Source: Scyliorhinus canicula
Lineage: Eukaryota
Assembly (NCBI RefSeq): GCF_902713615.1
Contig: NC_052158.1
Coordinates: 18,596,546 to 18,660,545 of the forward strand
Reading direction: 5' to 3'
Length of the DNA: 64,000 nt
The stretch's first letter is position 1. The number at the start of each line of letters is the position of its first letter. Of the stretch, positions 1 through 64,000 are shown piece after piece. The notes under the pieces are model-generated. The model made no database searches and was not told the DNA's origin. It worked only from the letters and a program-made list of their open reading frames with translations. The translations under genes were made by a program, and so were the position numbers.

Positions 1-783
1 CCCGAGGACCGAGCAAGTCAAGATTCACGAGCTCGTGGATTTGCCAGAGTGGCCGGGATACCGATGGTGCAGGGGGCAATCGATTGTGTTCACGTCCCCA
101 TGCGCCCGCCAGCAGGGGACAGGGACGTGTTCACAAACAGGAGGGGGACATACTCCATGAATATCCAGGTGGTATGCGACCCCCACATGAGGATCATGAA
201 CGTCTCTGCAAGGTTCCCAGGGAGTGTGCATGACTCCTACATACTGGTGCAGTCGTTCATCCCTGCGATGTTTGAGGGACGTCCCCCCCGGCTGAGGGGC
301 TGGTTGCTAGGCGACAGGGGTTATCCGCTGAGGTCTTGGCTGATGACGCCTATACGGAGGCCTCAGATCAATGCGGAAACACGATACAACGAGGCCCATG
401 CAGCAACCAGGGGTGTGGTGGAGCGCTGCCTTGGCCTCCTGAAGATGAGATTCAGGTGCATGGACCGCTCCGGAGGGGCCCTGCAGTACCAGGCCGAAAG
501 GGTCGCTCGCATTGTAGTGGTCTGCTGTGCGCTGCACAACATCGCGATGCAGAGGGAAAATGACCTGCTGCAGGAGGCGGAGGGAGAAACCAGTGGCAGT
601 GGTGCCAGCACACTGGAGGAGGAGGAGGAGGAGGAGGAGGAGGAGGAGGCTGGCGGAGTGGCGGGCGCAGAACGCAGACACGACCCAGGTGCTGGTGATG
701 TCCAGGAGGCGGCACAACGGACCTGGCGAGGACGGCGGGCACGCGACGCCTTGGTGGCAGCACGGTTCACGCATCGCATGTGA
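1..783 (+). CDS. Harbinger/PIF transposase (HARBI1-like DDE nuclease), C-terminal ~260 aa, 5'-truncated by the window edge
   Basis: Frame is open from base 1 (PEDRASQDSRARGFARVAGIPMVQGAIDCVHV...). It contains AIDC, NRRGTYSMNIQVVCD, PGSVHDS, LLGDRGY, GVVERC and CCALHN motifs and an acidic tail. Confidence 0.93.
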   Translation, partial: PEDRASQDSRARGFARVAGIPMVQGAIDCVHVPMRPPAGDRDVFTNRRGTYSMNIQVVCDPHMRIMNVSARFPGSVHDSYILVQSFIPAMFEGRPPRLRGWLLGDRGYPLRSWLMTPIRRPQINAETRYNEAHAATRGVVERCLGLLKMRFRCMDRSGGALQYQAERVARIVVVCCALHNIAMQRENDLLQEAEGETSGSGASTLEEEEEEEEEEEAGGVAGAERRHDPGAGDVQEAAQRTWRGRRARDALVAARFTHRM

Positions 784-1351
784 CGTCCCCGCTGAACACC
801 AAACCACCACCTGCATCGTTAGTCGTGCAGAGGGTCAACGCATAACTGCCACCACCACAGCCCCCCCCCCCCCCCCACCCCCCCCCCACCCCCTCTCAGT
901 GTACACTGCTCCACTTAGACATCACCCTTACCACTGGGTCCAGACGATATGGTACAACATTGATGGCTATGTCAGCGGGTGTGACCAGTGCCATGTGGAA
1001 TGATGACAGCCCGCTCTGCGATGAGCTGTGAGCTCAGAATCGTTAGAGAGAGTCTGACCCATGGCAATAGCTGAACCATCCACCTTGGTGGCCGCTGAGA
1101 TCGTCACTGACACTCCATCACGTGCCCGCGTGGGCTAGCTGTGGGAGGGGGGAGGGGCAGGGACTGCACACCCGGCACCGAAGTTTCACCACCCGTCACC
1201 CCCAGCGACACTCGGTCACCATCACGATTCCTGTGGCTGTGGAACAATCACACGGTATTACAAGTAAGGTGGAACAGTGCGTTTAATGTGAACAATAATT
1301 TACAGGTGCCCTAGCCCCTACAACTAAACTGTGCCCTTCACCCGTGCCAAC

Positions 1352-3140
1352 TTACTCAGTGTCTATCTTAGTTGCCTTACGGGCCCTACCACTATGTCTA
1401 AGTGATTCCCCAGATGATACAGCAGGAGTGGAGGAGGATTGCTGCGAATCGCCCCCCTCGACTCGTTTCTCCTTGGCCAAGCGTTTCCTGGGGCGACCCG
1501 GCCTTGATGGGCCAGGCTGCTCTGCGGGCGTCTCGGGTGACATTGTGCCACCCTGCTCTGCCTGCTGCCCACCCGATGCACCAGGGATGGGACGGGGGGA
1601 GGCCGAGAATTCCAGGACGTCCCGTGATGGACTTAATGGGACGGGTCCCGAAACCTCCTCCTCCCTCGGGGAGCCCGGTGGCCCCCGGGCCTCACTTTGG
1701 GACAGAGGTGCGAGCGGGGAGGTGCCCTATCGCACCACCGACACCTGGCGCTGCCAGTCCTGGAGGCCTGCAACGGTATCCACCAGGATCCGAAGGTTTG
1801 CAGAGACGGAGTCCAGGGAGTTAGACATTCCCGCCAGGGACTGTGCGACCTCAACCTGTGAGTGCACAACGCCATCCAGCACATGTGTCAGGCGGTTGAT
1901 GCTCTACGCGACTGACTGCTGGGACTGTGCCATCGACTGCTGGGACTGTGCCATCGACTGCTGGGACTGTGCCATCGACTTCTGTGACTGTGCCATGGCG
2001 TGCTGCGACTGGCCAATGACCTGCTGAGACTCGGCCAAGGCCCGCAGCGCGCCGGCAATGTCGTGTTGGCTCTGGCACATTGCTGCCTGTGAGAGGGCAA
2101 CCCTGTCCAGGGCCGAGGATGACGCGTGCACATTAACCCCAACGCCTTGCATCACCTGACCCATTGCCTCCACCGCAGATGCCATCCGTGCGGTGTCGGA
2201 CTGGGTCTCTGCCATGAGCGGCACCACTCCCTGCTCGTGGACGCGGTTCGACTCCTCTAACAGCGTCTGCAGAGTCTGGAAGGAAGCCCTCATCCCGTCG
2301 TTGTTTCCCTGGGTTTCTTGAGGCATCGGCTGTGCGGGTGGGCTGAGAAACTCCAGGAACTCCGAAAACGTCTGGGAGCCAGCTGCATCCTGGGCCTGGT
2401 CTGGCCTCCGCGAGTCCGGGCCCTCGGTTGCTCCTACCTCCACCTGCTGTACCTGCTCAACTGTGATGTGCAAACCAGACTGTGACCCAGGAGACTCATC
2501 ACTAAATAGGCCCGCCGGGGTGAGTGTCTCTGGGATGATGGATGTCGTGGGAGAAAGCAGTGCCGCAAGCCCGATGTTTTCGCTATTTAGGCCCTCCTCC
2601 AAGGTGTGGGGCCGCTCAGAGTCCGGAGGGTTATCCTTGGCCATTTCCGGGGGTTGTGGTATCGCCACCCTCTGGGCGTCCTGCTCCGCAGATTGGATTG
2701 GGGAGGATGGGGCTGCCCGCTGATCGGGCACCCTCTGTTGTGCGGCCCTGGGTGAGGTGGCGGCAGATGCCTGTGCCCGTCTGCAGCCAGACGGCCCTAG
2801 TCGTTTGGCATCACGTCCTAGGGAAGAGAATGAGACGGGTTATTTAGATTTGCTCGGCAGGCCGCTGGACGGTCCCAGTGGGAAGCGTGTGAAGGGACAG
2901 AGGATGGGGGAGGTATCCCAGTGGTCAGTGTGTGAAGGGACAGAGGATGGAGGAGGTCCCAGTGGGCAGAGTGTGTGAAGGGACAGAGGATGGGGGAGGG
3001 GTGGGTGTTTGTCAAGGAGGGCAGGGTGTGTGAAGGGACAGAGGATGGGGGAGGGGTGGGTGTTTGTCAAGGAGGGTTGTCTCACTTGCTGCAGATCTGC
3101 CAACCTCGCATAGCGCGATATCCCGGGTGGCAGACCTCCC
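1352..3140 (-). pseudogene. Harbinger partner (Myb/SANT-like) gene, 3' exons, convergent with the transposase
   Basis: ORFs 1904-2731 and 1352-1543 are in one frame, broken only by TAG at 1904-1906 and 1727-1729. Acceptor ttctcttccctag|ga lies at 2817 and donor a|gtgaga at ~3086. It has SQQSMAQ heptad repeats, and its exon layout matches the second copy at 48040-49175. Confidence 0.75.
2860..3075. repeat. Minisatellite (gtgtgtgaagggacagaggatggggga..) in the Harbinger partner-gene intron
   Basis: About 5 degenerate tandem copies are visible directly. Confidence 0.8.
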
Positions 3141-3149
3141 AAAAAGGTC

Positions 3150-3849
3150 TGCACAGATCGCAGCCGCAGTTCAACTAGGGAAACGGCGTAAACAAAGCAC
3201 AGCATGCTTTAACAAGACCGTACACCCCACAGAATTCCAGGTTGGGCAACAGGTAATGCTATCTGTATACAACCCCAGCAGTTTTTTGGCACCAAAATAT
3301 TCCGGGCCATATTCAATTTCGGATAAAATTAGCCCCTCAGTTTACAGGATAAAATATCCTAACGGAAAGACCGCGTGGTTCCATATTAACCAGCTAAAGG
3401 CATATGGAACACAGTCCAACCATGCACACCATGTCCTGCTAGACACAGCAGAACACCTCACCCCGCCCACTAGAGACACGTTTCCACCATCCCCCTCACA
3501 GACCAGTTCTTCATTGGACTCGCCCACGACTCCGCCCACTGACCACGACAGACCACGCCCCGAAACGCCCACAAGCTGCCGCAGCAGAGACAGCGATACA
3601 GACACTGACTCTGAGGACAGCCACAGCACACCACACTACAGCCCACACTGCAGCGACTATGACCCCGACTCCAGTGACCCCATGGAAGTCACCTATATTA
3701 AAAACCCAGACCCACCACCCGACCCCGACTACCCCGACAATACCCATTCACTTTTAGCCCAACACTCTGGCACAGGGACAATTCGTACAGACTTGTCCGC
3801 AACGACGAAAGTGACCCCCGGTCACATAATTCAAAAATTTCATGCCTGA
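3150..3849 (+). CDS. Integrase C-terminal (GPY/F) domain plus Pro/Ser/Asp-rich extension; probably continues to 3954 after a frameshift
   Basis: ORF 3064-3849 in the track. An alternative frame WHRDNSYRLV...NPFVTLFTEAEKK* runs to 3954. Confidence 0.75.
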
Positions 3850-4835
3850 TCCACACAAGGGTGTGGGATCCGGGAGAGCAGGACGACACGGTGTCTGAAT
3901 CCCGATACGGCAACCCCTTTGTGACCCTGTTCACAGAGGCAGAGAAAAAGTGAGGTGTCCAGATGATGTAAAATAGGAACCGCTTGAGGGAAGCGATGTC
4001 CTTTCTGATGGAACCTGCACGTATGTTTTGTTTGTCAGTTTATGTTTGTTTCCTTGTTAATATGTTAAGGGTTTGATTGCAGATCTTTTCAGCTGAAAAG
4101 ATTGTGACCACCTCGCACGCACTTTAGTTTGTCTGCAGAAACCTCTGAGAACTTTCTATTGTGACCAGCTCACCTTATCGGCTACACTGTCTGAAGCCCA
4201 GCTCAATTTTCAAAAGGAGCATCTTGGCTCCTCCCTTGTTTTTAGGTGCCCCTCTATTCAGCGAATAGAGGCTGCAAATCCACGGTAAACACATTCTTGC
4301 CCGTTTAATCCAGGTTACTCAGGCAGTGGACAAACGGCACTGAGGACCCGCCCTGTCTGAGAACCCACTTTGGTCAGCCAAGCTCGGGTATGGCACAGCA
4401 CGCCTTACCCGGGGATCCCATTCAAATCTTACCCGTAGCGGCCCATACGCAACCCATTCGACCTTTTCTTTCAAATTTGTTTTCATTTTTCGTTAGGCAG
4501 CCCTTAGGCCGCCATCCCACATGCTATTTACATCCAGGAACATTCGGATGGTAAATTAGCAAAGCCTGCGAGACGGCTCGCAGGAGGAAAGTTGTTAGGT
4601 GTATTCTGTTCATTAAATTCGCTTTTGAAAAAAAAAAAATGAGGGGAGTCACAGGGTGTGACTTGGCCAGTCATTTTAATGGGTCAATTGGAATTAGAGG
4701 ACAGATACACTAACAAGTACGGATATTAAACTGTGTATTGACAGATACTGTGCTTGATCCCATAGCTTTCAAAGGACGAAAGAGGGTTCACAGCAAGGAT
4801 CAGCCATACAGGAGGAAGAGAACGAAGAGAAGACC

Positions 4836-5180
4836 ATGATGGAAGCCTACCTATTACTGTTAAATGTTATATTTGTATGTGTGGAAGCAAGACACGTTTC
4901 CCCCACAACCCCCGCCGTCAATGTTTCCCTCACACCAACTTCCCCGTGCTCAGCTCTGATCAGTGAAGTTCAGACCTGGTGCACAAAATTTATGACATGG
5001 TACTCCATGTCATATGTGATTGAATCACTGCTAGTCATCGCAATCCTCTGCATAATCGTACAGACCCTCAGGTTGAGGAAATGGAAAAGGAGAGCCTCCC
5101 GTTCTTGCCCCTCAACCATCTATGGAGTTCAATCCCCTATTTTCGGTTTCCACCAATCCCCCCAGCCCCTCAATGAATAA
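4836..5180 (+). CDS. Small type-I membrane glycoprotein (114 aa) in the env position of the Gypsy element
   Basis: Start context accATGA; hydrophobic leader MMEAYLLLLNVIFVCVEA; NVS sequon; 2 ectodomain Cys; TM VIESLLVIAILCIIVQTL; basic stop-transfer RLRKWKRR; AATAAA at 5176 and 5192. Confidence 0.75.
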   Translation: MMEAYLLLLNVIFVCVEARHVSPTTPAVNVSLTPTSPCSALISEVQTWCTKFMTWYSMSYVIESLLVIAILCIIVQTLRLRKWKRRASRSCPSTIYGVQSPIFGFHQSPQPLNE

Positions 5181-5541
5181 AGCACTATGTGAATAAAAAA
5201 ATACCCATGTATTATATTGTCCTGGCTCGACTGCCGAGTCAGGAAATGTTATGTGATGTGGTATGAATGGATGAGGTTTAGACTGTAATAAAATGTTTAA
5301 GGTAAGATAAGGATAGTTGTGATAGGTAGAGGTTCCCGGTTTTGGTAATGCATGTCCCCTTTGACATAGCGCCAAGTAGAGATGTCAGGTAAAAAATTTT
5401 CTTCCCATAGTCAAGGACAGAGTAGACGCCCAGGAACTTGCCGAGGACAGGGAACACAAAGAAGGCACCCAGAAGCACTCGAAGCAACGTGCATAGGTGA
5501 TCCTTCACAATTTTTTTATTGTGAGGATCACAAGGAGGGAA

Positions 5542-6553
5542 TGTAGCCACCTAAGATGGACACTGGGCTAACAAAATGGAGAACTGCTAAGACTGTAGGG
5601 AGAAAACAGTTTTAGCCAGGACAAGCAGTCTGCAAAGGCTAATTAGCATTCTGCACGTAGCAAAACTGGTTTATGGCCAGGTGGAAGATCTCAACCAAAG
5701 GTGTAAATAGCAAAACGCTTTGCATAGTAATGAGGCAATCCAGATCTGGGCACACACAATAGCAACATTTGGGTTTGAATGGATACTTTGAGTGGACGCC
5801 CAGACGAAACGGCACCAGAAGTATCCATCACAAAAGACCCTAGAGACCGCCCCACCCATCGAGAAGAGACCCTCAGATTGGGGGATTTGTAAGACATCGA
5901 TTGGGAAATAACCCAATCGATACATGGCAGGTAAAGGCCCGCCCCGAAAAGGCACGGACATTGGGGGCCCTATAAAGATAGACCCCGCACATGGTTCTGT
6001 CTGTTTTTGTGCTCCGGCTTGGACTGCTGCTTTGACTCCGGCCCAGATCTGCTGTTGTATCCTGACTCCGACTCCAGCCGTTGATCCTGTCTTCCATCAC
6101 CAGCCGTTGAGCACCAGCCATTGTTCAGTAAGTCCCAAAACGACGCTCGCTACGTGAACCCAGCATTGCCTATACATTGATCGACTAGTAACGAACAGAA
6201 GGTGCAGCCCAGAAAGGAACAAAGGCCTTGTCCCCTGACCTTGCTGGTTCCTACTTAGATAAGTATTTAGTCGTTTAATAGTAGGAATAGGTATTAGTCT
6301 TTAGCGCGTGCAAGCGTATTTATTATATTTGTATAATAAATATTAATCGTTGGAACTTACTAATCGGTGTATAGTTTTATTACTTTGAACCTGACCTTGA
6401 AATACTTGTGAGGTGTCTATATACGGCACCTGGCGACTCTGAGCTGAAAATACACACACACAGCTGTAGCAGTGTTAAGCACACGGCCTTTAAACGGAGG
6501 CGTGTTAATACACTCCAATAAACGCGTAATACACTCAAGTAAAACGTGCAACA
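5542..6553 (+). mobile_element. 3' LTR (~1012 bp) of the Gypsy element
   Basis: TG...CA termini with imperfect inverted ends directly after the PPT; TATAAA at 5971; AATAAA at 6335. The right end abuts a SINE that is uninterrupted in the paralogous arm (19533). Confidence 0.85.
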
Positions 6554-6769
6554 GTGTCTGCCTGGGTTTCATACCACAACTCAAAGATGTGCAGGTTAGG
6601 TGGATTGGCTATGCTAATTTGCCCCTTAATTGGAAAAAAAAATTGGGTACTCTAAATTTTTTTTAAAAAGTCAATAGTTATGGCTTACAGGGCACAAATT
6701 CTCGAATAGTCTTATGGTCGCTCTCTTGTACTCACCTCACTGCCATGTGTCCACAGCAGGTGGAGACAG

Positions 6770-7240
6770 TATAAAACATTGGTGAACCCACATATGGAGC
6801 AATATGTGCAATTCTAGTCGCCACTTTATAGGAAGGGTGTGATTGCACTAAAGGGGGTGCAGAGGCGATTCACTAGGATGTTGCCTGGGATAAGTTATGA
6901 TCAGAGGTTGGATAGACTTGGGTTGTTTTCGCTGGAGCAGAGAAGACTGAGGGGCGACATGATCGAGGTGTACAAGATAATGAGGGACATGGACAGGGTG
7001 GATAGGGAGCAGCTGTTCCCCTCAGTTGAAGGGTCAGTTACACGGGGACATAAGTTCAAGGTGAGGGGCAGGAGGTTTTGGGGGGATTTGAGGAAAAACT
7101 GTTTTACCCAGAGGGTGATGATGGTCTGGAATGCACTGCCTGGGAGGCTGCTTCACATCCTTTAAAAAGTAACTGGATGCTCACTTGGCACTCATAACAT
7201 TCAAGACTATGGGCCAAGTGCTGGCAAATGGGATTAGGTG
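6770..7240 (+). mobile_element. CR1 LINE 3' fragment
   Basis: VQRRFTR...LGLFSLEQRRLRGDMIEVYK...NCFTQRVMMVWNALP. Confidence 0.88.
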
Positions 7241-7269
7241 GACAGGTCAGATGGTTTTCATGTGTCGGT

Positions 7270-8151
7270 TGTTTTTCTAATTTCACCTATATGTTTTAGA
7301 ATTCCCTTTATACCAAAGAACCTTACGGGCCAATATTCTAAAAACGGCGAACAGGGAACTACCTCCCTGACTCCAGTACAGGCCTCTGAGAGTGCTAATC
7401 GGGTCAAACTCTCCTTTCAAGTTATCCCCCGGTATAACTCCTACCTTCACTGAAGAATTTTACTTACTTACCCCTTAATGGCATTGATGTCCAGGGTCCT
7501 GCGTTCTTAAGGAAGTGAAGTAAGCTAATAACCACTTTTTCAGGTTAAATTATTTTATTATTAACATACTCTTTTTTATCTCATTAAATTAAAAACATTA
7601 TTTACTTTTTGATGTTGTCTGGTTGGTTGGTGAGGCCTTCAGACTCTCTCTCTCTCTCTTTCACTTTCAAGCCTCCTGGTCATCTCTCCTGGTGCAGTTT
7701 TCTCTTTTCCTCCTCTTCTGTCTTCTGTGGCTGCTGTGGCTGCTGCTGTCCTTCTTGCTTCTTCGGGTGCCGCTGGTGTTCTGCTGCTGGTGTCTTTGTT
7801 CTTGCTTCTTGCCTCGTGGGGAGAAAAAGGGGAGGAGTCTGAAGTCCACGCTGGTTTCTTTGTTTCAGCTGTTCTGATCGGGACCTCTGATAAGGATCGG
7901 ACTTCGGGTCTTAAAGGGGCAGTCCATCACAATTTTCCAACAACACAAAGAGATTTTTTAAAACTTTTTTCTTCTGCCTTTCTCCTGCTGCAGGTTGTAA
8001 TAACCATTTTGATAGACTGAAATTGCTGCCCACAGTTTCTGTGCCCTTCAGCTGCCACCAACCTCTTGTGGGATCTTTCCCTGCACTCTCCCCGATCAGA
8101 TGTTGGCAGACCTCTATGTTTCAAATGACACATTCTGTATTTTCCAGAACA
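7270..8151 (-). mobile_element. 3' LTR (882 bp)
   Basis: Minus strand TGTTCTGG...GAAAAACA, preceded by purine tract caagacgggg. The only difference I found from the 5' LTR is one T in a homopolymer (~7572). Confidence 0.95.
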
Positions 8152-9493
8152 CCCCGTCTTGACATTTGAAACATTACTATAATTTGGTTTATTGTCCCCC
8201 CATCCAATTGTACTAACCTACATCCCTGATCATTGTCATTTGTATGCATATCACCGACCAGTGTCAATACGAGTCTTGTTTTCCGTTCCAGTCCAACTTG
8301 TTTTCCATTTCTGATTGGAATGTGGTAATTGTGATATCTTTTACCCCCCACTGATCCCCTAGTCTTATTAATTTAAAATGTTCAATTGATCCTGCTTGTA
8401 TTCCTAACTTCCCCATTAATGTCTAACATTGTCGTGAATCATGTAAGTCTGCCAACCCCTGGTTTACATGAGAGAACATCTTTCTGACAACGTGTATATT
8501 TTTCCTTTCAGCATTTACAAAACCGCATTGAACCGTCTCTTTTTTTTTCTTCCCAAACAAATTCTCCCTATTGTTCTATACATAGTAAAATTTTTATCTT
8601 ATCTTAACACCTTATTCATTACCTAACCAATAGACTGTGTGTTACACTTTACATATTTTCAACTGTTAACAATTTAATATCAATATCGAAACATCGCTTC
8701 TTGGCTTTTGGAACAATCATTATTACATACTAACTAACCCTCTATTAAAACATTCACAGTTTAGAAATGCGGATCAAGTTATTTAACGACACACATACCC
8801 CCCTTCTCATATATATACAACAGTCCCTATCAATTTACATGAAAATAAAAAAATTTTCTTATCAACGATTATAGCTCTTCAATGCAATATTGTTTTGTTG
8901 CATTGGTAACAATTTTCCCGCCGTAGTATCAAGCTACTGAAATTCTTAACCTATTATCATTGATCATATTGGGGTTCCTCGTCAGTCGCTGCTATCTGCT
9001 GCCGAGACCTTAATGATTCCACTGCGTAGTACATACCCCATGGAGACCACAGATCATCCATCAACTAATGTCCAGTTAGAGATGTCTGACCGGGGGTTTC
9101 ACTGTCCAGTCATAATTTGATATTCTAATTTGCATTTAATTCCCTCAAATTTGTAGCCAATTATATCATTAGTTTCCCCCCAATCCTGTCGAACAGATTC
9201 TTCTCTGGAGTGTAGTTCTCTTCCTTCTCGCGAACTGGTTTGTTATTGGAGTGTAGTTCTCTTCCTTCTTGCGACCTGGTTTGTTATTAATTTTTTCCAC
9301 CTGAAAAAGCAAATGAACAGATCAAGGGTGGAGAGGGCCCTATTCTTTAATTCGGATTATCCCAGAAGTGCCCTCTCCAGGACTTCCGGATTCCTTTTGC
9401 CATCATTTCTTTTTGAACTGGTTTATATTCCATATCCTTGATGTAGTCAAGCCTCCTTCTGTCATTGCACCCCTGAGTGAGATTCGAAGAATC

Positions 9494-11070
9494 TCAAACT
9501 CCTCTGATGCTCACTGGGTCGTGTGTTTCAAGCGTGACACAATTTCTTTTGCTCCAGACACCATGCTTCTCTAATTCAATTGTATGTGTACCCAGAATCT
9601 GAACAATCTTGTCTTTACATTTTACAGTCTCGCGAATGATTTTCCCCGCAGTCTTAGTTGGTAACTTCACCCAAACTTCGTCTCCTACTTGATAATTCCC
9701 AGATTCACTTGGGTCTCCTTGTCCCTGGGGGACAGAGGTTCCAAGGTTGCTATTAAGATCAAATACTATTCTTTCAATGTCTTTATCCCAGCCTTTATTA
9801 TTCTGATTCTTTATGATCCAATCCTTTACTTTTCTTACAGACCTCTCAGCCATTCCATTACTCTCAGGTGCATATTTCACGGCCCAATTGATTGTTATTC
9901 CTCTGTCAGCACAAAAGTTAATAACAGTATTGTTTCTAAAGTGTGGCGCGTTGTCCATTCGGATCGATTCTGTATCCTTTCCTGTGGTCTTAGTGCTGCT
10001 ATTATCTGGCCTTGTGTTTCTGTGCTGTTCCTTACCCTACTCATGGCTCTTCCGAAACTGTCATACCCTTTGCTCATTTGCCAAATTTTAGCTTTGGGGG
10101 TAACGTTTGGTAATTCCAGTAATTTCGTAGAATCAATTTGTTGACTTCCGCCTAATATTTCTCCTATTTTAAGTCCCCTAGCTGTAACCTCTCTTTCCCA
10201 TCCTTCCTGATCTCTATGGTGTACCATTTCTGCTTCTGGATTATAAATATAATACGGTACATCCTTATTTACTGGTTGATAAGTGGAAGGTTGTTGGTGT
10301 TTCCAGTGATCGCTATAATCCCCTATTTCTAATGGTTTAGAATTTTTTCTATTCCCTATTCCTCTCTTTGGTTTGACTATTTCCTCATTCTCGGATGAGG
10401 ATGATAATTCTTCCTGTCCCATCACAGGAGGCGCCATAATCCCAACTATGCCTTGTTCCTCTTCACTTTCTTGTGGTTCAACGAAATGATCGATAAACGC
10501 TTCTTTCTTATGTGTGGCAGATTGCTGAGGCCAATTTTCTTCCTGAAACAGACTTGGATCTGGGTATGGAAAATTGTATCCCGTTGGGAAATTTTCACAG
10601 GAGTCCGAATTCTCTCGGCTATCTGATTCTAGGCCTGATTCCTCGTCACTTTCCATTTCTAATGGTTCATTTTTCTGCAGTTGTTTTATATATTTGCCTA
10701 CCACTTCAGAGTTACTTTTGTGTTTACTAGGGATCTGTATTATTTCTGTCCTGTTTACTCCGTCAATGATTTTAATCAGTTTGGAACACACTTTGCCCAC
10801 TTGAGCAGCTGCATGCTTCTGTCTGTGTCCAAATACGATTAGTGATTCAGCTCGCTTTTCAAATGCAAACTGACAAAGTGCTTTAAGGACCCTGACTGAA
10901 TCTGTATATTGCAGGGCTTTTGGCACTCTAACAAAGAGGGAGATATCTCCGTCTGGATACATATCGCTTGTCCAGGATTTCTTTTGCTCTTTTAATTTCT
11001 TCCATTCCCTTTTCATTTCTACATTTCTCTTGACCGTATCCCAGGGCATGAGAATTACCCTAATTGCCAT
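9494..11070 (-). CDS. Pol-derived protein (~525 aa after repairing one 1-nt deletion at ~9972): degenerate RNase H/tether-like N-terminus, acidic linker, integrase-like C-terminus
   Basis: ORFs 9895-11115 (ATG at 11070, gaaaATGG) and 9494-9958 join as RIPESIRMDNAPHF if one base is restored. MDN...MAER is an exact D(35)E spacing, and YQVGDEVWVK is a GPY/F-like motif. N-terminal homology is weak. Confidence 0.7.
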
Positions 11071-11496
11071 TTTCGGATTTTTAGTTCTGTTCCTGGTTGT
11101 CCCTTTCAGGTGCACTCTGAAATTAAGGATAAGTACCCTTTCTGGGCCCTATCCAAGGCTGACCAAGGCACTATCTTCCTGCTCTAGTTAAGGGTCGATT
11201 GATTATTGGTTTCTGAATATAAGCGTCCCTATTTTCCAGAAAATGTCCGCACAATCCGCCTTACTCTGAGGATGATTTATTCTTTAGCCCCTTTTACCAG
11301 TGATGGATGCAAGATTTTAGTGCTATCACCAAAATGTCTTGCAGACTTTTTCTCAGGGTCAGTATCTTCTAGTCTACTGATTTTCACACCCAACCTGAGC
11401 TTCAGTCCCCTCGATCCACAGAATATCCTTACAAAAGCCAATCACACCTGACTTTCCAAACTAAACTCGGCAGGTAAAGTTTGACTCACACATAGA

Positions 11497-11873
11497 CTAG
11501 AAACTTCTAATATTCTAGCCTTTTTGCCGGTTAGAAACTTCTAATATTCCACCCGTTTCTTGGGAACTAGAAACTTCTAATATTCTAGCCCCTACTCTGC
11601 TTAACTAGAAACTTCTAATATTCTAGCCTCGCTTTACCTAGAAACTTCTAATATTCTAGGCTTTTCTTGGGAACTAGAAACTTCTAATATTCTAGCCCCT
11701 ACTCTGCTTAACTAGAAACTTCTAATATTCTAGCCTCGCTTTACCTAGAAACTTCTAATATTCTAGGCCTTTCTTGGGAACTAGAAACTTCTAATATTCT
11801 AGCCCCTACTCTGCTTAACTAGAAACTTCTAATATTCTAGCCTCGCTTTACCTAGAAACTTCTAATATTCTAG
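11497..11873. repeat. Array of 11 copies of the 22-bp core CTAGAAACTTCTAATATTCTAG with three cycling spacers (107-bp higher-order unit)
   Basis: Higher-order units start at 11567, 11674 and 11781; the spacers are cccctactctgcttaa, cctcgctttac and gc(c/t)tttcttgggaa. Confidence 0.95.
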
Positions 11874-11874
11874 G

Positions 11875-11892
11875 CCTCCACGCTGGGCGCCA
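11875..11892 (-). promoter_or_regulatory. Primer-binding site, tRNA-Lys(CUU)-like
   Basis: TGGCGCCCAGCGTGGAGG versus the Lys1,2 PBS TGGCGCCCAACGTGGGGC (15/18), with no spacer after the LTR CA. Confidence 0.82.
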
Positions 11893-12773
11893 TGTTTTTC
11901 TAATTTCACCTATATGTTTTAGAATTCCCTTTATACCAAAGAACCTTACGGGCCAATATTCTAAAAACGGCGAACAGGGAACTACCTCCCTGACTCCAGT
12001 ACAGGCCTCTGAGAGTGCTAATCGGGTCAAACTCTCCTTTCAAGTTATCCCCCGGTATAACTCCTACCTTCACTGAAGAATTTTACTTACTTACCCCTTA
12101 ATGGCATTGATGTCCAGGGTCCTGCGTTCTTAAGGAAGTGAAGTAAGCTAATAACCACTTTTTCAGGTTAAATTATTTTATTATTAACATACTCTTTTTA
12201 TCTCATTAAATTAAAAACATTATTTACTTTTTGATGTTGTCTGGTTGGTTGGTGAGGCCTTCAGACTCTCTCTCTCTCTCTTTCACTTTCAAGCCTCCTG
12301 GTCATCTCTCCTGGTGCAGTTTTCTCTTTTCCTCCTCTTCTGTCTTCTGTGGCTGCTGTGGCTGCTGCTGTCCTTCTTGCTTCTTCGGGTGCCGCTGGTG
12401 TTCTGCTGCTGGTGTCTTTGTTCTTGCTTCTTGCCTCGTGGGGAGAAAAAGGGGAGGAGTCTGAAGTCCACGCTGGTTTCTTTGTTTCAGCTGTTCTGAT
12501 CGGGACCTCTGATAAGGATCGGACTTCGGGTCTTAAAGGGGCAGTCCATCACAATTTTCCAACAACACAAAGAGATTTTTTAAAACTTTTTTCTTCTGCC
12601 TTTCTCCTGCTGCAGGTTGTAATAACCATTTTGATAGACTGAAATTGCTGCCCACAGTTTCTGTGCCCTTCAGCTGCCACCAACCTCTTGTGGGATCTTT
12701 CCCTGCACTCTCCCCGATCAGATGTTGGCAGACCTCTATGTTTCAAATGACACATTCTGTATTTTCCAGAACA
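11893..12773 (-). mobile_element. 5' LTR (881 bp)
   Basis: Direct repeat of 7270-8151; the ORF-track translations of both copies are identical; directly followed on the minus strand by the PBS. Confidence 0.95.
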
Positions 12774-13082
12774 CGGTACAGACCCGATGGGCAGAAGGGC
12801 CTCTTCTGCACTGTATTATTCTGTGCTTCTGTAAAGTGCTGAGTCATGCTTAAGTAATCTGATAATTATTTGAAGGTACATTAAAAAGACTAGAAAAGAG
12901 GTGGGATGCCTCACATCCTTAAAAAAGTACCTCGCTGAGTGCTTGGCACACCATACAATTCAAGGCTATGGGCAAGTGCTGGCAAATGGGATTAGGAGGG
13001 CAGGTGACATTTCTGGGTTGGTGGAGACTCGACGGGCCGAGAACACTGTAGTGTTCTGTGATTCTGTGAATGTAGAAAGAAT

Positions 13083-13450
13083 GCACGGTAGCATGGTGAT
13101 TAGCATAAATGCTTCACGGTAGCATGGTGATTAGCATAAATGCTTCACAGCTCCAGGGTCCCAGGTTCGATTCCCGGCTGGGTCACTGTCTGTGCGGAGT
13201 CTGCACGTCCTCCCCTTGTGTGCGTGGGTTTCCTCCGGGTGCTCCGGTTTCCTCCCACAGTCCAAAGATGTGCGGGTTAGGTGGATTAGCCATGCTAAAT
13301 TGCCCGTAGTGTCTTAAAAAGTAAGGTTAGGGGGGGGGTTGTTGGGTTACGGGTATAGGGTGGATACGTGGGTTTGAGTAGAGTGATCATGGCTCGGCAC
13401 AACATCGAGGGCTGAAGGGCCTGTTCTGTGCTGTACTGTTCTGTGTTCTA
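13083..13450 (+). mobile_element. HE1-like V-SINE with a tandemly duplicated 31-bp 5' segment
   Basis: B box ggttcgattccc, V-domain core gtgggtttcctccgggtgctccggtttcctcccaca, CR1-like tail. Confidence 0.88.
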
Positions 13451-13529
13451 ATGTAGAAGAAGGACCTGGACAGGCGAGGAGAGTGGGCAAAGACATGGCA
13501 GATGGAATACAACTTAGAAAAGTGTGAAT

Positions 13530-14611
13530 CTGTAGTCGATGGACTTTACAAGGATGAGGTGGGAAAGTGAGATGTTTGCGGTCCAGGCGAGGGGACAGGA
13601 GAGGTGATTGGGGGAGCTGCCGTTCAGATTAGTAGGGGGAAGCTTTAGGTACCTTGGCATTCAAGTGGCGCGGGAATGGGACCGGCTGCATAAATTAAAT
13701 CTGGCCCGACTAGTAGACCAAATAAAGGACGACATTCGGAGATGGGACACGCCTCCGTTATCACTGGCTGGAAGGGTGCAGACGGTGAAGATGACAGTCC
13801 TCCCGAGATTCCTGTTCGTGTTTCAAGGTCTCCCCGTCTTTATTCCGTGGTCCTTTTTTAAACGGGTCAACAAAGTGATCACTGGCTTTGTTTGGGCGGG
13901 CAAGACCCCGCGAGTAAGGAAGGTAATGCTTGAGCAGAGTCGAGGAGACAGCGGGCTGGTGCTGCCAAATTTTAGTAACTATTACTGGGCGGCGAATATA
14001 GCCATGATCAGGAAGTGGGTGGTGGTGGGGGGAAAGGGGCGGTTGGCATGGGAGTCTATGGAGGCGGCTTCATGCAAGGGCACCAGTCTGGGGGCGTTGG
14101 TAACTGCGCCTCTGCCGTTTCCGCCAGCACGGTATTCCACCAACCCCGGGGTAGTGGCGGCCCTGAGAGTCTGGGGGCAATGGAGGAGACATGTGGGAGC
14201 AGAGGGAGCATCGGTCTGGTCCCCAATCTGTATTGGGTTTGCCCCGGAAAGTATGGATGGGGGGGGGGGTTTGGATATGGCGGAGAGCAGGGATTGAAAG
14301 TATTGGGGATATGTTTATAGAGGGGAGCTTTTCGAGAATGAGGACGCTGGAGGAGAAGTTTGGGTTGGCGAGGGGAAACAAATTCAGATACTTGCAGGTG
14401 CGAGACTTCCTATGTAGACAGGTATCAACCTTCCCGCTCCGACCACCAAGGGGGATTCAGGACAAGGTAGTTTCCAGAGTGTGGGTAGGAGAAGGGATCG
14501 TCTCGGATATTTATAAGGAGCTATGGGGTCAGAGGAGACGCAGACTGAGGAGCTGAAGCGCAAGTGGGAGGAGGAGCTGGGAGGTGGGATAGAGGATGGT
14601 CTATGGGCAGA
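13530..14611 (+). mobile_element. L1/Tx1-clade LINE ORF2 fragment (post-RT region), frameshifted
   Basis: FRYLGIQV...LSLAGRVQTVKMTVLPRFLFVFQ...GLVLPNFSNYYWAANI. Confidence 0.88.
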
Positions 14612-14988
14612 CCCACTCGCCACACTGCCGCCCCCACCAGTCCCCCCAGCCCGCGCGGTAGCCCCCACCCCGGCCAGCAGCACGGCTCCTGTCTGACTGT
14701 GGCTGCGCTGGACACAGTCCGTAGCCACCACACCAGGTTCCCGCAGGGCTGAGGACATGAGGGATCTGTGCTGTCGTGAACTCAGCCCATCGAGGGCGGA
14801 GCATCAGGGGAGGGCCTTCAGGTGACGCACTGTGGCCGTCCCAACAGCGTGCGTTACGCGCCCTGAAGACGCTGTTTCAGAGGGACGGAGCGTACAAAAC
14901 AGGCGCCGCCCCGATTTCAGCGTCAAAAGGGATTCTCCGTTCGATCGCCGATTACGAAATTGGCATCGGGGAATGGTGAATCCCGCCC
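14612..14988. mobile_element. Harbinger-type MITE fragment (right end)
   Basis: Ends in the TIR-like sequence gaatcccgccc; GC-rich internal sequence resembles the other copies. Confidence 0.6.
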
Positions 14989-15260
14989 GGTAACTGTGAT
15001 TCTCTCTCCATGGATGCTTCCAGTGCCGCTGAGTTCATCCGGCATTCTCTGTTTTTAACTCGGATTTCCAGCATCTGCAGTATTTAACTTTTCTTTCAGA
15101 TTTGTATTTGATGTCACCCACACTATTTCTGGGTGGGTGCTGGGCAGGAAAAATATTCGACGCGAGTCAGGTCAGGTGTGAGGAGGCATTGCTCAGGAGG
15201 ATAGAAGGGCAGCAAGTGGGATCATGACTGACTACAGCTGAAGAATCTGCTTAGGTTTCT

Positions 15261-15600
15261 TCGAATCATATAGAATCATAGAATTTACAGTACAGGTGGA
15301 GGCCATTCAGCCCATCGAGTCTACACCGGCCACTGATAGAGCACCCTACCAAAGTCCACCCTATCCCCGTAATCCAGCAACCCCACCTAACATTGGACAC
15401 TGCGGGACAATTTTAGCGTGACCAATCCACCTAAGCCGCACTCCTTTGGACTGTGGGAGGAAACCAGAGCACCCGGAGGAAACCCACGTAGACACGGGGA
15501 GAACGTGCAGACTCCGCACAGACAGTGACCCAAGCCGGGAATCGAACCTGGGACCCTGCCGCTGTGAAGTAACAGTGCTAACCCCTGTGCTATCGTGCCG
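15261..15600 (-). mobile_element. HE1-like V-SINE
   Basis: Reverse complement of the V-SINE core with a (ttctatg)n tail. Confidence 0.88.
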
Positions 15601-16745
15601 CAAGTTACTTGATTTATAATTTTGTGCCTCGGCCGGGAGTTAACTGCCAGGGTACTGAGAGACAGGCGTAAATTGAATTTCCTGCAGCCCAGTATTGGAC
15701 CAGAGATCCAATGGATGTTGCACTTTCTGAAGGAGGCTCCTCCTCCAGTGAAGGTGAGAGAATGAGAAGGAGGGGGGAAGGTTTTGACAAGGACAGGTTC
15801 CCCATGGGGTCCAGGACGTTGTGGAACTCGCTGCTCAGAAAGGACCTGTGGAGAGTTGACAACAGCAGCAGACCAGGGCAGTCGTCGGTGCAGACAATCT
15901 CCTGCCAAAGAGTATAACAGCAAAGGATGGCATCCCTCCCAATGCCAGAACCACAAGGACCTCCTGCTGTTCACTCACAGCCTGGAGGAGGTCTCACAGG
16001 AATTCATCACCATGGGGCCATCGTTGATCTAGGCCCCTCCTCAACAGATGGTCTCTCCATTCTGTCTGAAGGACAGAACTTGAAATCTTTCCTAAACGCT
16101 TATTATTCTTAAGGCGAACGTGACAGGTATGCTCCCTGTTAAGGGCCCTAAATAATACACTACTGGCAGAATAGTCACCAAAATGCACAACAAAACAAGC
16201 TATTGCCTGGTGGTGCTCCAATAGTTGAATGGATTTACAAATCTTCGTGGTCAAAGTTTCTGCCTCCAGACCACTAATTGATGGGTAACTTTCACTGACC
16301 CATACATGGGTTTCTTTAAAGGGGCGGCTGTGTCCAACTTCCAGTTCACTGTCTGACCCCTCTCTCATTGGGCGTCACACCCTGGAGCCCGGATAGGGCA
16401 CACCATCCATCCTTCCCTCAGCTAGTTGTCTAGCTTCCCGCTGGGTTGGTGTTAATTGACTCTTCAGCATCTTTCCGTATCGGTGACCCGCCCCCTTCCG
16501 GGTTGGACATCCACCCCACCCCAATTATCCAAAAGCGTAAAAGTTACCCCAGCATTTCCAGTCAAGGTGACCTTGCAGCACACTTTGAACAAAGATGGCA
16601 AAGTATTATTCAGTGTTGTGTTTTTACAAAAGGCTTCAGCTGGCAGCATGGTTTCTCAATTCAGTAAATTATATTGCCCATCCCCTGAAAAGGGGTGTGA
16701 AGGTTGAACACCAGAGGCCTGTTGGAAGGAGGTCTCAGAGACAGG

Positions 16746-17509
16746 GGGCTGGATTCTCCGCACCCCGATGGCGAAATCGTGTCCGGCGGCGGGGCGGAGA
16801 ATCCACTTTCACGCATAGAATCGGGACCAGGGCCGGTTCCTCGATTCTCCGGGCCCCAAAAAGCGGTGTACCTGGAAGGTACGCCGCGCTGCGTATCACC
16901 CACCGGCGGCCATTGCTGGAGGCCCGCCCCGCTATTCTTCACCCCCAACCGGCCGAAGTCCTGACGGCATGGATCTAATGTGGTCCTGCTATTCGGGTTA
17001 CTCGCCTGGTGACTGCGGACACAGTCCGCGGCCGACATGGTCGGGGGCGGGTCGACTGGAGGGCAGGTGGGGCCTCATATGGGATCGGGTTATTTTTAGG
17101 CAGGCGGTCCGGGTCGGGTACGCGGCTGATCAGGGGCACTATTTTGGAGGTCCAGCTCCGCGGTCTGGGTCCGGTCATGGAGCACAGCGCGGCCACTGGA
17201 GGCCGCTGCCGTGCGCCTGTGCGGCCTCTGACCCGGCAGTGCGAGGTGCAGCATCTGCAGCTAAAGCTGCTAGATTCACACCGGGTTCCTGCTCGCCCCT
17301 TACAGGGCTATGAATATATGCTCGGGAGGGGACTGGCCCGCGATAGGTGCCCACCGATCGTTGGGCCGGCTTCTCCAGGAGACGCACTCTTTCCCCTCCG
17401 CCGCCCCCTATGATCAAGCCGCCACGTCTTGCGGGGCAGCGGAGGGGAAGACGGCAACCGCACATGTGCGGCTGACGTCATTAGGTGCCGCCGGCCACGT
17501 CATTCTTGG
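16746..17509. mobile_element. Harbinger-type MITE, left part, interrupted at 17510
   Basis: Starts with TIR gggctggattctccg, identical to the 54655 MITE. Confidence 0.7.
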
Positions 17510-17996
17510 CAGGGCCGGCTCAAGGTACCGGCAACTCGGGCAGTCGCCCGGGGCGCCATGTGCTAGGGGGCGCCATCAACGAGTGCGTAACCGGCGTCAG
17601 AGACCTGCCGACAGAGAGACCGGCCCGCCGATCGGTGAGTCCCGATCATATAGCAGGTCACTCTGGCCCCCCCCCCGAACCGACCCGACCCCCCAGCCCC
17701 CGACCCGAACCCCCCGCCCCCGACCCGAACCCCCCCGACCCGACCCGACCCCCTCGACCCGACCCCCCAGACCCCCCAACCCCCGACCCGACCCCCGATC
17801 CGACTCCCCCGATCCGGCCCGACCCCCCCCCTGATCCCCCCAGACCCGACCCGACACACCCTGACCCCCCCGACCCGACCCCCCCGACCCCCCCACCGCG
17901 AACCGACCCGACCCCCGACCCCCGACCCGACCCCCGACCCGACCCCCGACCCCACCCGACCCGACCCGACCCGACCCGACCCCGCCCGACCCGACC
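17510..17996. mobile_element. hAT-like element end followed by a (CCCGA)n low-complexity tract, truncated at the inverted-duplication breakpoint
   Basis: Begins CAGGGCCGGCTCAAGG...GGGGCGCC; (CCCGA)n runs ~17667-17996. Confidence 0.5.
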
Positions 17997-19533
17997 CGTG
18001 CAGACTCCGCACAGACAGTGACCCAGCTGGGAATCGAACCTGGGATCCTGGAGCTGTGAAGCATTTATGCTAACCACCATGCTACCGTGAAGCATTTATG
18101 CTAACCACCATGCTACCGTGAAGCATTTATGCTAACCACCATGCTACCGTGCATTCTTTCTACATTCACAGAATCACAGAACACTACAGTGTTCTCGGCC
18201 CGTCGAGTCTCCACCAACCCAGAAATGTCACCTGCCCTCCTAATCCCATTTGCCAGCACTTGCCCATAGCCTTGAATGTTATGGTGTGCCAAGCACTCAG
18301 CCAGGTAATTTTTTAAGGATGTGAGGCATCCCACCTCTTTTCTAGTCTTTTTAATGTACCTTCAAATAATTATCAGATTACTTAAGCATGACTCAGCACT
18401 TTACAGAAGCACAGAATAATACAGTGCAGAAGAGGCCCTTCTGCCCATCGGGTCTGTACCGACACATGAAAACCATCTGACCTGTCCACCTAATGGGGCA
18501 GCACGGTAGCATTGTGGATAGCACAATCGCTTCACAGCTCCAGGATCCCAGGTTCGATTCTGGCTTGGGGCACTGTCTGTGCGGAGTCTGCACATCCTCC
18601 CCGTGTGTGCGTGGGTTTCCTCCGGGTGCTCCGGTTTCCTCCCACAATCCAAAGATCTGCAGGTTAGGTGGATTGGCTATGATAAATTGCCCTTAGTGTC
18701 CAAATTTGCCCTTAGTGTTGGGTGGGGTTACTGGGTTATGGGGATAGGGTGGAGTTGTTGACCTTGGGGAGGGTGCTCTTTCCAAGAGCCGGTTCAGACT
18801 CGATGGGCTGAATGGCCTCCTTCTGCACTGTAAATTCTATGATTCTATGATTCTAATCCCATTTGCCAGCACTTGGCCCATAGCCTTGAATGTTATGAGT
18901 GCCAAGTGAGCATCCAGGTACTTTTTAAAGGATGTGAAGCAGCCTCCCAGGCAGTGCATTCCAGACCATCATCACCCTCTGGGTAAAACAGTTTTTCCTC
19001 AAATCCCCCCAAAACCTCCTGCCCCTCACCTTGAACTTATGTCCCCGTGTAACTGACCCTTCAACTAAGGGGAACAGCTGCTCCCTATCCACCCTGTCCA
19101 TGTCCCTCATTATCTTGTACACCTCGATCATGTCGCCCCTCAGTCTTCTCTGCTCCAGCGAAAACAACCCAAGTCTATCCAACCTCTGATCATAACTTAT
19201 CCCAGACAACATCCTAGTGAATCGCCTCTGCACCCCCTTTGGTGCAATCACATCCTTCCTATAAAGTGGCGACTAGAATTGCACACAGTGCTCCATATGT
19301 GGGTTCACCAATGTTTTATACTGTCGCCACCTGCTGTGGACACATGGCAGTGAGGTGAGTACCAAAGAGTGACCATAAGACTATTCGAGAATTTGTGCCC
19401 TGTAAGCCATAACCATTGATTTTAAAAAAAATTTAGAGTACCCAATTTTTTTTCCAATTAAGGGGCAATTTAGCATAGCCAATCCACCTAACCTGCACAT
19501 CTTTGCGTTGTGGTATGAAACCCAGGCAGACAC
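17997..19533 (-). repeat. Right arm of the inverted duplication, carrying its own SINE insertion
   Basis: Reverse complement of 6554-7269 plus 12778-13207. Confidence 0.92.
18495..18852 (+). mobile_element. Full-length V-SINE inserted only in the right arm
   Basis: TSD CTAAT at 18490-18494 and 18853-18857; the empty site ggattaggtggac is at ~7231-7243. Confidence 0.92.
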
Positions 19534-19847
19534 AGGGAGAAAGTGCAAACTCCACACAAACAATGACCCGGGGCCAAACCTGGGTCTTCAGTGCCGTGGG
19601 CAGCAGTGCTAACCACTGCGTCACTGTGCTGCCCCAGCCATGACTATTAACTTGGAAATATTAAGTGCATGTGTAACTTTTTTCCAGCAGCTGTAACCCT
19701 TGAGTTTTTTTCTCCTCCTTATCTTTTTAAATGCCTCCATCAGGAATAGAATGTCCAATCAGACTAACTCAACTGTAGCCACAATATTTAATGGATGCTC
19801 AAATGAATGTGCACCATGAGCAAAGGATCAATGGTCCTTCAGCTCTT

Positions 19848-20145
19848 AATCTTAATAATCTTTATTGTCACTAGAAGGCTTACATTAACACTGCAATGAA
19901 GTTACTGTGAAAAGCCACCAGTTGCCACATTCCGGTGCCTGTTCGGGTACACGGAGGGAGAATTCAGAATGTCCAATTCTCTGAACAGCCCGTCTTTCGG
20001 GACTTGTGGGAGGAAACCGGAGCACCCGGAGGAAACCCACGCAGACACAGGGAGAACGTGCAGACTCTGCACACACAAACTGGGAATTGAACCTGGGACC
20101 CTGGCGCTGCAAAACAGCAGTGCTAACCACTGTGCTACTGTGCTG
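19848..20145 (-). mobile_element. V-SINE variant with a different 3' tail
   Basis: V core plus tail shared with the copies at 21725-22012 and 39058-39245. Confidence 0.8.
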
Positions 20146-20629
20146 CAGTATTTGATCAAATCAAATCAAATCCATAAAAACAGGACTCAGCTGAGTCCTG
20201 TCCGCCATGTGTTGAGCAGATAATTATCAAGATGCTGCATCGATCTGTCTCATTGTAGTTGTTGACTCCTCCTGTGGTGGTTTTACAATCTCAACTCTGC
20301 ATCAAGTCAAGTGGATCTGGTGTACCTCAAAATAATTTCTCTCAACTTCAGCCAGAGGGAGCAAGACTCCAGTGCATGTTATTTGGGTCTACAAGGTCCA
20401 ATTATCTCTCCCAGCCAAAAGAGGACAGTCCAGAGTGTTACCTTCCTCCCGATACTCTAAAATTCAATTGTTTTATTCGCCAGATTGTAATTTCCCTGAT
20501 AATGTGAGAGAAATCCTCAGAAATTATTCCCCAACAAAGGGAACAAGGAACTGGATTCAGGGAGTGTTTGATACAGAAGGTTGGATAAGACCATTTAAGT
20601 TTTAAGAACGCACATGTTTTCTTAAATGG

Positions 20630-20962
20630 GGGCAGCATGATAGCACAGTGGTTAGCACACCTGCCTCACAGGACCAGGGACCCGGGTTCAGTTCCAGCCT
20701 TGGGGGACTGTCTGTGTGGAGTCTGCACGTTCTCCCCGGGCCTGCGTGGGTTTCGTCCGGGTGCTCCAGTTTCCTCCCACAGTCCAAAGATGTGCAGGTT
20801 AGGTGTATTGGCCATGTTAAATTGCCCATTAGTGTCCAAATGTTTAGGTGGGGTTACAAGGACTGGCTGGAGGCTTGGGCCTAGGTATGGTCATCTTTCA
20901 GAGGGTTGGAGCAGACTCGATGGACCGAATGGCCTCCTTCTGCACTGTAGAAATTCTATGAT
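20630..20962 (+). mobile_element. HE1-like V-SINE
   Basis: tRNA-like head, V core, CR1-like tail. Confidence 0.85.
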
Positions 20963-21009
20963 ATGGAATTCAATTTTATTATAATCTCCCGTCCTCTTGT
21001 TTTCTAGGA

Positions 21010-21710
21010 ACATAGGAACAGGAGTAGGCCATTCAGCCCATCAGTTCTGACATTCAGGATGAACGGCTGATCGGACATTTCAATGTCTTTCACACTCACT
21101 ACTGCCGTAACCCTTTATGTTATTGTTATCAGAAATTTACTAATCGCTGCCTTCAACGGACTCAATGACTGAACTTCCACTGCCCTCTGAGGTAGAGAAT
21201 TCCAAATTTTCACAATTCTCTGCATAAAGAAATTTCTCCTCATCCCATTCCTAAATGGCTTCCCCCTTATTTTGAAATTGTGTCCAATGGTTCTAGTTTG
21301 CAAACAGTGGAACAAACTTACCTGCATCTAGCCTGTCAATTCCTTTAAGTCCTTTGTCGGAGTCAATAAGATCACCTCCCATTCTTTGAAACTCGAGAGA
21401 ATACAGGCCCAATTTACCCACTGTCTTCGTAAGACAGTCCCACCATCCCCGGCAATGTCTGGTGAGCGTTCCTTGCATTCCATTCATGACAATAATGTCC
21501 TTTTTGAGGTAAGGGGGCTAAAGGTGCACGCAGTACTCCAGGTGCAGTCTAACCAAGCTCCTCCACAATTGAAGCAAGATTTCACGGCTCCTGTACTCAA
21601 ATCCTCTTGTGATGAAAGCTAACATTCCATTAGCCTTCCCGATAGCTTGCTGCACCTGCATGTTAGCCTTCAGTGACATAGGTATGGACAAGCAGGCCCC
21701 TTCTACACTT
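21010..21710 (-). mobile_element. CR1 LINE 3' fragment
   Basis: RRNFFMQRIVKIWNSLPQRAVE and KLGLYSLEFQRMGGDLI on the minus strand. Confidence 0.85.
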
Positions 21711-21724
21711 TTTAATTCTTACCA

Positions 21725-22012
21725 CAAGGTGGCAGAGTGGTTAGCACTGTTGCTGCACAGCACCAGGGACCCGTGTTCGATTGCCAGCTTGGGTCACTCT
21801 CTGCAGAGTCTGCACATTATCTTTGTGTCTGCGTGGGTTTCCTCCGAGTGCTCCAGTTTCCTCCCACAAGTCCCAAAAGATGTGCTTGTTAGGTGAATTG
21901 GACATTCTGAATTTTCCCTCAGTGTACCCCAACAGGCGCCGTAGTGTGCCGACTAGGGGATTTTTCACAGGAACTTCATTGCAGTGTTAATGTAAGCCAA
22001 CTTGTGACACTA
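21725..22012 (+). mobile_element. V-SINE variant
   Basis: V core and variant tail. Confidence 0.75.
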
Positions 22013-22679
22013 ATATCCTGGAGGTGACCATTGATTAGAAACCGAACTGGACTAGCCACATGAATACGTGGCAGGTCAAAGGCTAGGAATCCCACGGCGA
22101 GTAACTCACCCCTGAACCCTTGTCCACTGTCTACAAGGCACAAGTCAGGAGTGTAATAGAATAGTCTCCACTTGCCTGGATGAGTGCAGCTCCAACATCA
22201 ATCAAGAAAGCTCAACATCCTCCAGGACAAAGTAGCCCCGCTTGATTGCTCCCCCTTTCACAAACACTCAAACCCTCCACCACCGACGAACAGTGGCTGC
22301 TGTGTGCATCATCTACACGATGCACTGCAGTGACTCACCAATTTCCTGAGGCAGCACCTTCCAAACCCACGACCACTACCATCTAGAAGGGCAAGAGCAG
22401 CAGATACCTGGGAACCCCTCCAGGTCACTCACCACCCTGACTTGGAAATATATCGCCGTTCCTTCACCGTCGCTGGAGCAATATTCTGGAACTCCCTCCC
22501 TAACAGCACAGTGGGTGTACCTACACCTCGAGGACTGCAGCGGTTCAAGAAGGCAATCCACCACCACCTTCTGAAGGGCAATTAGGGATGGGCAAAAAAT
22601 GCTGGCCCAACCAGCGACGCCCACATCCCATAAATGAATTTAAAAATAAATTTAACAATAAAGATTATTATAAATACTC

Positions 22680-24100
22680 TCCAGATCTGATCCTTTGACC
22701 AAAGCAACCTCACATTTATCCAATTCATGTCCTGTCCACTTACTCAGTCTGTCCACATCCTCTTCTTGTTGCTTTACACCTTCCTCACAATTTATATTCC
22801 CACCTAGCTTTGTATGATCGGCAAACGTGAAAAATATTACATTTGGTCCCCATATCCAAATCATTTATATATATATTGTGAACAGCTGGGCCCAAGTACT
22901 GATCCTTGCAGTACCTCACTATCCACAACCTGCCAACTTGAGAATGATCCAATTATTCCTACTCTCTGTTTTCTGTGTGTTAGCCAATCCTCATCTCATG
23001 ACAATATGTTGCCTCCTATCCCATGTGTTTTTAATTTGCAAATTAACCTCCCGTGGGGAACTTTATCAAAAGTCTTCTGAAAGTCCAAATATACTTTGAC
23101 TCCCCTTTATCAATGTTAGTAACATCTTCAAAAAACTCAAACAAATTCATCAAACATGATTTCCCATGCATTAAACCATGTTAACTGCCTAATCAGATCA
23201 TGATTGTCCAAGTGTCTATCACATCCTTTTTAATAGATTCTGGCATTTTCCCCACCACTGAGGTAAGGCTAACAGGTCTGTGGTTCCCTGTTTTCTCTCT
23301 TCCTCCCTGCTTAAATACTGGGGTGACACTTGCTACCTTCCAATCGTCAGGAACTATTCCAGAGTTTATAGAATTTTGAAAGATAATCACCAATACAGCC
23401 ATAATCTCTTTAGCAACCTCTTTCAACACTCTGGGGTGTAGAATATCAGGTCCCAGGACCTGCTCAACTTTCAGTCCCATTACTTTCTGTAATGCAACTT
23501 TCTTACTTATGCTAATTTCCTTCAACTCCGCATTTTACCCAGTCCCTTAGATATCTACATCTGGGAGACGTCGATATCATCGTCAGTGAAAACAGACACA
23601 AAGTAATCATTGAACTTCTTTGCCATTTCTCTATTCCCCATTATGAATTTGCTTGAATGCCGGTAATGATCCCACATTTGGCTTTGCCAGAAGTTTCCTT
23701 TTTATATACCTATTGAAACTTTTGCAGTCCATTTTTATGTATTTTTCTGGATAGCATTCATATTCTATTCTCCCTTTATTTATCAGCTTCTTGGCCTTCT
23801 TTTGCTGCATTCTAAAAACATCCCAATCCTCAGGCTTATTACTATTTCTAGCAACTTCATCGCCTTTTTCTTTTAATCTTGTACAAAGCGTAACTTCCTT
23901 TGTCAGCCACGGTTGACTGGCTTTTTGGTGTTTTTGTACCTTGAAGGAATGTATAGGTGCTGTACAGCATGTAATAGTTCTTTGAAGAGTATCCATTGCC
24001 TATGCACAGACATACCTCTTAATTTTTATCCCAATCCACCTCTGCCAATTTGTTCCTCATGCCGGCATAATTTATTTTACTGAACTTTAACACCCTGGCT
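22680..24100 (-). mobile_element. Degenerate CR1 LINE ORF2
   Basis: GPDILHPRVLKE...DWKVASVTPVFKQGGREKTGNHRPVSLTSVVGK; FADHTKLGG. Confidence 0.88.
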
Positions 24101-24316
24101 TTGGGGGTGGGGGGGGCGACACGGTGGTGCAAAGGTTAGCGCTGCTGTTTTGGGCACAATCCTGGCCCTGGGTCACTGTTTGTGAGAGTTTGCACATTCT
24201 CCCCGTGTCTGTGTGCAGGGCAGGTTGATTGACCATGCTAAATTGCCCCTTAATTGGAAAAAAAATTCAAACACCCTGCCTTCACATTGAACTTCCTCAC
24301 TTTCAAACATTCTCAG

Positions 24317-24645
24317 CGCAGCACGGTAGCACAAGTGGATAGCACTGTGGCTTTACAGTACCAGGGTCCCAGGTTCGATTCCCCGCTGGGTCACTGTCTG
24401 TGCTGAGTCTGCACATTCTCCCCGTGTCTGCGTGGGTTTCCTCCGGATGCTCTGGTTTCCTCCCACAGTCCAAAGATGTGCAGGATAGGTGGATTGGCCA
24501 TGCTAAATTGCCCTTAGTGACCAAAAAAGGATAGGAGGGGTTATTGAGTTATGGGGATAGGGTGGAAGTGAGGGCTTAAGTGGGTCGGTGCAGACTCGAT
24601 GGGCCAAATGGCCTCATTCTGCACTGTATATTCTATGTTCTATAA
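24317..24645 (+). mobile_element. HE1-like V-SINE
   Basis: Same consensus as the other copies. Confidence 0.87.
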
Positions 24646-24814
24646 TGTAAAATTCTATGATCTTGGGGTCACTCATCCCTAAGAGTTCTTTTACAGCTAG
24701 ATTATTAATTAGCACTCTTCAAGACATAAGACTAGATCGAGAATAGCCTCTCCTCTAATGGGCTCCTTAACATACTGCTCTAAAAATCCATCTCTAGCAC
24801 ACTCAAAAAACCCC

Positions 24815-25180
24815 TCAGCATTAATGGTGGATAGCACCATTAGTGGATAGCACAGTCACTTCACAGCTCCAGGGCCCCAGGTTCGATTCCGGCTTGGGTC
24901 ACTGTGTGTGTGGAGTCTGCACATCCTCCCCGTGTGTGCGTGGGTTTCCTCCGGGTGCTCCGGTTTCCTCCCACAGTCCAAAGATGTGCAGGTTAGGTGG
25001 ATTGGCCATGATAAATTGCCCTTAGTGTCCAAAATTGCCCTTAGTGTTGTGTGGCGTTACTGGGTTATGGGGATAGGGTGGAGGTGTTAACCTTGGGTAG
25101 GGTGCCCTTTCCAGGAGCCGGTGCAGACTCGATGGGCCGAATGGCCTCCTTCTGCACTGTAAATTCTATGTAATTCTATG
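24815..25180 (+). mobile_element. HE1-like V-SINE, same subfamily as 18495
   Basis: Near-identical to 18495-18852. Confidence 0.87.
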
Positions 25181-26208
25181 TAATTAATGCTCACTTGGTT
25201 TAACCAGTCAATGAAATCACCCACGATCACAATATTGCCAAATTACATGCTTCTCCCGTCTCCTGAGTAATACTATGCCCACATTATCATTACTATTCGA
25301 TGGCCTGTAAAAAAAAACTCCAGCCAATGCTGCTGCCCTTTGCTGTTTCTTCAATAATTTAATATTATGAGAAAGTATGCAAATTGGTGGATATAAAACG
25401 AGTAGAAAAGATTTCTATGAGAAAAGCCAAAATTCAACTTCTACTCAATACAAATACCAAACTTAATAGGAAATTTGGATCATCAAACCTGAAAATAATA
25501 TTACCTTGATCCCTGAGAGTGAGACTCGTTCGGGTTAAGATGGATATCAAGTGGAGGTGACCGCAAACAACTCTCTTCAACCAGCAGCGAATAATTCAAA
25601 TTACGTGGAGATATTTACCCCAGAAATGAACAGCCAGAGAAAACGCTGATAAGTATCCGGGGAAGTGTCACATAAGAGGCCCCAGCCTCTGATTCTGAGG
25701 TTTGTACAGGGGACATTCTTGGGAGGTCCCGTGGGAAGTTTAAACTTCCCGGGCAATTACTGCATGTGCATGTGTCAGAATTTCCGAAGGAACTCGGGTA
25801 CAAAAGTGGTGAATGTCTCCACATTCCCCAATGTCGGCATCAGGAAATTTGGCCGGTAGTGTATTCAGACAAAGAGGCCACTTTTCATGTTTCACTCAAT
25901 CTTCTGCCGAGCTTATGTTGGTGGGATGGGAGACACCAGAACAACCTCACTCTCTGAAGTCTTCAAATCGCAGCTTGGAAATAGGCTTCAGAGTCTCAAG
26001 CATCGCTTTCAGATAACAGGAAATAAATTGGGGGTTGGCCAATTCAGAAATTGAGATGAATGTTGCTCTGTGTTGTGACTCCACCTCATCCTGTTTCCCG
26101 GACAAGAGTTTGGATTGACATCACTGGTGATTCTTCTACATTGACAGGGTCTGAACATTCCCTCTCACCAAACTCAACTGGAGAGAGTTCAACAGAATCT
26201 GTCATAAA

Positions 26209-26284
26209 ATGTCATTGAAAAGAAATGGGACTTCAAGAGTGTGTGCTGTTTACCTTTTCACTTGCAATCTATTTGCTCTGACTG
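26209..26284 (+). CDS. Receptor exon 1 (signal peptide MSLKRNGTSRVCAVYLFTCNLFALT)
   Basis: ATG in aaaATG context; donor G|GTAAGC at 26285; phase 1 matches exon 2. Confidence 0.75.
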
Positions 26285-27008
26285 GTAAGCGTTACTATTC
26301 CTGTACAAAATGTAAACTTTTCCATTTGCTCGGATTGTGAAAGAGTTGGAGGGATTGTCTGGGATAAGACATCAGGGTATAATTTTGAGGAAAACTATAG
26401 TATTATTATTATTTAACGAAATATATTTACAGGCATTAAGTGGCGAAACTTATTTTTTGTTTTAATGTTAATGTAATTAACATTAATTTTAGTTTCGAAA
26501 AACATTGAATAAAAATCGCAAGGCGATGGAGAAAGCGCGGGAAAGTGGGTCTAATGGGAAACTTTCTTTCAAGCAACCGGCGCTTGGACACATTGAGCCG
26601 AATGACAATTTGCTGAAGTAAAACTGGTCAAAATAATTCCCGCCGGCTGGTTCACACATTTAATCCTGGTTTTTACATCTTCCCAGTTGGTGTGTAGATG
26701 TGATGAAATGGTTCAGAAATGTTTTTTTGAGTTAGTTCTTCCAGAAGTAGGAAATGTTGCTGTGGAAGGTTCTGGACTGTTGCTGATGTTCGAGTCCGCT
26801 CCAGTTACAGTAAATTGTGGAGCACAATGATCCCAACATTGTTCCCAATGGATCTCAAACCAGCATCATGTGGTGTGGGGAAATTGAAGATACAGGAGAT
26901 GTTTATTTCAATTACACACAGTTATTCGCTTTAGCTTAAATAGTGTTTATATTTATTATTCCGATGTTGTTACCTTTATATTAAAACAATGATTATCTCC
27001 ACCTTTAG

Positions 27009-27374
27009 CCGCTGTAACACTGAGGGTGAACCAGGACAGTGTGAATGGAACCGTTGGTCAGTCTGTGCTCCTATCCGCCTCTTACACAGTCTCAAACTCA
27101 AGCGATTACCTCCGGATTAGATGGATGAAAGCTGGGACTAGAATTGTGGAATATAAATGTGGAAGGACAACAGACAACATCACTAATTGCGGTCACGTCC
27201 TGGATGTTCCTGATCATTCCAAACATCGAGTTGATTTTTTCCCAGAAAATGCCTCATTGTTGCTGAAAGATTTACAATTTAATGACAGCGGGATTTATGA
27301 ATTAACCATTGCCTACTCAGGGGGAACAGAAAAGGCCTCGATAATGTTAACAGTCCAGCCCAACACCGGAATGG
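27009..27374 (+). CDS. Receptor exon 2: Ig V-set domain of CD2/CEACAM/HEPACAM type (no canonical B-F disulfide)
   Basis: Acceptor tctccacctttag|cc and donor G|GTAGGT; motifs GTVGQSVLLSA, IRW, RVDFFPENASLLLKDLQFNDSGIYELTI; phase 1-1. Confidence 0.93.
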
Positions 27375-27899
27375 GTAGGTACATTCCCAGTGTGTCAATT
27401 AGTTTTGCTCAATTATTGAGGCATTTTTAAAAATCACAATCTAGTAAATTATACAAACCAGTGCCCACTGGAGTCGAAATTGAGTAACTAATTTATTTCG
27501 GAGCAGTGTGAGGCTTTTTTGAATTCTATTTTCTACAATTCCGGTGTAAAGTCATTAGGTGTAACGCATATTAGAAAATGTTCATGCCGCTTATCGCTTC
27601 ATATACTTCATTGCAGTGGATGGAAAACTGAAAGGGTGAATCCTGTATCTAATCCTATTCAGGAAATTATATCCCCTTCAGGTCATTTCACTAAATTAAA
27701 GTCAGTATTAAATCCAGCAGAATGTTCGAATACAGGAGACCCATTGTGCCTGTCCAGACTATCTGACAGGGATATCAAATTAGTTCACCTTCTCTGTCCT
27801 TACCGCTATCCAAATGTTTCCACCAATTATCTGTTCAATTCCATTTTGAAATTTATTCTTTATTTGTTTCCATCGGCGTTCAATCAATGCATTCAAAAA

Positions 27900-28500
27900 T
27901 CATAACATCTGGTTGAGATTTGTATTTCTTTCATGTCTCCTCTGTGGCTACTTCCAGTTGCCCGAAATCGGTGTCGCCTGGTCACCAACCTACTGCCACT
28001 GAAAATACTCCTGATTAATCCATCATGAATTTGAACGCATCTCTTAAAATTCTCTGTGTTAAGGAGAACCACGCCATCGCTCTAATCTTTCCACATCATA
28101 TTATATCCCCAGTAAATCCCCTCCCTGTCGAAGGTTTAACATCCTTCCTAAAGTGTGGTGCCCAGAACTGGGCACAAAACTCCAGCCCAGACCATGCAGA
28201 GTTTCATAAAGATTTAGCATATCTTCCGTGCTCTTGAAATCTATGCCTCTCGGTATAACGCGGAGGATCTTGTGTTTAACAGTCTTTTCAACTGTCCTTT
28301 CATCTTCAAAGATTGTGTTCAGCACCCCATTCAGAACGATGCAATTGATTTATATTTACTTTCTTTATTTGTCCGATCACCGTGGATCACTTGGCATTTA
28401 TCTATGTTAAATATGATCTATGTTCATGTGCAGTCTGTTACCATTTTCCTCATTCTTGGTATACACACGTGCTGCTCATTCATCGAAAATGTGATCTACT
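27900..28500 (-). mobile_element. Old CR1 LINE fragment
   Basis: GIDFKS...LYETL...WAPHFRKDV on the minus strand. Confidence 0.65.
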
Positions 28501-29079
28501 GTCCACTGTTATAGCGTGCTTATTGACCATTTACGTTTAATTGAAAGACAAAAGGGCAAACTTACACACTAGTAAAACTTAAAATACCTCTTCACACAAG
28601 ATTAATGCTTTACAGAAAAGTTCTGTAAATATGCTGCCTTTAAACAAACTCGGCAAGTATATGGGAACCAAGAGGAAATATTAGAGAGGATTGCCAGGGT
28701 GCACAAGTTACTGGGAGGGCCAGGTAGCACTGGCATAGGGAAGAGTAAATTGATAGGTGAAGGAAGAGTAAGGGAGATTCCGTGTGGAGTTTGCACATTC
28801 TCCCGGTGTCTGCGTGGGTCTCACCCCCACAACCCAAAGATGTGCAGGGTAGGTGGATTGGCCATGCTACAAAGCCCCTTAATTGGATTTTTTTCCCAAA
28901 CAGAGTAAGGGAGACAGTAATGACATCAAAATCAGGGTTACTGTGCATTTATATGAATGTGCCAGTATAGAAAATTACACGGGAATTTACTCATGGAGGC
29001 AGAAGGCATGGTTTCAGAATTAAATACTTTCCATCTGTCTTTACCAAGAAGGTAAATGTTACCCAGGACATGGTGACAC

Positions 29080-30860
29080 ACCGAGGAAATTCTGTCTGTA
29101 GAAGTGTTCAAAATTGATAAGGAGGAAGTGTTAAATAGACTATTGGTAGTTATAGTTGACAAGGCATCAGGACCAGATGAGATGCATCCAAAGCTATCGA
29201 AGGAATTTAGAATGGAAATTTCCAGGACCTTGGTCATAATCCTCCAGTCTTCTCTCAACTCAGGGTATGCATCAGGGGACTGGAGAATTACAAACATTAT
29301 AACTTTGTTCAAAAAATGTTGTAAGGGTAGCCCCCGCAATTACACATCAGTCAGTTTAACGTCAGTTGTGGGCAAGCTTCTAGAAACAATTATTCATAAT
29401 AGAATTAGTAAGTCACATGGAAAAAATATAGTTTGATTAGGAAGAGCCAGCCAGGATTTCTAAAGTGGAATCGCCTTTAACAAACTTGCTGGAGTTTTTT
29501 GAGCGGTAATAGAGAAGGTCAACGAGGGTAATTCTCTTGATGTGGTGTACACGGTCTTTTAAAAGGCATTCGATACACATTGCCACACCGCAGACTTGTG
29601 AAAAAGGTCATGGATTAAAGGGACAGTAACAACATGGATACAAAATTGGCTGAATAATAGGAAGCAGAGAGTAACGGTCAATGGATAGTCTTTGTGCTGG
29701 AGGAATGTGGTGTTCCCCATTGATCGGTATTGGGGCCCTTGATAAATAATAATGATCTAGGTCTTGGTTATAGGGGATGATTTAAATGCTGGTGGATGAA
29801 GCAAAACTTGGAAGTATTCTAAACTGTGATAAGGACAGTGTAGAACTTCAAAAATACACAGATAAGTTAGTGGAGTAGGCAGATAGGTGGCGGATGAAGT
29901 TCAATGTGAATAAGTGTGAAGTGATGCATTTTGGAAGAATGAACATGGAAAGACAATATAAAATAAAGGGTAAAATTATTAAGGGGTATGAGTATGGGAA
30001 CCTAGGTGTATATGTGTTTTTTTTTGTTCATGGTAAGTGGGTGTCACTGGCTAGGTCAGCATTTATTGCCCCCTCCCTGAGGGCATTTAAGAGTCAACCA
30101 CATTGCTGTGGGTCTGGAGTCACATGTAGGCCAGACCAGGGTAAGGACAGCAGATTTCCTTCCATAAAGGACATTAGTGAACCAGATGGGTTGTTATGAC
30201 AATCGGCAATGGTTTTATGGTCACCTTTAGACTTTTGATTCCAGATATTTATTGAATTCATATTTCACCATCTGCCATGGCGGGATTTGAACCCGGGTCC
30301 CCAGAGCATGGGGAGAACCTAGGTGTATATGTGTATCAATCATTGAAGGTGGCAAGACAGACGGAGAGAGCAGTTAATAAAGCATATAGTATTCTGGGCT
30401 TTATTAATAGGGGCATAGAGGACAACAGCAAGGAGGTTATGCTGAACGTATATAAGAGTTAGACTTCAGCTGAAGTATTGTGTACAGCTCTGGGTGCTAC
30501 ACTATGGGAAGGTGTGAACACATTGTAGAGAGTACAAAAGTTTTACAAGAATGGTTCCAGGGATGAGAAACTTCAGTCATGCGGATAGATGGGGAGAGGT
30601 TGGGCCTGGTCTCCTGGGAGAGGAGAAGGCTGAGAGGAGATTTGATAGAGATGTTCAAAATCATGCGGGGGCTGGACAGGGTATCTGGGGAGAAACTGTT
30701 CCAGCTCATAAAAGGGTCAAGGACGAGAGGGCACAGCTTTAAAGTGATTTGCCAAAGTAGCAATTGTGCCGTGAGAAATAAAATATTTTCACTCAGCAAG
30801 TGGTTGGAGTCGAGAATGCAGCTGCCTGGAAGTGTGATGAAGGCAGGGTCAATGGAAGCA
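29080..30860 (+). mobile_element. Degenerate CR1 LINE ORF2 with a nested short insertion
   Basis: KASGPDEMHPK...NYTSVSLTSVVGK; MKFNVNKCEVMHFG; RRRLRGDLIEMFKIM. Confidence 0.85.
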
Positions 30861-31222
30861 TTTGAGAGAGTATTAGATGATTACCTGAATAGGAACAATG
30901 TACGGGGAAAAGGCAGGAGATTGGCACTGAGTCATAATGCCCATTTGAGAGAGCCTCTGCAGACACAATGGGATGAATAACCTCCTTCTGCATCGTAACA
31001 ATTCTGTGATGTGTGAGAAACAAAATACTGACCTCAGACTAGCTGAGCTTTTCCAGCGTCCTCTGTTCCTGTGATATGTGATAATGTGTAGAGGAATGCC
31101 ATAGGAATGGATTAACCATGACAGGGTTACCTTAATGATTTCCATTACAAATGCTGACACAGATTGATCATGTACAAACTGACAGAAAGTTTATATAGTC
31201 CTAAATTCCAAAGTAACCAAGA

Positions 31223-31577
31223 TGGGGGCAGCACAGTAGCATGGTGGTTAGCATAAATGCTTCACAGCTCCAGGGTCCCAGGTTCGATTCCCGGCTGGGT
31301 CACTGTCTGTGTGGAGTCTGCACGTCCTCCCCGTGTGTGCATGGGTTTCCTCCGGGTGCTCCGGTTTCCTCCCACAGTCCAAAGATGTGCAGGTTAGGTG
31401 GATTGGCCATGCTAAATTGCCCGTAGTGTCCTAATAGTAAGGTTAAGGGGGGGGTTGTTGGGTTACGGGTATAGGGTGGATATGTGGGTTTGAGTAGGAT
31501 GATCATTGCTCGGCACAACATCGAGGGCCGAAGGGCCTGTTCTGTGCTGTACTGTTCTATGTTCTATGTTCTATGAC
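31223..31577 (+). mobile_element. HE1-like V-SINE
   Basis: Full consensus with (ttctatg)n tail. Confidence 0.88.
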
Positions 31578-31764
31578 TGATGTTCTCCATATAATGCCAA
31601 ATTGATTGTTATGCTTCCGTTTGTTGTTTAACCGATAACCTTCCACTGTATTCCAGCTAATTCCATCATTGTAAATGGATCTAAGATTAGTAGAACTGCA
31701 TTTATAGTGCAACCTCCAAAGGTGTTCATACAATCTATGCAATGAGTTCAGATGAGTTAGAGTA

Positions 31765-32078
31765 GAATAGAATCACTGCTGTGCAGAAGGAGGCCATTCA
31801 GCCCATCGAGTCTGCACCAAACCATTCCCACCCAATCACTGCAACCCCACAACCTAACCTTCACATCCCTGGATAGTAAGGGGCAATTTAGCATGGCCAA
31901 TCCACCTACCCCGTATATCTTTGGACTGTGGGAGGAAACCGGAGCATCCGGAGGAAACCCTCGCAGTCACAGGGAGAACATGCAAACTCCACACAGACAG
32001 TGACCCAAGGTCGGATTTGAACCCAGGTCCCTGGCGCTGTGTGACAGCAGTGCAAACCACTGTGCTACTGTGCCACCC
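31765..32078 (-). mobile_element. HE1-like V-SINE
   Basis: Reverse complement of the consensus. Confidence 0.85.
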
Positions 32079-32370
32079 GAGTTGATTTTAACTTTCAAAC
32101 ATGTCTACAGTGCCGGTATTGCTATAGATGACCCCTATATAAAACCCGCTTGAAAACCCGCGTGAAAACATGTTAATTCAATCTTTAAAACAGAGCAGGT
32201 TGCAAACTAAAGCAAACGAAAACAAATCCCTGTCTTTATTCGCAATAGTGTAAATGAATAATTAGAAACCTTTTCTTCAGTTGTGATGATGGCCTGAAAT
32301 GTAGAAATCGAATGGAAGTAGTAATTTAGCTCAAGTTTCAATTCCCAAAATCTGAAGCTTCCTTTACTAG

Positions 32371-32544
32371 ATGACTTTGCAGTAGTAACAATGAGCAGTG
32401 GTCGAATGGCAATCAAACGACTAAAACCTTACATGTTGCACAATACAGGCAAAGACCGAACATGGGTACTTCCAGTCATCATTCTACTCACTGGCCTTGC
32501 TGTTAATTTTACCGTCTTGTTGCTGATTGTGAAAGTACTAAGAG
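32371..32544 (+). CDS. Receptor exon 3: stalk plus transmembrane helix (WVLPVIILLTGLAVNFTVLLLIVKVLR)
   Basis: Acceptor cttcctttactag|at and donor G|GTAAGC; phase 1-1, in frame with exon 2. Confidence 0.88.
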
Positions 32545-32631
32545 GTAAGCAGCAACAATGTGACTCACTGCAGGTAACATGCAGATAAACTCTGTATTTG
32601 TTTGTACTTTCTAAGTATATACATAACTCTA

Positions 32632-32858
32632 AGGGCAGCACGGTGGTGCAGTGGGTTAGCCTTGCAGCCTCACAGCGCCAAGGTCCCAGGTTCGATCCTG
32701 GCTCTGGGTTACTGTCCGTGTGGAGTTTGCACATTCTCCCTGCGTTTGCGTGGGTCTCACCGCCACAACCCAAAGATATGCAGGGTAGGTGGATTGGCCA
32801 CGCTAAATTGCCCCTTAATTAGAAAAAATGAATTGGGAACTCAAAATTTATTTTAAAA
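32632..32858 (+). mobile_element. Short V-SINE subfamily with an A/T-rich end; similar copies at 19415-19637, 38783-39010, 44538-44950, 49190-49410, 59030-59248 and 59440-59670
   Basis: V core followed by aattgccccttaattgg(a)n..gggtactctaaatt. Confidence 0.83.
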
Positions 32859-33715
32859 ACAATAAATAACGTTGAACAGTAATCTAAAATGCCCCTCAAT
32901 GAGAATGGATGAAGGAATATTGCTGCATTCAAACTTTTATTCATGGGTCTAATCACATGAAAGTAATATCAATCTTCATCAGCTATTCATTCTTATTATA
33001 TTGTTCATATTACTTCCAGATTTTGTTTGTTGTTCATCCGATCTATTGTGCCACACAATGAGAAAAAGTCAAAATTAAATCCATCAATAAATGTAGATAG
33101 AATATAGTGTAAGTTGAGTGATTCTAGTGTAGAGAAAGGAACCTGGGAACAGGAGGAGATCATTCAGCCACACAAACCTGTTTCACTATTCATTTCAGTT
33201 GTGACTGATGTGGATTGTTACTCAATCCTGGTTCCATTTCTCTTCATAGTGTTATTTCACAAAACTCTCTTCCATTTCAGCATTGACAGTTTGAATTTAA
33301 ATGCAGCCTCAGCAGAATCTTGTGGAAGAGCAATGCTGAATTCATCCTTGAATGGCCAAGTTCAGATTGTGACGTGAGGATTCTTTGTCCTGGACTTTGC
33401 CACCAGAAGAAATAATAATTTCTCTCTCGCTTACCCTTTCACATTTTTAAAAACATCTTAAGGAACTCAACGAAGGAACTTAATCCCCAGACTCAAGGAA
33501 ATACTGACCTAATCCCTGGAAACTGTCCTGGTAATTCCATAGAAATCAAAGAATCAAGTCTGGAGAGGAAGATTCCAACTTGTTATCTCACTGGTGAAAA
33601 ACTGACTTTTGACATCATGCCAAATTTTTTACCCCGTCAGCCACGATTGCAACCACAGGTGGGACAGGAAAATACTATCTGATATCTTCAGCCCTATTAC
33701 TCCTGTCTTCCATAG

Positions 33716-34045
33716 ATCATAGAATTTAGATCACAGAATTTACAGTGCAGATGGAGGCCATTTGGCCCATCGAGTCTGCACCGGCTCTTGGAAAGAGCAC
33801 CCTCCCCAAGGTCAACACCTCCACCCTATCCCCATAACCCAGTAACCCCACCCAACCCTGAGGGCCACTTTGGACTAAGGGCCAATCCACCTAACCTGCA
33901 CATCTTTGGACTGTGGGAGGAAACCGGAGCACCCAGAGGAAAACTATGTGGACATGGGAGAATGCACAAACGCCACACAGACCAAACCCGGGTCCCTGGC
34001 GCTATGAGGCAGCAGTGCAAACCACTGTGCCACCGTTCTGCCCCA
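33716..34045 (-). mobile_element. HE1-like V-SINE
   Basis: Reverse complement of the consensus. Confidence 0.83.
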
Positions 34046-34452
34046 TTTATCGCATTCAGCCACGGTAGGCTGCGCCCTTCCAAGGCCAACATATCCTTCA
34101 TGTGATGTTGTGTCCAGAACTGAATGAATGCTGCAAATCAGGTTCAAGCAGGGTTTTCTGCGTCTGTAGCATAACTGTGCATTCCAGCCTGCTTGTGGAG
34201 AGAAAACAATATTTTGTTAACCTTAATATTTTTCTTCGTGCCCACTATCGTTCAGGAATTTCTGCACATGGACTCCAAGATCTCTTGAGTTCCAAGCCTC
34301 TCGTCATTTACAAAATACTCTGGCTGGAATTTTCTCGTTTCTTTGCAGGGTGGCACAGCGGACAGGAAAGAGAGGGTGGAAGCTGCCACCCCCAATGATG
34401 GCTTCCTCCGCTGTCATTTTAGGAAGTTAGTGAAAAAAAAGCCAAGGGTCGG

Positions 34453-34737
34453 AGTGGTGAATGTAATTCACACTGTATTGTATTGTATTGTATGGTATTG
34501 TGTCCTTGTGGGCTCTGTCTGTGAGCCGTTGCGCGGCTCTGCCCATGGGGGGAGATGAGGAGCTTGTACAGGGCTCCACCCTCAGCTCCGCCCATGGCTT
34601 CGCCCAATGAAGTATAAAGTGCTGCAGCCGTGTGAGCCTGCCCTCAGTTCTTCCGGTCGCAGGCAGGCTCAGTTGCAAGAGTATTAAAACCACAGTTTAC
34701 TTCCAATCGTGTTCCGAGTGAATTGATGGTCACATCA
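34453..34737 (+). mobile_element. Solo LTR with a 5-bp TSD
   Basis: TSD GTCGG at 34448-34452 and 34738-34742; ends gaattgatggtcacatCA; the start (a)GTGGTGAATGTA resembles the 58582 LTR; internal TATAAA and ATTAAA. Confidence 0.78.
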
Positions 34738-35984
34738 GTCGGGTCCCACGACATCAGGCTGACAGGGTGGGTTCACCAGGTGCACTCTGTGGGAGATCGG
34801 TCCTGATTCACCCCTACCCCCACGTGAATGGACACTCTAACGGTGGACTATCAGGAGCAAAGGCCGGATAATTATATTTAAATATATTCTAACAGGGATT
34901 TCGCCGTTAAACATCTGCTTCTAGTCAGGTCCTGGGGTGAGTGGGTGTGTGGGGCAGAGATGGGGACAATCGGTCGGGGAAATGCCACCGGTGTAACCTT
35001 TGGGAATCCCGAGGGATTTCCCGCTCCTGCCGCCGATCCCACCCCTAATATGGAAGCAGAAAATGTCCCCCTTTTGTTTATCTTTCCCACTCCTCAATCG
35101 ACATTGGGTGATCTTCTCACAGACCGACATTGGTGATTTTCTCAGCCAAGAGGACAATTTCTGAATTATGATTTTTTTGCAGGCCTATAATTTCTGATAC
35201 CAGAGGCAGAAAACATTGGGGTCTAAATATTTACCAACCATTAGCTTAGTTATTTTCCCCATCACCTTTTGGGTTTATGGTACACAGAGTAATCTCCCCT
35301 TTAGTTTATCTTTTGAAGTTCTTGGTGCTTCCTCTACTTTGAAGGCAGATGGAAATTAAATATTTAGCATGTCTGCAATTTCCTGACTTGGAATTAAAGA
35401 ACTATCTCTTTGACTAATAAAATTACCAGAGAATTGAATTAGAAGCTTTTGTTCCGGCCTTGACACCATGCAGGAGGCACAGGTCCCAAACTAACCCGGA
35501 CAGTCTGTTAATCTTCTACTTTAATCTAAACTCACTGAGGTCTTTCAGCAAAAAGGTTATTTTCAGAACAGAAAACAGGTTGTGAGAGAACAGAAACTAA
35601 TCTTACCTCGCAATGCTTAACCCTGTAGAAAGTGCATTGTGTACAGATGTGTTTGATCTGCATTACTGTCGCTTAAACCATTACAACCTGTGATATTTAA
35701 CCAGTCAGATAAATAGCTTGTTCAAATGAATCAGAATGTTCAAACGTGTAACTTCACCTCCGGATTCCTCCGGTGGGTTCTCCACACCCGCGGGTTTCCC
35801 GGCAATGTGAGGTGACCACAATGGGAAATTCCATTGGCAGGACGGCGGGAACGGAAAATCCCACTGCCCAGGAAGCGCGGCTGGCGGAGGGGAGAATCCC
35901 AATTATTTAACATGGAAATATTATGTTGCATATTCCAAGAGCAGTGATCCTGGAGACAGATTAACAAGGGTTTTCTCCTTTTAG

Positions 35985-36040
35985 GTTGGAAGCGAACACA
36001 GGAACCAACAGGAAAGAGGAATGGTCCCGAGGATAGTCGG
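35985..36040 (+). CDS. Receptor exon 4 (56 nt, membrane-proximal cytoplasmic GWKRTQEPTGKRNGPEDSR)
   Basis: Acceptor ttttctccttttag|gt and donor CGG|GTAAGT; phase 1-0. Confidence 0.85.
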
Positions 36041-36479
36041 GTAAGTGGAATACTTTATCGCAAAGTAAACAGATTCTTTTACCTGACTGGCTGCTTCAGG
36101 GGCCTTGAAATGACTCCCATTCCTGTTGTGGTTGAAGCTGCTAATTTCCATTGTATTCACGATCTGTATAGAAGTAAATGTCAGACAGTCTGAGAGGTGG
36201 TGGGGAGGTGGTCTTCATGGAGAACTGACCTGGATTCTGGCCAACCTGCTCCTGCCACAAGTACAGAAATAATCCCCACCACGTTTGCACACAGTCAAGA
36301 TCATTACAACTGAATCGAAATAACATTCAGATCAGCCTGTGGCTCATTGATAGAAACGTTGTTTATCACTTGACTTTTTATACTGTCAATGTGCAGCACA
36401 GAAAGAGTCAATTGGGGACAATTAATCTGTGCTGAAGACCACAGGTTTGTGTATACCCCACAGGGAGTCTGGCCCCAAT

Positions 36480-38035
36480 CTGTCTGTCCGCTGCGTAAGG
36501 GTCACAATCGGCGGGAATGGAAAACCCCTCGGACGGAAAGGGCGGAAAATCCCCCCATTATCTCGAGAATAATCCAGTTCAGGCATTGTGAAAGTCGGGG
36601 GTGCGACCCGCGGGTGGGCCATGGGCAGGTGTCGGGAGGGTCGCGGGGCCGTCTGTCACGGCGCTCCCGATTGCACAATTCCGCGCGCAGCAGCCGGCTC
36701 TTAACTATGCCGGCTGCGAGCGTCCTTTTTACCATACAAATAAAATGCGGCCGCACTGCCCGACCGTGCCCGCCAATTGGTGCACATGTGCAGAAGCCGG
36801 CATGTTCAAGCATATTTGTCTCTTAACTTCATTCTGCAAATGATCAGGGGCGGGATTCTCTGGCCGTTCCCGCCAGGAAGATCTGTTGGTCCTGTGGACA
36901 GCGACCCGTTGCCGCAGGTTCCCCGCCAGCGAGGTTACAAACAACGGAAAACCCGTTAACAGCGGCGGGACCGGGAAATCCCGGCCAGCCAATGGTGGGC
37001 CACCTCCATCACTGCAAAATTCCCTGGGCTGGATTCTCCGTTTAAGCGACTAAGTGCCGGCGCAAACAGAGACTTCGCGGGAGCTGTACAACGGGAAAAT
37101 CGGTGCCAACCACTCACCGATTCTGGGACTGGTGAGGGGTTAGCAGTGGCCCCGGGTGACACTCCCGGCTCTTGCACTGAAAACAGCCGGAGAATGGGCA
37201 GATCCCGGGCCGCGCATGCGCACAGCTGATGACCTGCAGCGGTCAGCCGTACAACATGGTGCCAGCCATGCGTGGAGCCGACCCGTCATCCGCGATGCCA
37301 CAGGCCAGCCACTGGCCAACCCCCACCAGCCCCCGCGGAAGCCACCTCGACCAGTGGCACAGATCCCGGCCGAGTGTGGCGGTGCTGGACACACCGGGGG
37401 CGGTATTCTCCCCCCCACTCTGAGTGGGAGAATCACCGGGGCACCGCGCATGTCCCGCCACACCGCCCCGACACCCGCAGCCGATTCTCCCACCACCCCC
37501 CAAACCAGCGCGGCGAGAATCGCTGCTCAGAGAATCGCCGCTCGCCATTTGCAACAGGCGAAAGGCGATTCTTCGGCCCGGATGGGCCGAGCGGCCAGCC
37601 CAACACGACGGTTCTCGCCGGCGCCGTCCACACCTGGTCACTGCCGGCGGGAACTGCGCGGGAATGCTGGGGGGAGGGGGGGCGGCCTGTGGTGGGGGGA
37701 GAGGGATGTACCAGCACTGGGGGGGGGGGGGGTTGGAGGCCTCCTATGGGGTCTGGCCTGCGATCGGTGCGCACCGATCAGCGGGCCGGCCTCTCTGAAG
37801 GAGGATCTCCTTTCCTCCACCACCCCGCAAGATCCATCCGCCATCTTCTTGCGGGGCGGCCTCGGGGGGAGTATGTGACGTCATTTATGCGGCGCCGCTT
37901 TTATGCAGCGCCAAGGCCCGACGCGCATAAATGGCATATCGCCGCTCCTAGCCCCTAGGCTCCAACATCAGAGAGAAACACTCCAATTTTCACTCTGGCG
38001 TCGGCACTTAGACTCCCGTTGGGAGAATTGCGCCC
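36480..38035. mobile_element. Nested cluster of GC-rich Harbinger-type MITEs
   Basis: TIR-like starts at ~36848, ~37026 and 37398 and a TIR end at 38021-38035; boundaries are approximate. Confidence 0.7.
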
Positions 38036-39057
38036 GGGTTCCAGACCGCTGAGGTCACACGTGTCTCGCGCCGTTGGGAACTCAGCACATCGGGTACGGA
38101 CCATCGCGGAAGGGCCTGCTGAGGCCACACCAATGCCGTTGCAACGTGGGTGGGGGAGGAGCGAAGAAAAAAAAACAGTCTTTCCCCCAACTATCCCCCA
38201 CCATCACCACCTATTTTGTCTCATCACCTAAGTTTGATATTCAGCAACTTCTTCCTACTTTCAAATGAATAATGACAATTTTGAATAACAGTGCTTCCAG
38301 CATTGATCCTTCTTCAATCTAAATATCCCATTACCACTTTTATTTGTTTTCTATTGAGCCTCTTTATTTTCCATTCAAGCATTTGAACTTGACTCCACAG
38401 GCCTTTGTCATAAGGTTATCCTGTGGTACCCTATCAAATGCCTTTAGAAAATCCAAGTAGACCGGGATTCTCTAGTCATTGGGTTGCTGTGTTCCTGCTG
38501 GCAGCGCACTCCGGCCCATGGCTTTCCCAATGGCATTGGGTGGTTTCTATGGGAAATCACTATTCAATTTAGCTCCTAACTCTTTATACTCCCTCCTCAA
38601 GATGGCGACTGGGGGCTTTTCGCAGGAACTTCATTGCAGTGTTGATGTAAGTGTTAAACTTGTGACAATAAAGATTATTATTATTATTAGATGTCTCCAC
38701 TCAACTTTTCTATGTCATTGGTTTGACATGGAGAACTAGGCCTGGGCCTTGTTCCTCCATTTCATGATTTATGTCCAGCTAGTTTTTAAAAATAAATTTA
38801 GAGTACCCAATTAATTTTTTCCAATTAAGAGGTAATTTAGCGTGTCAATCCACCTACCCTGCACATCTTTTGGTTTGTGGGAGTGAAACCCACGCAGACA
38901 TGGGGAGAATGTGCAAACTCCTCATGGACTGTGACCCAGAGCCGGGATCGAACCTGGGACCTCGGCACCGTGAGGCAGCAGTGCTAACCACTGTGCCACG
39001 GTGTTGCCCACGTCCAGCTAGTTTTAACTATATCTTACCGTGGTACTTGCTAGGCAG

Positions 39058-39245
39058 CACTTAGGTTTAGCTGGTTTAGCTCACAAGGCTAAATCGCTGG
39101 CTTTTAAAGCAGACCAAGCAGGCCAGCAGCACGGTTCGATTCCCGTACCAGCCTCCCCGGACAGGTGCCGGAATGTGGCGACTAGGGGCTTTTCAGAGTA
39201 ACTTTATTGAAGCCTACTCGTGACAATAAGCGATTTTCATTTTTC
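39058..39245 (+). mobile_element. Short tRNA-derived SINE of another family
   Basis: A-box-like ggtttagctca, B box ggttcgattccc, tail shared with the variant V-SINEs. Confidence 0.65.
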
Positions 39246-40789
39246 ATTTTTTCTCGATTTTGGCTACAAAGAATGTAGATACCCCTGATTATAGACTGCT
39301 GTACTATATTCACTAAACATTCACTCAATTCAAGAAGTCAAATCACCACCTTCTCCCGGGATTCAGGGATAGGAAATTAATACTGGCCTAGTCAGTGATC
39401 CCCACATTACAACCCATGAATGAAGTTAAAAAAAAGCTTCAAAACATGATTGATATTAAGGCCACGATCGAATGGCACCATTGACCGTGGGCGCAAATCC
39501 CGTAAAGGCCGCAAAATCTCACGAGAGGCCACAAAAGTGATTTACGCCAGCGACATCTCAGAACGAGATCTTCCCTGTGCTCCCACCGGTGACATTGGCA
39601 GGTCGGCATTCAGGAAGAGCACGAGCCTGATTTTTATGAATTAACATGAGAGTAGTGGGCTTGACGCCGCTAATCGAGCCCTCGGCCTAAATTCCCACCC
39701 AGATGGCGTGATGTCACACCGGCACAAATTTCAAAAATGAAAACCAGTCGAGATGACCAAACTGAGGGCACGCAGGTAGGCATGGCCACCGGATGGTGCG
39801 AAACATCCTGGGTATTACTCCCTGGCAGCGTCCCCTGGCACGGCCTACTGGCTCTGCACCTTGGCACTGCCCCTGCGGGCTGGAGGGATGTTTGCTCTCC
39901 TCCGTGAGGGAATGGGTTGAAAAGGGTGCCCCGATCTCGGGATTCCCAGGGTTTCCCCACCCTGCTAGCTGTCAGTGTGAATCTCGCCTCCCCCTTTGAA
40001 ATTGCTCAGTGCTGTTCAATATGGTGTGAAAGGCAGCTGTGAAGCATGTCAGCTTCACACTGGTTTTCTCGCCTGAGCCAACACTCTGTGCATTTTTTGG
40101 GAAGATTACAGCCTAAGTCTATGAGTATACTGAAAATCATGTGTCAAATTCAGGCTGCACAATATCAATCTTACTGCTTGTAATGTGAGCCCACTGCACT
40201 GGCCTTCTGCCCACTCGCTGAATGCTGCAGAAGTTTGGCTGGCATAAGATCTACAAAGGAGAACGGCAGCAGCAAAGTTCTAGTTGTGCAGAATTACACG
40301 TTTCATTTTACATTCTCACGCAATTGTGAGGGAACAGTAAGCAGCGATAGTTGTGGGGAATGTGTTGACCAAATATCTCAACATAATAGAGGGCGGAATG
40401 GAAAATTACGTCACAGATACATGTGTGTGTGTGTTTGTGGAATAAAGTGTTTGTACAGAGAAAAACTCTGGTGAAAAAGTAACTGTTTGTGGTTGCTGCA
40501 GCTGTTATAAAGTATATTTTTGCAAGAACTAAAAGAATCGCCCAGGCTACTTACTTGGCTGAGTGTGAAGCCATGATTATGAGGGTGGTTCGCCCAGGAT
40601 TCTGATCATGTTTCCCTCTGCATTTGTGCGAGTGTTGATTTGTGTTGGATTCGTTTCTTTTATCAGGGAGGTTTCAATGCAGGTTTTTGAACTCTTACCT
40701 TTTGGTGTTGGTAGTTCTCCGTTGGGTGTTTGTTTTCCTTGAAGGGGCTTCAGAGGCTAAAAGAGGTGATGGCTGCAACATTGACGAGA

Positions 40790-41260
40790 CCTAAACCAGG
40801 AGCAACACAGCAACGTGAGGGTGGTGGTGAAAGACAGAGAAGGAGGTACACCCATTGACCGTGTCTTCTTCAGTAAGAGAATCCTTCTTGATTCCCGTGG
40901 GTTCGAAGCTCTGATGTTTCCTGTCTGTAGGACTTCCCCAGCACTGATACTTTGATGCGACCTTCAAGAATGTCGCTGCCTGCATCAAGCTCCGGAAAGT
41001 GTTTGAAAAGAGAGACCTGCCACACCGGAGAACCCTCACAGCAGAGCCCCTCTTTACTTGTCATCTCCACTGGACCATGTGGTGAGTGTGCACCTCTACA
41101 ACGCCCATATTACGGTCGTAGGTTTCCACATCTTTCTCGCCAGGTATGCCGGCAAGATTGGCAATGGCTCTGAGATCAAGGATGCCTTTTGAGTCTGGAT
41201 CAATAAACACCAGGTCAAGGTAACACCAGGTCACGGATCATAAACAGTGCTGACAAGCGA
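40790..41260 (+). mobile_element. Degenerate Tx1/L1 ORF1 (ZCCHC3-like) fragment
   Basis: Conceptual translation across frameshifts: VVVKDRE...DRVFFSKRILL...VSVHLYNAHI...FLARYAGKIGNGSEIKD..VW. Confidence 0.55.
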
Positions 41261-41356
41261 CACTTGCTCAGCAATAACCTGCTCTGTCCTTCGCCTCCCT
41301 GGTGGCCCGGAGACAGATTTTGCTGGGATGGAGGGACTCAGAGCCTCCAAAGTCAG

Positions 41357-41551
41357 GGGCGTGTGTCAGCGACATGGCAGGGGTTTCTTAAACTAGAGAA
41401 AATTAAGTTTGCCTTAAGGGATTCGTTAGGGGGATTCGCTCAGAGGTGGCAGCCGTTCATCATCTTCTTCAAGGAAAAGGGGGGGAGTGGATCTCTCTGT
41501 TTAAAATGTAAAAATTATAAATGCCTTAATAAAATATTTTCTAAAAAAAAA
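41357..41551 (+). mobile_element. L1/Tx1 3' end with polyA
   Basis: FLKLEKIKFALR...RWQPF, then AATAAA and an A tail; homologous to 43960-44050. Confidence 0.75.
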
Positions 41552-43100
41552 GCAATAACGACGTGCTCACTGAAGCTTAGTTTGGGTTCTGCCAGGGACA
41601 CTCAGCCTCTTACATCATTTCAGTCTTGGTTCAAACATGGACAAAAGAGCTGAACTCAAGAGGTGAGGTGAGAGTGACTGCCCTTGACATCAAGCCAGTA
41701 TTCAATTGAGTATAACATAGAAAAACTGGAGTCAATGGAAAAGCTCTGCTGGTTGGAGTCACACCTGGCGCAAAGGAAGATGGTGTGGTTGGAGGAGGTC
41801 AATCATCTCAGCTCCAGGACATCACTGTTGGATTTACTCAGGGAAGAGAGAAGCAAAAATAGACATTGGACCTCTGGAAAATGTGGCTGGACAAGTAATA
41901 ATAGGAAACAAAGAGATGGCAGAGGAACTGAATTGTTACTTTGCATCAGTCTTCACGGTGGAAGACACCAGTGGGACACCTGAGCTCCAGGAGAATCAAG
42001 GGGCAGAGGTGAGTGCAGTGACCATCACTAAGGAGAATGTTCTGGGTAAACTGAAAGGTATGAAGGTGGATAAATCACTTGGACTGGATGGACCACAACC
42101 CAGGGTCCAAAAAGAGATAACTGAGGAGATTGTGGAGGCATTGGTGGTGATCTTTCAGGAATCACTGGAGGCAGGGACGGTGCCAGAGGACTGGAAAGTG
42201 GAAAATGTAACACCACTGTTTAAGAAGGGAGGGAGGCAGAAGATGGGAAATTACAGGCCGGTTAGCCAGACTTCGGTTATTGGTAAGATTTTAGAGTCCA
42301 TTATTAAAGATGAGATCGCGGAGTACTTGGAACTGCATGGTAAAATAGGACTGAGTCAGCACGGCTTTGTCAAAGGGAGGTCATGTCTGGCAAATCTGTT
42401 AGAGTTCTTTGAAAACGTAACAAGGAAGTTAGACAAAGGAGAACCAGTGGACGTGATTTATTTAGATTTTCAGAAGGCCTTTGACAAGGTGCCGCATACG
42501 AGGCTGTTAAATAAGTTAAGAGCCAATGGTGTTAAAGGTAAGATCCTGGTATGGATAGAGGATTGGCTGACTGGCAGAAGGCAGAGAGTGGGGATAAAGG
42601 GGTCTTTTTCAGAATGGCAGCCGGTGACTAGTGGTGTGCCTCAGGGGTCTGTGCTGGGACCTCAATTTTTCACAACATACATTAATGATTTGGAAGAAGG
42701 AACTGAAGGCACTGTTACTCAGTTTGCAGATGATACAAAGATCTGTAGAGGGGCAGGTAGTATTGAGGAAGCAGGCAGGCTGCAGAAGGACTTGGACAGG
42801 CTAGGAGAGTGGGCAAAGAAGTGGCAGATGGAATACAATGTGGAAAAGTGTACAGTTATGCACTTTGGAAGGAGAAATGGGGGCATAGACTATTTTCTAA
42901 ATGGGGAAATGCTCAGGAAATCAAAAGCACAAAGGGACTTGGGAGTCCTTGTTCATGGTTCACTTAAGGTTTATGTGCAGGTTGAGTCAGCAGTTAGGAA
43001 GGCAAATGCAATGTTAGCATTCATGTCGAGAAGGCTAGGATACAAGAGCAGGGATGTACTTCTGAGGCAGTATAAGGCTCTGGTCAGACTCCATTTAGAA

Positions 43101-43410
43101 CATAGAACATACAGTGCAGAAGGGGGCCATTCGGCCCATCGTGTCTGCACCAACCCACTCACTTCCACCCTATCCCTGTAACCCAATAACCCCTCCTAAC
43201 ATTTTTGGGCATGAAGGGCAATTTAGCATGGCCAATCCACCCAACCTGCACGTCTTTGGACTGTGGGAGGAACCGGAGCACCCGTAGGAAACCCACGCAG
43301 ACACGGGGAAAATGTGCAAACTCCGCACAGTCAGTGACCCAGCGGGGAATGGAACCTGGGACCCTGGAGTTGTGAAGCCACAGTGCTAGCCACTTGTGCT
43401 ACTGTGCTGC
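43101..43410 (-). mobile_element. V-SINE inserted in CR1
   Basis: Reverse complement of the consensus, splitting VRLHLE|YC. Confidence 0.85.
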
Positions 43411-43581
43411 CACTTTGGAGTATTGTGAGCAGTTGTGAGCCCCGTATCTAAGGAAGGATGTGCTGGTCTTGGAAAGGGTCCAGAGGAGGTTCACAAGAAT
43501 AATCCCTGGAATAAAGAACTTGTTGTATGAGGAATGGTTGAGGACTCTGGTTCTGTACTTGTTGGGGTTTAGAAGGATGAG

Positions 43582-44283
43582 TCCTACCTGGGCGAGTCTC
43601 AGTTTAATTCAATTTAAGGTGCTGCATAGGGCGCACATGACTGGGGCAAGGCTGAGCCGGTTCTTTGGGAGAGAGGACAGGTGTGTCAGGTGTTCAGGGA
43701 GCCCAGCAAACCACACCCACATGTTTTGGGCGGGCCCTGCGCTGGAGGGTTTTTGGAGGGGCATTGCGGAGACGCTGTCAAGGGTGGTTGGTTCCAGGGT
43801 TGAGCTGGGCTGGGGGCTCACAATATTTGGGGTAGCAGTGGAGTCGGGAGTGCAGGAGGCGAACGAGGCTGGTATTCTGGCCTTTGCGTCCCTGGTAGCC
43901 CGGCGCAGGATTCTTCTACAGTGGAAGGATGCGAGGCCCCCGGGCGTGAAATCCTGGGTCAACGATATGGCTGGGTTTATCAAACTGGAGAGGGTCAAGT
44001 TTGCCTTAAGGGGGTCGGTGCAAGGGTTCTTCTGACGGTGGCAACCGTTTCTAGACTTTCTGGCGGAGCATTAGAGGATGGTCAGCAACAGCAGCAATCC
44101 GGGGTGGTGGGGGGATCGTTTTTTCCTTTATCGGGTGTGTATATTTGTTCTCATGTTAATTATTTTTGTTAATTTATTGTTTTTGTATTGGGGGGAGGTC
44201 TACTGTTCTTATTTTTATTTTTCTTCTGTTCTTGTTGTTTTAAACTTGCTGAAAACTTGAATAAAAATTATTTTTTAAAAAAA
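43582..44283 (+). mobile_element. 5'-truncated L1/Tx1 insertion (ORF2 C-terminal zinc-knuckle region, 3' UTR, polyA)
   Basis: TSD AGAAGGATGAG at 43571-43581 and 44284-44294; IQFKVLHR..CVRCSGSPANHTHMFW. Confidence 0.92.
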
Positions 44284-45376
44284 AGAAGGATGAGAGGGGA
44301 TCTTATTGAAACTTACAGTATACGGCGAGGCCTCGATAGAGTGGATGTAGAGAGGATGTTTCCACTTGTAGCAATAACTAGACGCAGAGGGTGCAATCTC
44401 AGACTAAAGGAACGATCCTTTAAAACAGAGGTGAGGAGGAATTTCTTCAGCCAGAGGGTGGTGAATCTGTGGAACTCTTTGCCGCAGAATGCTGTGGAGG
44501 CCAAAACACTGAGTGTCTTTAAAACAGAGAAAGATGGCAGCACGGTGGCGCAGTGTGTAACACTGCTGTCTCACAGCGCTGAGGTCCCAGGTTCGATCCT
44601 GGCTCTGGGTCACTGTCTGTGTGGGGTTTCCACATTTTCCCCGTGTGTGCTCCTACAGCCCATAAATGTGCAGGGCAGGTGGATTGACCATGCTAAATTG
44701 TCCCTTAATTGGAAAAAAATGAATTGGGTACTCTAAATTAAAAGAAAGCAGAGAAAGATAGGTTCTTGATTAATAAGGGGATCAGTTCGAATCCTGCCCT
44801 GGGTCAATGACCGTGTGGAGTTTGCACATTCTCCCCCTGTCTGCGTGGGTTTCACCGCCACACCCAAAGATGTGCAGGTTAGGTGGATTGGCCACACTAA
44901 ATTGCCCCTTAATTGGAAAAAAAATAATTGGGTACTCTAAATAAAAAAGATTTTTAAATAAGGGGATCATGGATTATGGAGAGAAGGCAGGAGAATGGGG
45001 ATGAGAAAAATATCAGCCATGATTGAATGGGGGAGCAGGCTCGATGGGCCGAGTGGCCTAATTCTGCTCCTATGTCTTATGGTCTTATTGGGTAGTGTCC
45101 TTAGCCCAACCATCTTCAGCTGTCTCATGAATGGTTTTTCTTTCATCAGAAGGTCAAAAGTGGGAATGGTTATTGGTGACTGCAGAAAGTTCCGAATCAT
45201 TCACGACCCCTCCAGTGAAGCAGTCCATGTCCGAATGCAGCAAGACCTGGACAATACCCAGGCTTGGGCTAACAAGTAACATTCGTGCCACACAAGTGGC
45301 AGGGAGTGACCATCTCCAACAAGAGAGTATCTAACCATTGCCCTTTGTTATTAAATGGCATGACCATCACTGAGTT

Positions 45377-45728
45377 GGGCAGCAGGGTAGCATGGTGGTT
45401 AGCATAAATGCTTCACAGCTCCAGGGTCCCAGGTTCGATTCCCGGCTGGGTCACTGTCTGTGTGGAGTCTGCACGTCCTCCCCCTGTGTGCGTGGGTTTC
45501 CTCCGGGTGCTCCGGTTTCCTCCCACAGTCCAAAGATGTGCGGGTTAGGTGGATTGGCCATGTTAAATTGCCCGTAGTGTCCTAATAAAAAAAGTAAGGT
45601 TAAGGGGGAGGTTGTTGGGTTACGGGTATAGGGTGGATACGTGGGTTTGAGTGGGGTGATCATGGCTTGGCACAACATTGAGGGCCAAAGGGCCTGTTCT
45701 GTGCTGTACTGTTCTATGTTCTATGTTC
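45377..45728 (+). mobile_element. HE1-like V-SINE
   Basis: Full consensus. Confidence 0.87.
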
Positions 45729-46673
45729 CTCTATTATCAATATCGTGGGGGTCACCATTAACCAGAAACCCAACTGAACTAGCCATATACATACTGTGGC
45801 TACCAAAGCAGGTCAGAGGCTCGGAATCCTGGGGTGAGTAACTCGCCTCCTGACTCCCCAAATCCTGTCCACAATCGACAAGGCAGAGGTCTGATGGTCT
45901 CCCATTGTCTGGATAAGTACAGCTCCAGCTACACTCAAGAAGCTTGGCACCATCCAGCAGCCCGTTTGATTGGCATCCCTTCTACAAATAGTCACTCCCT
46001 CCACCACCGACATGCACTGGCAGCCGCTGCACCGGCTACAAGGTGCACTGCAGGAACTCATTTCTTAGCTCTTTGTGCATAGAATTAGGTGTTTAATCTT
46101 TACGTTTTTAAGTGACCACAAATGTTCTAGTTGCCACTGATTGTGCCAAATTCAAATTCTGTTTCCGGCTTTATATGTATTTAAAGCTTGATGCTGCTGT
46201 TTGAAGTGGCTGAGTATGCTTCACTGCATCGAATGAGCAGAAAAATATCACAATCCTGTTTCAACCGCAATCTACCTCATCAGGTCAATGTGGAGAGCGT
46301 TCTGTCTAATTCTCATTTGAATTCGGACAAAAGAAGCCTGTCCGCAATTTTTCAGGACAGGAATGTAGCTGACAAGGTTTTTTTTTTGTCTTGATGCAGC
46401 ACAAATTAACAGCTCAGATATTCCACTTTTTCAAAAAATGTATCAATAAGCAACCAAATAGAATCACAGAACCTTTATGGCGCAGAAGGAGGTTATTTCA
46501 CCCTCCAAATGTGCATCATGACCGAGCACCACTCTCCTATATTTTCTCCATATCTCTGCACATCGTTTCTATTTATATAATCATCGAACACCGTCCTTAA
46601 TGCTTTGATTAAAACCTTCAAACCGCCAAACCTTCAGGCAGTGAATTCCAAACACTGGCTATGTGAAAAAGAT

Positions 46674-47331
46674 GGGCGGTATTCCCCCCCCCCCCCCCCC
46701 CCCCCCAACACGCCGGGCGGGAGAATCGCCGGGGCATGCGTGAATCGCGCCACGCCGCCCCAACCCCCGCACGTGATTCTCCCACCCCACTGAAACCAGC
46801 GCCGCGCGAATTGTGCCGGGCCGCTCGGAGAATCGCTGCAAACGTCAAGCGGCGATTCTCCGGCCCGGATGGGCCAAGCGGCCGCTCCAACACGTCAGGT
46901 TCCCGCCGGCGCCGTCCACCCCTGGTCGCTGCCGGCGGGAACTGTGCAGGAATGCTGGGGGGGGGAAGGGGGTTCCCTCACTGGGGGGGCCTCCGATGGG
47001 AACTGGCCACGATCGAGGCCCACCGATCGGCAGGCCGGCCTCCCCCCCCCCCCCCCCGGGGCCTACCTCCTTCCGTGGCCGGCCCCAGAACACTGGCGCC
47101 ATGTTGGTGAGGGGCCGCCGTGCGTAAGAAGTTTCCCGCGCATGCGCAGGATGGCACGGCCCATTTGGCGCCGCATAGGGACGCTGGAGTGGCGTGAACC
47201 ACTCAAGCGCCATGCTGGCCCGCTGTGGGGGCCAGAATAGGTATTGCCCGGGACCTGTTCGCGCCGTCATGAAACGCGACAGCATTCACAATGGCGCAGG
47301 CACTTAGTCCCGGGAGCGGAAAATCCCGCCC
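46674..47331. mobile_element. Harbinger-type MITE with a 3-bp TSD
   Basis: GGGCGGTATT...AATCCCGCCC flanked by GAT on both sides. Confidence 0.8.
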
Positions 47332-47459
47332 GATTTTTTTCTCACATTACATTTGCTTCTTTTGCAAATCACTTTAAATCTGTGCCCTCTCGTTCTCAAT
47401 TCTTTCACGAGCACAAGCAGTTTCTCCCTAAGTACCCTGTCCAGGCCCCTCACACACAT

Positions 47460-47870
47460 TCATGATCTCCAGATGGCGGTCGTACATAAGTTGGACGTTC
47501 TGCGAGTGGAACCCCTTCCTGATGATGAAGGGAACTCCCCGACTGCCCAGTGCGTGCAAGCGACCTGCGGGCCATATATTATCCCCTGGACCTTGGGCAT
47601 CCCAGGAGAATCCTGCTGCCCGGGCATCTTGGTGGGCTTTGTCCAGGTCAAAGTTTACGCAGTCGGCTGCCCGGGCGAACAGGGCATCCGTGACTTTATA
47701 GCTGCACCTGTGGGCTATTGGTTGCCGCAGACGTTCCTGCTCGAGCCCTGCAATGAACCTGAGATGTAAACATTCAGGGCTGCGGTGACCTTGAGCGGCC
47801 TCCTCCCATCGGCATCATCGGGATCTCGCCGCAGTGTGGCGAGAAACCAATTATCACCACTTAAACCTCA
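47460..47870 (-). pseudogene. Harbinger transposase N-terminal half, decayed
   Basis: KVTAALNVYISGSLQG... and GMPKVQGII on the minus strand. Confidence 0.72.
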
Positions 47871-48039
47871 TTTCCATACAATTAATGAGAGTCACCCCTT
47901 ATCCAATAGCTTCCCGACATTCAGCGGCCTGCCCAGCAAGCGCTCACGCTGGCGCCGATTAGGACACCTTTTTAAAAACGTGAACTTTGCGGAAGGACTC
48001 CCACCCTGGAGTTCACGTCCTGCACAAAGGTTTCCACTG

Positions 48040-49175
48040 CAGACCTCACAGGGTTGGCCTGGTTGCCTGAAAGTGACTGCACCATCTCCTTAGGCAGAAT
48101 GCAATGGGACTCCTCCAGTCAGCCTTGCAGTCCAAGGAGGGATATTCCTGATATTCATGGCTCTGCCTTTGCAGTTTCAGAAGCTGGGAGATGACTGTCC
48201 CCAGGGGCATGTCACCTGACCCGGGCTCTGCGCAGTCCTGGGCTCCGGCATCCCTCAAAGTGTCGGAAGACTGGGCCGTCCCTGGATCATCAGCTGTGAG
48301 GTGCTCACCAGTGAGTGACCCAGAAGCTGCCACTAAAGATTCCCCCCCCCGAGGTGTGAGTATCTACACTGGTAGAGGGTTTGGGTGACAGCTATGATGC
48401 CTCCTCAATGCTAATCTCTCAGATATTTCCCTCTGAGCTGCTAGGGTCCATCGTGTCCAGATGGGGAGAGGATGGGCCGAGCTGGCTGACTGATTGACCT
48501 GGAAGGGAAGGGAGATTAGTGCATGGAAGAGGCTGAAGGATAGCAGCACGTGAGGCTGGTGCCATCGCTGGGTTTGCTGGGAGTTCTCACTTTTGTCTAT
48601 TGCCCCCACCTCACTCTCAGCACAGGTTCGGTCCTGCTCCTCTCCAGCCAGCCCAGGGGCCCTATCCTCAAACGGAGTGACGGTCCTCGGCTCGGGCCTC
48701 ACTTCGGTGGGCTGTGGTTGCTCACACTGATTGTGCTCGAGCCTGTCCTGCAATAAGACAAATGGGGAGAATGTGGGTGGTTTGCGTGTTGGGTCAGATG
48801 GTAAAGATGGTAAAAATGGCAGGCATGGGTGTTAGGTGAGTGGGAGTGAGGATGTGGGGGATCGTGGGGAGAGGGGTGGCACGGTGAGTGTTGGGACTGT
48901 GCAAGGTGGCCGGGAGTGAGATCACTGCGGAAGTGTGTGACGAGTGAGTTAATGTCTGCATGGTGACGAGTGAGAGTCACTTACCACAATGAAGGTCACT
49001 TACCCTGGCTGCACAAACAGAGTCATTCATCTTCTTCCTGCACTGGATCCCCGTTTCCTTATGTAGTGATGCTCACTACCTCTGCCATCACCTCCCGTGT
49101 GGGGTTAGTCACCTTGCTGGCAGGCCGTCTGCCCGTGTGAAGGTGGAGGAATTCACACCTCTGCTCCATCCCATT
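48040..49175 (-). pseudogene. Harbinger Myb/SANT-like partner gene, decayed exons
   Basis: Trihelix-like RRPASKVTNP...GIQCRKKMND..AAR|gtaagt, followed by exon DRLEHNQ...TPFEDRAPGLAG...EVG|gtgaga. Confidence 0.7.
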
Positions 49176-51266
49176 TAACATCGATGTTTAAATAAATTTG
49201 GAGGACCCAATTATTTTTTTTTCCAATTAAGGGGCAATTTAACGTGGCCAATCCACCTACTCCGCACATCTTTGTGTTGTGGGGGTGAAACCCACACAGA
49301 CATGGGGAGAATGTGCAAACTCCACACGGACAGTGACACAGGGCCGGGATTCAAACCCGGGTGATCAGCGCCACAGTCCCAGTGCTAACCACTGGGCCAC
49401 ATATAGCCGTCCCACTCAGCATGTTGATGAAGGCCCCCCCCCATCCCCAGCGATTGGACTTGGAACAAGTGCTGGGGAGGCGTTTAAAAGATCCGCCCCC
49501 TCTGAATAGAGGATTCTGCCCAGAGTGTGTGGCCAGAGTGAGAGTACAGGGGTGTGAGATAGAGCACGAGGGTATGAGAGAGAGAGCATGGGTGTGAGAT
49601 AGAGCACGAGGGTATGAGAGAGAGAGCATGGGTGTGTATGGGTGATAAGTGAAACTCAGTGTTGGGGGTTCAGTCTCAGCATTTCGGGTGGAGAGGTCCG
49701 GGTTGCCTCACAGGCCTTAGCGGCTGCTCAGACACCACCAGCTTCCAACCCCTCCTGTTACTGTCCTAGTTCCTTCCTCGGCTCCTCAATCCTCGCCATG
49801 TGCAAATTTTGATTCCTCCGATCCCTCGCCTTCTGATAACCCTGGAGCCCATCATCAATGTACTCGATACAGGCTTCAGATACCTCCCCTGTTTGTGACT
49901 GTTCTATCTGCCACCAAACACCCAATTGTGTGAGGGACCGATCACACTTTGCACACCAGGGTGTGCGCAACTGACACAGCTTAGACTTCACCGTCCCTGG
50001 ACCCGGACCAATACACACATGCCTGGACCATGATCCACAAAGCTCCAGAACTGCCTTTGCATCCTGGTCCCAACAATGTGCCGCGCACTATCCCAGTACA
50101 TTTCTCATTCCCTGTTAAATACCAACCCCAGTCTTGTGTCTCTATCCATCTCTTCCCTCCTGGGCTCTAGTTACCCCTCTGCACCCGAGTCACGATGTGT
50201 CTCTGTCCATCCCTTCCCCTACGTCCTCCAGTTAACCTCCCCTCCCGCCAAGTCAGGAGTCTAATTCCACCCCTTCCCTTACCCCTGTCCAATCACGCTC
50301 AACGCCCCAGCCAAGTGTCTGCCTTCCACCTCCCTATCCCTGCTCACTGAGCAGCCTTGGCAAGATGGGTCATAGAAACATAAAGAGCAATGCAGTGAAA
50401 GATATGGGAACACTGTGTGTATAAACCTCGAAAGCATGAGTGTAGTCCCCAAGATCAGAAATTCCCACCCGAGTCAACGAACCTTTACATGGTCCGTCAA
50501 ATTCTCTGTCCCGCGCCCAGGACGATTTGGGTGGCCGGCGAGGCTGGCAAATTTACCCCTATATCTATCAAATGTACATTTGAAGGCTTCCAAAATCAGG
50601 AACTAGTTTTAGATCTACTATGATCTCAGCCTGGTGCCTGACTATAAATTAGAACATTACTGTTTGCTCTCCTGCTGCTTGCTGTATGATGCAATTGACT
50701 TTCCTACAGACAGGGGAAGGAGTGGCCTCGTGGTAACGTCGGTGGAGTAGCGCCGGGTGATGTTCTCAGGGTAACCTGAGTTCGAATCCTGCCACAGCGG
50801 ATGGTGAAATTGAATTGAATAAAAATCAGGGGGAAAAAACATTGCTCATTGTTGTAAAAAAGAAAATTAGTTCTGCCTTGGGTGACTGTGTGAAGTTTGT
50901 ATGTTGTTTGAGTGGGTTTCCTCCAAAGATGTGCAGGTTAGGATGAGGGTTCGGGTTAGGGTTTGGGTTAGGGTTAGGGTTGCATACTTCTTATCTTTAC
51001 CTCGGCACTGATCACATCCATTCCCACATAGGATGTGCAGGTTAGGTGGATTGGCCATTCTAAATTGTCCCTTAGTGTGCAGGTTAGGTTATGGATAATG
51101 GGGCGGCGGGGTAGTGGATTTGGGTTAGAAGCTCTTTCCAGAGAGTCAGTGCAGACTCACTCGGCCGAATAGCCTCCTTCTGCACTGTAGGGATTCTATG
51201 AGCCAGAGGGTTGTGAGGAACAGAATGCCACATCTTCCATTAACTTGTATTTCTCTTTGATAACAG

Positions 51267-51383
51267 AAATCGAAGGACGGTGCTGACCTGCTGTACGCAG
51301 ATATCAACTGTCCTCGACCTACTGAGCCAAAAAGGCAAATCCATGTTCCCGAAGATAAAACAGAATATGCTTCAGTGCAGAAA
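51267..51383 (+). CDS. Receptor exon 5: ITIM (LLYADI) plus ITSM (TEYASV)
   Basis: Acceptor ttgtatttctctttgataacag|aaa; phase 0 matches exon 4; donor AAA|GTAGGT at 51384; read-through gives a 22-aa extension and then a stop. Confidence 0.85.
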
Positions 51384-52445
51384 GTAGGTATACCACTAAA
51401 AGCAGGGAATACTCAAGCAGGTATCCAACCTGCAATGAAACTAATCATTTGAGTTTATTAATATTTAATTGAAACATTTAAGATATAACTTCATTCAATA
51501 TAACAAAGCCACTTATTGTGAAAATCTGCTCCCAAGTTTGATTTTATCAAGGTCTATTCCAAGATTTGTGCTGAGGGTTTTCTCTGAATCTTTGGATTGA
51601 TACACAGAGTAAAATAAGTTCTTAAAGACTGCTGCTCCAAATGTCCCGCAAATAAAACTCTGCCTCACGTCTCCTCCCTCCCCACCCCCACAAAGTGACC
51701 AATTTCCTTTAAGGACTACCGCAAGCCACACATATCACATTTAAATGGAGTCATTCAGATGTACGCAACTCCTCTGTCCCTGTCCCCTTCATTTCCAAAT
51801 TAAACCAGTCCAATTTCAAATCGGAGTTTGCGCATGGGTGGATGTCCCAGATACGGAGAGGGCAGTGGGTCAGGACATTGTCAGGACCCCTTATCACCCA
51901 CTTCGATGTTCGCTTCCTTTCAGTTTTTCATTCAAGAGAATCATGGAACCAGCCAAGCTGGCAGTAGTTCTGATAGCTATTGGGCAGCAGGAGCCATATC
52001 GACTTGCGTTCTGCCACCGAATGGGGTGATCTAGGACCCAGAGAGGCTAATTGACACATCTCCGCTGTGTCTGCCCCCTCCTGTATCAGCAATCCACCTG
52101 TTTTTCTCCACCTACTGATGAGGTGGAAAGACTCTGGCCACGTTTTCAGCCCTTGGCATCATCATAACTAGAGATTGCTGGCAGACATGAGAGGGCTGAC
52201 TGTTACTGTGGGGGGGGGGGGGTGAAGCTTCCATGGATTGGGGGTTGTGGGGGGGTTGCTTGGATGCCAACTCCAGCAGCAGCCGGGCCTTTACTGTGTC
52301 ATTAGTGTGGGAGGTGGAAGAGACATAACCCTGCCATTCTCTCACTGCACAGAGTTTACGCAGTGGCTTGCAGAACATGGCGCCATGATACGACAGCATG
52401 GAGGTTCTTTATGGGTGAACAAAGTAATTTTTAATACAGAGTGAG

Positions 52446-53130
52446 TTATTCTAATTGTGACTTATCTCTAAGAGTGCCTAGGTTCAGCCGTGCCCACGTG
52501 CTATCGTTTCTTGCTCTTCCTGACCCTCCGCTATGGCTCGGTATATCCCCAGGATCCACTGCTGAGGTTGAGGCGGCCTGTTGACTTCCATTCCTTGCTT
52601 CTTGAGATGACCTTGGCGGGCGTCCCATGGGGTGCCAAGCCGTTGAGTGTCCTGGCCTGCGTTTGGGTGTTGCAGTGCTGCCCTCCTCGGTGTGCGGGGC
52701 CTGAGTTGTGTCACTCACAGGAAGGCAGTTGCCAGATAGACTGGACACCCCATGAGTGGAAGGCCCTGGGCTGTGCTCCCACTGATCTTCCTTCCTTTGG
52801 GTGCCCGGTGAATGAGGTCCAGGAGGCCTGCCATCTTCTGGCACTGACACTCGTGGATCCCCACCAGTGCCCTGCACCATTGAGCCCCTACCCTCAGCCA
52901 GGGAGGTCTTGAGCTGAACCACAGAGCGGAAAGTACCCGCCATGGAGTGCAGGTCCTGCACTAAGGTCTCCACTGCATATGCCACCCTCGCAGTGTTGAC
53001 CTCGTTGCTTTGGTTAAGGTATCATCTCCACAGACAGAAAGCGATGGGATTCCTCCTCCAGTCAGCCTTGCAGTCCGAGGAGGGATTCTGAGTCCATGGC
53101 TTCTTCAATGTGCTTTATGCAAGGTTTCCA
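52446..53130 (-). pseudogene. Harbinger partner-gene C-terminal fragment
   Basis: Low-complexity tail resembling 1352-1900 (…GRPPR…STSAVDPG…SGRAR). Confidence 0.55.
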
Positions 53131-53169
53131 GCACATTGATGGCTTCCCTTCACAGTGACCAAACACACT

Positions 53170-53522
53170 GTGGGCAACACGGTAGCATAATGGTTGGCAC
53201 AATTGCTTCACAGCTCCCAGGGTCCCAGGTTCGATTCTCAGCTTGGGCCACTGTCTGTGTGGAGTCTGCACGTTCTCCCCATGTGTGTGTGGGTTTCCTC
53301 CGAGTGCTCCGGTTTCCTCCCACAGTCCAAAGATGTGCAGGTTTAGCCATGCTAAATTGCCCTTAGTGTTCAAAAAGATTGGAGGGGATTACTGGGTTAT
53401 GGGGAGGGTGGAGGTGTGGGCTTGGGTAGGGTTTGGCTTGGGGTTAGGGTGCTCTTTCCAAGGGCAGGTGCAGACTCAATGGGCCGAATGGCCTCCTTCT
53501 GCACTATAAATTCTATAATGAT
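53170..53522 (+). mobile_element. HE1-like V-SINE
   Basis: Consensus match. Confidence 0.85.
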
Positions 53523-53985
53523 GATGATTGATGATGCCCAGTTACGACTGTATCTTGTAGGGAACGAGGATGTCTCCCATAATGAGCTGAGCTATTGTCA
53601 CTCATTCCAGTCATTGTTCATGTCTGCTCCCGAGCACCTCCAACCCATTGGCTTCAGCCTCCGGTGACACTGCACCTCAAGGATACAGAAAGATGCTGTA
53701 GAATCAGGAGAGTTAAAGTGTTCCCCGCTGCATCACCATGATGTAACCTTAGTCGTTGCGAGCAAGCGGGTAACCATCAGCCAGTCAGGAATCAGACAAT
53801 CGCAGAAGCTTTGAGGATCTATGCATTGCCCCGCTGCAATTCATCGTGAACCTCCTGGAATGTAAGGGACTATGAGCACCCGCTGTGTCCCCATAACAGG
53901 AGCTTTATCACAGACAGCGTGCATTGGCATTAGTCAGACAGGAGCGCAATGCTCACAGGAGCCATGTGAAGATATTGGGACGGCC

Positions 53986-54545
53986 TCACTGGATGTCCTC
54001 ATCACTCTCCATGAATCCAGTGGTAATGAGCGTCCTCCGAGCTTGTCTGCCTTGTCTGGACTTTGCCATTGCCTCACGGCCAACATCCTCTCCCTCAAGG
54101 ATCTCCTCCTCCTCCTCATCCCCTTCGACATCCTCCTCATCGGAGGAAACGTGCCATTCCACCTCCTCCTCAGGCAGTTCCTCCCCCTGTTGTCGTGCCA
54201 GGCAGTGCTGGGCACAGCAGGCACCCACAGTGTGTGACACCCTCTGCTGATTGTATTGTGGGGCTCCACCAGACTGGTTCAGTCACCCAATCCTCACCTT
54301 CAGCATCTCGATGGTCTGCTGCCCTGAAGCACCAGTTCAGCATGGGCTGCATCTTGTCTCAGCTACACTCTGTGGCCTCGCACAGGCGTCATCATCAACC
54401 TCGTCAGTGGGTAACCCTTGTCCCCGAGGAGCCAATCCTGCAGCCTCTGTGGAGCCTGAGAACTGCTCAAAACGTAGGAGTGGCTGCACGCTCACTGTGA
54501 CCCTCAGTGCACACCTGCATGATGTGGTTGGTGTGGTCGCAGACC
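53986..54545 (-). pseudogene. Harbinger transposase C-terminal half, decayed
   Basis: LVCDHTNHIMQV..WLLGDKGYPL..QSGGAPQY..GACCAQH plus an acidic tail. Confidence 0.78.
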
Positions 54546-54654
54546 AGCGAGACAGTCAGTGAGTGGAAAACTTTAAGGTTCACATCTTGAGGCCCTGGAG
54601 GTGTGAGTGCTATGTGAGTGCAGTCGATGGTACCTTGCACTTGCGAAAAACCAG

Positions 54655-54983
54655 GGGCTGGATTCTCCGATTTTGAGACTATGTCCTGACACCGGCGTGG
54701 GAACAGTTACGACATTAAAAATGGCACAAAACGGCCACCGATCCTCCGTTTGGCTGGGGAGCTAGCATAACGCAGCATAGAGCACCGGGCTCTAGCTGCC
54801 TATACGGAACTCGTCCTGTCGGGGGCAGAATATCGGGGGGGGGGGCCTCAGGCAATGTCCCGAGGCCATCAATACGTGCGCGGCGTACTCTCTGAGTACT
54901 CGGCTTTGGACGGGGCATAAACCTTGATTCTCCGGCCGATCGCCAAATGCGATTTCAGCGTCGGCGACCGGAGAATCCAGCCC
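54655..54983. mobile_element. Intact Harbinger MITE (329 bp)
   Basis: Perfect 15-bp TIR GGGCTGGATTCTCCG; TSD CAG at 54652-54654 and 54984-54986. Confidence 0.93.
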
Positions 54984-56013
54984 CAGAGATCTGCACAAAG
55001 CCCATCGCTCCTGCATGCTGGTCAGCCTAATCCTGAGCAAAATTGTTCTGTCCCCGCGTGAAGATTTCATCGATCACCTCTTGGGTGGATTTGTGTGGGA
55101 ATGGTTGCAAAATCCCACGGAGGTCATCTGTGGAGACATGGAAGGAGCATGGGGGTAAAAACTGAGCGACACTGGCAGTGGATGTCCTTCAAGTCCCCGT
55201 GGTGCCATGTCCTGCAGAAAATGGACATGCTAGTCTTTGGCGGCACTGGTTCTTGGATAACTGCAGACATTTTAAGTACCGTTGAGTCACCTCCAACCAA
55301 CTGTGTGGCTCATCCTCTGCCTGCAGAGTAGCCCAATCCACCCCTCCCTCTTCAGAATTCTGCTCCTGCCCTTGGCAAGCCAGGTGCTTCCATTGGCCTG
55401 CCCATCCTCCTGCCTATAAGCATGAAGAATGACAACAAGATCTCCAAGCCCCATGTTTTGTACGACATTATCAAAGAGAGAGACTTGTCAGTTAGCATTT
55501 GTCTTCCGAAGACAACTCTTCGCCCATTCATCACCTGAAGCTGCCTCCCAAAGTCCACTGACTCAGGCCCTGACCACCACAGTCCTTACTTAGCATTCTG
55601 CTTTGTCAACACCCCCCCCCCCCCCACATTTGCCCCACACCACATGACCGAGTGGCCACAGCTTTGACCACTCTACTCCATACTGACCTCTTAACTCAGG
55701 CATTTGTTTTAGTCCAAGGCCTAGCACTCAACGTGGCCTACGGGTGGCACTTGACAATATGCACCTCAGCACACAGCCAAGGATTAGGAGCACTCTCTTC
55801 AGACAATACGCCATTGCCACTTTCTAAGGCGATCTAGTCGCTTCCCCAGTCGGACAATGGTACAGGTACACCATGGCAGTCTCGATTTTGGAACTCAGAA
55901 CACCAAGGGTTAAATACGGAGTAGCAATCAGTGGCACTCACGCACAAAAGTGTTGCTTGAGTGGATATAATTGCATGCCAAAGCAGAGTCTCGGCATGTC
56001 AATTGAGTTACAG

Positions 56014-56365
56014 CTGGGCAGCACGGTAGCATGGTGGTAAGCATAAATGCTTCACAGCTCCAGGGTCCCAGGTTCGGTTCCCGGCTGGATCACTGTCTGT
56101 GTGGAGTCTGCACGTCCTCCCCGTGTGTGCGTGGGTTTCCTCCGGGTACTCCGGTTTCCTCCCACAGTTCAAAGATGTGCGGGTTAGGTGGATTGGCCAT
56201 GCTAAATTGCCCATAGTGTCCCAAAAAAATAAGGTTAGGGGGGGGTTGTTGGGTTACGGGTATAGGGTGGATACGTGGGTTTGAGTGGAGTGATCATTGC
56301 TCGGCACAACATCGAGGGCCGAAGGGCCTGTTCTGTTCTGTACTGTTCTATGTTCTATGTTCTAT
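56014..56365 (+). mobile_element. HE1-like V-SINE
   Basis: Full consensus. Confidence 0.87.
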
Positions 56366-56599
56366 GAACGGTCTCATCTGCTACGGGCTGCCGAAGACTG
56401 ATATGTTTTTAATTAACCTTTCCCTTGTCAACATTCTGCCTTTGGAAGCCACCAAGTCTCATCCCCACACATTTAATGGAATTGTCTGTGCATTATGGCT
56501 CCCCACCAGTACCCTGGGCTTCCCTTCCCTCTGTGAGCCCTTCTAAAAAGCCTAGGGACCGGCGGTAGAAAGCATTCTCAAGATCAGTGCTTTTCAGAC

Positions 56600-56880
56600 T
56601 TAACCCCTGGAGTCAACCCCTATCCACTCCCTGGTCTCCCCTGAGTCAAACCTACCTGTTTCCACCCCCCCCCCCCCGATAAACTCAACCCCCCCCCCCC
56701 TCTTGAGTCAACACCCCCCCTCCTCCCCAGTCTCCCCAAGTCAACATCCCCCTCTACCCCCACCCCAGTTTCCTTTGACTAGGGGCTGCCGGTTTTCCTT
56801 GAGTCAACCCCCAGTATCCCCTGATTCAGCCCCAATCTTCCTCTGAGTCAAACCCCAATACCTTTGGTCGACCGAGTCAT
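56600..56880. repeat. Degenerate C-rich minisatellite with a TGAGTCAA core
   Basis: About 8 degenerate units; exact TGAGTCA at 56642, 56704, 56800 and 56844. Confidence 0.7.
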
Positions 56881-57160
56881 CCCGTGCACCACACTGAGGC
56901 AACGAGATGGAAATGTTTTCCAATGAGGTTCCCGATGGTGAACGGTGGGAAACATGGCCAGCCATTGGCATGTGGAGCAGAGAATTGTGTCATGCTTTTA
57001 CTTGACACCAAACACTACTTTGCGCTTCTCGCAATATGTTCCAATCCAGTCGCCGAACCCACCCAATGCGAATGGGAGCAGAATGTCCCAGCCACAGTGG
57101 TTGCAGGTTACAAGGAGGAAATGTTGACATGATTAAATACCCATTATAGTTGAATACAGC

Positions 57161-57941
57161 GGGCGCGATCTATCGGCCACGCTGCGCCCGACAAGCAGGT
57201 CACCGCCACGCAATGTGGCTGATAGAAAGCGGGAGACCCTGTTCCCAGGATCTACCCGGCGCACAGCGCCTCACTGCATGGAGCCCTCGATTTTGCGGGA
57301 TGTTGTGATGTAAATCCTGCCCATTGTGGGCGGAATCACTTTTTGGCAGATCTACTTATTAGAGCGAGGCAGCTAGTCTGACTTTAATATGCAGATTCCC
57401 GAGGCACCCGAGGCGTTGGGTTCTATTCCCTTTGCCTCGGAGATCTTCAGTGAGTGCTGTTCAGTACTGGACTCTACACATGGGAACCAGACGGAGGAGC
57501 ACTCGTGGGGGTCTCCCAGAAGATTGGAGGCCCCCAGGTGCATGCTCCTTGGGAAGAGTGGTACCCTGACATTGCTGGTGACAGCTGGGCACCCTGCCAG
57601 TACCACTTGGGTGCCAGCCTGGCACTGGCAGGGGCAGGGTGCCAGGTTGGTAGTGCCAAGCTGGCATTGTTTCCACAGTGATCATCAGGCTGTGTGGGTG
57701 TTGGGGGAAGATTGGGAGCATCTGCAGACCCTGCCATAGTGAATTTGCGGGGGTTGATGGCTGGGGCTCTAGAGATGGGGATATCATTTAAAAAGTGGCG
57801 TTCTGATCTCCTGCTACACTGAGAGGTTCTGTCGAGCGGAGCTCCTCGATACAGAAAATGGGGCTCCGTGCGAGTGCCGGGAAACACGTGGCTAAACGCG
57901 CTCGCTATGGGACTTTGTTCCCATTTAGTTAAATCCCTCCC
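57161..57941. mobile_element. Older Harbinger-type non-autonomous element
   Basis: Degenerate ends gggcgcgat...aaatccctccc; no matching TSD. Confidence 0.45.
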
Positions 57942-58581
57942 ACTACACTTTAGATGCCAACAGAATTCTTATAATTGGAGATCAAATCAGTTGTGAACCC
58001 ACATTTCCAGTCACTATTTCCATATTGTTCCTTGCCCGCTGGAGAGCTGACAGAGATGGTATTCTCTGCCTCAGCCTTCCTGCAGTCCATTCATGCCTCA
58101 CTGCATGGAGCCCTCGCCTCTGTACACTCCTCTAATGTACACGTGGTGCAAAATATCAAAGTTGGTAGCTGTGACTAACAGATCAAGTCACAGTCTTATC
58201 TGCTCTTCTTCACCTTCATCCTCAGATTGCTCTGTCTAGCCAGGACGCAGATCTTCTGCGTTTGAAAGTTGACCAGACATTTCCGCTTCCTATCCACCCA
58301 CCTTACCTTCTGCATTTATTATCTCCGAGAGGTTGAAAAGATACGTTGTGCATAAACATACCTTCAACCTGGTGAGCTCTACAAAGCCAGCTGGCCATGC
58401 TGACTGCCGCATATAAATAGTTCAGAAGATCTTATCCCCCAGACATCCCTGGAGATGGAGTGTTACCTGTCCCTTGCCTGGTTACAAACTCCCTCCTATG
58501 ATGTATTGTTCTGTAAGAGATAAGAAAGGCTGTTGGCAAGTGTGTTGCAATGTCTGTATGTGAAGTGCCTGTATTAGATTT

Positions 58582-58849
58582 TGTGGTGAACGTATTCATC
58601 TAATGCATGAGCTGTCTGTATAATGATGTGACCTATGACCTGGAAGTGATGATACGGGCTACTTCCAGGTACTGTACTGGAACCCCAGTCGGCTCCGCCT
58701 CTGGCTCCGCCCTCACCGGGGCCATATATAGACCGGCCTCCTGTGGGTGGCACTCATTTGTACAGCCGACTCTGGCAGGCGAGTTCATGCTTAATAAAGC
58801 CTAATGTTCACTCGCTCTCACGGTCTCACGGTGAATTGACGGTATAACA
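58582..58849 (+). mobile_element. Solo LTR (268 bp) with a 5-bp TSD
   Basis: TGTGG...TAACA; TSD GATTT at 58577-58581 and 58850-58854; TATA-like catatatag and AATAAA inside. Confidence 0.88.
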
Positions 58850-60665
58850 GATTTATCGCTAGAAATATGGGGAAACTGCAAGGTATGAGGCTTGGCGCGG
58901 TGATAAATATGTGCAGGGGATGCGGCACCACTGAATGTTAGGTATGGGTTCCAACCTCTAGATAGTACTGATGGATAAATAATGGGATGTCAATAGATGG
59001 CGTGGTGCATTTGAAGATGGAATTACTGAGGGCAGCATGGTGGCGCAGTGGGTTAGCCCTGCTGCCTCACGGCACCGAAGTCCCAGGTTTGATCCCGGCT
59101 CTGGGTCACTGTCCATGTGGAGTTTGCACATTCTCCCCGTATATGCGTGGGTTTTGCCCCCACAACCCAAAGATGTGCAGGCTGGGTGGATTGGCCACGC
59201 TAAATTGCCCCTTAATTGGGAAAAATGAATTAGGGACTCTAAATTTAGAAAAAAAAGAAGATGGAACCACTGACCTTGACCACACTTGTGAGGTTATTGA
59301 ATTTTTTTCTAGCAGTACAGCCATGTTTTCAGGGCTCACTTCCTTGCGTACACCTCCAAGGCTAGCTGCCCCCATTTCCTTTGCAGTATATGCAAGGTGG
59401 ACATTTGGCCTCTGTAGAAATATGGCATCGCTCTTCCTTTCCTTTTTTTTTGAATAAATTTAGAGTACCCAATTATTTTTTTTCCAATTAAGGGCAATTT
59501 AGCGTGGCCAATCCACCTAACCTGCTCATCTTTTGGGTTGTGGGGGTGAGATCCACGCAGACATGGGGAGAATGTGCAAACTCCACACGGACAGTGACCC
59601 GGAGCCGGGATCGAACCCGGGTCCTCAGCGACATAGGCAGCAGTGCTAACCACTGCACCACCGTGCCGCCCTACTCTACCTTTCCACCACAACATGGAAC
59701 CTGCAGGTGCTCTCTCTGAGTTGCTGCTTCATTGATCCTCTTTGTTCCATATGACAAATGTTTAGAGAGATTGTTCCGCTACCTTCTGCAGCTACAACCC
59801 ACCGTCCCTTTAAATAGTGCTGCCTGGCTCTAAGTACAAGCAAGCCTCACACAAATGAGAAATAGATTTGTTTCCAACCATGGGGTTGTGGGGGGTCCAG
59901 GACTCACTGCCTGATAGAGTAGTAGAGGCACAAACCCTCAACTTGTATTAAAGTCATCAACTCATCTGAAGTCTTTAAACCTTCAGAGCTACGGGCCAAA
60001 TGTTGGAAAGCGGGATTCGACTCTGTGCCAGGTTTTCCAGCCAGCTCAGACATGATGGGCCAAGTGGCCTCCTTCTGTGGCATCAACTTTCTCTGATTCT
60101 GTGAAACCCGGCCCCACACTGAGCATGTAATCAGTCAGCAGCACGCATAGTGTTGAACTGCACACCACAATTATGGAGATCAAGAGGGTGCATGAGGTTT
60201 GCGTGCGAACTGAATCACTTCAATCTGGCATGGGTAATCACACTTCCTACAAGCTAAAATGCAAGCTACAGCCTTCTCAACATTGAATTCAGAAACTGTG
60301 GCTGTAGACTTTCCCCTTCATCTTGACTATCCCGCCCCCTCCGCCCCCCTTGTTTTCTGTATTCAGTTCCCCTGGCCTGTCCAAAGACTACCCACCCCTC
60401 CCCCACATGGCCACTGTCTCTTGTTCAGTGTTGCCCTGCCTGAGCACCGACAACTGTTTTCCTATTAACACATTCTGCTATCCATCCTTTACCACTACAG
60501 TATTAACACTTCAGTCTCTTATGGCACCATTAACAGCCCCTTCTGTCTCATGCCCGTGATACCTTTGCCAATCCCTTCTTAGCTCCGACCAATCACTGAT
60601 TCGCTATTCTGTCCACCTCCCTCTCCAGCTACATGATTCATCGCCACAACCGCTACCACCTAGAA

Positions 60666-61148
60666 CAGGGGTGGGCAAACTACGGCCCACGGGCCGCATG
60701 CGGCCCGCCAAAGGTCTTTATGCGGCCCACCAAGATCAAGTCATTAAAAAAAAAAATAATAATTTTAATTTTTTTTTAATTTTAAGGTTAATGGGGGGGG
60801 GGGCTGTTGGGTTACTGGTATAGGGTGGATACGTTGACTTGAGTAGGGTGATCATTGCTCAGCACAACATGTGTTTCATGTGAAGTTTCTACTTTAAAAT
60901 ATGAATTAATAAAAATTAATTGCTTTTTTTCTTTAAACTGAGTTACTTTGTTTTTCAAATAAATGTGTTTCATTAAAGTTTCTACTTTAAAATATTAATT
61001 AATAAAAATTAATTGCTTTTTTTTTCTTTAAAAACCTTTTATTTTGGCTATTTTAAATATTAATTATTTTACTTAATATACTATGCGGCCCTTTAAAATT
61101 GTGAATTTCTGAATGTGGCCCTTGCACGGAAAAGTTTGCCCACCACTG
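60666..61148. mobile_element. hAT (Charlie-like) MITE, 483 bp
   Basis: TIR CAGGGGTGGGCAAAC / GTTTGCCCACCACTG; 8-bp TSD ACCTAGAA at 60658-60665 and 61149-61156. Confidence 0.93.
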
Positions 61149-61424
61149 ACCTAGAAGGTCAGGGCAGCAGATACCTGCGAACCGCACGACCTGGAGGTTT
61201 CCCTCCAAGTCACTCACCACCCTGATGCTGTTCCTTCACTGTGGCTGGGGCAAAATCCTGAAACTCCCTCCCTAACAGCACTGTGGGTGTATCTACACAT
61301 CAGGGACTGCAGCAGTTCAAGAAGGCAGCTGACAGGCAACTAGAGATGGGCAATAAATGTTTGCCTAACCCGCATTGCCCACATCCCGCAATGAATAATA
61401 AATAAATAAATAAATAAATTCTAT

Positions 61425-61560
61425 CCCTTTTCAGTTCTGTAGAAGGGTCAATGGAAACATTAACTCTGTTTCTCTCTCCACAGATGCTGCCAGACCTGTT
61501 GAGTTTATCCAGCATTTTCTGTCTGTATTTCAGATTGCCAGCGTTAAACAGTATTTTCCT
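61425..61560 (+). mobile_element. Old Penelope-like element 3' end with a decayed hammerhead core
   Basis: ctgtagaagggtca..tggaaacatt followed by ctctctccacagatgctgcc; a related tail is at ~15000-15100. Confidence 0.55.
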
Positions 61561-61750
61561 ATTTCTATTATTCCTTAATTATTGTCTTGACACCATGGTG
61601 AAATTTGCATATTTCACCTGTACTGCTTGTGATTAAATTGATTTGTGTACTTCAGTTAAATATCAGTGTCATAACGGAGGCCAAGATATATTTAGTGAAG
61701 GTTCGATGGAGCTGCACTCTTTCATTGGCTTGTATTTCTCTTTGACACAG

Positions 61751-61888
61751 AAATCAAAGGACAGCACCAATGTGCTATATACAGACATCAATTGGCCTCA
61801 ATTGACTCGGACCAAAAAGAAAATCCATTTCACCAAAGAAACTGTTGTATATGCTACAGTGCAAGTAAATATACCATTTCCACTTTAA
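61751..61888 (+). CDS. Receptor exon 6: paralog of exon 5 with ITIM-like VLYTDI and VVYATV, ending in TAA
   Basis: Acceptor ttgtatttctctttgacacag|aaa is nearly identical to that of exon 5; phase 0; AATAAA at 62075; possible internal donor CAA|GTAAAT at 61865. Confidence 0.82.
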   Translation, partial: KSKDSTNVLYTDINWPQLTRTKKKIHFTKETVVYATVQVNIPFPL

Positions 61889-62579
61889 ATCTGTTCCCAA
61901 TATCAGCGCCGTATGAACGGTTTACATACGGTTTGCACATTCTCCCCATGTCTGCGTGGGTTTCACCCCCACAACCCGGTTTACAAGTGGTTTACGGAAT
62001 CTACCAAGGATTTGGGCCTAGTGAGCTTGGAGACTGAGCGAGAACCTCTTCTGTTATGTTACTCAATTCTGATTAATAAAATGTTTGGCATCTAAGTCGA
62101 GATTTCTCAATGAGAATAGATTCATTCTTGACTTGGAAGTTTTGACGTTGACAGGGAAGAGATTGGATTGGAGGCTCAGAAATCAGGCATAACCAAAGGC
62201 TTCTACATACGTACATACACACCAGAGTTTACAGACGAAGAAGGTCTTTACCTGCCCCGCTGAATCAAGGGTTACACAAGGAGCAGAGTTGGATTAGGGA
62301 ATATTGTTACCAGAGGAGAGGTCAGAGATTACGCTTAATCCCAGCTAAACTATTTACTGTACTCCTTAATCTACTGCCCGTAGAAAATCTTTCCTAAGAG
62401 AGACAAAGTTTAAAGGTGGATAGTTCCCCTGAATCTTTAGAGACCTGGTGTGATTTGTCTCAGGGGTACTTGCTATCAGAGAGAGCAGCTTCTGGCAGCC
62501 TGATACCTATATATAACAACAATTACTTTCTTTTGTATCGATAATTAGTATGTTCAAAATTGACTTTACTACGTAAAGT

Positions 62580-63790
62580 TAAAGTGCATGGGATTGTGGG
62601 GAGGGTCCTGAGATGGATAGAGCAAACAGGAAGCAAAAGGTTGGAATAATTGGGTCTTTTTCCGATTGGCAGGCAGTGACTATTGGGGTATTGTAGGGAT
62701 CTGTGCTAGGACCCCAACTGTTCACATTATATATTAATGATTTGGACGAGGGAACTAAATTTATTATCTCCAAATTTGCAGATGATACAAAGTTGGGTGG
62801 GAGGGTGAGCTGTGAGGAGGATGTAGAGATGCTTCAGCAGGATTTGGCAGGCTGAGTGAGTGGCAGATGCAGTATAATGTGGATAAATGTGGGGTTATTC
62901 GCTTCAGTAGGAAAAATAGGAAAACAGATTATTATTTGATTGGGTGTAAATTGAGAGAGGTGCATACTCAACGAGACCTTAGTGTCCTCGTGCATCAGTC
63001 GCTGAAAGTAAGCGCGCAGGTACAGCAGACAGCGAAGAAGGCAAATTGTATGTTGGCCTTCCTAGTGAGAGGAATTGAATATTGGAATAGGGATGTTTTA
63101 CTGCAATTGCAGAGGGCATTGGTGAGGCCACACCTGGAATATTGCGCGCAGTTTTGGTGTCCTTATCTGAGGAAGGATGTTCTTGCTATGGAGGGAGTGC
63201 AGCGAAGGTTTATCAGGTTGATTCATGAGATGGCGGAACTGTCATATGAGGAGAGACTAAGTCGGTGAGAACTCTATTCATTGGAGCTTAGAAGAGTGAG
63301 GGAGGAATCTCATCAAAACTTATAAAACTCTAACAGGATTAGACAGTAAGAAGTCTTACAACACCAGGTTAAAGTCCAACATGTTTGTTTCAAACACGAG
63401 CTTTCGGAGCACTGCTCCTTCCTCAGGATTAGACAGGGTAGATTCAAAAAGAATGTTCCTGGTGGTGGAGGAGTTCAGAGCTAGAGGTCACAGTTTGAGG
63501 ATAAGGAGTAAACCTTTTAGGACTGAAGTGAGGAGAAATTTCTTCACGCAGAGAGTGGTGAATCTGTGGAATTCGCTACCACAAAACATAGTTGAGGCCA
63601 AAATGTTGTGTAATTTTAAGAAGGAATTCGATATAGCTCTTGGGCCTAAAGGGATATGGGAGGGAAGGTGGGATCAGGGTATTGAACTTGATGATCAACC
63701 AGGATCATAATGAATGGGAGAGCAGGCTCAAAGGGCCAAATGGCCTCCTCCTGCTTCTATTTTCTATGTATGTTTCTATGTATGAACACA
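62580..63790 (+). mobile_element. CR1 LINE 3' part
   Basis: FADDTK, MQYNVDKC, RPHLEYCAQFW, RRNFFTQRVVNLWNSLP. Confidence 0.9.
63347..63426 (-). ncRNA. Penelope-type minimal hammerhead ribozyme core in a 77-bp insertion
   Basis: Minus strand CTGAGGA-A-GGAGC-AGT-GCTCC-GAAA-GC-TC|GTG; flanked by the 13-bp duplication CAGGATTAGACAG. Confidence 0.7.
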
Positions 63791-64000
63791 ATAAACATTC
63801 CAATCCACTTTACAGTGATTTTATAGTGAAACATGATGAGATATTAATGCAAGTGTCGAAATCTTGGTCCAAAAGGTAGGTTTTGAGGAATATATTGAGC
63901 AGGAAAAGAGGTAGAGAGGCAGCGAGATTTCACGAGGGTGCTCCAGAGATTCAGGCCTGGCTGTGAAAACATGGCTGCCAATGGTGGATCAATAAATATC

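Follow-up and report, generated by a model that had tools for sequence, protein, structure and literature searches.

A short reading frame under purifying selection, predicted to encode a small membrane protein, lies in the env position of a catshark LTR element

Organisation of the locus

We analysed a 64-kb stretch of catshark DNA, referred to here as the window. It contains the 3' part of an LTR element, the carrier element, with a short open reading frame (ORF) after pol. The main features of the carrier element and its upstream neighbour are as follows.

1-783, plus strand: 3' part of a Harbinger DDE transposase (Pfam DDE_Tnp_4)
1904-2839, minus strand: low-complexity partner ORF of Harbinger, facing the transposase
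3184-3849, plus strand: 3' end of pol, 5'-truncated, with the integrase C-terminal SH3-like (GPY/F-type) domain and tail
4836-5180, plus strand: 114-codon ORF under purifying selection across copies, between the integrase C-terminal domain and the polypurine tract (PPT) and LTR
5532-5541, plus strand: PPT
5542-6428, plus strand: LTR of 887 bp, from TG at 5542 to CA at 6428, with a TATA-like box at 5971 and AATAAA at 6335
6431-6553, plus strand: PBS-like TGG start (6431) and about 120 nt of leader-like sequence, ended by a SINE-like repeat

The 5' side of the carrier element is cut at about 3150-3185, where it abuts the Harbinger element. Hence, gag and reverse transcriptase are absent from the window. 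The Harbinger element takes up positions 1-3150 and is joined directly to the truncated integrase. What is present of the carrier element includes a TG...CA LTR, a PPT, a PBS-like start and an integrase that is last in pol and has a GPY/F-type C-terminal domain. These features fit Ty3/Gypsy elements and retroviruses alike. The original prediction described the element as Gypsy-type; its LTR ends, PPT and integrase tail are compatible with that class, but the assignment comes from the integrase tail alone and retroviruses fit equally. Pfam SH3_Tf2-1 matched the tail (3184-3849) with 32.2 bits against a cut-off of 30 (E 1.1e-7), and Integrase_p58_C stayed below the cut-off there. In the ESM Atlas, the tail scored 0.93 with an MLV-type C-terminal domain and 0.92 with a Tf2-type domain. 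No relative of the tail was found among longer proteins or in the PDB. Beyond the SH3-like domain, pol is low-complexity and rich in Pro, Ser, Thr and Asp, with an apparent frame change near 3770-3850 in the window copy.

About 900 nt of non-coding sequence lie between pol and the ORF. Within the 64-kb window there is no second copy of the LTR or of the element, and Rfam returned nothing for 3100-6700 at E values up to 1. Part of the carrier element was found in 20 of the 24 sequencing runs listed (19 of organism A and one of organism B). The LTR is followed by the PBS-like TGG and leader-like sequence (6429-6553), as if two tandem copies had one LTR in common. The PBS-like stretch may resemble the complement of a tRNA-Arg 3' end.

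The ORF is under purifying selection

The 114-codon ORF is the longest ATG-initiated frame in 3951-5540, and no other Env-sized frame occurs between pol and the LTR. As predicted, it is intact between integrase and PPT (4836-5180). Its length is modest evidence, because 21 of 1000 shuffled versions of 3951-5540 contained an ATG ORF of at least 114 aa. The pattern of variants among copies indicates that the ORF is more than chance. For this comparison, contigs of four runs (two guessed to be DNA of organism A, one of organism B and one guessed to be RNA of organism A) were aligned to 4800-5230 at 80% likeness, with a 12% share threshold for variants. Among the 40 variants listed, of 63, we counted the 35 in codons 1-114 and left out the five in or after the stop codon. 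Of these 35, 24 are synonymous and 25 fall at third positions. When the same kinds of change were placed at random, and each variant was judged singly against the window codon, 9.4 ± 2.5 synonymous changes were expected; 24 were reached in none of 4000 simulations. The five other frames have no synonymous excess (lowest p 0.058, for an antisense frame with third positions in common). The crude pN/pS among the variants listed is 0.14. In all these counts, contigs collapse many copies and linked changes within one codon are judged separately. The four runs have variants in common and are not independent, and private lesions under 12% are invisible.

No nonsense changes or common frameshifts occur in the ORF among the variants listed. 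All eight indel rows listed fall outside it, clustered at 4815-4833 and 5195-5202. The chance of an indel-free ORF is 0.04 to 0.0003 if there are two to five independent indel sites. A separate contig set, with none of 12 indels in the ORF, was rejected as evidence (chance probability 0.27). We conclude that the ORF is almost certainly a real, selected gene. Purifying selection on the frame, named originally as a check, is borne out, and disruption in most sister copies was not observed among the variants listed. The variant test shows selection during the spread of the family, not the present-day share of intact copies.

Relatives occur in catshark gene models

A phmmer search of 1.84 billion representative proteins returned four matches with 52-70% identity. 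A profile search among longer proteins (7993 candidates scored) returned 11, including those four, with 36-69% identity to the window protein. All 11 are RefSeq gene models, from Scyliorhinus canicula or S. torazame. The databases searched are restricted to annotated proteins, and the lack of matches in other sharks therefore sets no limit on range. The 11 relatives represent ten loci. Six run from leader through tail, and four are partial, with the leader absent, the tail replaced or an early end. From its Met, the product of full-length copies has about 113-120 aa. A tree of nine rows has three subgroups, two of them with starred support.

Host-gene sequence is present at seven of the ten loci (SUGCT, KIAA1958, galectin-like, B3GAT1-like, CFAP36, HEPACAM2-like and PTGER3). 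In each of the three models with a host-only isoform, the host sequence stops before the element Met (by 22, 17 and 22 codons), and the host-only isoform continues differently past the junction, without the element segment. By eye, this junction peptide recurs in two further models, again 22 codons upstream of the Met. Because the segment is appended to mutually unrelated genes, and is missing from all three host-only isoforms, we rejected a host-gene origin of the ORF. The fusion proteins are predicted gene models. Their last-exon cassette may reflect genuine exon trapping or may be an artefact of annotation. In either case its presence in catshark gene models is worth knowing. Among the S. 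torazame gene models, predicted isoforms of seven mutually unrelated host genes end in the element ORF. In the HEPACAM2-like model, the element segment would supply the transmembrane (TM) helix and tail of an Ig-domain protein.

The ORF product is predicted to be a small membrane protein

Judged from its sequence, the ORF product is very probably a surface type I membrane protein. Its parts are listed below.

4836-4889, plus strand: predicted signal peptide, residues 1-18, with small residues at -3/-1
4890-4973, plus strand: Pro/Ser/Thr-rich stalk, residues 19-46, with an N-glycosylation sequon at N29; both its sequence and its length vary
4974-5015, plus strand: membrane-proximal segment, residues 47-60 (W48, C49, F52, W55, Y56, S57, Y60)
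5016-5069, plus strand: predicted TM helix, residues 61-78
5070-5102, plus strand: juxtamembrane basic patch, residues 79-89 (RLRKWKRR at 79-86)
5103-5177, plus strand: short cytoplasmic tail with conserved Tyr96, Phe103 and Pro109

The leader and TM helix were assigned from hydropathy, the cleavage-site pattern and an AlphaFold2 model. Hydropathy peaks twice, around residues 4-17 and around residues 58-78. The AlphaFold2 model, from a five-row alignment, has helices at 2-19 and 40-89 (pLDDT 85-92 over 51-80, mean 65.5). A hydrophobic leader follows the Met in nine of 11 sequences at the script threshold, and a -3/-1 cleavage candidate was found in ten of ten. Residue conservation was assessed in nine aligned copies, the two sequences that failed the leader test being left out. 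W48, C49, F52, W55, Y56, S57, Y60, L66, A69, K82 and W83 are present in all nine. Averaged over sequence pairs, identity is lowest in the leader (0.36) and stalk (0.42), higher in the tail (0.49) and TM helix (0.58), and reaches 0.76 in the basic patch and 0.80 in residues 47-60. Hence, residues 47-60 are the most conserved part of the protein. Residues 51-60 are helical in the model (pLDDT 85).

In the stalk, a sequon occurs at the equivalent place in all nine aligned copies (NVS at 29 in the window), and the distance from Met to WC ranges from 47 to 56 aa across the family. The window ectodomain has Cys at 38 and 49. Cys49 is present in nine of nine copies, but Cys38 has a nearby Cys in only one of the eight others, and we rejected a two-Cys loop as a family trait. 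Within the TM helix, Glu63 is found in eight of nine copies and replaced in one; a Cys near position 72, in the inner half, occurs in all nine. The basic patch has 5-7 Lys or Arg within 12 residues in every copy. Tyr96, Phe103 and Pro109 are present in all eight rows that reach the tail, one of which is probably misaligned there. On a helical wheel, C49, Y56, Y60 and E63 lie within 60 degrees, which suggests a self-association surface. The original prediction of a leader, TM helix, RLRKWKRR patch and short tail therefore agrees with hydropathy, the AlphaFold2 model and the features kept in relatives. Its Pro/Ser/Thr-rich ectodomain with a sequon also stands, but as a family trait its pair of cysteines reduces to Cys49.

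Searches for known families and folds

We found no family, solved structure or viral fold that explains the protein in any of the searches. Among proteins of 62-200 aa, phmmer gave nine candidates, none at E values up to 1. Pfam placed no Env or host family above the cut-off on any of the 11 members, and so did not identify the ORF as a fragment of a known env or host gene. Below the cut-off, the best Env-like matches were Hemagglutinin (E 0.041) and Baculo_F (E 0.16), in one member each. TMEM156 matched weakly in four of 11 members, and FAM174-like was also weak. A PDB profile search gave two matches (E 0.84 and 1.2), both signal-peptide-like. Foldseek against viral models (query mean pLDDT 65.5) gave none among 65 matches at E 0.001, the best being E 2.1. 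For the ORF product, all ESM Atlas scores were under 0.9 and the recognition value was 2242, below the 2300 mark. Of 81 pattern matches in viral contigs, none was confirmed. In the literature covered, most of it open to non-subscribers, neither this ORF nor any small TM gene of a shark LTR element is described. Such a small membrane-protein gene in the env position of a catshark LTR element family is apparently undescribed.

Candidate signals for expression

Four features flank the coding region.

4737-4765, plus strand: candidate 3' splice site from a consensus scan only, AG ending at 4765, with a branch-like A 24 nt upstream
4795-4835, plus strand: purine-rich leader, 78% A+G with four GAA, ending in an ACC-ATG context
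5176-5197, plus strand: two AATAAA hexamers, at 5176-5181 (overlapping the stop codon) and 5192-5197
5201-5264, plus strand: RNA hairpin predicted immediately downstream of the second hexamer

The candidate acceptor at 4765 is 70 nt before the ATG of the ORF, with no ATG between, and a second candidate AG ends at 4744. The purine-rich leader at 4795-4835 resembles an exonic splicing enhancer, as far as composition can indicate. In the gene models the ORF is appended as a last exon with junctions 17-22 codons before the Met, which would place an acceptor 50-70 nt upstream. Together these observations are a hint of a splice acceptor just upstream of the ORF. Among the 15 splice joints listed of 28 in contigs on the element, none enters the 4765 acceptor. 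The donor scan found only 5931 at seven of nine matches, and this site is upstream of the TATA-like box. By eye, a GTAAGT at 6128, within the probable R region, has six of nine donor matches.

AATAAA occurs at 5176, 5192, 5287, 6335 and 6517. The original prediction held that the ORF has its own polyA signals. Two hexamers are indeed present, but the first is lost in one subfamily that differs at 5177 and 5180, where the stop codon is moved to 5190-5192. This subfamily accounts for a depth of 989.7 of 1894.8 in X12 and about 450 of 665 in X14. The hexamer at 5192-5197 is untouched among the variants listed, and indels follow it. One contig, from a set of four runs guessed to be RNA, spans 5157-5343, across the hexamers, and says little on read-through. 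If cleavage at this site were efficient, genomic RNA would end before it reached the PPT. Hence, a site in use should have low strength or be linked to splicing. Gene models with the ORF as last exon may terminate at the internal hexamers or in the LTR. The hairpin has a predicted energy of -27.1 kcal/mol and a z-score of -4.95 in a window chosen after seeing it; in a scan of 44 windows it had the lowest z (-3.56), and three windows were under -3. From its predicted fold, it could mask a cleavage and polyA site, or act in export or packaging.

A second acceptor-like, purine-rich stretch lies at 5403-5541, just before the PPT, and resembles 4758-4833 (24 of 1000 shuffles). When translated, it beats the ORF's own upstream sequence as a match to the leader region of two of nine relatives, which belong to a single subgroup (none of 300 shuffles in either case). 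It is possibly a relic second cassette, or the ORF of that subgroup may start at the PPT and run into the LTR.

A possible envelope substitute

In vertebrates, LTR elements that lack env are assumed to be confined to the cell that makes them. Given the observed position, open frame, selection and conserved motifs of the ORF, we tentatively favour an Env substitute that aids the passage of particles between touching cells, by analogy with insect sORF2. Briefly, a donor in the 5' LTR or leader would splice to about 4765, making the ORF ATG the first one met. Cleavage after Ala18 would remove the leader, and glycans would be added to the stalk; the basic patch would drive movement from Golgi to plasma membrane. 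Cys49, Tyr56, Tyr60 and Glu63, on one helix face, would form the self-association surface, with the stalk as a variable spacer. The aromatic membrane-proximal helix and the basic, Tyr-bearing tail might then gather capsids at contact sites. There, apposed membranes could be disturbed enough for transfer, for example from somatic to germ cells.

The env slot, the lack of another Env-sized ORF, the splicing hint, the selection, a family-wide conservation that is strongest beside the membrane and the sORF2 precedent support an envelope substitute. In MDG1 elements, sORF2 is described as a short TM protein with a basic patch, located at sites of soma-to-oocyte capsid transfer (Voichek et al., PMC11952523). 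The same source places sORF2 downstream of pol in seven of 22 lepidopteran consensus sequences. As in the sORF2 elements of insect Metaviridae, the shark ORF is a short sense-strand TM frame in an LTR element whose present part lacks env. The small ectodomain and juxtamembrane basic patch are alike too, as is the location downstream of pol of some sORF2 genes. Conversely, sORF2 has 63-107 aa, is expressed from unspliced RNA and mostly carries a myristoylation motif, whereas the shark ORF is likely spliced and occurs in a vertebrate. The shark protein also differs in its predicted cleaved leader and sequon. The retrotransposon screen behind sORF2 is reported to have covered arthropods with the myristoylation motif as a filter (PMC11952523). 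None of ten shark sequences starts with Met-Gly, as N-myristoylation requires, and none would pass that filter. Protein searches with the shark ORF had no sORF2 among their matches.

Several points count against an envelope substitute. Many type I proteins combine a small ectodomain with a TM helix and a basic patch. No joint into the acceptor was among the 15 of 28 listed, the donor scan gave a single site at seven of nine matches, and four of ten loci are partial or broken. A glycosylated stalk could hinder close membrane contact. According to PMC11952523, fusion activity of sORF2 itself was not reproduced in cell assays. The membrane-proximal segment is only weakly amphipathic (moment 0.29-0.54 in ten sequences), and no hydrophobic patch stands out in the stalk. 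sORF2 proteins have amphipathic motifs on both sides of the TM helix; in the shark family the moment after the TM helix is 0.45-0.81 (eight sequences) and driven by basic residues.

The original prediction also noted a layout like that of the reovirus FAST proteins. The small ectodomain (about 40 aa in FAST), single TM helix and juxtamembrane basic cluster of p10, p14, p15 and other FAST proteins are matched. Further FAST features are also found, namely a basic patch 3-8 residues long, a Pro-rich stretch and a Cys near the cytosolic end of the TM helix. A juxtamembrane tribasic motif is reported to drive Golgi export of FAST p14 (PMC3952855). However, FAST proteins are described as having a reverse signal anchor, no signal peptide and no glycosylation (PMC3952855), whereas all nine aligned shark copies combine a predicted leader with a sequon. 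Fusion is known for FAST proteins. With regard to the N-myristoylation or palmitoylated di-cysteine of FAST proteins, the shark sequences have no Met-Gly start in ten of ten and a single Cys in the inner half of the TM helix in nine of nine. We rejected membership of the FAST family on the predicted leader and the sequon. This lowers the case that the ORF product is a FAST protein, not that it works like one. The stronger claim, that this vertebrate LTR family has replaced env with a signal-peptide-bearing glycoprotein acting as a new minimal cell-cell fusogen for env-independent soma-to-germline spread in sharks, convergent with sORF2 and FAST, is less likely than not.

Alternative explanations

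The Env proteins of retroviruses and errantiviruses, the F-like Env of lokiretroviruses and OVEX1 ORF3 are like the shark ORF in their place after pol, probable single splice, anchor and N-glycan site. Unlike them, the shark protein has 114 aa, too few to accommodate SU, a fusion peptide or a coiled coil, and it has no ectodomain cleavage site or profile match. OVEX1 ORF3 is given as 873 aa (PMC2717909). We rejected Env identity, since the SU/TM core is absent and no Pfam Env family above the cut-off and no PDB or viral-fold match was found. A shrunken Env is a separate matter. Such a protein would have lost the receptor-binding and fusion core but kept signal peptide, anchor and tail, and would anchor capsids at a budding or vesicle-release site without fusion. 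The env position, likely spliced expression, leader, TM helix and short tail agree with this, as do conservation strongest at and just inside the membrane and the roughly 900 nt of non-coding sequence before the ORF. Nevertheless, we consider it rather unlikely: no member of the 11 has an Env family above the Pfam cut-off, there is no PDB relative and no viral fold match under E 2, and no long Env-bearing relative appeared among the 11 matches of 203-2000 aa (7993 candidates scored).

The conserved Glu63 (eight of nine) and Cys49 (nine of nine), on the same helix face as Tyr56 and Tyr60, also bring to mind a host-modulating accessory protein. Through the TM Glu and a Cys-linked dimer, it would engage a membrane protein of the host, and would then remove, block or mimic that protein. 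Its targets might be a restriction factor, an immune receptor or an adaptor, as for small viral accessory proteins. A leader and sequon suit a stable surface protein. The way in which Tyr, an acidic residue and a post-TM Arg are spaced may resemble the zeta and FcR-gamma adaptors, but this likeness is absent from the PDB profile search (E up to 10) and from Pfam. By eye, the tail has no ITAM, ITIM or ITSM spacing, and a purely intracellular retrotransposon has less need of such a protein. Host modulation is an unlikely reading. The original proposal, a non-Env accessory protein for transmission or immune modulation, survives in part: the product is non-Env, selected and element-borne, and by analogy a transmission role is plausible, but the tail lacks the immune motif spacings.

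An oligomeric ion channel that uses the TM Glu to aid release or uncoating is improbable. Small single-pass proteins with a conserved charged TM residue fit a viroporin, and influenza M2 appears in the ESM Atlas list at 0.83, which is a lead only. Conversely, all Atlas scores are under 0.9, the recognition value of 2242 falls short of 2300 and Glu63 is replaced in one of nine copies. Viroporins do not usually have a cleaved leader and a glycan. Finally, a captured host-gene fragment or chance ORF carried as passive cargo, as ORFs this long in 21 of 1000 shuffles, host-gene sequence at seven of ten loci and the weak TMEM156 and FAM174-like matches might suggest, is already largely refuted by the synonymous excess among the variants listed and by the appending of the segment to unrelated genes whose host-only isoforms lack it (three of three), and is scarcely credible.

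Selection for a mini membrane protein in the env position throughout the family would mean that this shark family acts at the cell surface. If capsid transfer is true, the sORF2 route would have a vertebrate counterpart, missed by a myristoylation-filtered search, and the range of minimal fusogens would extend to a glycosylated protein of type I. A shrunken Env or host modulator would still be a selected intermediate between retrovirus and retrotransposon.

Relation to other fish retroelements

Accessory ORFs of foamy-like endogenous retroviruses in fish are also selected 3' ORFs of fish retroelements (PMC5210030, PMC5512871). These sources give their lengths as 164-465 aa, and PMC5210030 reports that no TM motifs were detected in its accessory genes. 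For ERV-Spuma.0-Sca of Scyliorhinus canicula, an LTR of 866-869 bp and about 1.5 kb from pol to the 3' LTR without a detected Env domain are described (PMC10699275). It is like the carrier element in host genus, approximate LTR size and Env-free pol-to-LTR stretch. In the LTR sequence given there, the start differs by eye over the first 400 letters, and we rejected identity of the two elements. Six short motifs had no match in supplement 1 of PMC10699275, whose sequence lines are apparently shortened.

A second LTR element occupies 7270-12700 of the window on the minus strand. Its two LTR copies are 100% identical over the 600 nt listed. It has a 417-aa gag-like frame and an integrase piece, no RT-sized frame, and a 107-nt tandem repeat in its leader. 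By eye, the start of its LTR reads like that of ERV-Spuma.0-Sca as given in PMC10699275. This element is probably a young, internally deleted member of ERV-Spuma.0-Sca.

What the first reader, a model, noticed from the sequence alone, without database searches (positions are those of the whole stretch)
7270..12773. Freshly inserted LTR element that lacks gag, protease, RT and env: a new non-autonomous family
Seen: the LTRs differ by only one homopolymer base, the CGGT TSD is intact, a Lys-type PBS and a PPT are present, and the paralogous arm holds the empty site. The 3.7-kb interior has one long ORF, a repeat array and no RT, protease or CCHC motif. Known: LTRs are identical at insertion, so the event is recent. 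Inference: the element is mobilised in trans by an unseen helper, yet it keeps a ~1.6-kb protein-coding region instead of shrinking to a TRIM/LARD.
Basis: partly seen in the sequence, partly recalled or inferred. Interest (0 to 1): 0.85.

Follow-up and report, generated by a model that had tools for sequence, protein, structure and literature searches.

The report
Young defective LTR element in catshark
This is a real, very recently inserted retrovirus-like element in a catshark-type genome that has lost its copying enzymes but keeps one family-specific gene and a dead integrase stub, an ordinary kind of parasitic "hitch-hiker" element from a family I could not find described.

Summary
Two LTRs (882 and 881 bp) differ by one T in a T-run. 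They end TG..CA and are flanked by a 4-bp CGGT duplication. An inverted paralogous arm at 18458-18461 shows the empty site.

The element reads on the minus strand. An 18-nt tRNA-Lys-type primer binding site abuts the right-hand LTR. A short purine tract abuts the left-hand LTR.

The 3,741-bp interior gives no Pfam signal for RT, protease, RNase H, Gag, CCHC or Env in any frame. So this is a deletion derivative of a pol-bearing ancestor.

The 406-codon ORF has relatives only in Scyliorhinus canicula and S. torazame. Two of them carry a diverged Macro domain that this copy lacks. One S. canicula relative shares the Macro-less layout. One S. torazame gene model, spread over 16.8 kb, joins the ORF to the same integrase type. 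This favours a family over a private deletion.

No genomic DNA of other copies could be fetched, so copy number, the helper and Dfam/Repbase novelty remain untested. Closest analogues are mouse IAP 1-delta-1, ETn/MusD, VL30 and MaLR. Interest is moderate.

The parts
7266..7269 (.). Target-site duplication, left copy (CGGT)
   Evidence: Read directly. The paralogous empty site carries one CGGT.
7270..8151 (-). 3' LTR in the element's sense orientation (left-hand LTR), 882 bp, TG..CA ends
   Evidence: identical to the other LTR except for one T in a T-run.
8152..8160 (-). Short purine tract (8 of 9 purines) abutting the 3' LTR; a weak PPT candidate
   Evidence: Position is right; length and purity are poor.
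8161..9493 (-). AT-rich 3' interior with no long open frame and no Pfam signal; includes a 41-bp x2.4 tandem repeat at 9190-9288
9494..10036 (-). pol remnant: integrase-like open segment (distal catalytic core with D-35-E spacing, plus a C-terminal part). A broken gene, given as one part.
   Evidence: Pfam rve, rve_3 and DDE_3 match below their cut-offs. 85 distinct PDB sequences match at E<=1; all 60 listed are retroviral integrases, best E 1e-4. A 19-aa stretch is 84% identical to P0004 of S. torazame.
9895..11115 (-). Long ORF of 406 codons from GTG. The probable start is the ATG at 11070 (391 codons), the same Met that opens relative P0002. Family-specific protein with no Pfam, PDB or PHROG match.
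   Evidence: Relatives occur only in Scyliorhinus.
11116..11495 (-). Non-repetitive part of the leader, between the repeat array and the ORF
   Evidence: no long open frame.
11496..11877 (-). Leader repeat array: 107 bp x3.6, equal to 11 copies of a 22-nt quasi-palindrome with 11/14/16-nt spacers, starting at the 3' edge of the PBS
   Evidence: 11 matches, 0 expected by chance, none elsewhere in the window. The sense RNA folds into about 11 equal hairpins.
11875..11892 (-). Primer binding site, tRNA-Lys type, directly after the 5' LTR
   Evidence: One search gives the 18-mer. It matches 16 of 18 positions of the tRNA-Lys PBS quoted in PMC4261875; see also PMC6669660.
11893..12773 (-). 5' LTR in the element's sense orientation (right-hand LTR), 881 bp
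   Evidence: It has a single AATAAA at LTR position 592 and a single TATAAA at 839 on the sense strand. U3/R/U5 borders are not defined.
12774..12777 (.). Target-site duplication, right copy (CGGT)
17997..19533 (-). Inverted paralogous arm holding the empty site (single CGGT at 18458-18461). It carries its own ~340-bp SINE-like insertion at 18510-18849.

Best explanation
This is a recently integrated, replication-defective (non-autonomous) copy of a retrovirus-like LTR element family. In the data I could reach, the family is confined to Scyliorhinus catsharks.

Read on the minus strand, the layout is: 5' LTR, tRNA-Lys-type PBS, a leader with 11 near-identical hairpin repeats, a 391-406-codon family-specific ORF, a dead integrase stub, 1.3 kb of non-coding sequence, a weak purine tract, and the 3' LTR.

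Shown:
- It integrated by an integrase-type reaction (TG..CA ends, 4-bp duplication, empty site in the paralogue).
- It integrated after the two arms diverged.
- It has no reverse transcriptase, protease or RNase H.

Inferred:
- The RNA that was copied already lacked those genes. Reverse transcription and integration were therefore supplied in trans by an autonomous relative that is not in this window.
- The retained cis signals are what let it be copied: LTRs, PBS, purine tract and perhaps the hairpin array as a packaging or dimerisation module.
- The ORF is kept open because it helps the element's own propagation, or did so until very recently.
For: - Structure and empty site.
- Age: no substitution between the LTRs over 881 bp, against 1.6-2.6% divergence between the flanking arms.
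- No RT, PR, RNase H, Gag, CCHC or Env in any of 46 open segments on both strands.
- Integrase remnant with D-35-E spacing.
- Family rather than private event, point 1: P0001 (S. canicula, 87% identical over 230 aa, no gaps) has the same Macro-less layout through to the ORF's C-terminal region.
- Family, point 2: P0002 (S. canicula) and P0003 (S. torazame) are Macro-bearing variants.
- Family, point 3: P0004 (S. torazame) joins the ORF's N-terminal part to the same integrase type.
- Well-documented precedents exist for trans-mobilised deleted ERVs: IAP 1-delta-1, ETn/MusD and VL30/MLV (PMC6466679).
Against: - No DNA of any other copy could be read. Copy number, shared LTRs and the absence of RT in the relatives' loci are therefore unknown.
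- P0001-P0004 are automatic gene models. Some span several kb and may join unrelated pieces.
- No helper was identified.
- The purine tract is weak.
- The promoter and R region of the LTR were not located. The only TATAAA lies downstream of the only AATAAA.
- LTR identity could in principle reflect gene conversion or assembly collapse.
- The integrase hits are all below the Pfam gathering scores.
Confidence: 0.7

Rival explanations
1. Private deletion: a full-length provirus inserted here and lost gag-pro-pol-env afterwards by one or a few internal deletions. On this view there is no non-autonomous family and no trans-mobilisation.
For: The integrase stub shows that the ancestor had pol. No other copy's DNA was seen.
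Against: - The LTRs show no substitution, so little time was available.
- The 1.3-kb 3' interior is already devoid of frames. In a young insertion, that state must have been inherited.
- P0001 at another S. canicula locus shares the Macro-less ORF layout at only 87% identity, so the layout is older than this insertion.
- P0004 in a second species also links the ORF and the integrase.
Confidence: 0.08
2. The ORF is a highly diverged Gag, for example of a foamy-like lineage, which lacks CCHC. The element would then be a gag-plus-pol-stub deletion form like mouse IAP 1-delta-1. This concerns the ORF's identity and is compatible with the best explanation.
For: - The ORF is the first one after the leader.
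- A Lys-type PBS is typical of foamy viruses (PMC4261875, PMC6669660).
- Foamy-like ERVs exist in S. canicula (PMC10699275).
- IAP 1-delta-1 shows that such fusion ORFs can be kept (PMC6466679).
Against: - No Gag family in Pfam, no PDB match and no CCHC.
- The low-confidence AlphaFold model gives an alternating strand-helix N-terminal domain, not an all-helical one.
- Relatives carry a Macro domain in the middle of the protein, which is not a known Gag feature.
Confidence: 0.25
3. The ORF, with the Macro domain seen in relatives, is a captured cellular or foreign gene that replaced viral genes. The layout would then be that of a transducing defective retrovirus. This also concerns origin and is compatible with trans-mobilisation.
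For: - The ORF has no retroviral homology.
- The relatives' Macro domain is a cellular/viral enzyme fold.
- Teleost epsilon-like ERVs are reported to carry macro-domain and CNPase ORFs (Basta et al. 2009, as summarised in PMC4977317).
Against: - A search of 1.84 billion representative proteins found no cellular homologue of the window's ORF. The two annotated Scyliorhinus protein sets supplied only the four element-like relatives.
Confidence: 0.2
4. The element belongs to a Gypsy/Ty3-type LTR retrotransposon lineage, not to a retrovirus-derived ERV.
For: A tRNA-Lys PBS is also used by Drosophila Gypsy (PMC1635307). The Pfam rve, rve_3 and DDE_3 hits do not discriminate. By general knowledge, 4-bp duplications occur in both groups.
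Against: All 60 PDB matches listed for the integrase stub (of 85 at E<=1) are retroviral integrases, though the PDB is biased towards them. The Tf2-like integrase fragment elsewhere in the window is unrelated.
Confidence: 0.2

Closest known systems
Mouse IAP 1-delta-1 elements
   Same: An internally deleted provirus that is non-autonomous yet is the most active subtype. It retains an ORF running towards the pol remainder and depends on full-length relatives in trans (PMC6466679).
   Different: In IAP the ORF is a clear gag-pol fusion. Here the ORF has no recognisable gag, the integrase stub is in another frame, and the parent is unknown.
ETn/MusD and VL30/MLV pairs (mouse)
   Same: Non-autonomous LTR elements that share cis signals with a coding-competent ERV and are mobilised by it. 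They are still insertionally active (PMC6466679).
   Different: By general knowledge, ETn and VL30 interiors are essentially non-coding. This element keeps a 391-406-codon ORF.
MaLR (mammalian apparent LTR retrotransposons)
   Same: A large non-autonomous group with only traces of retroviral homology in a short interior, related to a class III ERV (PMC6466679).
   Different: A different host clade and no sequence relation. Here a definite integrase remnant is present.
Teleost epsilon-like ERVs with macro-domain or CNPase ORFs (Basta et al. 2009)
   Same: Fish retroviral elements with an extra ORF encoding a Macro-domain protein (PMC4977317). Relatives P0002 and P0003 of this family have a Macro-like domain.
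   Different: The window copy itself has no Macro segment. The host is a shark. The position of the gene in the teleost elements could not be read because the original paper is not held.
TRIM and LARD elements (plants)
   Same: Non-autonomous LTR elements with LTRs, a PBS and a PPT only.
   Different: By general knowledge, TRIMs are tiny and LARDs have long non-coding interiors. This one has 882-bp LTRs and a 3.7-kb interior with a long ORF and a pol stub.
Foamy-like ERVs of catshark (ERV-Spuma.0-Sca)
   Same: Same host genus (PMC10699275). The Lys-type PBS is typical of foamy viruses.
   Different: No sequence comparison was possible. The LTR (882 bp) is slightly below the 950-1700 nt quoted as typical (PMC6669660). 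The integrase stub matches foamy integrase no better than lentiviral ones.

Membership tests
LTR retroelement (structural definition) | Two direct long terminal repeats ending TG..CA | tested here: met
LTR retroelement (structural definition) | Short target-site duplication, shown against an empty site | tested here: met
   CGGT on both sides and a single CGGT at 18458-18461.
LTR retroelement (structural definition) | tRNA-complementary PBS directly after the 5' LTR | tested here: met
   The 18-mer at 11892..11875 matches 16 of 18 positions of the tRNA-Lys PBS quoted in PMC4261875. No shark tRNA-Lys gene was available for a direct test.
LTR retroelement (structural definition) | Polypurine tract directly before the 3' LTR | tested here: inconclusive
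   Only 9 nt with 8 purines.
Autonomous retrovirus / LTR retrotransposon | Reverse transcriptase, RNase H and protease domains | tested here: not met
   No RVT, RNase_H or RVP hit in 46 open segments on both strands at E<=0.1.
Autonomous retrovirus / LTR retrotransposon | Complete integrase (zinc-binding domain plus a full D,D-35-E core) | tested here: not met
   Only the distal core and C-terminal part are recognisable, in a frame separate from the upstream ORF.
Non-autonomous ERV family mobilised in trans (ETn, VL30, IAP 1-delta-1 type) | Several copies with the same deleted interior at different loci | tested here: inconclusive
   Protein-level relatives at two other S. canicula loci and two S. 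torazame contigs. One shares the Macro-less layout. No DNA was available.
Non-autonomous ERV family mobilised in trans (ETn, VL30, IAP 1-delta-1 type) | An autonomous partner sharing LTR, PBS and leader | not testable with these tools
   The shark assemblies could not be fetched. There is no helper in the window.
Spumaretrovirus-like (class III) ERV | Pol phylogeny placing it with foamy viruses | not testable with these tools
   RT is absent. The integrase stub is too short and divergent; there were no hits in the 5.8-billion-protein search.
Spumaretrovirus-like (class III) ERV | tRNA-Lys(1,2) PBS | tested here: met
   Not diagnostic, because Gypsy uses it too.
Macro-domain-bearing fish ERVs | A Macro domain encoded inside the element | tested here: not met
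   P0002 residues 152-260 have no counterpart in the window. Macro is seen only in relatives P0002 and P0003, below the Pfam cut-off, though all top PDB profile hits are macrodomains.
TRIM / LARD | No coding capacity in the interior; TRIM also has very short LTRs and interior | tested here: not met
   882-bp LTRs and a 3.7-kb interior with a 406-codon ORF.

The most novel reading that the evidence does not exclude
A catshark-restricted retrovirus-like lineage in which the gene in the gag position is not a canonical Gag. It would instead be a protein with an alpha/beta N-terminal domain and a Macro (ADP-ribose-binding or -removing) domain. A Macro-less, pol-less parasitic derivative, carrying an 11-fold hairpin array next to its PBS as an amplified packaging signal, would still be transposing in the germ line today.
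Probability: 0.2. Interest if true: 0.65.

Novelty: new member of a known kind. Interest (0 to 1): 0.4.

Why it matters
Evidence of current or very recent LTR-element activity in a shark genome is scarce. An insertion with no substitution between its LTRs and an empty paralogous site is a clean marker for insertion polymorphism in catshark, a developmental model species.

The family adds a cartilaginous-fish example to the mammalian cases in which defective, helper-dependent ERVs outcompete their parents. Its relatives suggest that Macro-domain genes in fish retroelements are not limited to teleosts. That bears on how retroelements meet ADP-ribosylation-based host defences.

None of this changes a paradigm. 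Helper-dependent deleted ERVs that keep an odd ORF are well known.

Tried and rejected
- Genomic DNA of the relatives (GCA_902713615.2 and GCA_003427355.1) could not be fetched because the files are too large.
- Exact look-ups of the window's ORFs, in three forms, found nothing on record.
- Pfam, PDB and PHROG searches of the 406-aa ORF and of its N- and C-terminal pieces gave nothing. My impression that the ORF's C-terminal end is the first half of the integrase core has no tool support, and I dropped it.
- A search of the 180-aa integrase segment against 5.8 billion proteins gave no hit.
- AlphaFold models were too poor to use: pLDDT 32.8 for the integrase segment and 40.7 for the ORF.
- Foldseek on the ORF model gave only generic alpha/beta matches, none at E<=0.001. 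I treat these as uninformative.
- Rfam found nothing in 6000-14000.
- Metagenome and IMG/VR scans with the protein alignment, and a metagenome scan with an LTR-PBS 21-mer, found nothing.
- Basta et al. 2009 is not held.
- The Daphnia hit P0005 and the low-complexity hit P0006 were rejected as short-motif or compositional matches.
- The single loose Y/F/L/M-x-D-D match lies downstream of the integrase stub, in a segment without any RT hit, so I take it as chance.
- The RVT_1 ORF at 41883-43181 and the Tf2-like integrase at 3064-3849 are unrelated to the element.


Full report
**1. Is it there?**

Yes. The repeat finder and a pairwise alignment show two direct repeats, 7270-8151 (882 bp) and 11893-12773 (881 bp). 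They are identical except for one T in a T-run. They begin TG and end CA. The four bases CGGT stand directly outside both ends, at 7266-7269 and 12774-12777.

A BLAST of the flanks against the window finds an inverted paralogous arm. The left flank 6554-7237 matches 19533-18853 at 97.4%, and 7233-7269 matches 18494-18458 at 100%. The right flank 12774-13207 matches 18461-17997, with 98.4% identity over its first 375 bp. The two matches overlap by exactly four bases, 18458-18461.

Reading that spot shows the uninterrupted sequence with a single CGGT. This is an empty site. It proves both the borders and the duplication. The paralogous arm has its own ~340-bp SINE-like insertion at 18510-18849.

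I cannot tell whether the two arms are a local inverted duplication or two copies of a ~1.1-kb repeat. The logic of the empty site is the same either way.

**2. Orientation and cis signals**

The element reads on the minus strand. Directly after the right-hand LTR, reading downwards from 11892, comes an 18-mer. It equals 16 of 18 positions of the tRNA-Lys primer binding site quoted for mammalian foamy viruses in PMC4261875. A similar Lys PBS is quoted for a reptile endogenous foamy virus in PMC6669660.

No tRNA-Lys gene was available in the window for a direct test. The same PBS type is used by Drosophila Gypsy (PMC1635307), so it does not name a genus.

Before the other LTR there is only a 9-nt tract with 8 purines. 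The position is right, but it is a weak PPT.

On the sense strand the LTR has a single AATAAA at LTR position 592 and a single TATAAA at 839. That is the wrong order for U3-R-U5. The promoter and R region are therefore not identified.

**3. Leader array**

From 11877 down to 11496, starting at the 3' edge of the PBS, lies a 107-bp x3.6 array. It resolves into 11 copies (10 exact) of a 22-nt quasi-palindrome with 11/14/16-nt spacers. The motif occurs nowhere else in the window, with 0 expected by chance.

The sense RNA folds into about 11 equal hairpins, with z = -7.1 against shuffles. That z-score is inflated, because any tandem palindrome folds well. Rfam has nothing here.

The array sits between the PBS and the first ORF, where retroviruses keep their packaging and dimerisation signals (general knowledge). 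I therefore propose, as inference only, that it is an amplified packaging or dimerisation module or a transcription-factor array.

**4. Coding content**

The 3,741-bp interior (39% GC) has one long open frame on the minus strand, 9895-11115 (406 codons from GTG). The probable start is the ATG at 11070, the same Met that opens relative P0002.

I scanned every open segment of 35 aa or more on both strands (46 segments) against Pfam. The only retroelement signals are weak integrase-core hits (rve, rve_3, DDE_3; E 5e-4 to 0.02, all below the gathering scores), and all fall in one segment, 9497-10036. There is no RT, RNase H, protease, Gag, zinc knuckle or Env. A regular-expression scan finds no CCHC.

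The integrase reading is backed by the PDB search. 85 distinct sequences match at E<=1. All 60 listed are retroviral integrases: lentiviral, deltaretroviral and foamy. The best has E 1e-4. The alignments run from the second catalytic Asp to the Glu, and the query has exactly 35 residues between them.

- Protease, RT and RNase H are absent. This is a deletion; the number of events is unknown.
- Integrase is a remnant. It lacks a recognisable zinc-binding domain and the first part of the core.
- The remnant is separated from the upstream ORF by one change of frame.
- The remnant has no internal stop within its 180-codon open segment.
- No env-like frame remains.

The element is a deletion derivative of a pol-bearing ancestor.

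**5. Relatives of the ORF**

The 5.8-billion-protein search found two proteins, both from Scyliorhinus canicula:
- P0001, LOC119963594, 87% identity.
- P0002, LOC119967918, 82% identity over the N-terminal 151 aa.

The exhaustive HMMER search of 1.84 billion representatives added only two more:
- P0003, S. torazame scyTo_0023154, which UniRef names 'Macro domain-containing protein'.
- P0004, S. torazame scyTo_0021318.

The remaining two hits are not relatives. One is a Daphnia repeat protein and the other is a low-complexity protein.

The alignment shows a modular protein: an N-terminal domain of about 150 aa, an acidic linker, and a middle segment present in P0002 and P0003. P0003 continues into the C-terminal half that the window shares; in P0002 that part reads in a different frame.

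The middle segment hits Pfam Macro at E 0.004-0.005, below the cut-off. As a two-sequence profile, its top-scoring PDB hits are macrodomains or designed proteins aligned over the same N-terminal stretch: a Thermus protein, alphavirus nsP3 and coronavirus Mac1. E-values are 0.006-0.03, with the typical Gly-rich motif aligned.

The window copy and P0001 lack this segment. P0002 residues 152-260 have no counterpart anywhere in the window. P0004 joins the N-terminal part to a stretch 84% identical to the window's integrase stub, although its gene model spans 16.8 kb.

Three conclusions follow:
- (a) The ORF and this integrase type belong together in two species.
- (b) A Macro-less layout exists at a second S. 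canicula locus at only 87% identity, so it is older than this insertion.
- (c) Several deletion forms coexist.

These are automatic gene models, and I could not read their DNA. The family argument is therefore suggestive and not proven.

The window ORF aligns to P0001 over 230 aa and to P0002 over 151 aa without any gap or stop, despite 13-18% amino-acid divergence. This is weak evidence that the frame is kept by selection. It is weak because gene models choose open frames.

**6. What the ORF is**

This is unknown. There was no match in Pfam, PDB or PHROGs, whether whole or in pieces.

AlphaFold with the five-sequence alignment gave pLDDT 40.7. The N-terminal 20-150 residues scored 52-63 and were predicted as alternating strand-helix. 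Foldseek found only generic alpha/beta folds, none significant. I draw no conclusion from this beyond 'not obviously an all-helical Gag'.

Three readings remain open and are listed as rivals or sub-hypotheses: a diverged Gag, a standing accessory gene of the lineage, or a captured gene.

Macro-domain and CNPase ORFs have been reported in teleost epsilon-like ERVs (Basta et al. 2009, as summarised in PMC4977317). The original paper is not held.

**7. Age**

There are no substitutions in 881 aligned LTR positions. The 95% upper bound on divergence is about 3/881 = 0.34%. Using the 1.5e-9 per site per year adopted for jawless fish in PMC10699275, that gives roughly 1.1 My or less. A slower shark rate would stretch this bound proportionally. 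The rate is an assumption.

The single T-run difference may be a sequencing error. The flanking arms differ by 1.6-2.6%, so the insertion is younger than their split.

**8. How it most likely works**

Shown: integration with a 4-bp duplication, and the absence of the enzymes needed for reverse transcription.

Inferred: the template RNA was already defective. The reasoning is that a young insertion cannot have decayed this far, and the layout recurs elsewhere. An autonomous relative therefore supplied Gag, RT and integrase in trans.

Candidates are the foamy-like or epsilon-like ERVs reported in sharks (PMC10699275; PMC4977317). Nothing here identifies the helper, and none is in the window.

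**9. Comparison with known systems**

The closest working analogues are the mouse non-autonomous ERVs reviewed in PMC6466679:
- IAP 1-delta-1: a deletion creates a novel fusion ORF, the element is helper-dependent, and it is the most active subtype.
- ETn, mobilised by MusD.
- VL30, mobilised by MLV.
- MaLR, which retains only traces of retroviral homology.

The element is not a TRIM or a LARD. Membership of a retroviral genus cannot be tested without RT.

**10. Novelty and score**

The kind is well known. The family appears undescribed in the literature I could search, but Dfam and Repbase were not available. I file it as a new member of a known kind, with interest 0.4. The Macro-bearing relatives and the hairpin array are the points that could raise it.

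**11. Slips and transparency**

- While reasoning, I twice recalled from memory short stretches of known retroviruses: primer-binding-site letters and a piece of an integrase. I entered none of them in any tool and used none as evidence. The PBS comparison above rests only on letters quoted by a paper.
- Alignment tools printed consensus lines by themselves. I used none.
- One search printed the bounds of open segments of the interior so that they could be passed to Pfam. I do not list breaks in this report.
- No repaired, joined or consensus sequence was built.

Noticed in passing
window 11496-11877: The leader array consists of 11 copies of a 22-nt quasi-palindrome that begins at the 3' edge of the PBS. 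As RNA it forms about 11 equal hairpins. The motif is absent from the rest of the window.
   Followed up: partly
P0002 and P0003 (Scyliorhinus relatives; not in the window): Relatives of the ORF carry a diverged Macro domain between the acidic linker and the C-terminal half. Top PDB profile hits are macrodomains or designs over the same stretch (E 0.006-0.03). The window copy and P0001 lack it.
   Followed up: partly
window 7270-8151 / 11893-12773 (sense = minus strand): On the sense strand the LTR has its only AATAAA upstream of its only TATAAA. It also has a long purine-rich, CAG-like stretch in the middle. U3/R/U5 could not be assigned.
   Followed up: partly
window 9190-9288: A 41-bp x2.4 tandem repeat lies in the non-coding 3' part of the interior.
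   Followed up: no
window 13115-13454, 18510-18849, 24318-24647, 31226-31576, 45373-45728, 56012-56367 and others: A ~340-bp SINE-like repeat family has many copies at 78-95% identity. One copy interrupts the paralogous arm next to the empty site.
   Followed up: no
window 49-783 (+): An ORF with a Harbinger/PIF-type DDE transposase domain (DDE_Tnp_4, E 2e-38), in a GC-rich (60%) stretch.
   Followed up: no
window 3064-3849 (+): An ORF with a Tf2-like integrase SH3 / p58 C-terminal domain, a fragment of a Gypsy/Ty3-type element. It is unrelated to the integrase stub of the finding.
   Followed up: partly
window 41883-43181 (+): A 432-codon ORF with a reverse transcriptase domain (RVT_1, E 4e-33). 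The neighbouring ORFs have no Pfam hit, and the element type was not determined. It has no similarity to the finding's ORFs beyond one weak chance-level match.
   Followed up: partly
window 39069-39156 (+): ARAGORN calls a tRNA-Phe(aaa)-like structure of 88 nt. It may be a tRNA-derived repeat and not a gene.
   Followed up: no
window 6554-7269 + 12774-13207 versus 19533-17997: A pair of inverted arms of about 1.1 kb at 97-98% identity. They are either a local inverted duplication or two copies of an unclassified repeat.
   Followed up: partly

Follow-up and report, generated by a model that had tools for sequence, protein, structure and literature searches.

A row of eleven predicted RNA hairpins behind the primer-binding site of a catshark foamy-like retrovirus: a possible packaging signal

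The leader of a foamy-like endogenous retrovirus (ERV) of the catshark Scyliorhinus canicula harbours an array of eleven 22-nt cores (11497-11873, minus strand), each of which is predicted to fold into a hairpin that presents the same 10-nt loop. We propose that the array is an RNA cis-signal of this retrovirus. In the reading that we prefer, and to which we give an even chance, it would offer Gag or Pol a multivalent row of docking sites and so mark the unspliced genome RNA for encapsidation; both the binder and this function are what we infer from the arrangement described below. Positions are those of the window, that is the whole 64-kb stretch of DNA that was analysed, and papers given by PMC number are cited from the excerpts that were available.

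The minus-strand core sequence is CTAGAATATTAGAAGTTTCTAG. It is identical in ten of the eleven copies, and the copy at 11531 differs by three substitutions. Every core comprises a 6-bp inner stem and the 10-nt loop, and the ends of the spacers lengthen the stems. The cores start at 11497, 11531, 11567, 11605, 11638, 11674, 11712, 11745, 11781, 11819 and 11852, which gives core-to-core periods of 34, 36, 38, 33, 36, 38, 33, 36, 38 and 33. Nine of the cores are found in three near-identical 107-bp units with three hairpins each (11553-11659, 11660-11766 and 11767-11873, minus strand). These units differ from one another at only 1-2 positions and are, to judge from their sequences, the product of a recent tandem amplification. 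In minus-strand order the three units are followed by the odd copy, a spacer of a fourth type and the last copy. The original prediction had described eleven copies starting 1 nt after the primer-binding site (PBS), as we found too, and spacers cycling A-B-C in three 107-bp units; the units were recovered, but the fourth spacer type before the last copy, present besides the three cycling types, had been missed.

In the odd copy (11531-11552, minus strand) the three substitutions leave the loop unchanged; one pair is kept as G·U, one is lost and three Watson-Crick pairs are found beyond the core. The last copy (11497-11518, minus strand) has a 9-bp stem and is directly followed by a 10-codon upstream ORF (start 11493). 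At the other end, the first core begins 19 nt past the end of the 5′ LTR, i.e. 1 nt past the 18-nt PBS, and the stem of the first hairpin extends to the last base of the PBS. The loop is identical in all eleven copies, while the spacer types have 7-10 of 12-16 bases in common. Outside the array no match to the core with up to six mismatches is present in the 64-kb window, and three matches with seven mismatches were found. A protein-coding role of the array was rejected, as it contains no ATG and the 38-nt period breaks the reading frame. In total, three short upstream ORFs of 10, 7 and 6 codons were found at 11461-11493, 11870-11893 and 12107; two of them bracket the AUG-free array, an arrangement reminiscent of the shunting in prototype foamy virus (PFV). 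In addition, a 9-nt half of the core (TAGAATATT, minus strand) occurs once per LTR, at 11955-11963, about 70 nt upstream of the PBS, and at the matching position of the 3′ LTR. Judged by its sequence, this half-core could pair with the loop or arm of a core or could be a relic.

The host of the array is an LTR element of 5,504 bp on the minus strand (7270-12773). Its 5′ LTR (11893-12773, 881 bp, TG...CA) and 3′ LTR (7270-8151, 882 bp) are the same except for one base in an A run; since a single indel is all that separates them, the insertion is young. Within the 5′ LTR we found a consensus splice donor, GTAAGT, at 12094, upstream of the array, and an AATAAA/TATA-like tract at 12183 (both minus strand). 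The PBS follows at 11875-11892 (minus strand). A 4-bp target site duplication (TSD) flanks the element at 12774-12777 and 7266-7269. The insertion lies within a host repeat (6659-7237 and 12774-13159), of which a 97%-identical inverted twin is found about 5 kb away at 18076-19431. This twin supplies an empty site near 18420-18470 that has the four bases only once, confirming the TSD; a SINE-like copy is located near the same spot in the twin. The placing of the array in a retroviral post-PBS leader was borne out. No further pieces of the array-bearing ERV were found elsewhere in the 64-kb window. Among its other features are a Tf2/gypsy-type integrase C-terminal fragment (3034-3849), about 330 bp of degenerate (CCCGA)n repeats (17669-17998), an ordinary LINE, seen as an ORF with a non-LTR-type reverse transcriptase (41721-44035; RVT_1, E 6e-33) and a weak zf-RVT match behind it, and a tRNA-Phe with anticodon AAA predicted by ARAGORN (39069-39156), probably a pseudogene or a piece of a SINE. 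Copies of tRNA-like SINEs are numerous throughout the window.

Downstream of the array, a truncated ORF1 (9895-11070, minus strand) is gag-like by its position and by the annotation of a published relative. Its database relatives are only two, both S. canicula proteins, with 87% and 82% identity, and the similarity to them stops near 9970, where a remnant of the integrase (core and C-terminus; 9497-9970, minus strand), the end of pol, begins. The Gag of foamy-like ERVs is described as having no Cys-His boxes and a GR/GQR-rich C-terminus; in this element the C-terminal half of gag is absent. No Pfam family was detected on ORF1. The integrase remnant gives weak matches to lenti-, delta- and foamy integrases that do not tell these groups apart, and the reverse transcriptase is deleted in this copy; protease, reverse transcriptase and RNase H were not detected in the element. 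Longer relatives were found neither for the integrase remnant (176 candidates) nor for ORF1 (3811 candidates). The region at the position of env in the published relative (8152-9496, minus strand) has no open stretch of more than 73 codons in any sense frame, and no perfect central copy of the polypurine tract (PPT) was found (best 8/11), most of pol being deleted here; such a copy in pol is among the traits of foamy-like ERVs. Just downstream of the pol remnant, a 41-bp tandem duplication (2.4 copies) with 14-nt purine runs is present at 9190-9288; purine-rich motifs also occur in foamy CAS-II. From its sequence, the element is internally deleted and non-autonomous, and its decayed genes between near-identical LTRs suggest that it last moved in trans.

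For the N-terminus of ORF1, the ESM Atlas gave no usable match, the AlphaFold model had a pLDDT of 51 and a Foldseek search of PDB and BFVD with this model gave no match with an E-value of 0.001 or below. A macrodomain-like or RNA-binding fold, which had been guessed for this part, thus found no support and was dropped. Residues 202-265 of S. canicula LOC119967918 show a weak Macro-domain match after a gag-like N-terminus (E 0.005, below the Pfam cut-off). This arrangement may be a gene-prediction fusion; Macro ORFs are reported in epsilon-like fish ERVs in the part of PMC4977317 available.

Several traits place the element among the foamy-like ERVs, for which GGGTG at the border of PPT and 3′ LTR and a 4-bp TSD are described (excerpt of PMC5210030). 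The GGGTG motif precedes the 3′ LTR, and the 4-bp TSD is present on both flanks and in the empty-site copy, although gammaretroviruses have a TSD of the same length (PMC5210030). The PBS is of the tRNA-Lys type: set beside the one that PMC4261875 prints for mammalian foamy viruses, it agrees, by eye, at 16 of 18 positions. Moreover, LTR ends, PBS and leader are similar, by eye on clipped supplement lines, to those of ERV-Spuma.0-Sca, the Spuma label of which comes from PMC10699275. This relative, a foamy-like ERV of S. canicula, is listed in supplementary Table S4 of that paper as a recombinant consensus of 9,220 nt in which gag, pol and env are all present.

We found the core in this supplement as well. 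In ERV-Spuma.0-Sca an array lies directly behind the same PBS; the passage stands in the same part of the supplement as the header of the record, and the LTR start of the record matches that of the catshark element. About eight cores can be recognised, five unclipped and three across line breaks, in a reading by eye of lines clipped by about nine letters and of a consensus, so that eight is not a measured copy number. The two elements are alike in LTR start, PBS, array, spacer types, odd copy and last copy, and are similar in LTR length (866/869 in the relative, 881/882 here). They differ in total length, the relative with gag, pol and env ORFs having 9,220 nt against 5,504 nt for the deleted element, and in core number (about eight against eleven). 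In the legible lines, the letters of the array are near-identical, whereas the adjacent LTR lines (U3 and U5) have visibly diverged. The counterpart of the odd copy has an unbroken stem there, and the outer core pair is closed by a different standard pair. On the other hand, the first spacer of the relative is shorter and the next hairpin has no flank extension, which counts against the reading that we prefer. In the available main text of PMC10699275 the terms hairpin, palindrom- and untranslated gave no match, and the array is unmentioned there. As the full-length relative carries it, the array is, on these sequences, a feature of the family and not an invention of the deleted copy; with eleven against about eight cores, it may have expanded there.

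On the RNA strand of the element, the predicted stems reach beyond the core and measure 8-10 contiguous bp in ten of the eleven copies, and the odd copy at 11531 has a predicted stem of 4+3 bp around an internal loop. The original prediction, a 6-bp stem with a 10-nt loop, was therefore right for the loop and wrong for the length of the stem. Its expectation that core and stem pairing are conserved across copies held, with stems predicted in all of them. In all copies the predicted fold is more stable on the RNA strand than on the opposite strand, an asymmetry that loses its consistency when DNA parameters are used. RNAalifold on the copies returned an 8-bp stem, and local folding gave a stem probability of 0.98 for all copies but one, which had 0.80. 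In an unrestricted fold the probability of the local hairpin was about 0.6 (0.42-0.66), as the copies pair with one another. The folding z-score of the whole array was -7.0 against 100 dinucleotide shuffles, a value that repetition alone inflates.

The array has five distinct flank contexts, which allows the native pairing of upstream with downstream flanks to be compared with all permutations. It ranked 2 of 120 on the RNA strand, against 63 of 120 for the opposite strand. None of 5000 pooled and none of 5000 side-kept shuffles equalled it, and 4 of 5000 did so when the letters were shuffled within flanks. Going outward from the core, the first four positions in these contexts comprise 8 Watson-Crick and 6 G·U pairs, no A·C and 6 pairs of other kinds. 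Among the six distinct copies 85% of cells pair, and changes on both sides in 4 cells were matched by 0 of 500 shuffles; a count at the level of pairs was non-significant (97 of 500 shuffles). These statistics rest on five or six related contexts, and related sequences can beat the shuffles of the pair-count tool. When a common core was placed in all contexts, the ranks were 1 of 120 on the RNA strand and 2 of 120 on the opposite strand. The latter rank indicates that part of the flank matching is strand-neutral, which would fit a dyad in DNA.

This brings in the possibility that the cores act as DNA, in a row of dyads that a dimeric transcription factor, an insulator protein or a viral transactivator would bind so as to work on the 5′ LTR only. 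The core is a dyad at 16 of 22 positions and invariant, and the invariance of the loop is equally expected of a DNA-binding site. Precedents exist in the available parts of two papers, namely the ZAM 5′ UTR, which is an enhancer (PMC1885662), and the arrays of palindromic motifs in Sireviruses (PMC2829016). Nevertheless, stem extensions with G·U but no A·C pairs on the transcribed strand (6 against 0) would be meaningless in duplex DNA, and the sites of the foamy transactivator lie in U3 (excerpt of PMC5035957), so that we hold a DNA-level role to be distinctly unlikely. Flanks that pair with their own partners, tolerance of G·U without A·C and an invariant loop together suggest that selection most likely acts on an RNA hairpin presenting a fixed loop. 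On this predicted fold, a stem kept by pairing and a loop kept by sequence form the pattern expected of a protein-binding hairpin.

A special case of a DNA-level function, a stress-responsive enhancer bound by HSF1, had been part of the original prediction because of the nGAAnnTTCn in each core. This motif is indeed present in all eleven cores, and a gap-type match of 8/9 occurs at one spacer type; moreover, HSF domains are capable of binding elements with two sites, and there is diversity among real elements (PMC8379338, in the part available). However, typical elements need at least three pentamers and the head-to-head arrangement is the weaker of the two-site forms (PMC8379338). Only two-site matches are found here, with a best contiguous three-pentamer match of 7/9, and a score of 8/9 or better was reached in 290 of 300 spacer-letter shuffles and in 46 of 300 random host windows. 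Beyond the array, 23 GAAnnTTC sites occur by chance in the 64-kb window. The most direct discrimination available between heat shock and hairpin lies in the two bases after each core, where an A would complete a third pentamer. They are never A in any of the five contexts, though the spacers are 32% A (291 of 20000 shuffles); these two bases pair instead with the upstream flank. On these sequences, the comparison speaks against heat shock and favours the hairpin, and we give the HSF1 enhancer almost no credence.

If the array acts as RNA, the hairpins might link two co-packaged genomes. Dimerisation by kissing loops was rejected: the 10-nt loop is not self-complementary, its loop-loop duplex is at +1.8 kcal/mol and 1986 of 2000 shuffles self-pair equally well or better. 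A special extended dimer was rejected too, as the array hairpin has no special advantage in dimerisation over loop-shuffled controls. No special long-range partner of the loop was found elsewhere in the element. In a more general form of linkage, the two genomes would exchange hairpin arms, with as many as 11 intermolecular duplexes as the outcome. Every arm contains a palindrome, CUAG, that resembles the middle of foamy SII (UCCUAGGA), the position of which the array shares (excerpt of PMC5874298), predicted homodimers lie 6.6 kcal/mol below two monomers and the copies cross-pair in global folds. Arm swapping is possible for any hairpin, however, and about 240 of 1000 loop-shuffled controls dimerise equally well or better. 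Since the palindrome is buried in the stem, the loop cannot kiss and its invariance is left unexplained by arm swapping, we regard dimer linkage as unlikely.

We also considered that the array is a neutral by-product, in which repeated template jumping of the reverse transcriptase has amplified and homogenised a chance palindrome. The recent date of the 107-bp triplication and the copy number differing from that of the published ERV-Spuma.0-Sca consensus, as far as the latter is legible, agree with such a process. It would not account for the strong divergence of the spacers next to unchanged loops, nor for base pairing having been re-established in each flank pair, and this origin appears very improbable.

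All the evidence for an RNA structure applies equally to a regulator of expression, in which the hairpins bind a host or viral factor for the export or stability of unspliced RNA, block premature polyadenylation or set the translation of Gag. The AUG-free array between short upstream ORFs would suit such a role. Known export elements such as the RRE and CTE are mostly found further 3′, which argues against it, and no Rfam covariance model matched at E up to 1 in the region 7000-13000 of the window. In PFV, gag is translated by shunting and its export runs via HuR/CRM1, according to the excerpt of PMC5035957. Altogether we rate an RNA-level regulator as rather unlikely.

The docking row for Gag or Pol, the reading that we prefer, would work as follows. 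In the unspliced genome RNA each copy would fold locally into its 8-10-bp hairpin with the 10-nt loop unpaired, one per 33-38 nt, and a protein, most likely the viral Gag or else a separately made Pol, would dock multivalently on the row of hairpins. The bound protein would then select the array-bearing RNA for encapsidation. As the splice donor at 12094 lies upstream of the array, spliced messages would lose the array if this donor is used, and only unspliced RNA would carry it. By its position and predicted fold the array thus resembles a Psi in being structured and, given use of the donor, located in the leader of the unspliced RNA. Five older, diverged hairpin types would underlie the array, and the three-hairpin block of 107 nt may since have gained or lost copies by template jumping. 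Besides the array, the deleted element has retained its PBS, its two LTRs and the 3′ end of pol, a set consistent with a helper mobilising it in trans.

What is published of foamy viruses, in the excerpts available, speaks on both sides of such a role. CAS-I, which spans R-U5-PBS-leader and 5′ gag, is indispensable for transfer and contains elements for dimer linkage and for Pol capture; the major splice donor is situated in the LTR, as it is in the catshark element (PMC5035957). Foamy-type Gag is without zinc fingers, and the basis of selective genome packaging is stated there as unresolved (PMC5035957). Counting against a leader signal, foamy packaging also requires CAS-II in pol, and mutants of the leader palindrome still package (PMC5874298, PMC5035957). 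The lack of a perfect central PPT copy in the deleted element counts on the same side.

The original prediction had gone further and viewed the array as multiplied packaging signals by which a parasite out-competes its helper. That the element is non-autonomous agrees with this view. It is weakened by the full-length relative, which already has about eight cores by eye on its clipped lines, so that only the step from about eight to eleven could be specific to the parasite, in a comparison of one deleted copy with one published consensus. An extended form of the idea, which we regard as doubtful and which is an analogy to a natural array of MS2 loops, would make the genome-selection signal a tunable polymer. 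It would consist of 8-11 identical protein-binding hairpins, their number changing in steps of three and selected upward in deleted, helper-dependent copies, as more loops would win more capsid protein.

Likenesses to known systems were found in several groups. With the CAS-I leader of PFV and its dimer-linkage sites SI-SIII, as far as described in the excerpts, the catshark element shares the position behind the PBS, tRNA-Lys priming, the splice donor in the LTR and palindromic letters centred on CUAG. PFV has one SII palindrome, whereas the catshark element has 8-11 hairpins in which CUAG is buried in the stems and the exposed loop is not self-complementary. The Psi of murine leukaemia virus (MLV), SL-A to SL-D, likewise consists of repeated hairpins with a common loop (GACG in SL-C and SL-D) in a post-PBS leader (PMC13736810, in part). 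By analogy, these two GACG hairpins may be taken as the closest repeated case that we found; they are only two, they kiss and they serve a different type of Gag, in contrast to the 8-11 catshark hairpins with a 10-nt loop that cannot kiss. Arrays of sites are also known from insects, gypsy carrying 12 Su(Hw) sites. With the 5′ UTRs of Drosophila ZAM and gypsy and the palindromic motifs of Sireviruses, further LTR elements carry regulatory sequences or arrays of motifs outside their coding parts (PMC1885662, PMC2829016, excerpts). These work as DNA sites, or are believed to, while the strand-specific G·U pattern of the catshark array points to RNA.

The virus family itself is already published and structured leaders are the rule; the repeated hairpin array behind the PBS is the new part, of which no description was found in the literature searched, mostly outside subscription journals. 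A leader made of one short hairpin repeated 8-11 times is an unusually simple and discrete candidate ligand for a foamy-type Gag, and a series of hairpin copy numbers could be read from shark genomes. Counting its hairpins would also show whether defective retroelements, in competing with their helpers, acquire cis-signals.

What the first reader, a model, noticed from the sequence alone, without database searches (positions are those of the whole stretch)
26209..61888. Unannotated-looking shark inhibitory receptor: single atypical V domain with a PD-1/Siglec-style ITIM+ITSM tail
Seen: six exons with consensus splice sites and consistent phases (1,1,1,0,0) give ~308 aa: leader, V domain, stalk, TM and tail. 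LLYADI...TEYASV matches ITIM then ITSM (TxYxxV). Known: PD-1, SIRPa and CD33-related Siglecs use this tandem to recruit SHP-1/2, but their V domains have the B-F disulfide, whereas CD2/SLAM/CEACAM N domains lack it. Inference: a lineage-specific checkpoint-like receptor combining a CEACAM/CD2-type ectodomain with this tail.
Basis: partly seen in the sequence, partly recalled or inferred. Interest (0 to 1): 0.76.

Follow-up and report, generated by a model that had tools for sequence, protein, structure and literature searches.

The report
Catshark single-V inhibitory receptor gene
This stretch holds an intact six-exon catshark gene for a cell-surface protein with one antibody-like domain and a tail carrying classic "off-switch" tyrosine motifs; the gene seems unannotated, but it belongs to a large, computer-annotated and unstudied receptor family found in sharks, rays, chimaeras, frogs, turtles and birds.

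Summary
Six + strand exons join with consensus splice sites and intron phases 1,1,1,0,0 into a 308-aa open frame. It encodes a leader, a V-set Ig domain without the B-F cysteines, a stalk, a TM helix and a tail. The tail holds LLYADI (ITIM) and TEYASV (ITSM) in exon 5, and VLYTDI and VVYATV in the duplicated exon 6. Every exon has protein homologues in annotated shark and ray genes.

An inhibitory receptor is the best reading, and I found no annotated product of this gene. It is not lineage-specific at family level: relatives occur in elasmobranchs, chimaera, amphibians, turtles, birds and tarpon, under names such as "HEPACAM-like", "CEACAM3-like" or "uncharacterized". The domain-plus-tail combination is not unusual either, because CEACAM1 has it. 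Its ITIM and ITSM also lie in one phase-0 exon, 24 residues apart.

The V domain is closest by fold to VSTM5 and HEPACAM, and by sequence profile about equally close to CEACAM, CAR and SLAM N domains.

There is no transcript evidence.

The scan also noted the tail-exon duplication of this same stretch before (s1-286427).

Verdict: a new member of a known kind, of moderate interest.

The parts
26209..26284 (+). Exon 1: ATG and signal peptide (25 codons plus 1 nt), donor G|gtaagc, phase 1.
   Evidence: Its 25 codons are 100% identical to the first 25 residues of catshark paralogue P0004.
27009..27374 (+). Exon 2: V-set Ig domain, phase 1 to 1. There are no B or F strand cysteines. It has five N-glycosylation sequons and a Cys pair (C76, C86) in the C'-C''/D region.
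   Evidence: Pfam V-set E 3.3e-10. phmmer found 245 relatives, the best being P0004 at 75% identity. Alignment A1 shows the conserved W, R, NASLLL and DSGxY positions. The AF2 model has pLDDT 87.
32371..32544 (+). Exon 3: stalk plus transmembrane helix, phase 1 to 1, donor G|gtaagc. An alternative in-frame acceptor lies at 32449.
   Evidence: P0004 aligns to 32457-32546. The 32371 acceptor recreates the family's 'GMD' junction motif and has the better pyrimidine tract.
35985..36040 (+). Exon 4: membrane-proximal cytoplasmic exon (GWKRTQEPTGKRNGPEDSR), phase 1 to 0, donor G|gtaagt.
   Evidence: P0004 aligns at 75% identity, E 1.6e-9. Ray homologues have the same ...RG|CKxxQEQT... layout.
51267..51383 (+). 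Exon 5 (tail module A): phase 0 to 0, 39 codons. LLYADI (ITIM) and TEYASV (ITSM), with the tyrosines 24 residues apart.
   Evidence: It is homologous to the tail unit of Pristis, Mobula and Hemitrygon proteins.
61751..61888 (+). Exon 6 (tail module B): a duplicate of exon 5, with VLYTDI and VVYATV, tyrosines 24 apart. It is open to TAA at 61886-61888. A donor-like CAA|gtaaat is kept at 61864/61865.
   Evidence: 72% nt identity to exon 5 plus flanks. dN/dS 0.35 between the two exons. P0008 aligns at E 1.3e-9.
62075..62080 (+). AATAAA, 187 nt after the stop: a candidate polyadenylation signal if exon 6 is the last exon.
   Evidence: This is a sequence match only; no reads support it.

Best explanation
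An intact gene encodes a 308-aa type I membrane glycoprotein. It has a signal peptide, one V-set Ig domain that lacks the canonical B-F disulfide, a short stalk and one TM helix. The tail is about 105 aa and is built from two tandemly duplicated exon modules, each with two tyrosine motifs 24 residues apart: ITIM+ITSM, then ITIM+ITIM.

It is a previously unlisted paralogue within an elasmobranch-wide multigene family. That family is part of a wider non-mammalian vertebrate family with HEPACAM/VSTM5/CEACAM-like V domains.

The most likely mechanism is inferred, not shown. The V domain binds a cell-surface or microbial ligand through its GFCC'C'' face. Src-family kinases then phosphorylate the tail tyrosines. 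The paired phosphotyrosines dock the tandem SH2 domains of SHP-1/SHP-2, which dampen activating signals, as in CEACAM1, PD-1 or SIRP-alpha. Inclusion or skipping of the in-frame modules would tune signal strength.
For: - Gene model: six open exons, consensus splice sites, phases 1,1,1,0,0, 308 aa.
- V domain: Pfam V-set E 3.3e-10. All family-invariant residues are kept. The fold is confident, pLDDT 87.
- Exon-by-exon homology to RefSeq proteins of other sharks and rays that join the same parts: P0008, P0013, P0012, P0185.
- Motifs fit the ITIM and ITSM consensus as given in PMC13278318.
- The two tail exons diverged with dN/dS 0.35 at dS 0.93, and all four tyrosines are kept.
- CEACAM1 and Xenopus Ceacam301 encode ITIM+ITSM in one phase-0 exon with the same 24-residue spacing.
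- Sharks have SHP-1, SHP-2 and SHP-2L (PMC12151841).
Against:
- The runs that hold the V exon best belong to a study whose run X18 holds more of the tail-exon stretch than an exon alone allows (0.64 against at most 0.26), so that study is probably DNA.
- Only two runs guessed to be RNA hold small shares of both the V exon and the tail stretch.
- No annotated product of this gene was found.
- The nearest paralogue, P0004, is tail-less.
- The introns are long (15 and 10 kb) and full of repeats.
- The 3' end is unproven.
- No ligand, phosphorylation or expressing cell type is known.
Confidence: 0.65

Rival explanations
1. It is a true CEACAM family gene: the catshark counterpart of CEACAM1, the inhibitory founder of that family.
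For: - The best PDB profile hits are CEACAM1, CEA and CEACAM6.
- NCBI names several relatives 'CEACAM3/4/5-like'.
- The ITIM+ITSM exon has the same phase and 24-residue spacing as CEACAM1 and Xenopus group 1 Ceacam301.
- PMC5112662 says Xenopus group 1 N domains are closest to cartilaginous and bony fish CEACAM N domains.
Against: - Single-domain profile scores barely differ: CEACAM6 N 36.5 bits, CAR D1 34.5, CD84 34.1.
- Foldseek ranks VSTM5, HEPACAM and HEPACAM2 first, and CEACAM1 only at ranks 19 and 26.
[quoted passage not shown] Here exon 1 encodes nearly all of it.
- There is no IgC exon in the window.
- Intact relatives exist in chicken and ducks, where PMC13278318 finds no complete CEACAM gene.
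Confidence: 0.2
2. The exons are not one working gene. Either it is an unexpressed or decaying paralogue, or the tail exons are used differently: mutually exclusive, skipped, or spliced to an unseen terminal exon beyond the window.
For: - No RNA support and no annotated product.
- Paralogue P0004 ends by reading through the exon-4 donor and lacks the tail.
- Exon 6 keeps a donor-like gtaaat.
- Ray homologues carry a further terminal exon (NSS...YAQIQI type) that I could not find in the window.
Against: - All exons are open with intact splice sites, including gtaagt after exon 4.
- Invariant V residues are kept.
- dN/dS is 0.35 between the tail exons, and the 40 nt upstream of each are 85% identical.
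- AATAAA lies 187 nt after the stop.
Confidence: 0.15
3. It is a SLAM/CD2-family-like switch receptor that signals mainly through SAP or EAT-2 adaptors on the TEYASV motif, so it can activate as well as inhibit.
For: - The V domain lacks the B-F disulfide, as in CD2 and SLAM.
- There are weak Pfam Receptor_2B4 (E 0.019) and CD84/CD48 profile hits.
- TEYASV fits TxYxxV/I.
Against: - There is no C2 domain exon.
- Only one of the four motifs is an ITSM, and ray homologues have V, not T, at that position.
- The other three motifs are ITIM-type.
Confidence: 0.07

Closest known systems
CEACAM1 and Xenopus group 1 Ceacam301/302 (inhibitory CEACAMs)
   Same: Both have an N-terminal V domain without the B-F disulfide and with an NASLL...D(S/T)GxY core. 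Both have ITIM plus ITSM in a single cytoplasmic exon entered in phase 0, with the tyrosines 24 residues apart. Both have tail-less paralogues that read through a splice donor (compared with P0004). Both show mosaic N-domain identity between paralogues.
   Different: This gene has no IgC-like domains. Its leader is not split one third into the N exon. Bird relatives persist in lineages that lack CEACAM1. The N-domain sequence signal is no stronger for CEACAM than for CAR or SLAM.
VSTM5, HEPACAM and HEPACAM2
   Same: These are the best structural matches to the V domain: Foldseek E 4.5e-10 to 9e-9, 26-30% identity. VSTM5 is again rank 2 among fold clusters. NCBI calls the nearest paralogue 'hepatocyte cell adhesion molecule-like'. 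A teleost hepacam-a is the only classically named hit of the family profile, at 1.2e-15.
   Different: HEPACAM and HEPACAM2 have an added C2 domain and long tails without an ITIM/ITSM pair; that statement rests on my own knowledge. The profile score for hepacam-a is far below that of family members (1e-25 or better).
Unnamed elasmobranch V-TM-tyrosine-motif family (e.g. XP_038672975.1 S. canicula, XP_051899667.1 Pristis, XP_072113453.1 Mobula, XP_072888947.1 Hemitrygon)
   Same: V domains are 51-75% identical. The exon layout is the same: leader, V, TM, cyt1, and a tail unit K..E.A...YAE..WP....KR.IH.PKE.VEYATVQ.
   Different: This copy has no one-to-one orthologue in the sampled species. It sits with P0004 at the base of the elasmobranch clade. 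It alone has T at -2 of the second tyrosine, which makes a canonical ITSM, and it has its own tail-exon duplication.
PD-1, BTLA and SIRP-alpha tails
   Same: All have an ITIM followed about 24-25 residues later by a TEYA(S/T)(I/V)-type motif. The spacing values for these proteins are from my own knowledge.
   Different: Their V or I domains have the canonical disulfide. A true PD-1 exists separately in catshark (PMC12151841).

Membership tests
CEACAM family (CEACAM1-like) | N-terminal IgV-like domain lacking the B-F disulfide | tested here: met
   Ala and Leu stand at the Cys positions in the alignment to B7-H4. No Cys appears in those columns across A1.
CEACAM family (CEACAM1-like) | [quoted passage not shown] | tested here: not met
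   Exon 1 encodes 25 of about 26-27 leader residues, and exon 2 starts at A-AVTLRV. The criterion is quoted.
CEACAM family (CEACAM1-like) | Locus syntenic with LIPE, BCL3 and TOMM40 | not testable with these tools
   The window holds no other gene, and the paralogue loci returned no DNA. Indirectly against: intact relatives exist in chicken and ducks, which lack complete CEACAM genes.
CEACAM family (CEACAM1-like) | ITIM plus ITSM (or ITIM) in one cytoplasmic exon entered in phase 0 | tested here: met
   Exons 5 and 6 are both phase 0, with 24 residues between the tyrosines. Ceacam301 and opossum CEACAM1 are the same.
CEACAM family (CEACAM1-like) | N domain closer to CEACAM N domains than to other V families | tested here: inconclusive
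   Profile scores: CEACAM6 N 36.5 bits, CAR 34.5, CD84 34.1. Foldseek prefers VSTM5 and HEPACAM.
HEPACAM family | V domain plus C2 domain ectodomain | tested here: not met
   Only one Ig exon lies in the window on either strand.
SLAM/CD2 family | V (no disulfide) plus a C2 domain, with several ITSMs that bind SAP | tested here: not met
   There is no C2 exon and only one TxYxxV motif among four. SAP binding is not testable here.
PD-1/CD28 family | V domain with the canonical B-F disulfide | tested here: not met
   Catshark PD-1 is a separate gene.
Elasmobranch V-TM-tyrosine-motif family (unnamed) | Shared V domain signature, the C'-C'' Cys pair, and homologous TM, cyt1 and tail exons | tested here: met
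Inhibitory immunoreceptor (functional class) | Tyrosine phosphorylation and SHP-1/SHP-2 recruitment | not testable with these tools
   Only the motif consensus and spacing are shown.

The most novel reading that the evidence does not exclude
This gene and its tail-less neighbour-type paralogue P0004 may form a pathogen-driven inhibitory/decoy pair. They share an identical leader and the first 29 V residues, and their differences cluster in the BC, C'C''D and G regions. They would belong to an ancient family that mammals lost and that is sister to CEACAM and HEPACAM. If so, the one-exon ITIM-24-ITSM module of CEACAM1 predates the split of cartilaginous and bony vertebrates.
Probability: 0.25. 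Interest if true: 0.6.

Novelty: new member of a known kind. Interest (0 to 1): 0.4.

Why it matters
It adds a probably unannotated inhibitory receptor gene to the catshark. It also points to a sizeable vertebrate receptor family that sits in databases under misleading automatic names and that I could not find described in any searchable paper. If expression and SHP binding are confirmed, the family would help date the origin of the CEACAM1-type inhibitory module. It would also offer a shark example of paired or decoy receptor evolution. As a single gene, it is an ordinary kind of immune receptor.

Tried and rejected
Nothing was laid. They lie inside a SINE copy.
- The run index was inconclusive for expression. 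The best holders of the V exon (X15-X18) belong to a study whose run X18 held 0.64 of an exon-plus-intron stretch, which looks like DNA.
- A word-indexed homologue search with the V exon alone found nothing, because of the tool's length window. The exhaustive search did find relatives.
- A scan for a separate stalk exon between 27400 and 32440 (phase 1 to 1) found only the upstream extension of the TM exon.
- I found no window match to the terminal exon of ray and shark homologues (NSS...YAQIQI type), using tblastn at E 0.01 or better with the homologues then held, P0005 and P0012 among them.
- PDB Foldseek gave only generic V-set hits, with PD-L1 on top. A PD-L1/B7 reading was rejected as uninformative.
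- A PD-1 orthologue reading was rejected: there is no B-F disulfide, and catshark PD-1 lies elsewhere.
- Paper searches for LOC771657 and for 'hepatocyte cell adhesion molecule-like' plus shark returned nothing.
- A TMLHE-named gull gene model containing a family V domain gave no TMLHE Pfam domain, so that synteny lead stays weak.
- I could not build a tree with canonical human CEACAM, HEPACAM, VSTM5 and SLAM sequences, because no tool supplied them by reference.
Full report
**What is there.** LLYADI and TEYASV lie in one + strand frame at 51288-51377. Reading the DNA around each candidate exon and joining them gives six exons:
- 26209-26284
- 27009-27374
- 32371-32544
- 35985-36040
- 51267-51383
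- 61751-61888

Together they make 927 nt, which is 308 codons plus TAA. Every intron begins with GT and ends with AG after a pyrimidine-rich tract. The intron phases are 1,1,1,0,0.

**Protein features.** The protein has a 25-27-aa signal peptide and a V domain with five N-glycosylation sequons. A stalk of about 45 aa follows. The TM helix (WVLPVIILLTGLAVNFTVLLLIV) has no charged residue. The tail contains LLYADI and TEYASV in exon 5 and VLYTDI and VVYATV in exon 6. In each exon the two tyrosines are 24 residues apart.

**The V domain.**
- Exon 2 matches Pfam V-set at E 3.3e-10.
- Aligned to B7-H4, Ala and Leu occupy the positions of the B-strand and F-strand cysteines.
- In a 40-sequence family alignment the invariant or near-invariant residues are all present: W39, R74, N81, S83-L86, D93, G95 and Y97.
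- Most members, including this one, have a Cys pair in the C'-C''/D region. A local disulfide there is inferred, not shown.
- AlphaFold2 run with this alignment gives a confident Ig fold, pLDDT 87 and pTM 0.82.

**Relatives.**
- An exhaustive phmmer search with the V exon found 245 proteins at E 1e-3 or better.
- The best single-V hit is XP_038672975.1, 'hepatocyte cell adhesion molecule-like', from Scyliorhinus canicula (P0004, 75% identity in V). Its leader and first 29 V residues are identical to the window's.
- Other close relatives are 'uncharacterized' RefSeq proteins from many elasmobranchs. These are Stegostoma, Heterodontus, Heptranchias ('A33 antigen-like'), Mustelus, Chiloscyllium, Hemiscyllium, Cetorhinus, Pristis, Hemitrygon, Mobula and Hypanus.
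- More distant relatives (35-43% identity) occur in many groups:
  - Callorhinchus;
  - frogs ('CEACAM3-like') and a caecilian;
  - turtles;
  - many birds, including chicken LOC771657 and ducks;
  - tarpon.
- No mammalian protein passed the family-profile search. The only classically named hit was a teleost hepacam-a at 1.2e-15, against 1e-25 or better for family members.

**Support for each exon.** tblastn of these proteins against the window hits the leader, V, TM, cyt1 and both tail exons. Ray and sawfish proteins join the same parts in the same order...RG|CKxxQEQT...|K.QE.A..YAEL.WP....KR.IH.PKE.VEYATVQ. A pattern scan and self-BLAST found no second Ig exon and no second TM exon in the window. 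The tail exons therefore most simply belong to this gene.

**Duplication of the tail exon.**
- The two tail exons are 72% identical in DNA, and the similarity extends into the intron flanks.
- dN/dS between them is 0.35 at dS 0.93. This rests on 38 codons, so it is noisy.
- The 40 nt upstream of each exon are 85% identical.
- Both exons are in phase 0 to 0 and are multiples of three in length, so either could be skipped in frame.
- Mobula proteins carry an independent duplication of the same unit.

**Open points in the model.**
- The TM exon has a second in-frame acceptor at 32449. I prefer 32371 because it has the better pyrimidine tract and restores the family's 'GMD' junction motif.
- Exon 6 keeps a donor-like gtaaat at 61865.
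- Ray homologues have one more terminal exon, which I could not find in the window. The true 3' end may be the TAA at 61886 with AATAAA at 62075, or it may lie beyond 64000.

**Expression.** This is not shown.
I worked beside those places afterwards.
- The runs holding most V-exon words (X15-X18, one study) are probably DNA. X18 held 0.64 of a 381-nt stretch in which the exon can supply at most 0.26 of the words.
- Two runs guessed to be RNA (X2, X5) hold small shares of both the V exon and the tail stretch. That is weak evidence.
- Two protein searches that recovered the three annotated catshark paralogues listed no product of the window itself. The gene therefore looks unannotated.

**Which known family?**
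- Profile against PDB sequences: the top hits are CEACAM1, CEA and CEACAM6, but those are multi-domain chains. Single N domains score almost the same across families: CEACAM6 36.5 bits, CAR 34.5, CD84 34.1.
- Foldseek against Swiss-Prot models puts VSTM5, HEPACAM and HEPACAM2 first, at 26-30% identity. The fold-cluster library agrees, with CEACAM1 at ranks 19 and 26.
- PDB Foldseek is generic, with PD-L1 on top.
- The cytoplasmic module is CEACAM1-like. In Xenopus Ceacam301/302 and opossum CEACAM1, the ITIM and ITSM lie in one exon entered in phase 0, 24 residues apart, as here.
- Against CEACAM membership, three points stand out:
  - The leader is not split into the N exon (criterion).
  - There is no IgC exon.
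  - Intact relatives exist in Galloanserae, where Zimmermann and Kammerer find no complete CEACAM gene.
- From memory, the chicken contig length given for LOC771657 is that of chromosome 4, not a CEACAM-syntenic microchromosome. This is a lead, not a test.

I therefore file the gene under its own unnamed family, within the HEPACAM/VSTM5/CEACAM neighbourhood of V domains.

**Position in the family.** In a maximum-likelihood tree of 55 V domains, the elasmobranch sequences form one group (support 82/59) and the tetrapod sequences another (91/74). The window's domain and P0004 branch first within the elasmobranch group, with no one-to-one orthologue among the sampled species. Sampling was limited to cluster representatives.

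**Mechanism.**
- Shown: the architecture, the motifs, their spacing and their conservation.
- Inferred from established knowledge of ITIM/ITSM receptors: ligand engagement, Src-kinase phosphorylation, and docking of SHP-1/SHP-2 tandem SH2 domains on the paired phosphotyrosines.
- Sharks have PD-1, SHP-1, SHP-2 and SHP-2L (PMC12151841), so the effectors exist.
- Only module A carries a canonical ITSM. Ray homologues have V at that position.

**Paralogue P0004.** It ends ...DSR|ISGILYRK..., which reads on into what is intron here (window: DSR|gtaagt, which would read VSGILYRK). That suggests a lost donor and a tail-less receptor. Differences between the two V domains cluster in the BC loop, the C'-C''-D region and the G strand, while A-B and E-F are identical. 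This resembles the paired or decoy pattern described for CEACAMs. I could not test it, because no DNA was available for the paralogue.

**Verdict.** The gene is real and probably functional. It is a new member of a known kind of receptor, belonging to a family that is annotated but apparently undescribed. Interest is moderate.

Noticed in passing
window 26209-27374 compared with P0004 (XP_038672975.1): The paralogue P0004 shares an identical leader and the first 29 V residues, and also the E-F strands. It differs in the BC, C'C''D and G regions and lacks the second Cys of the pair. It ends by reading through the exon-4 donor, so it has no tyrosine-motif tail. This may be a paired or decoy arrangement, or patchy gene conversion.
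   Followed up: partly
window, about 25 places, e.g. 13115-13320, 24318-24528, 45373-45590, 53171-53376, 56000-56230: A SINE of about 210 bp occurs some 25 times on both strands at 70-94% identity.
   Followed up: partly
window 41721-43178; also 62627-62944 and 22808-23439: A 486-aa open LINE reverse-transcriptase frame sits in intron 4, with older fragments elsewhere.
   Followed up: no
P0043, P0154, P0155 (Mobula birostris), residues about 190-258; window 6935-7078, 19012-19155, 30597-30749, 44278-44421: The predicted tails of these Mobula family proteins contain a segment that matches LINE-derived repeats in the window. This is probably an exonised repeat or an annotation artefact.
   Followed up: no
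window 36500-38100 and 46701-46972: A GC-rich block (about 59% GC) is open in all three + frames for more than 240 codons. It has a 76%-identical partial copy 10 kb downstream, so it is repeat-like. Both copies lie in intron 4.
   Followed up: no
window 51227-51266 and 61711-61750: The 40 nt upstream of the two tail exons are 85% identical, more than the exons themselves (72%). This suggests conserved splicing signals.
   Followed up: partly
P0224, P0226 (Rissa tridactyla): Gull gene models named 'trimethyllysine dioxygenase' include a V domain of this family. This hints that the bird genes lie next to TMLHE, but no TMLHE Pfam domain was found in P0224.
   Followed up: partly
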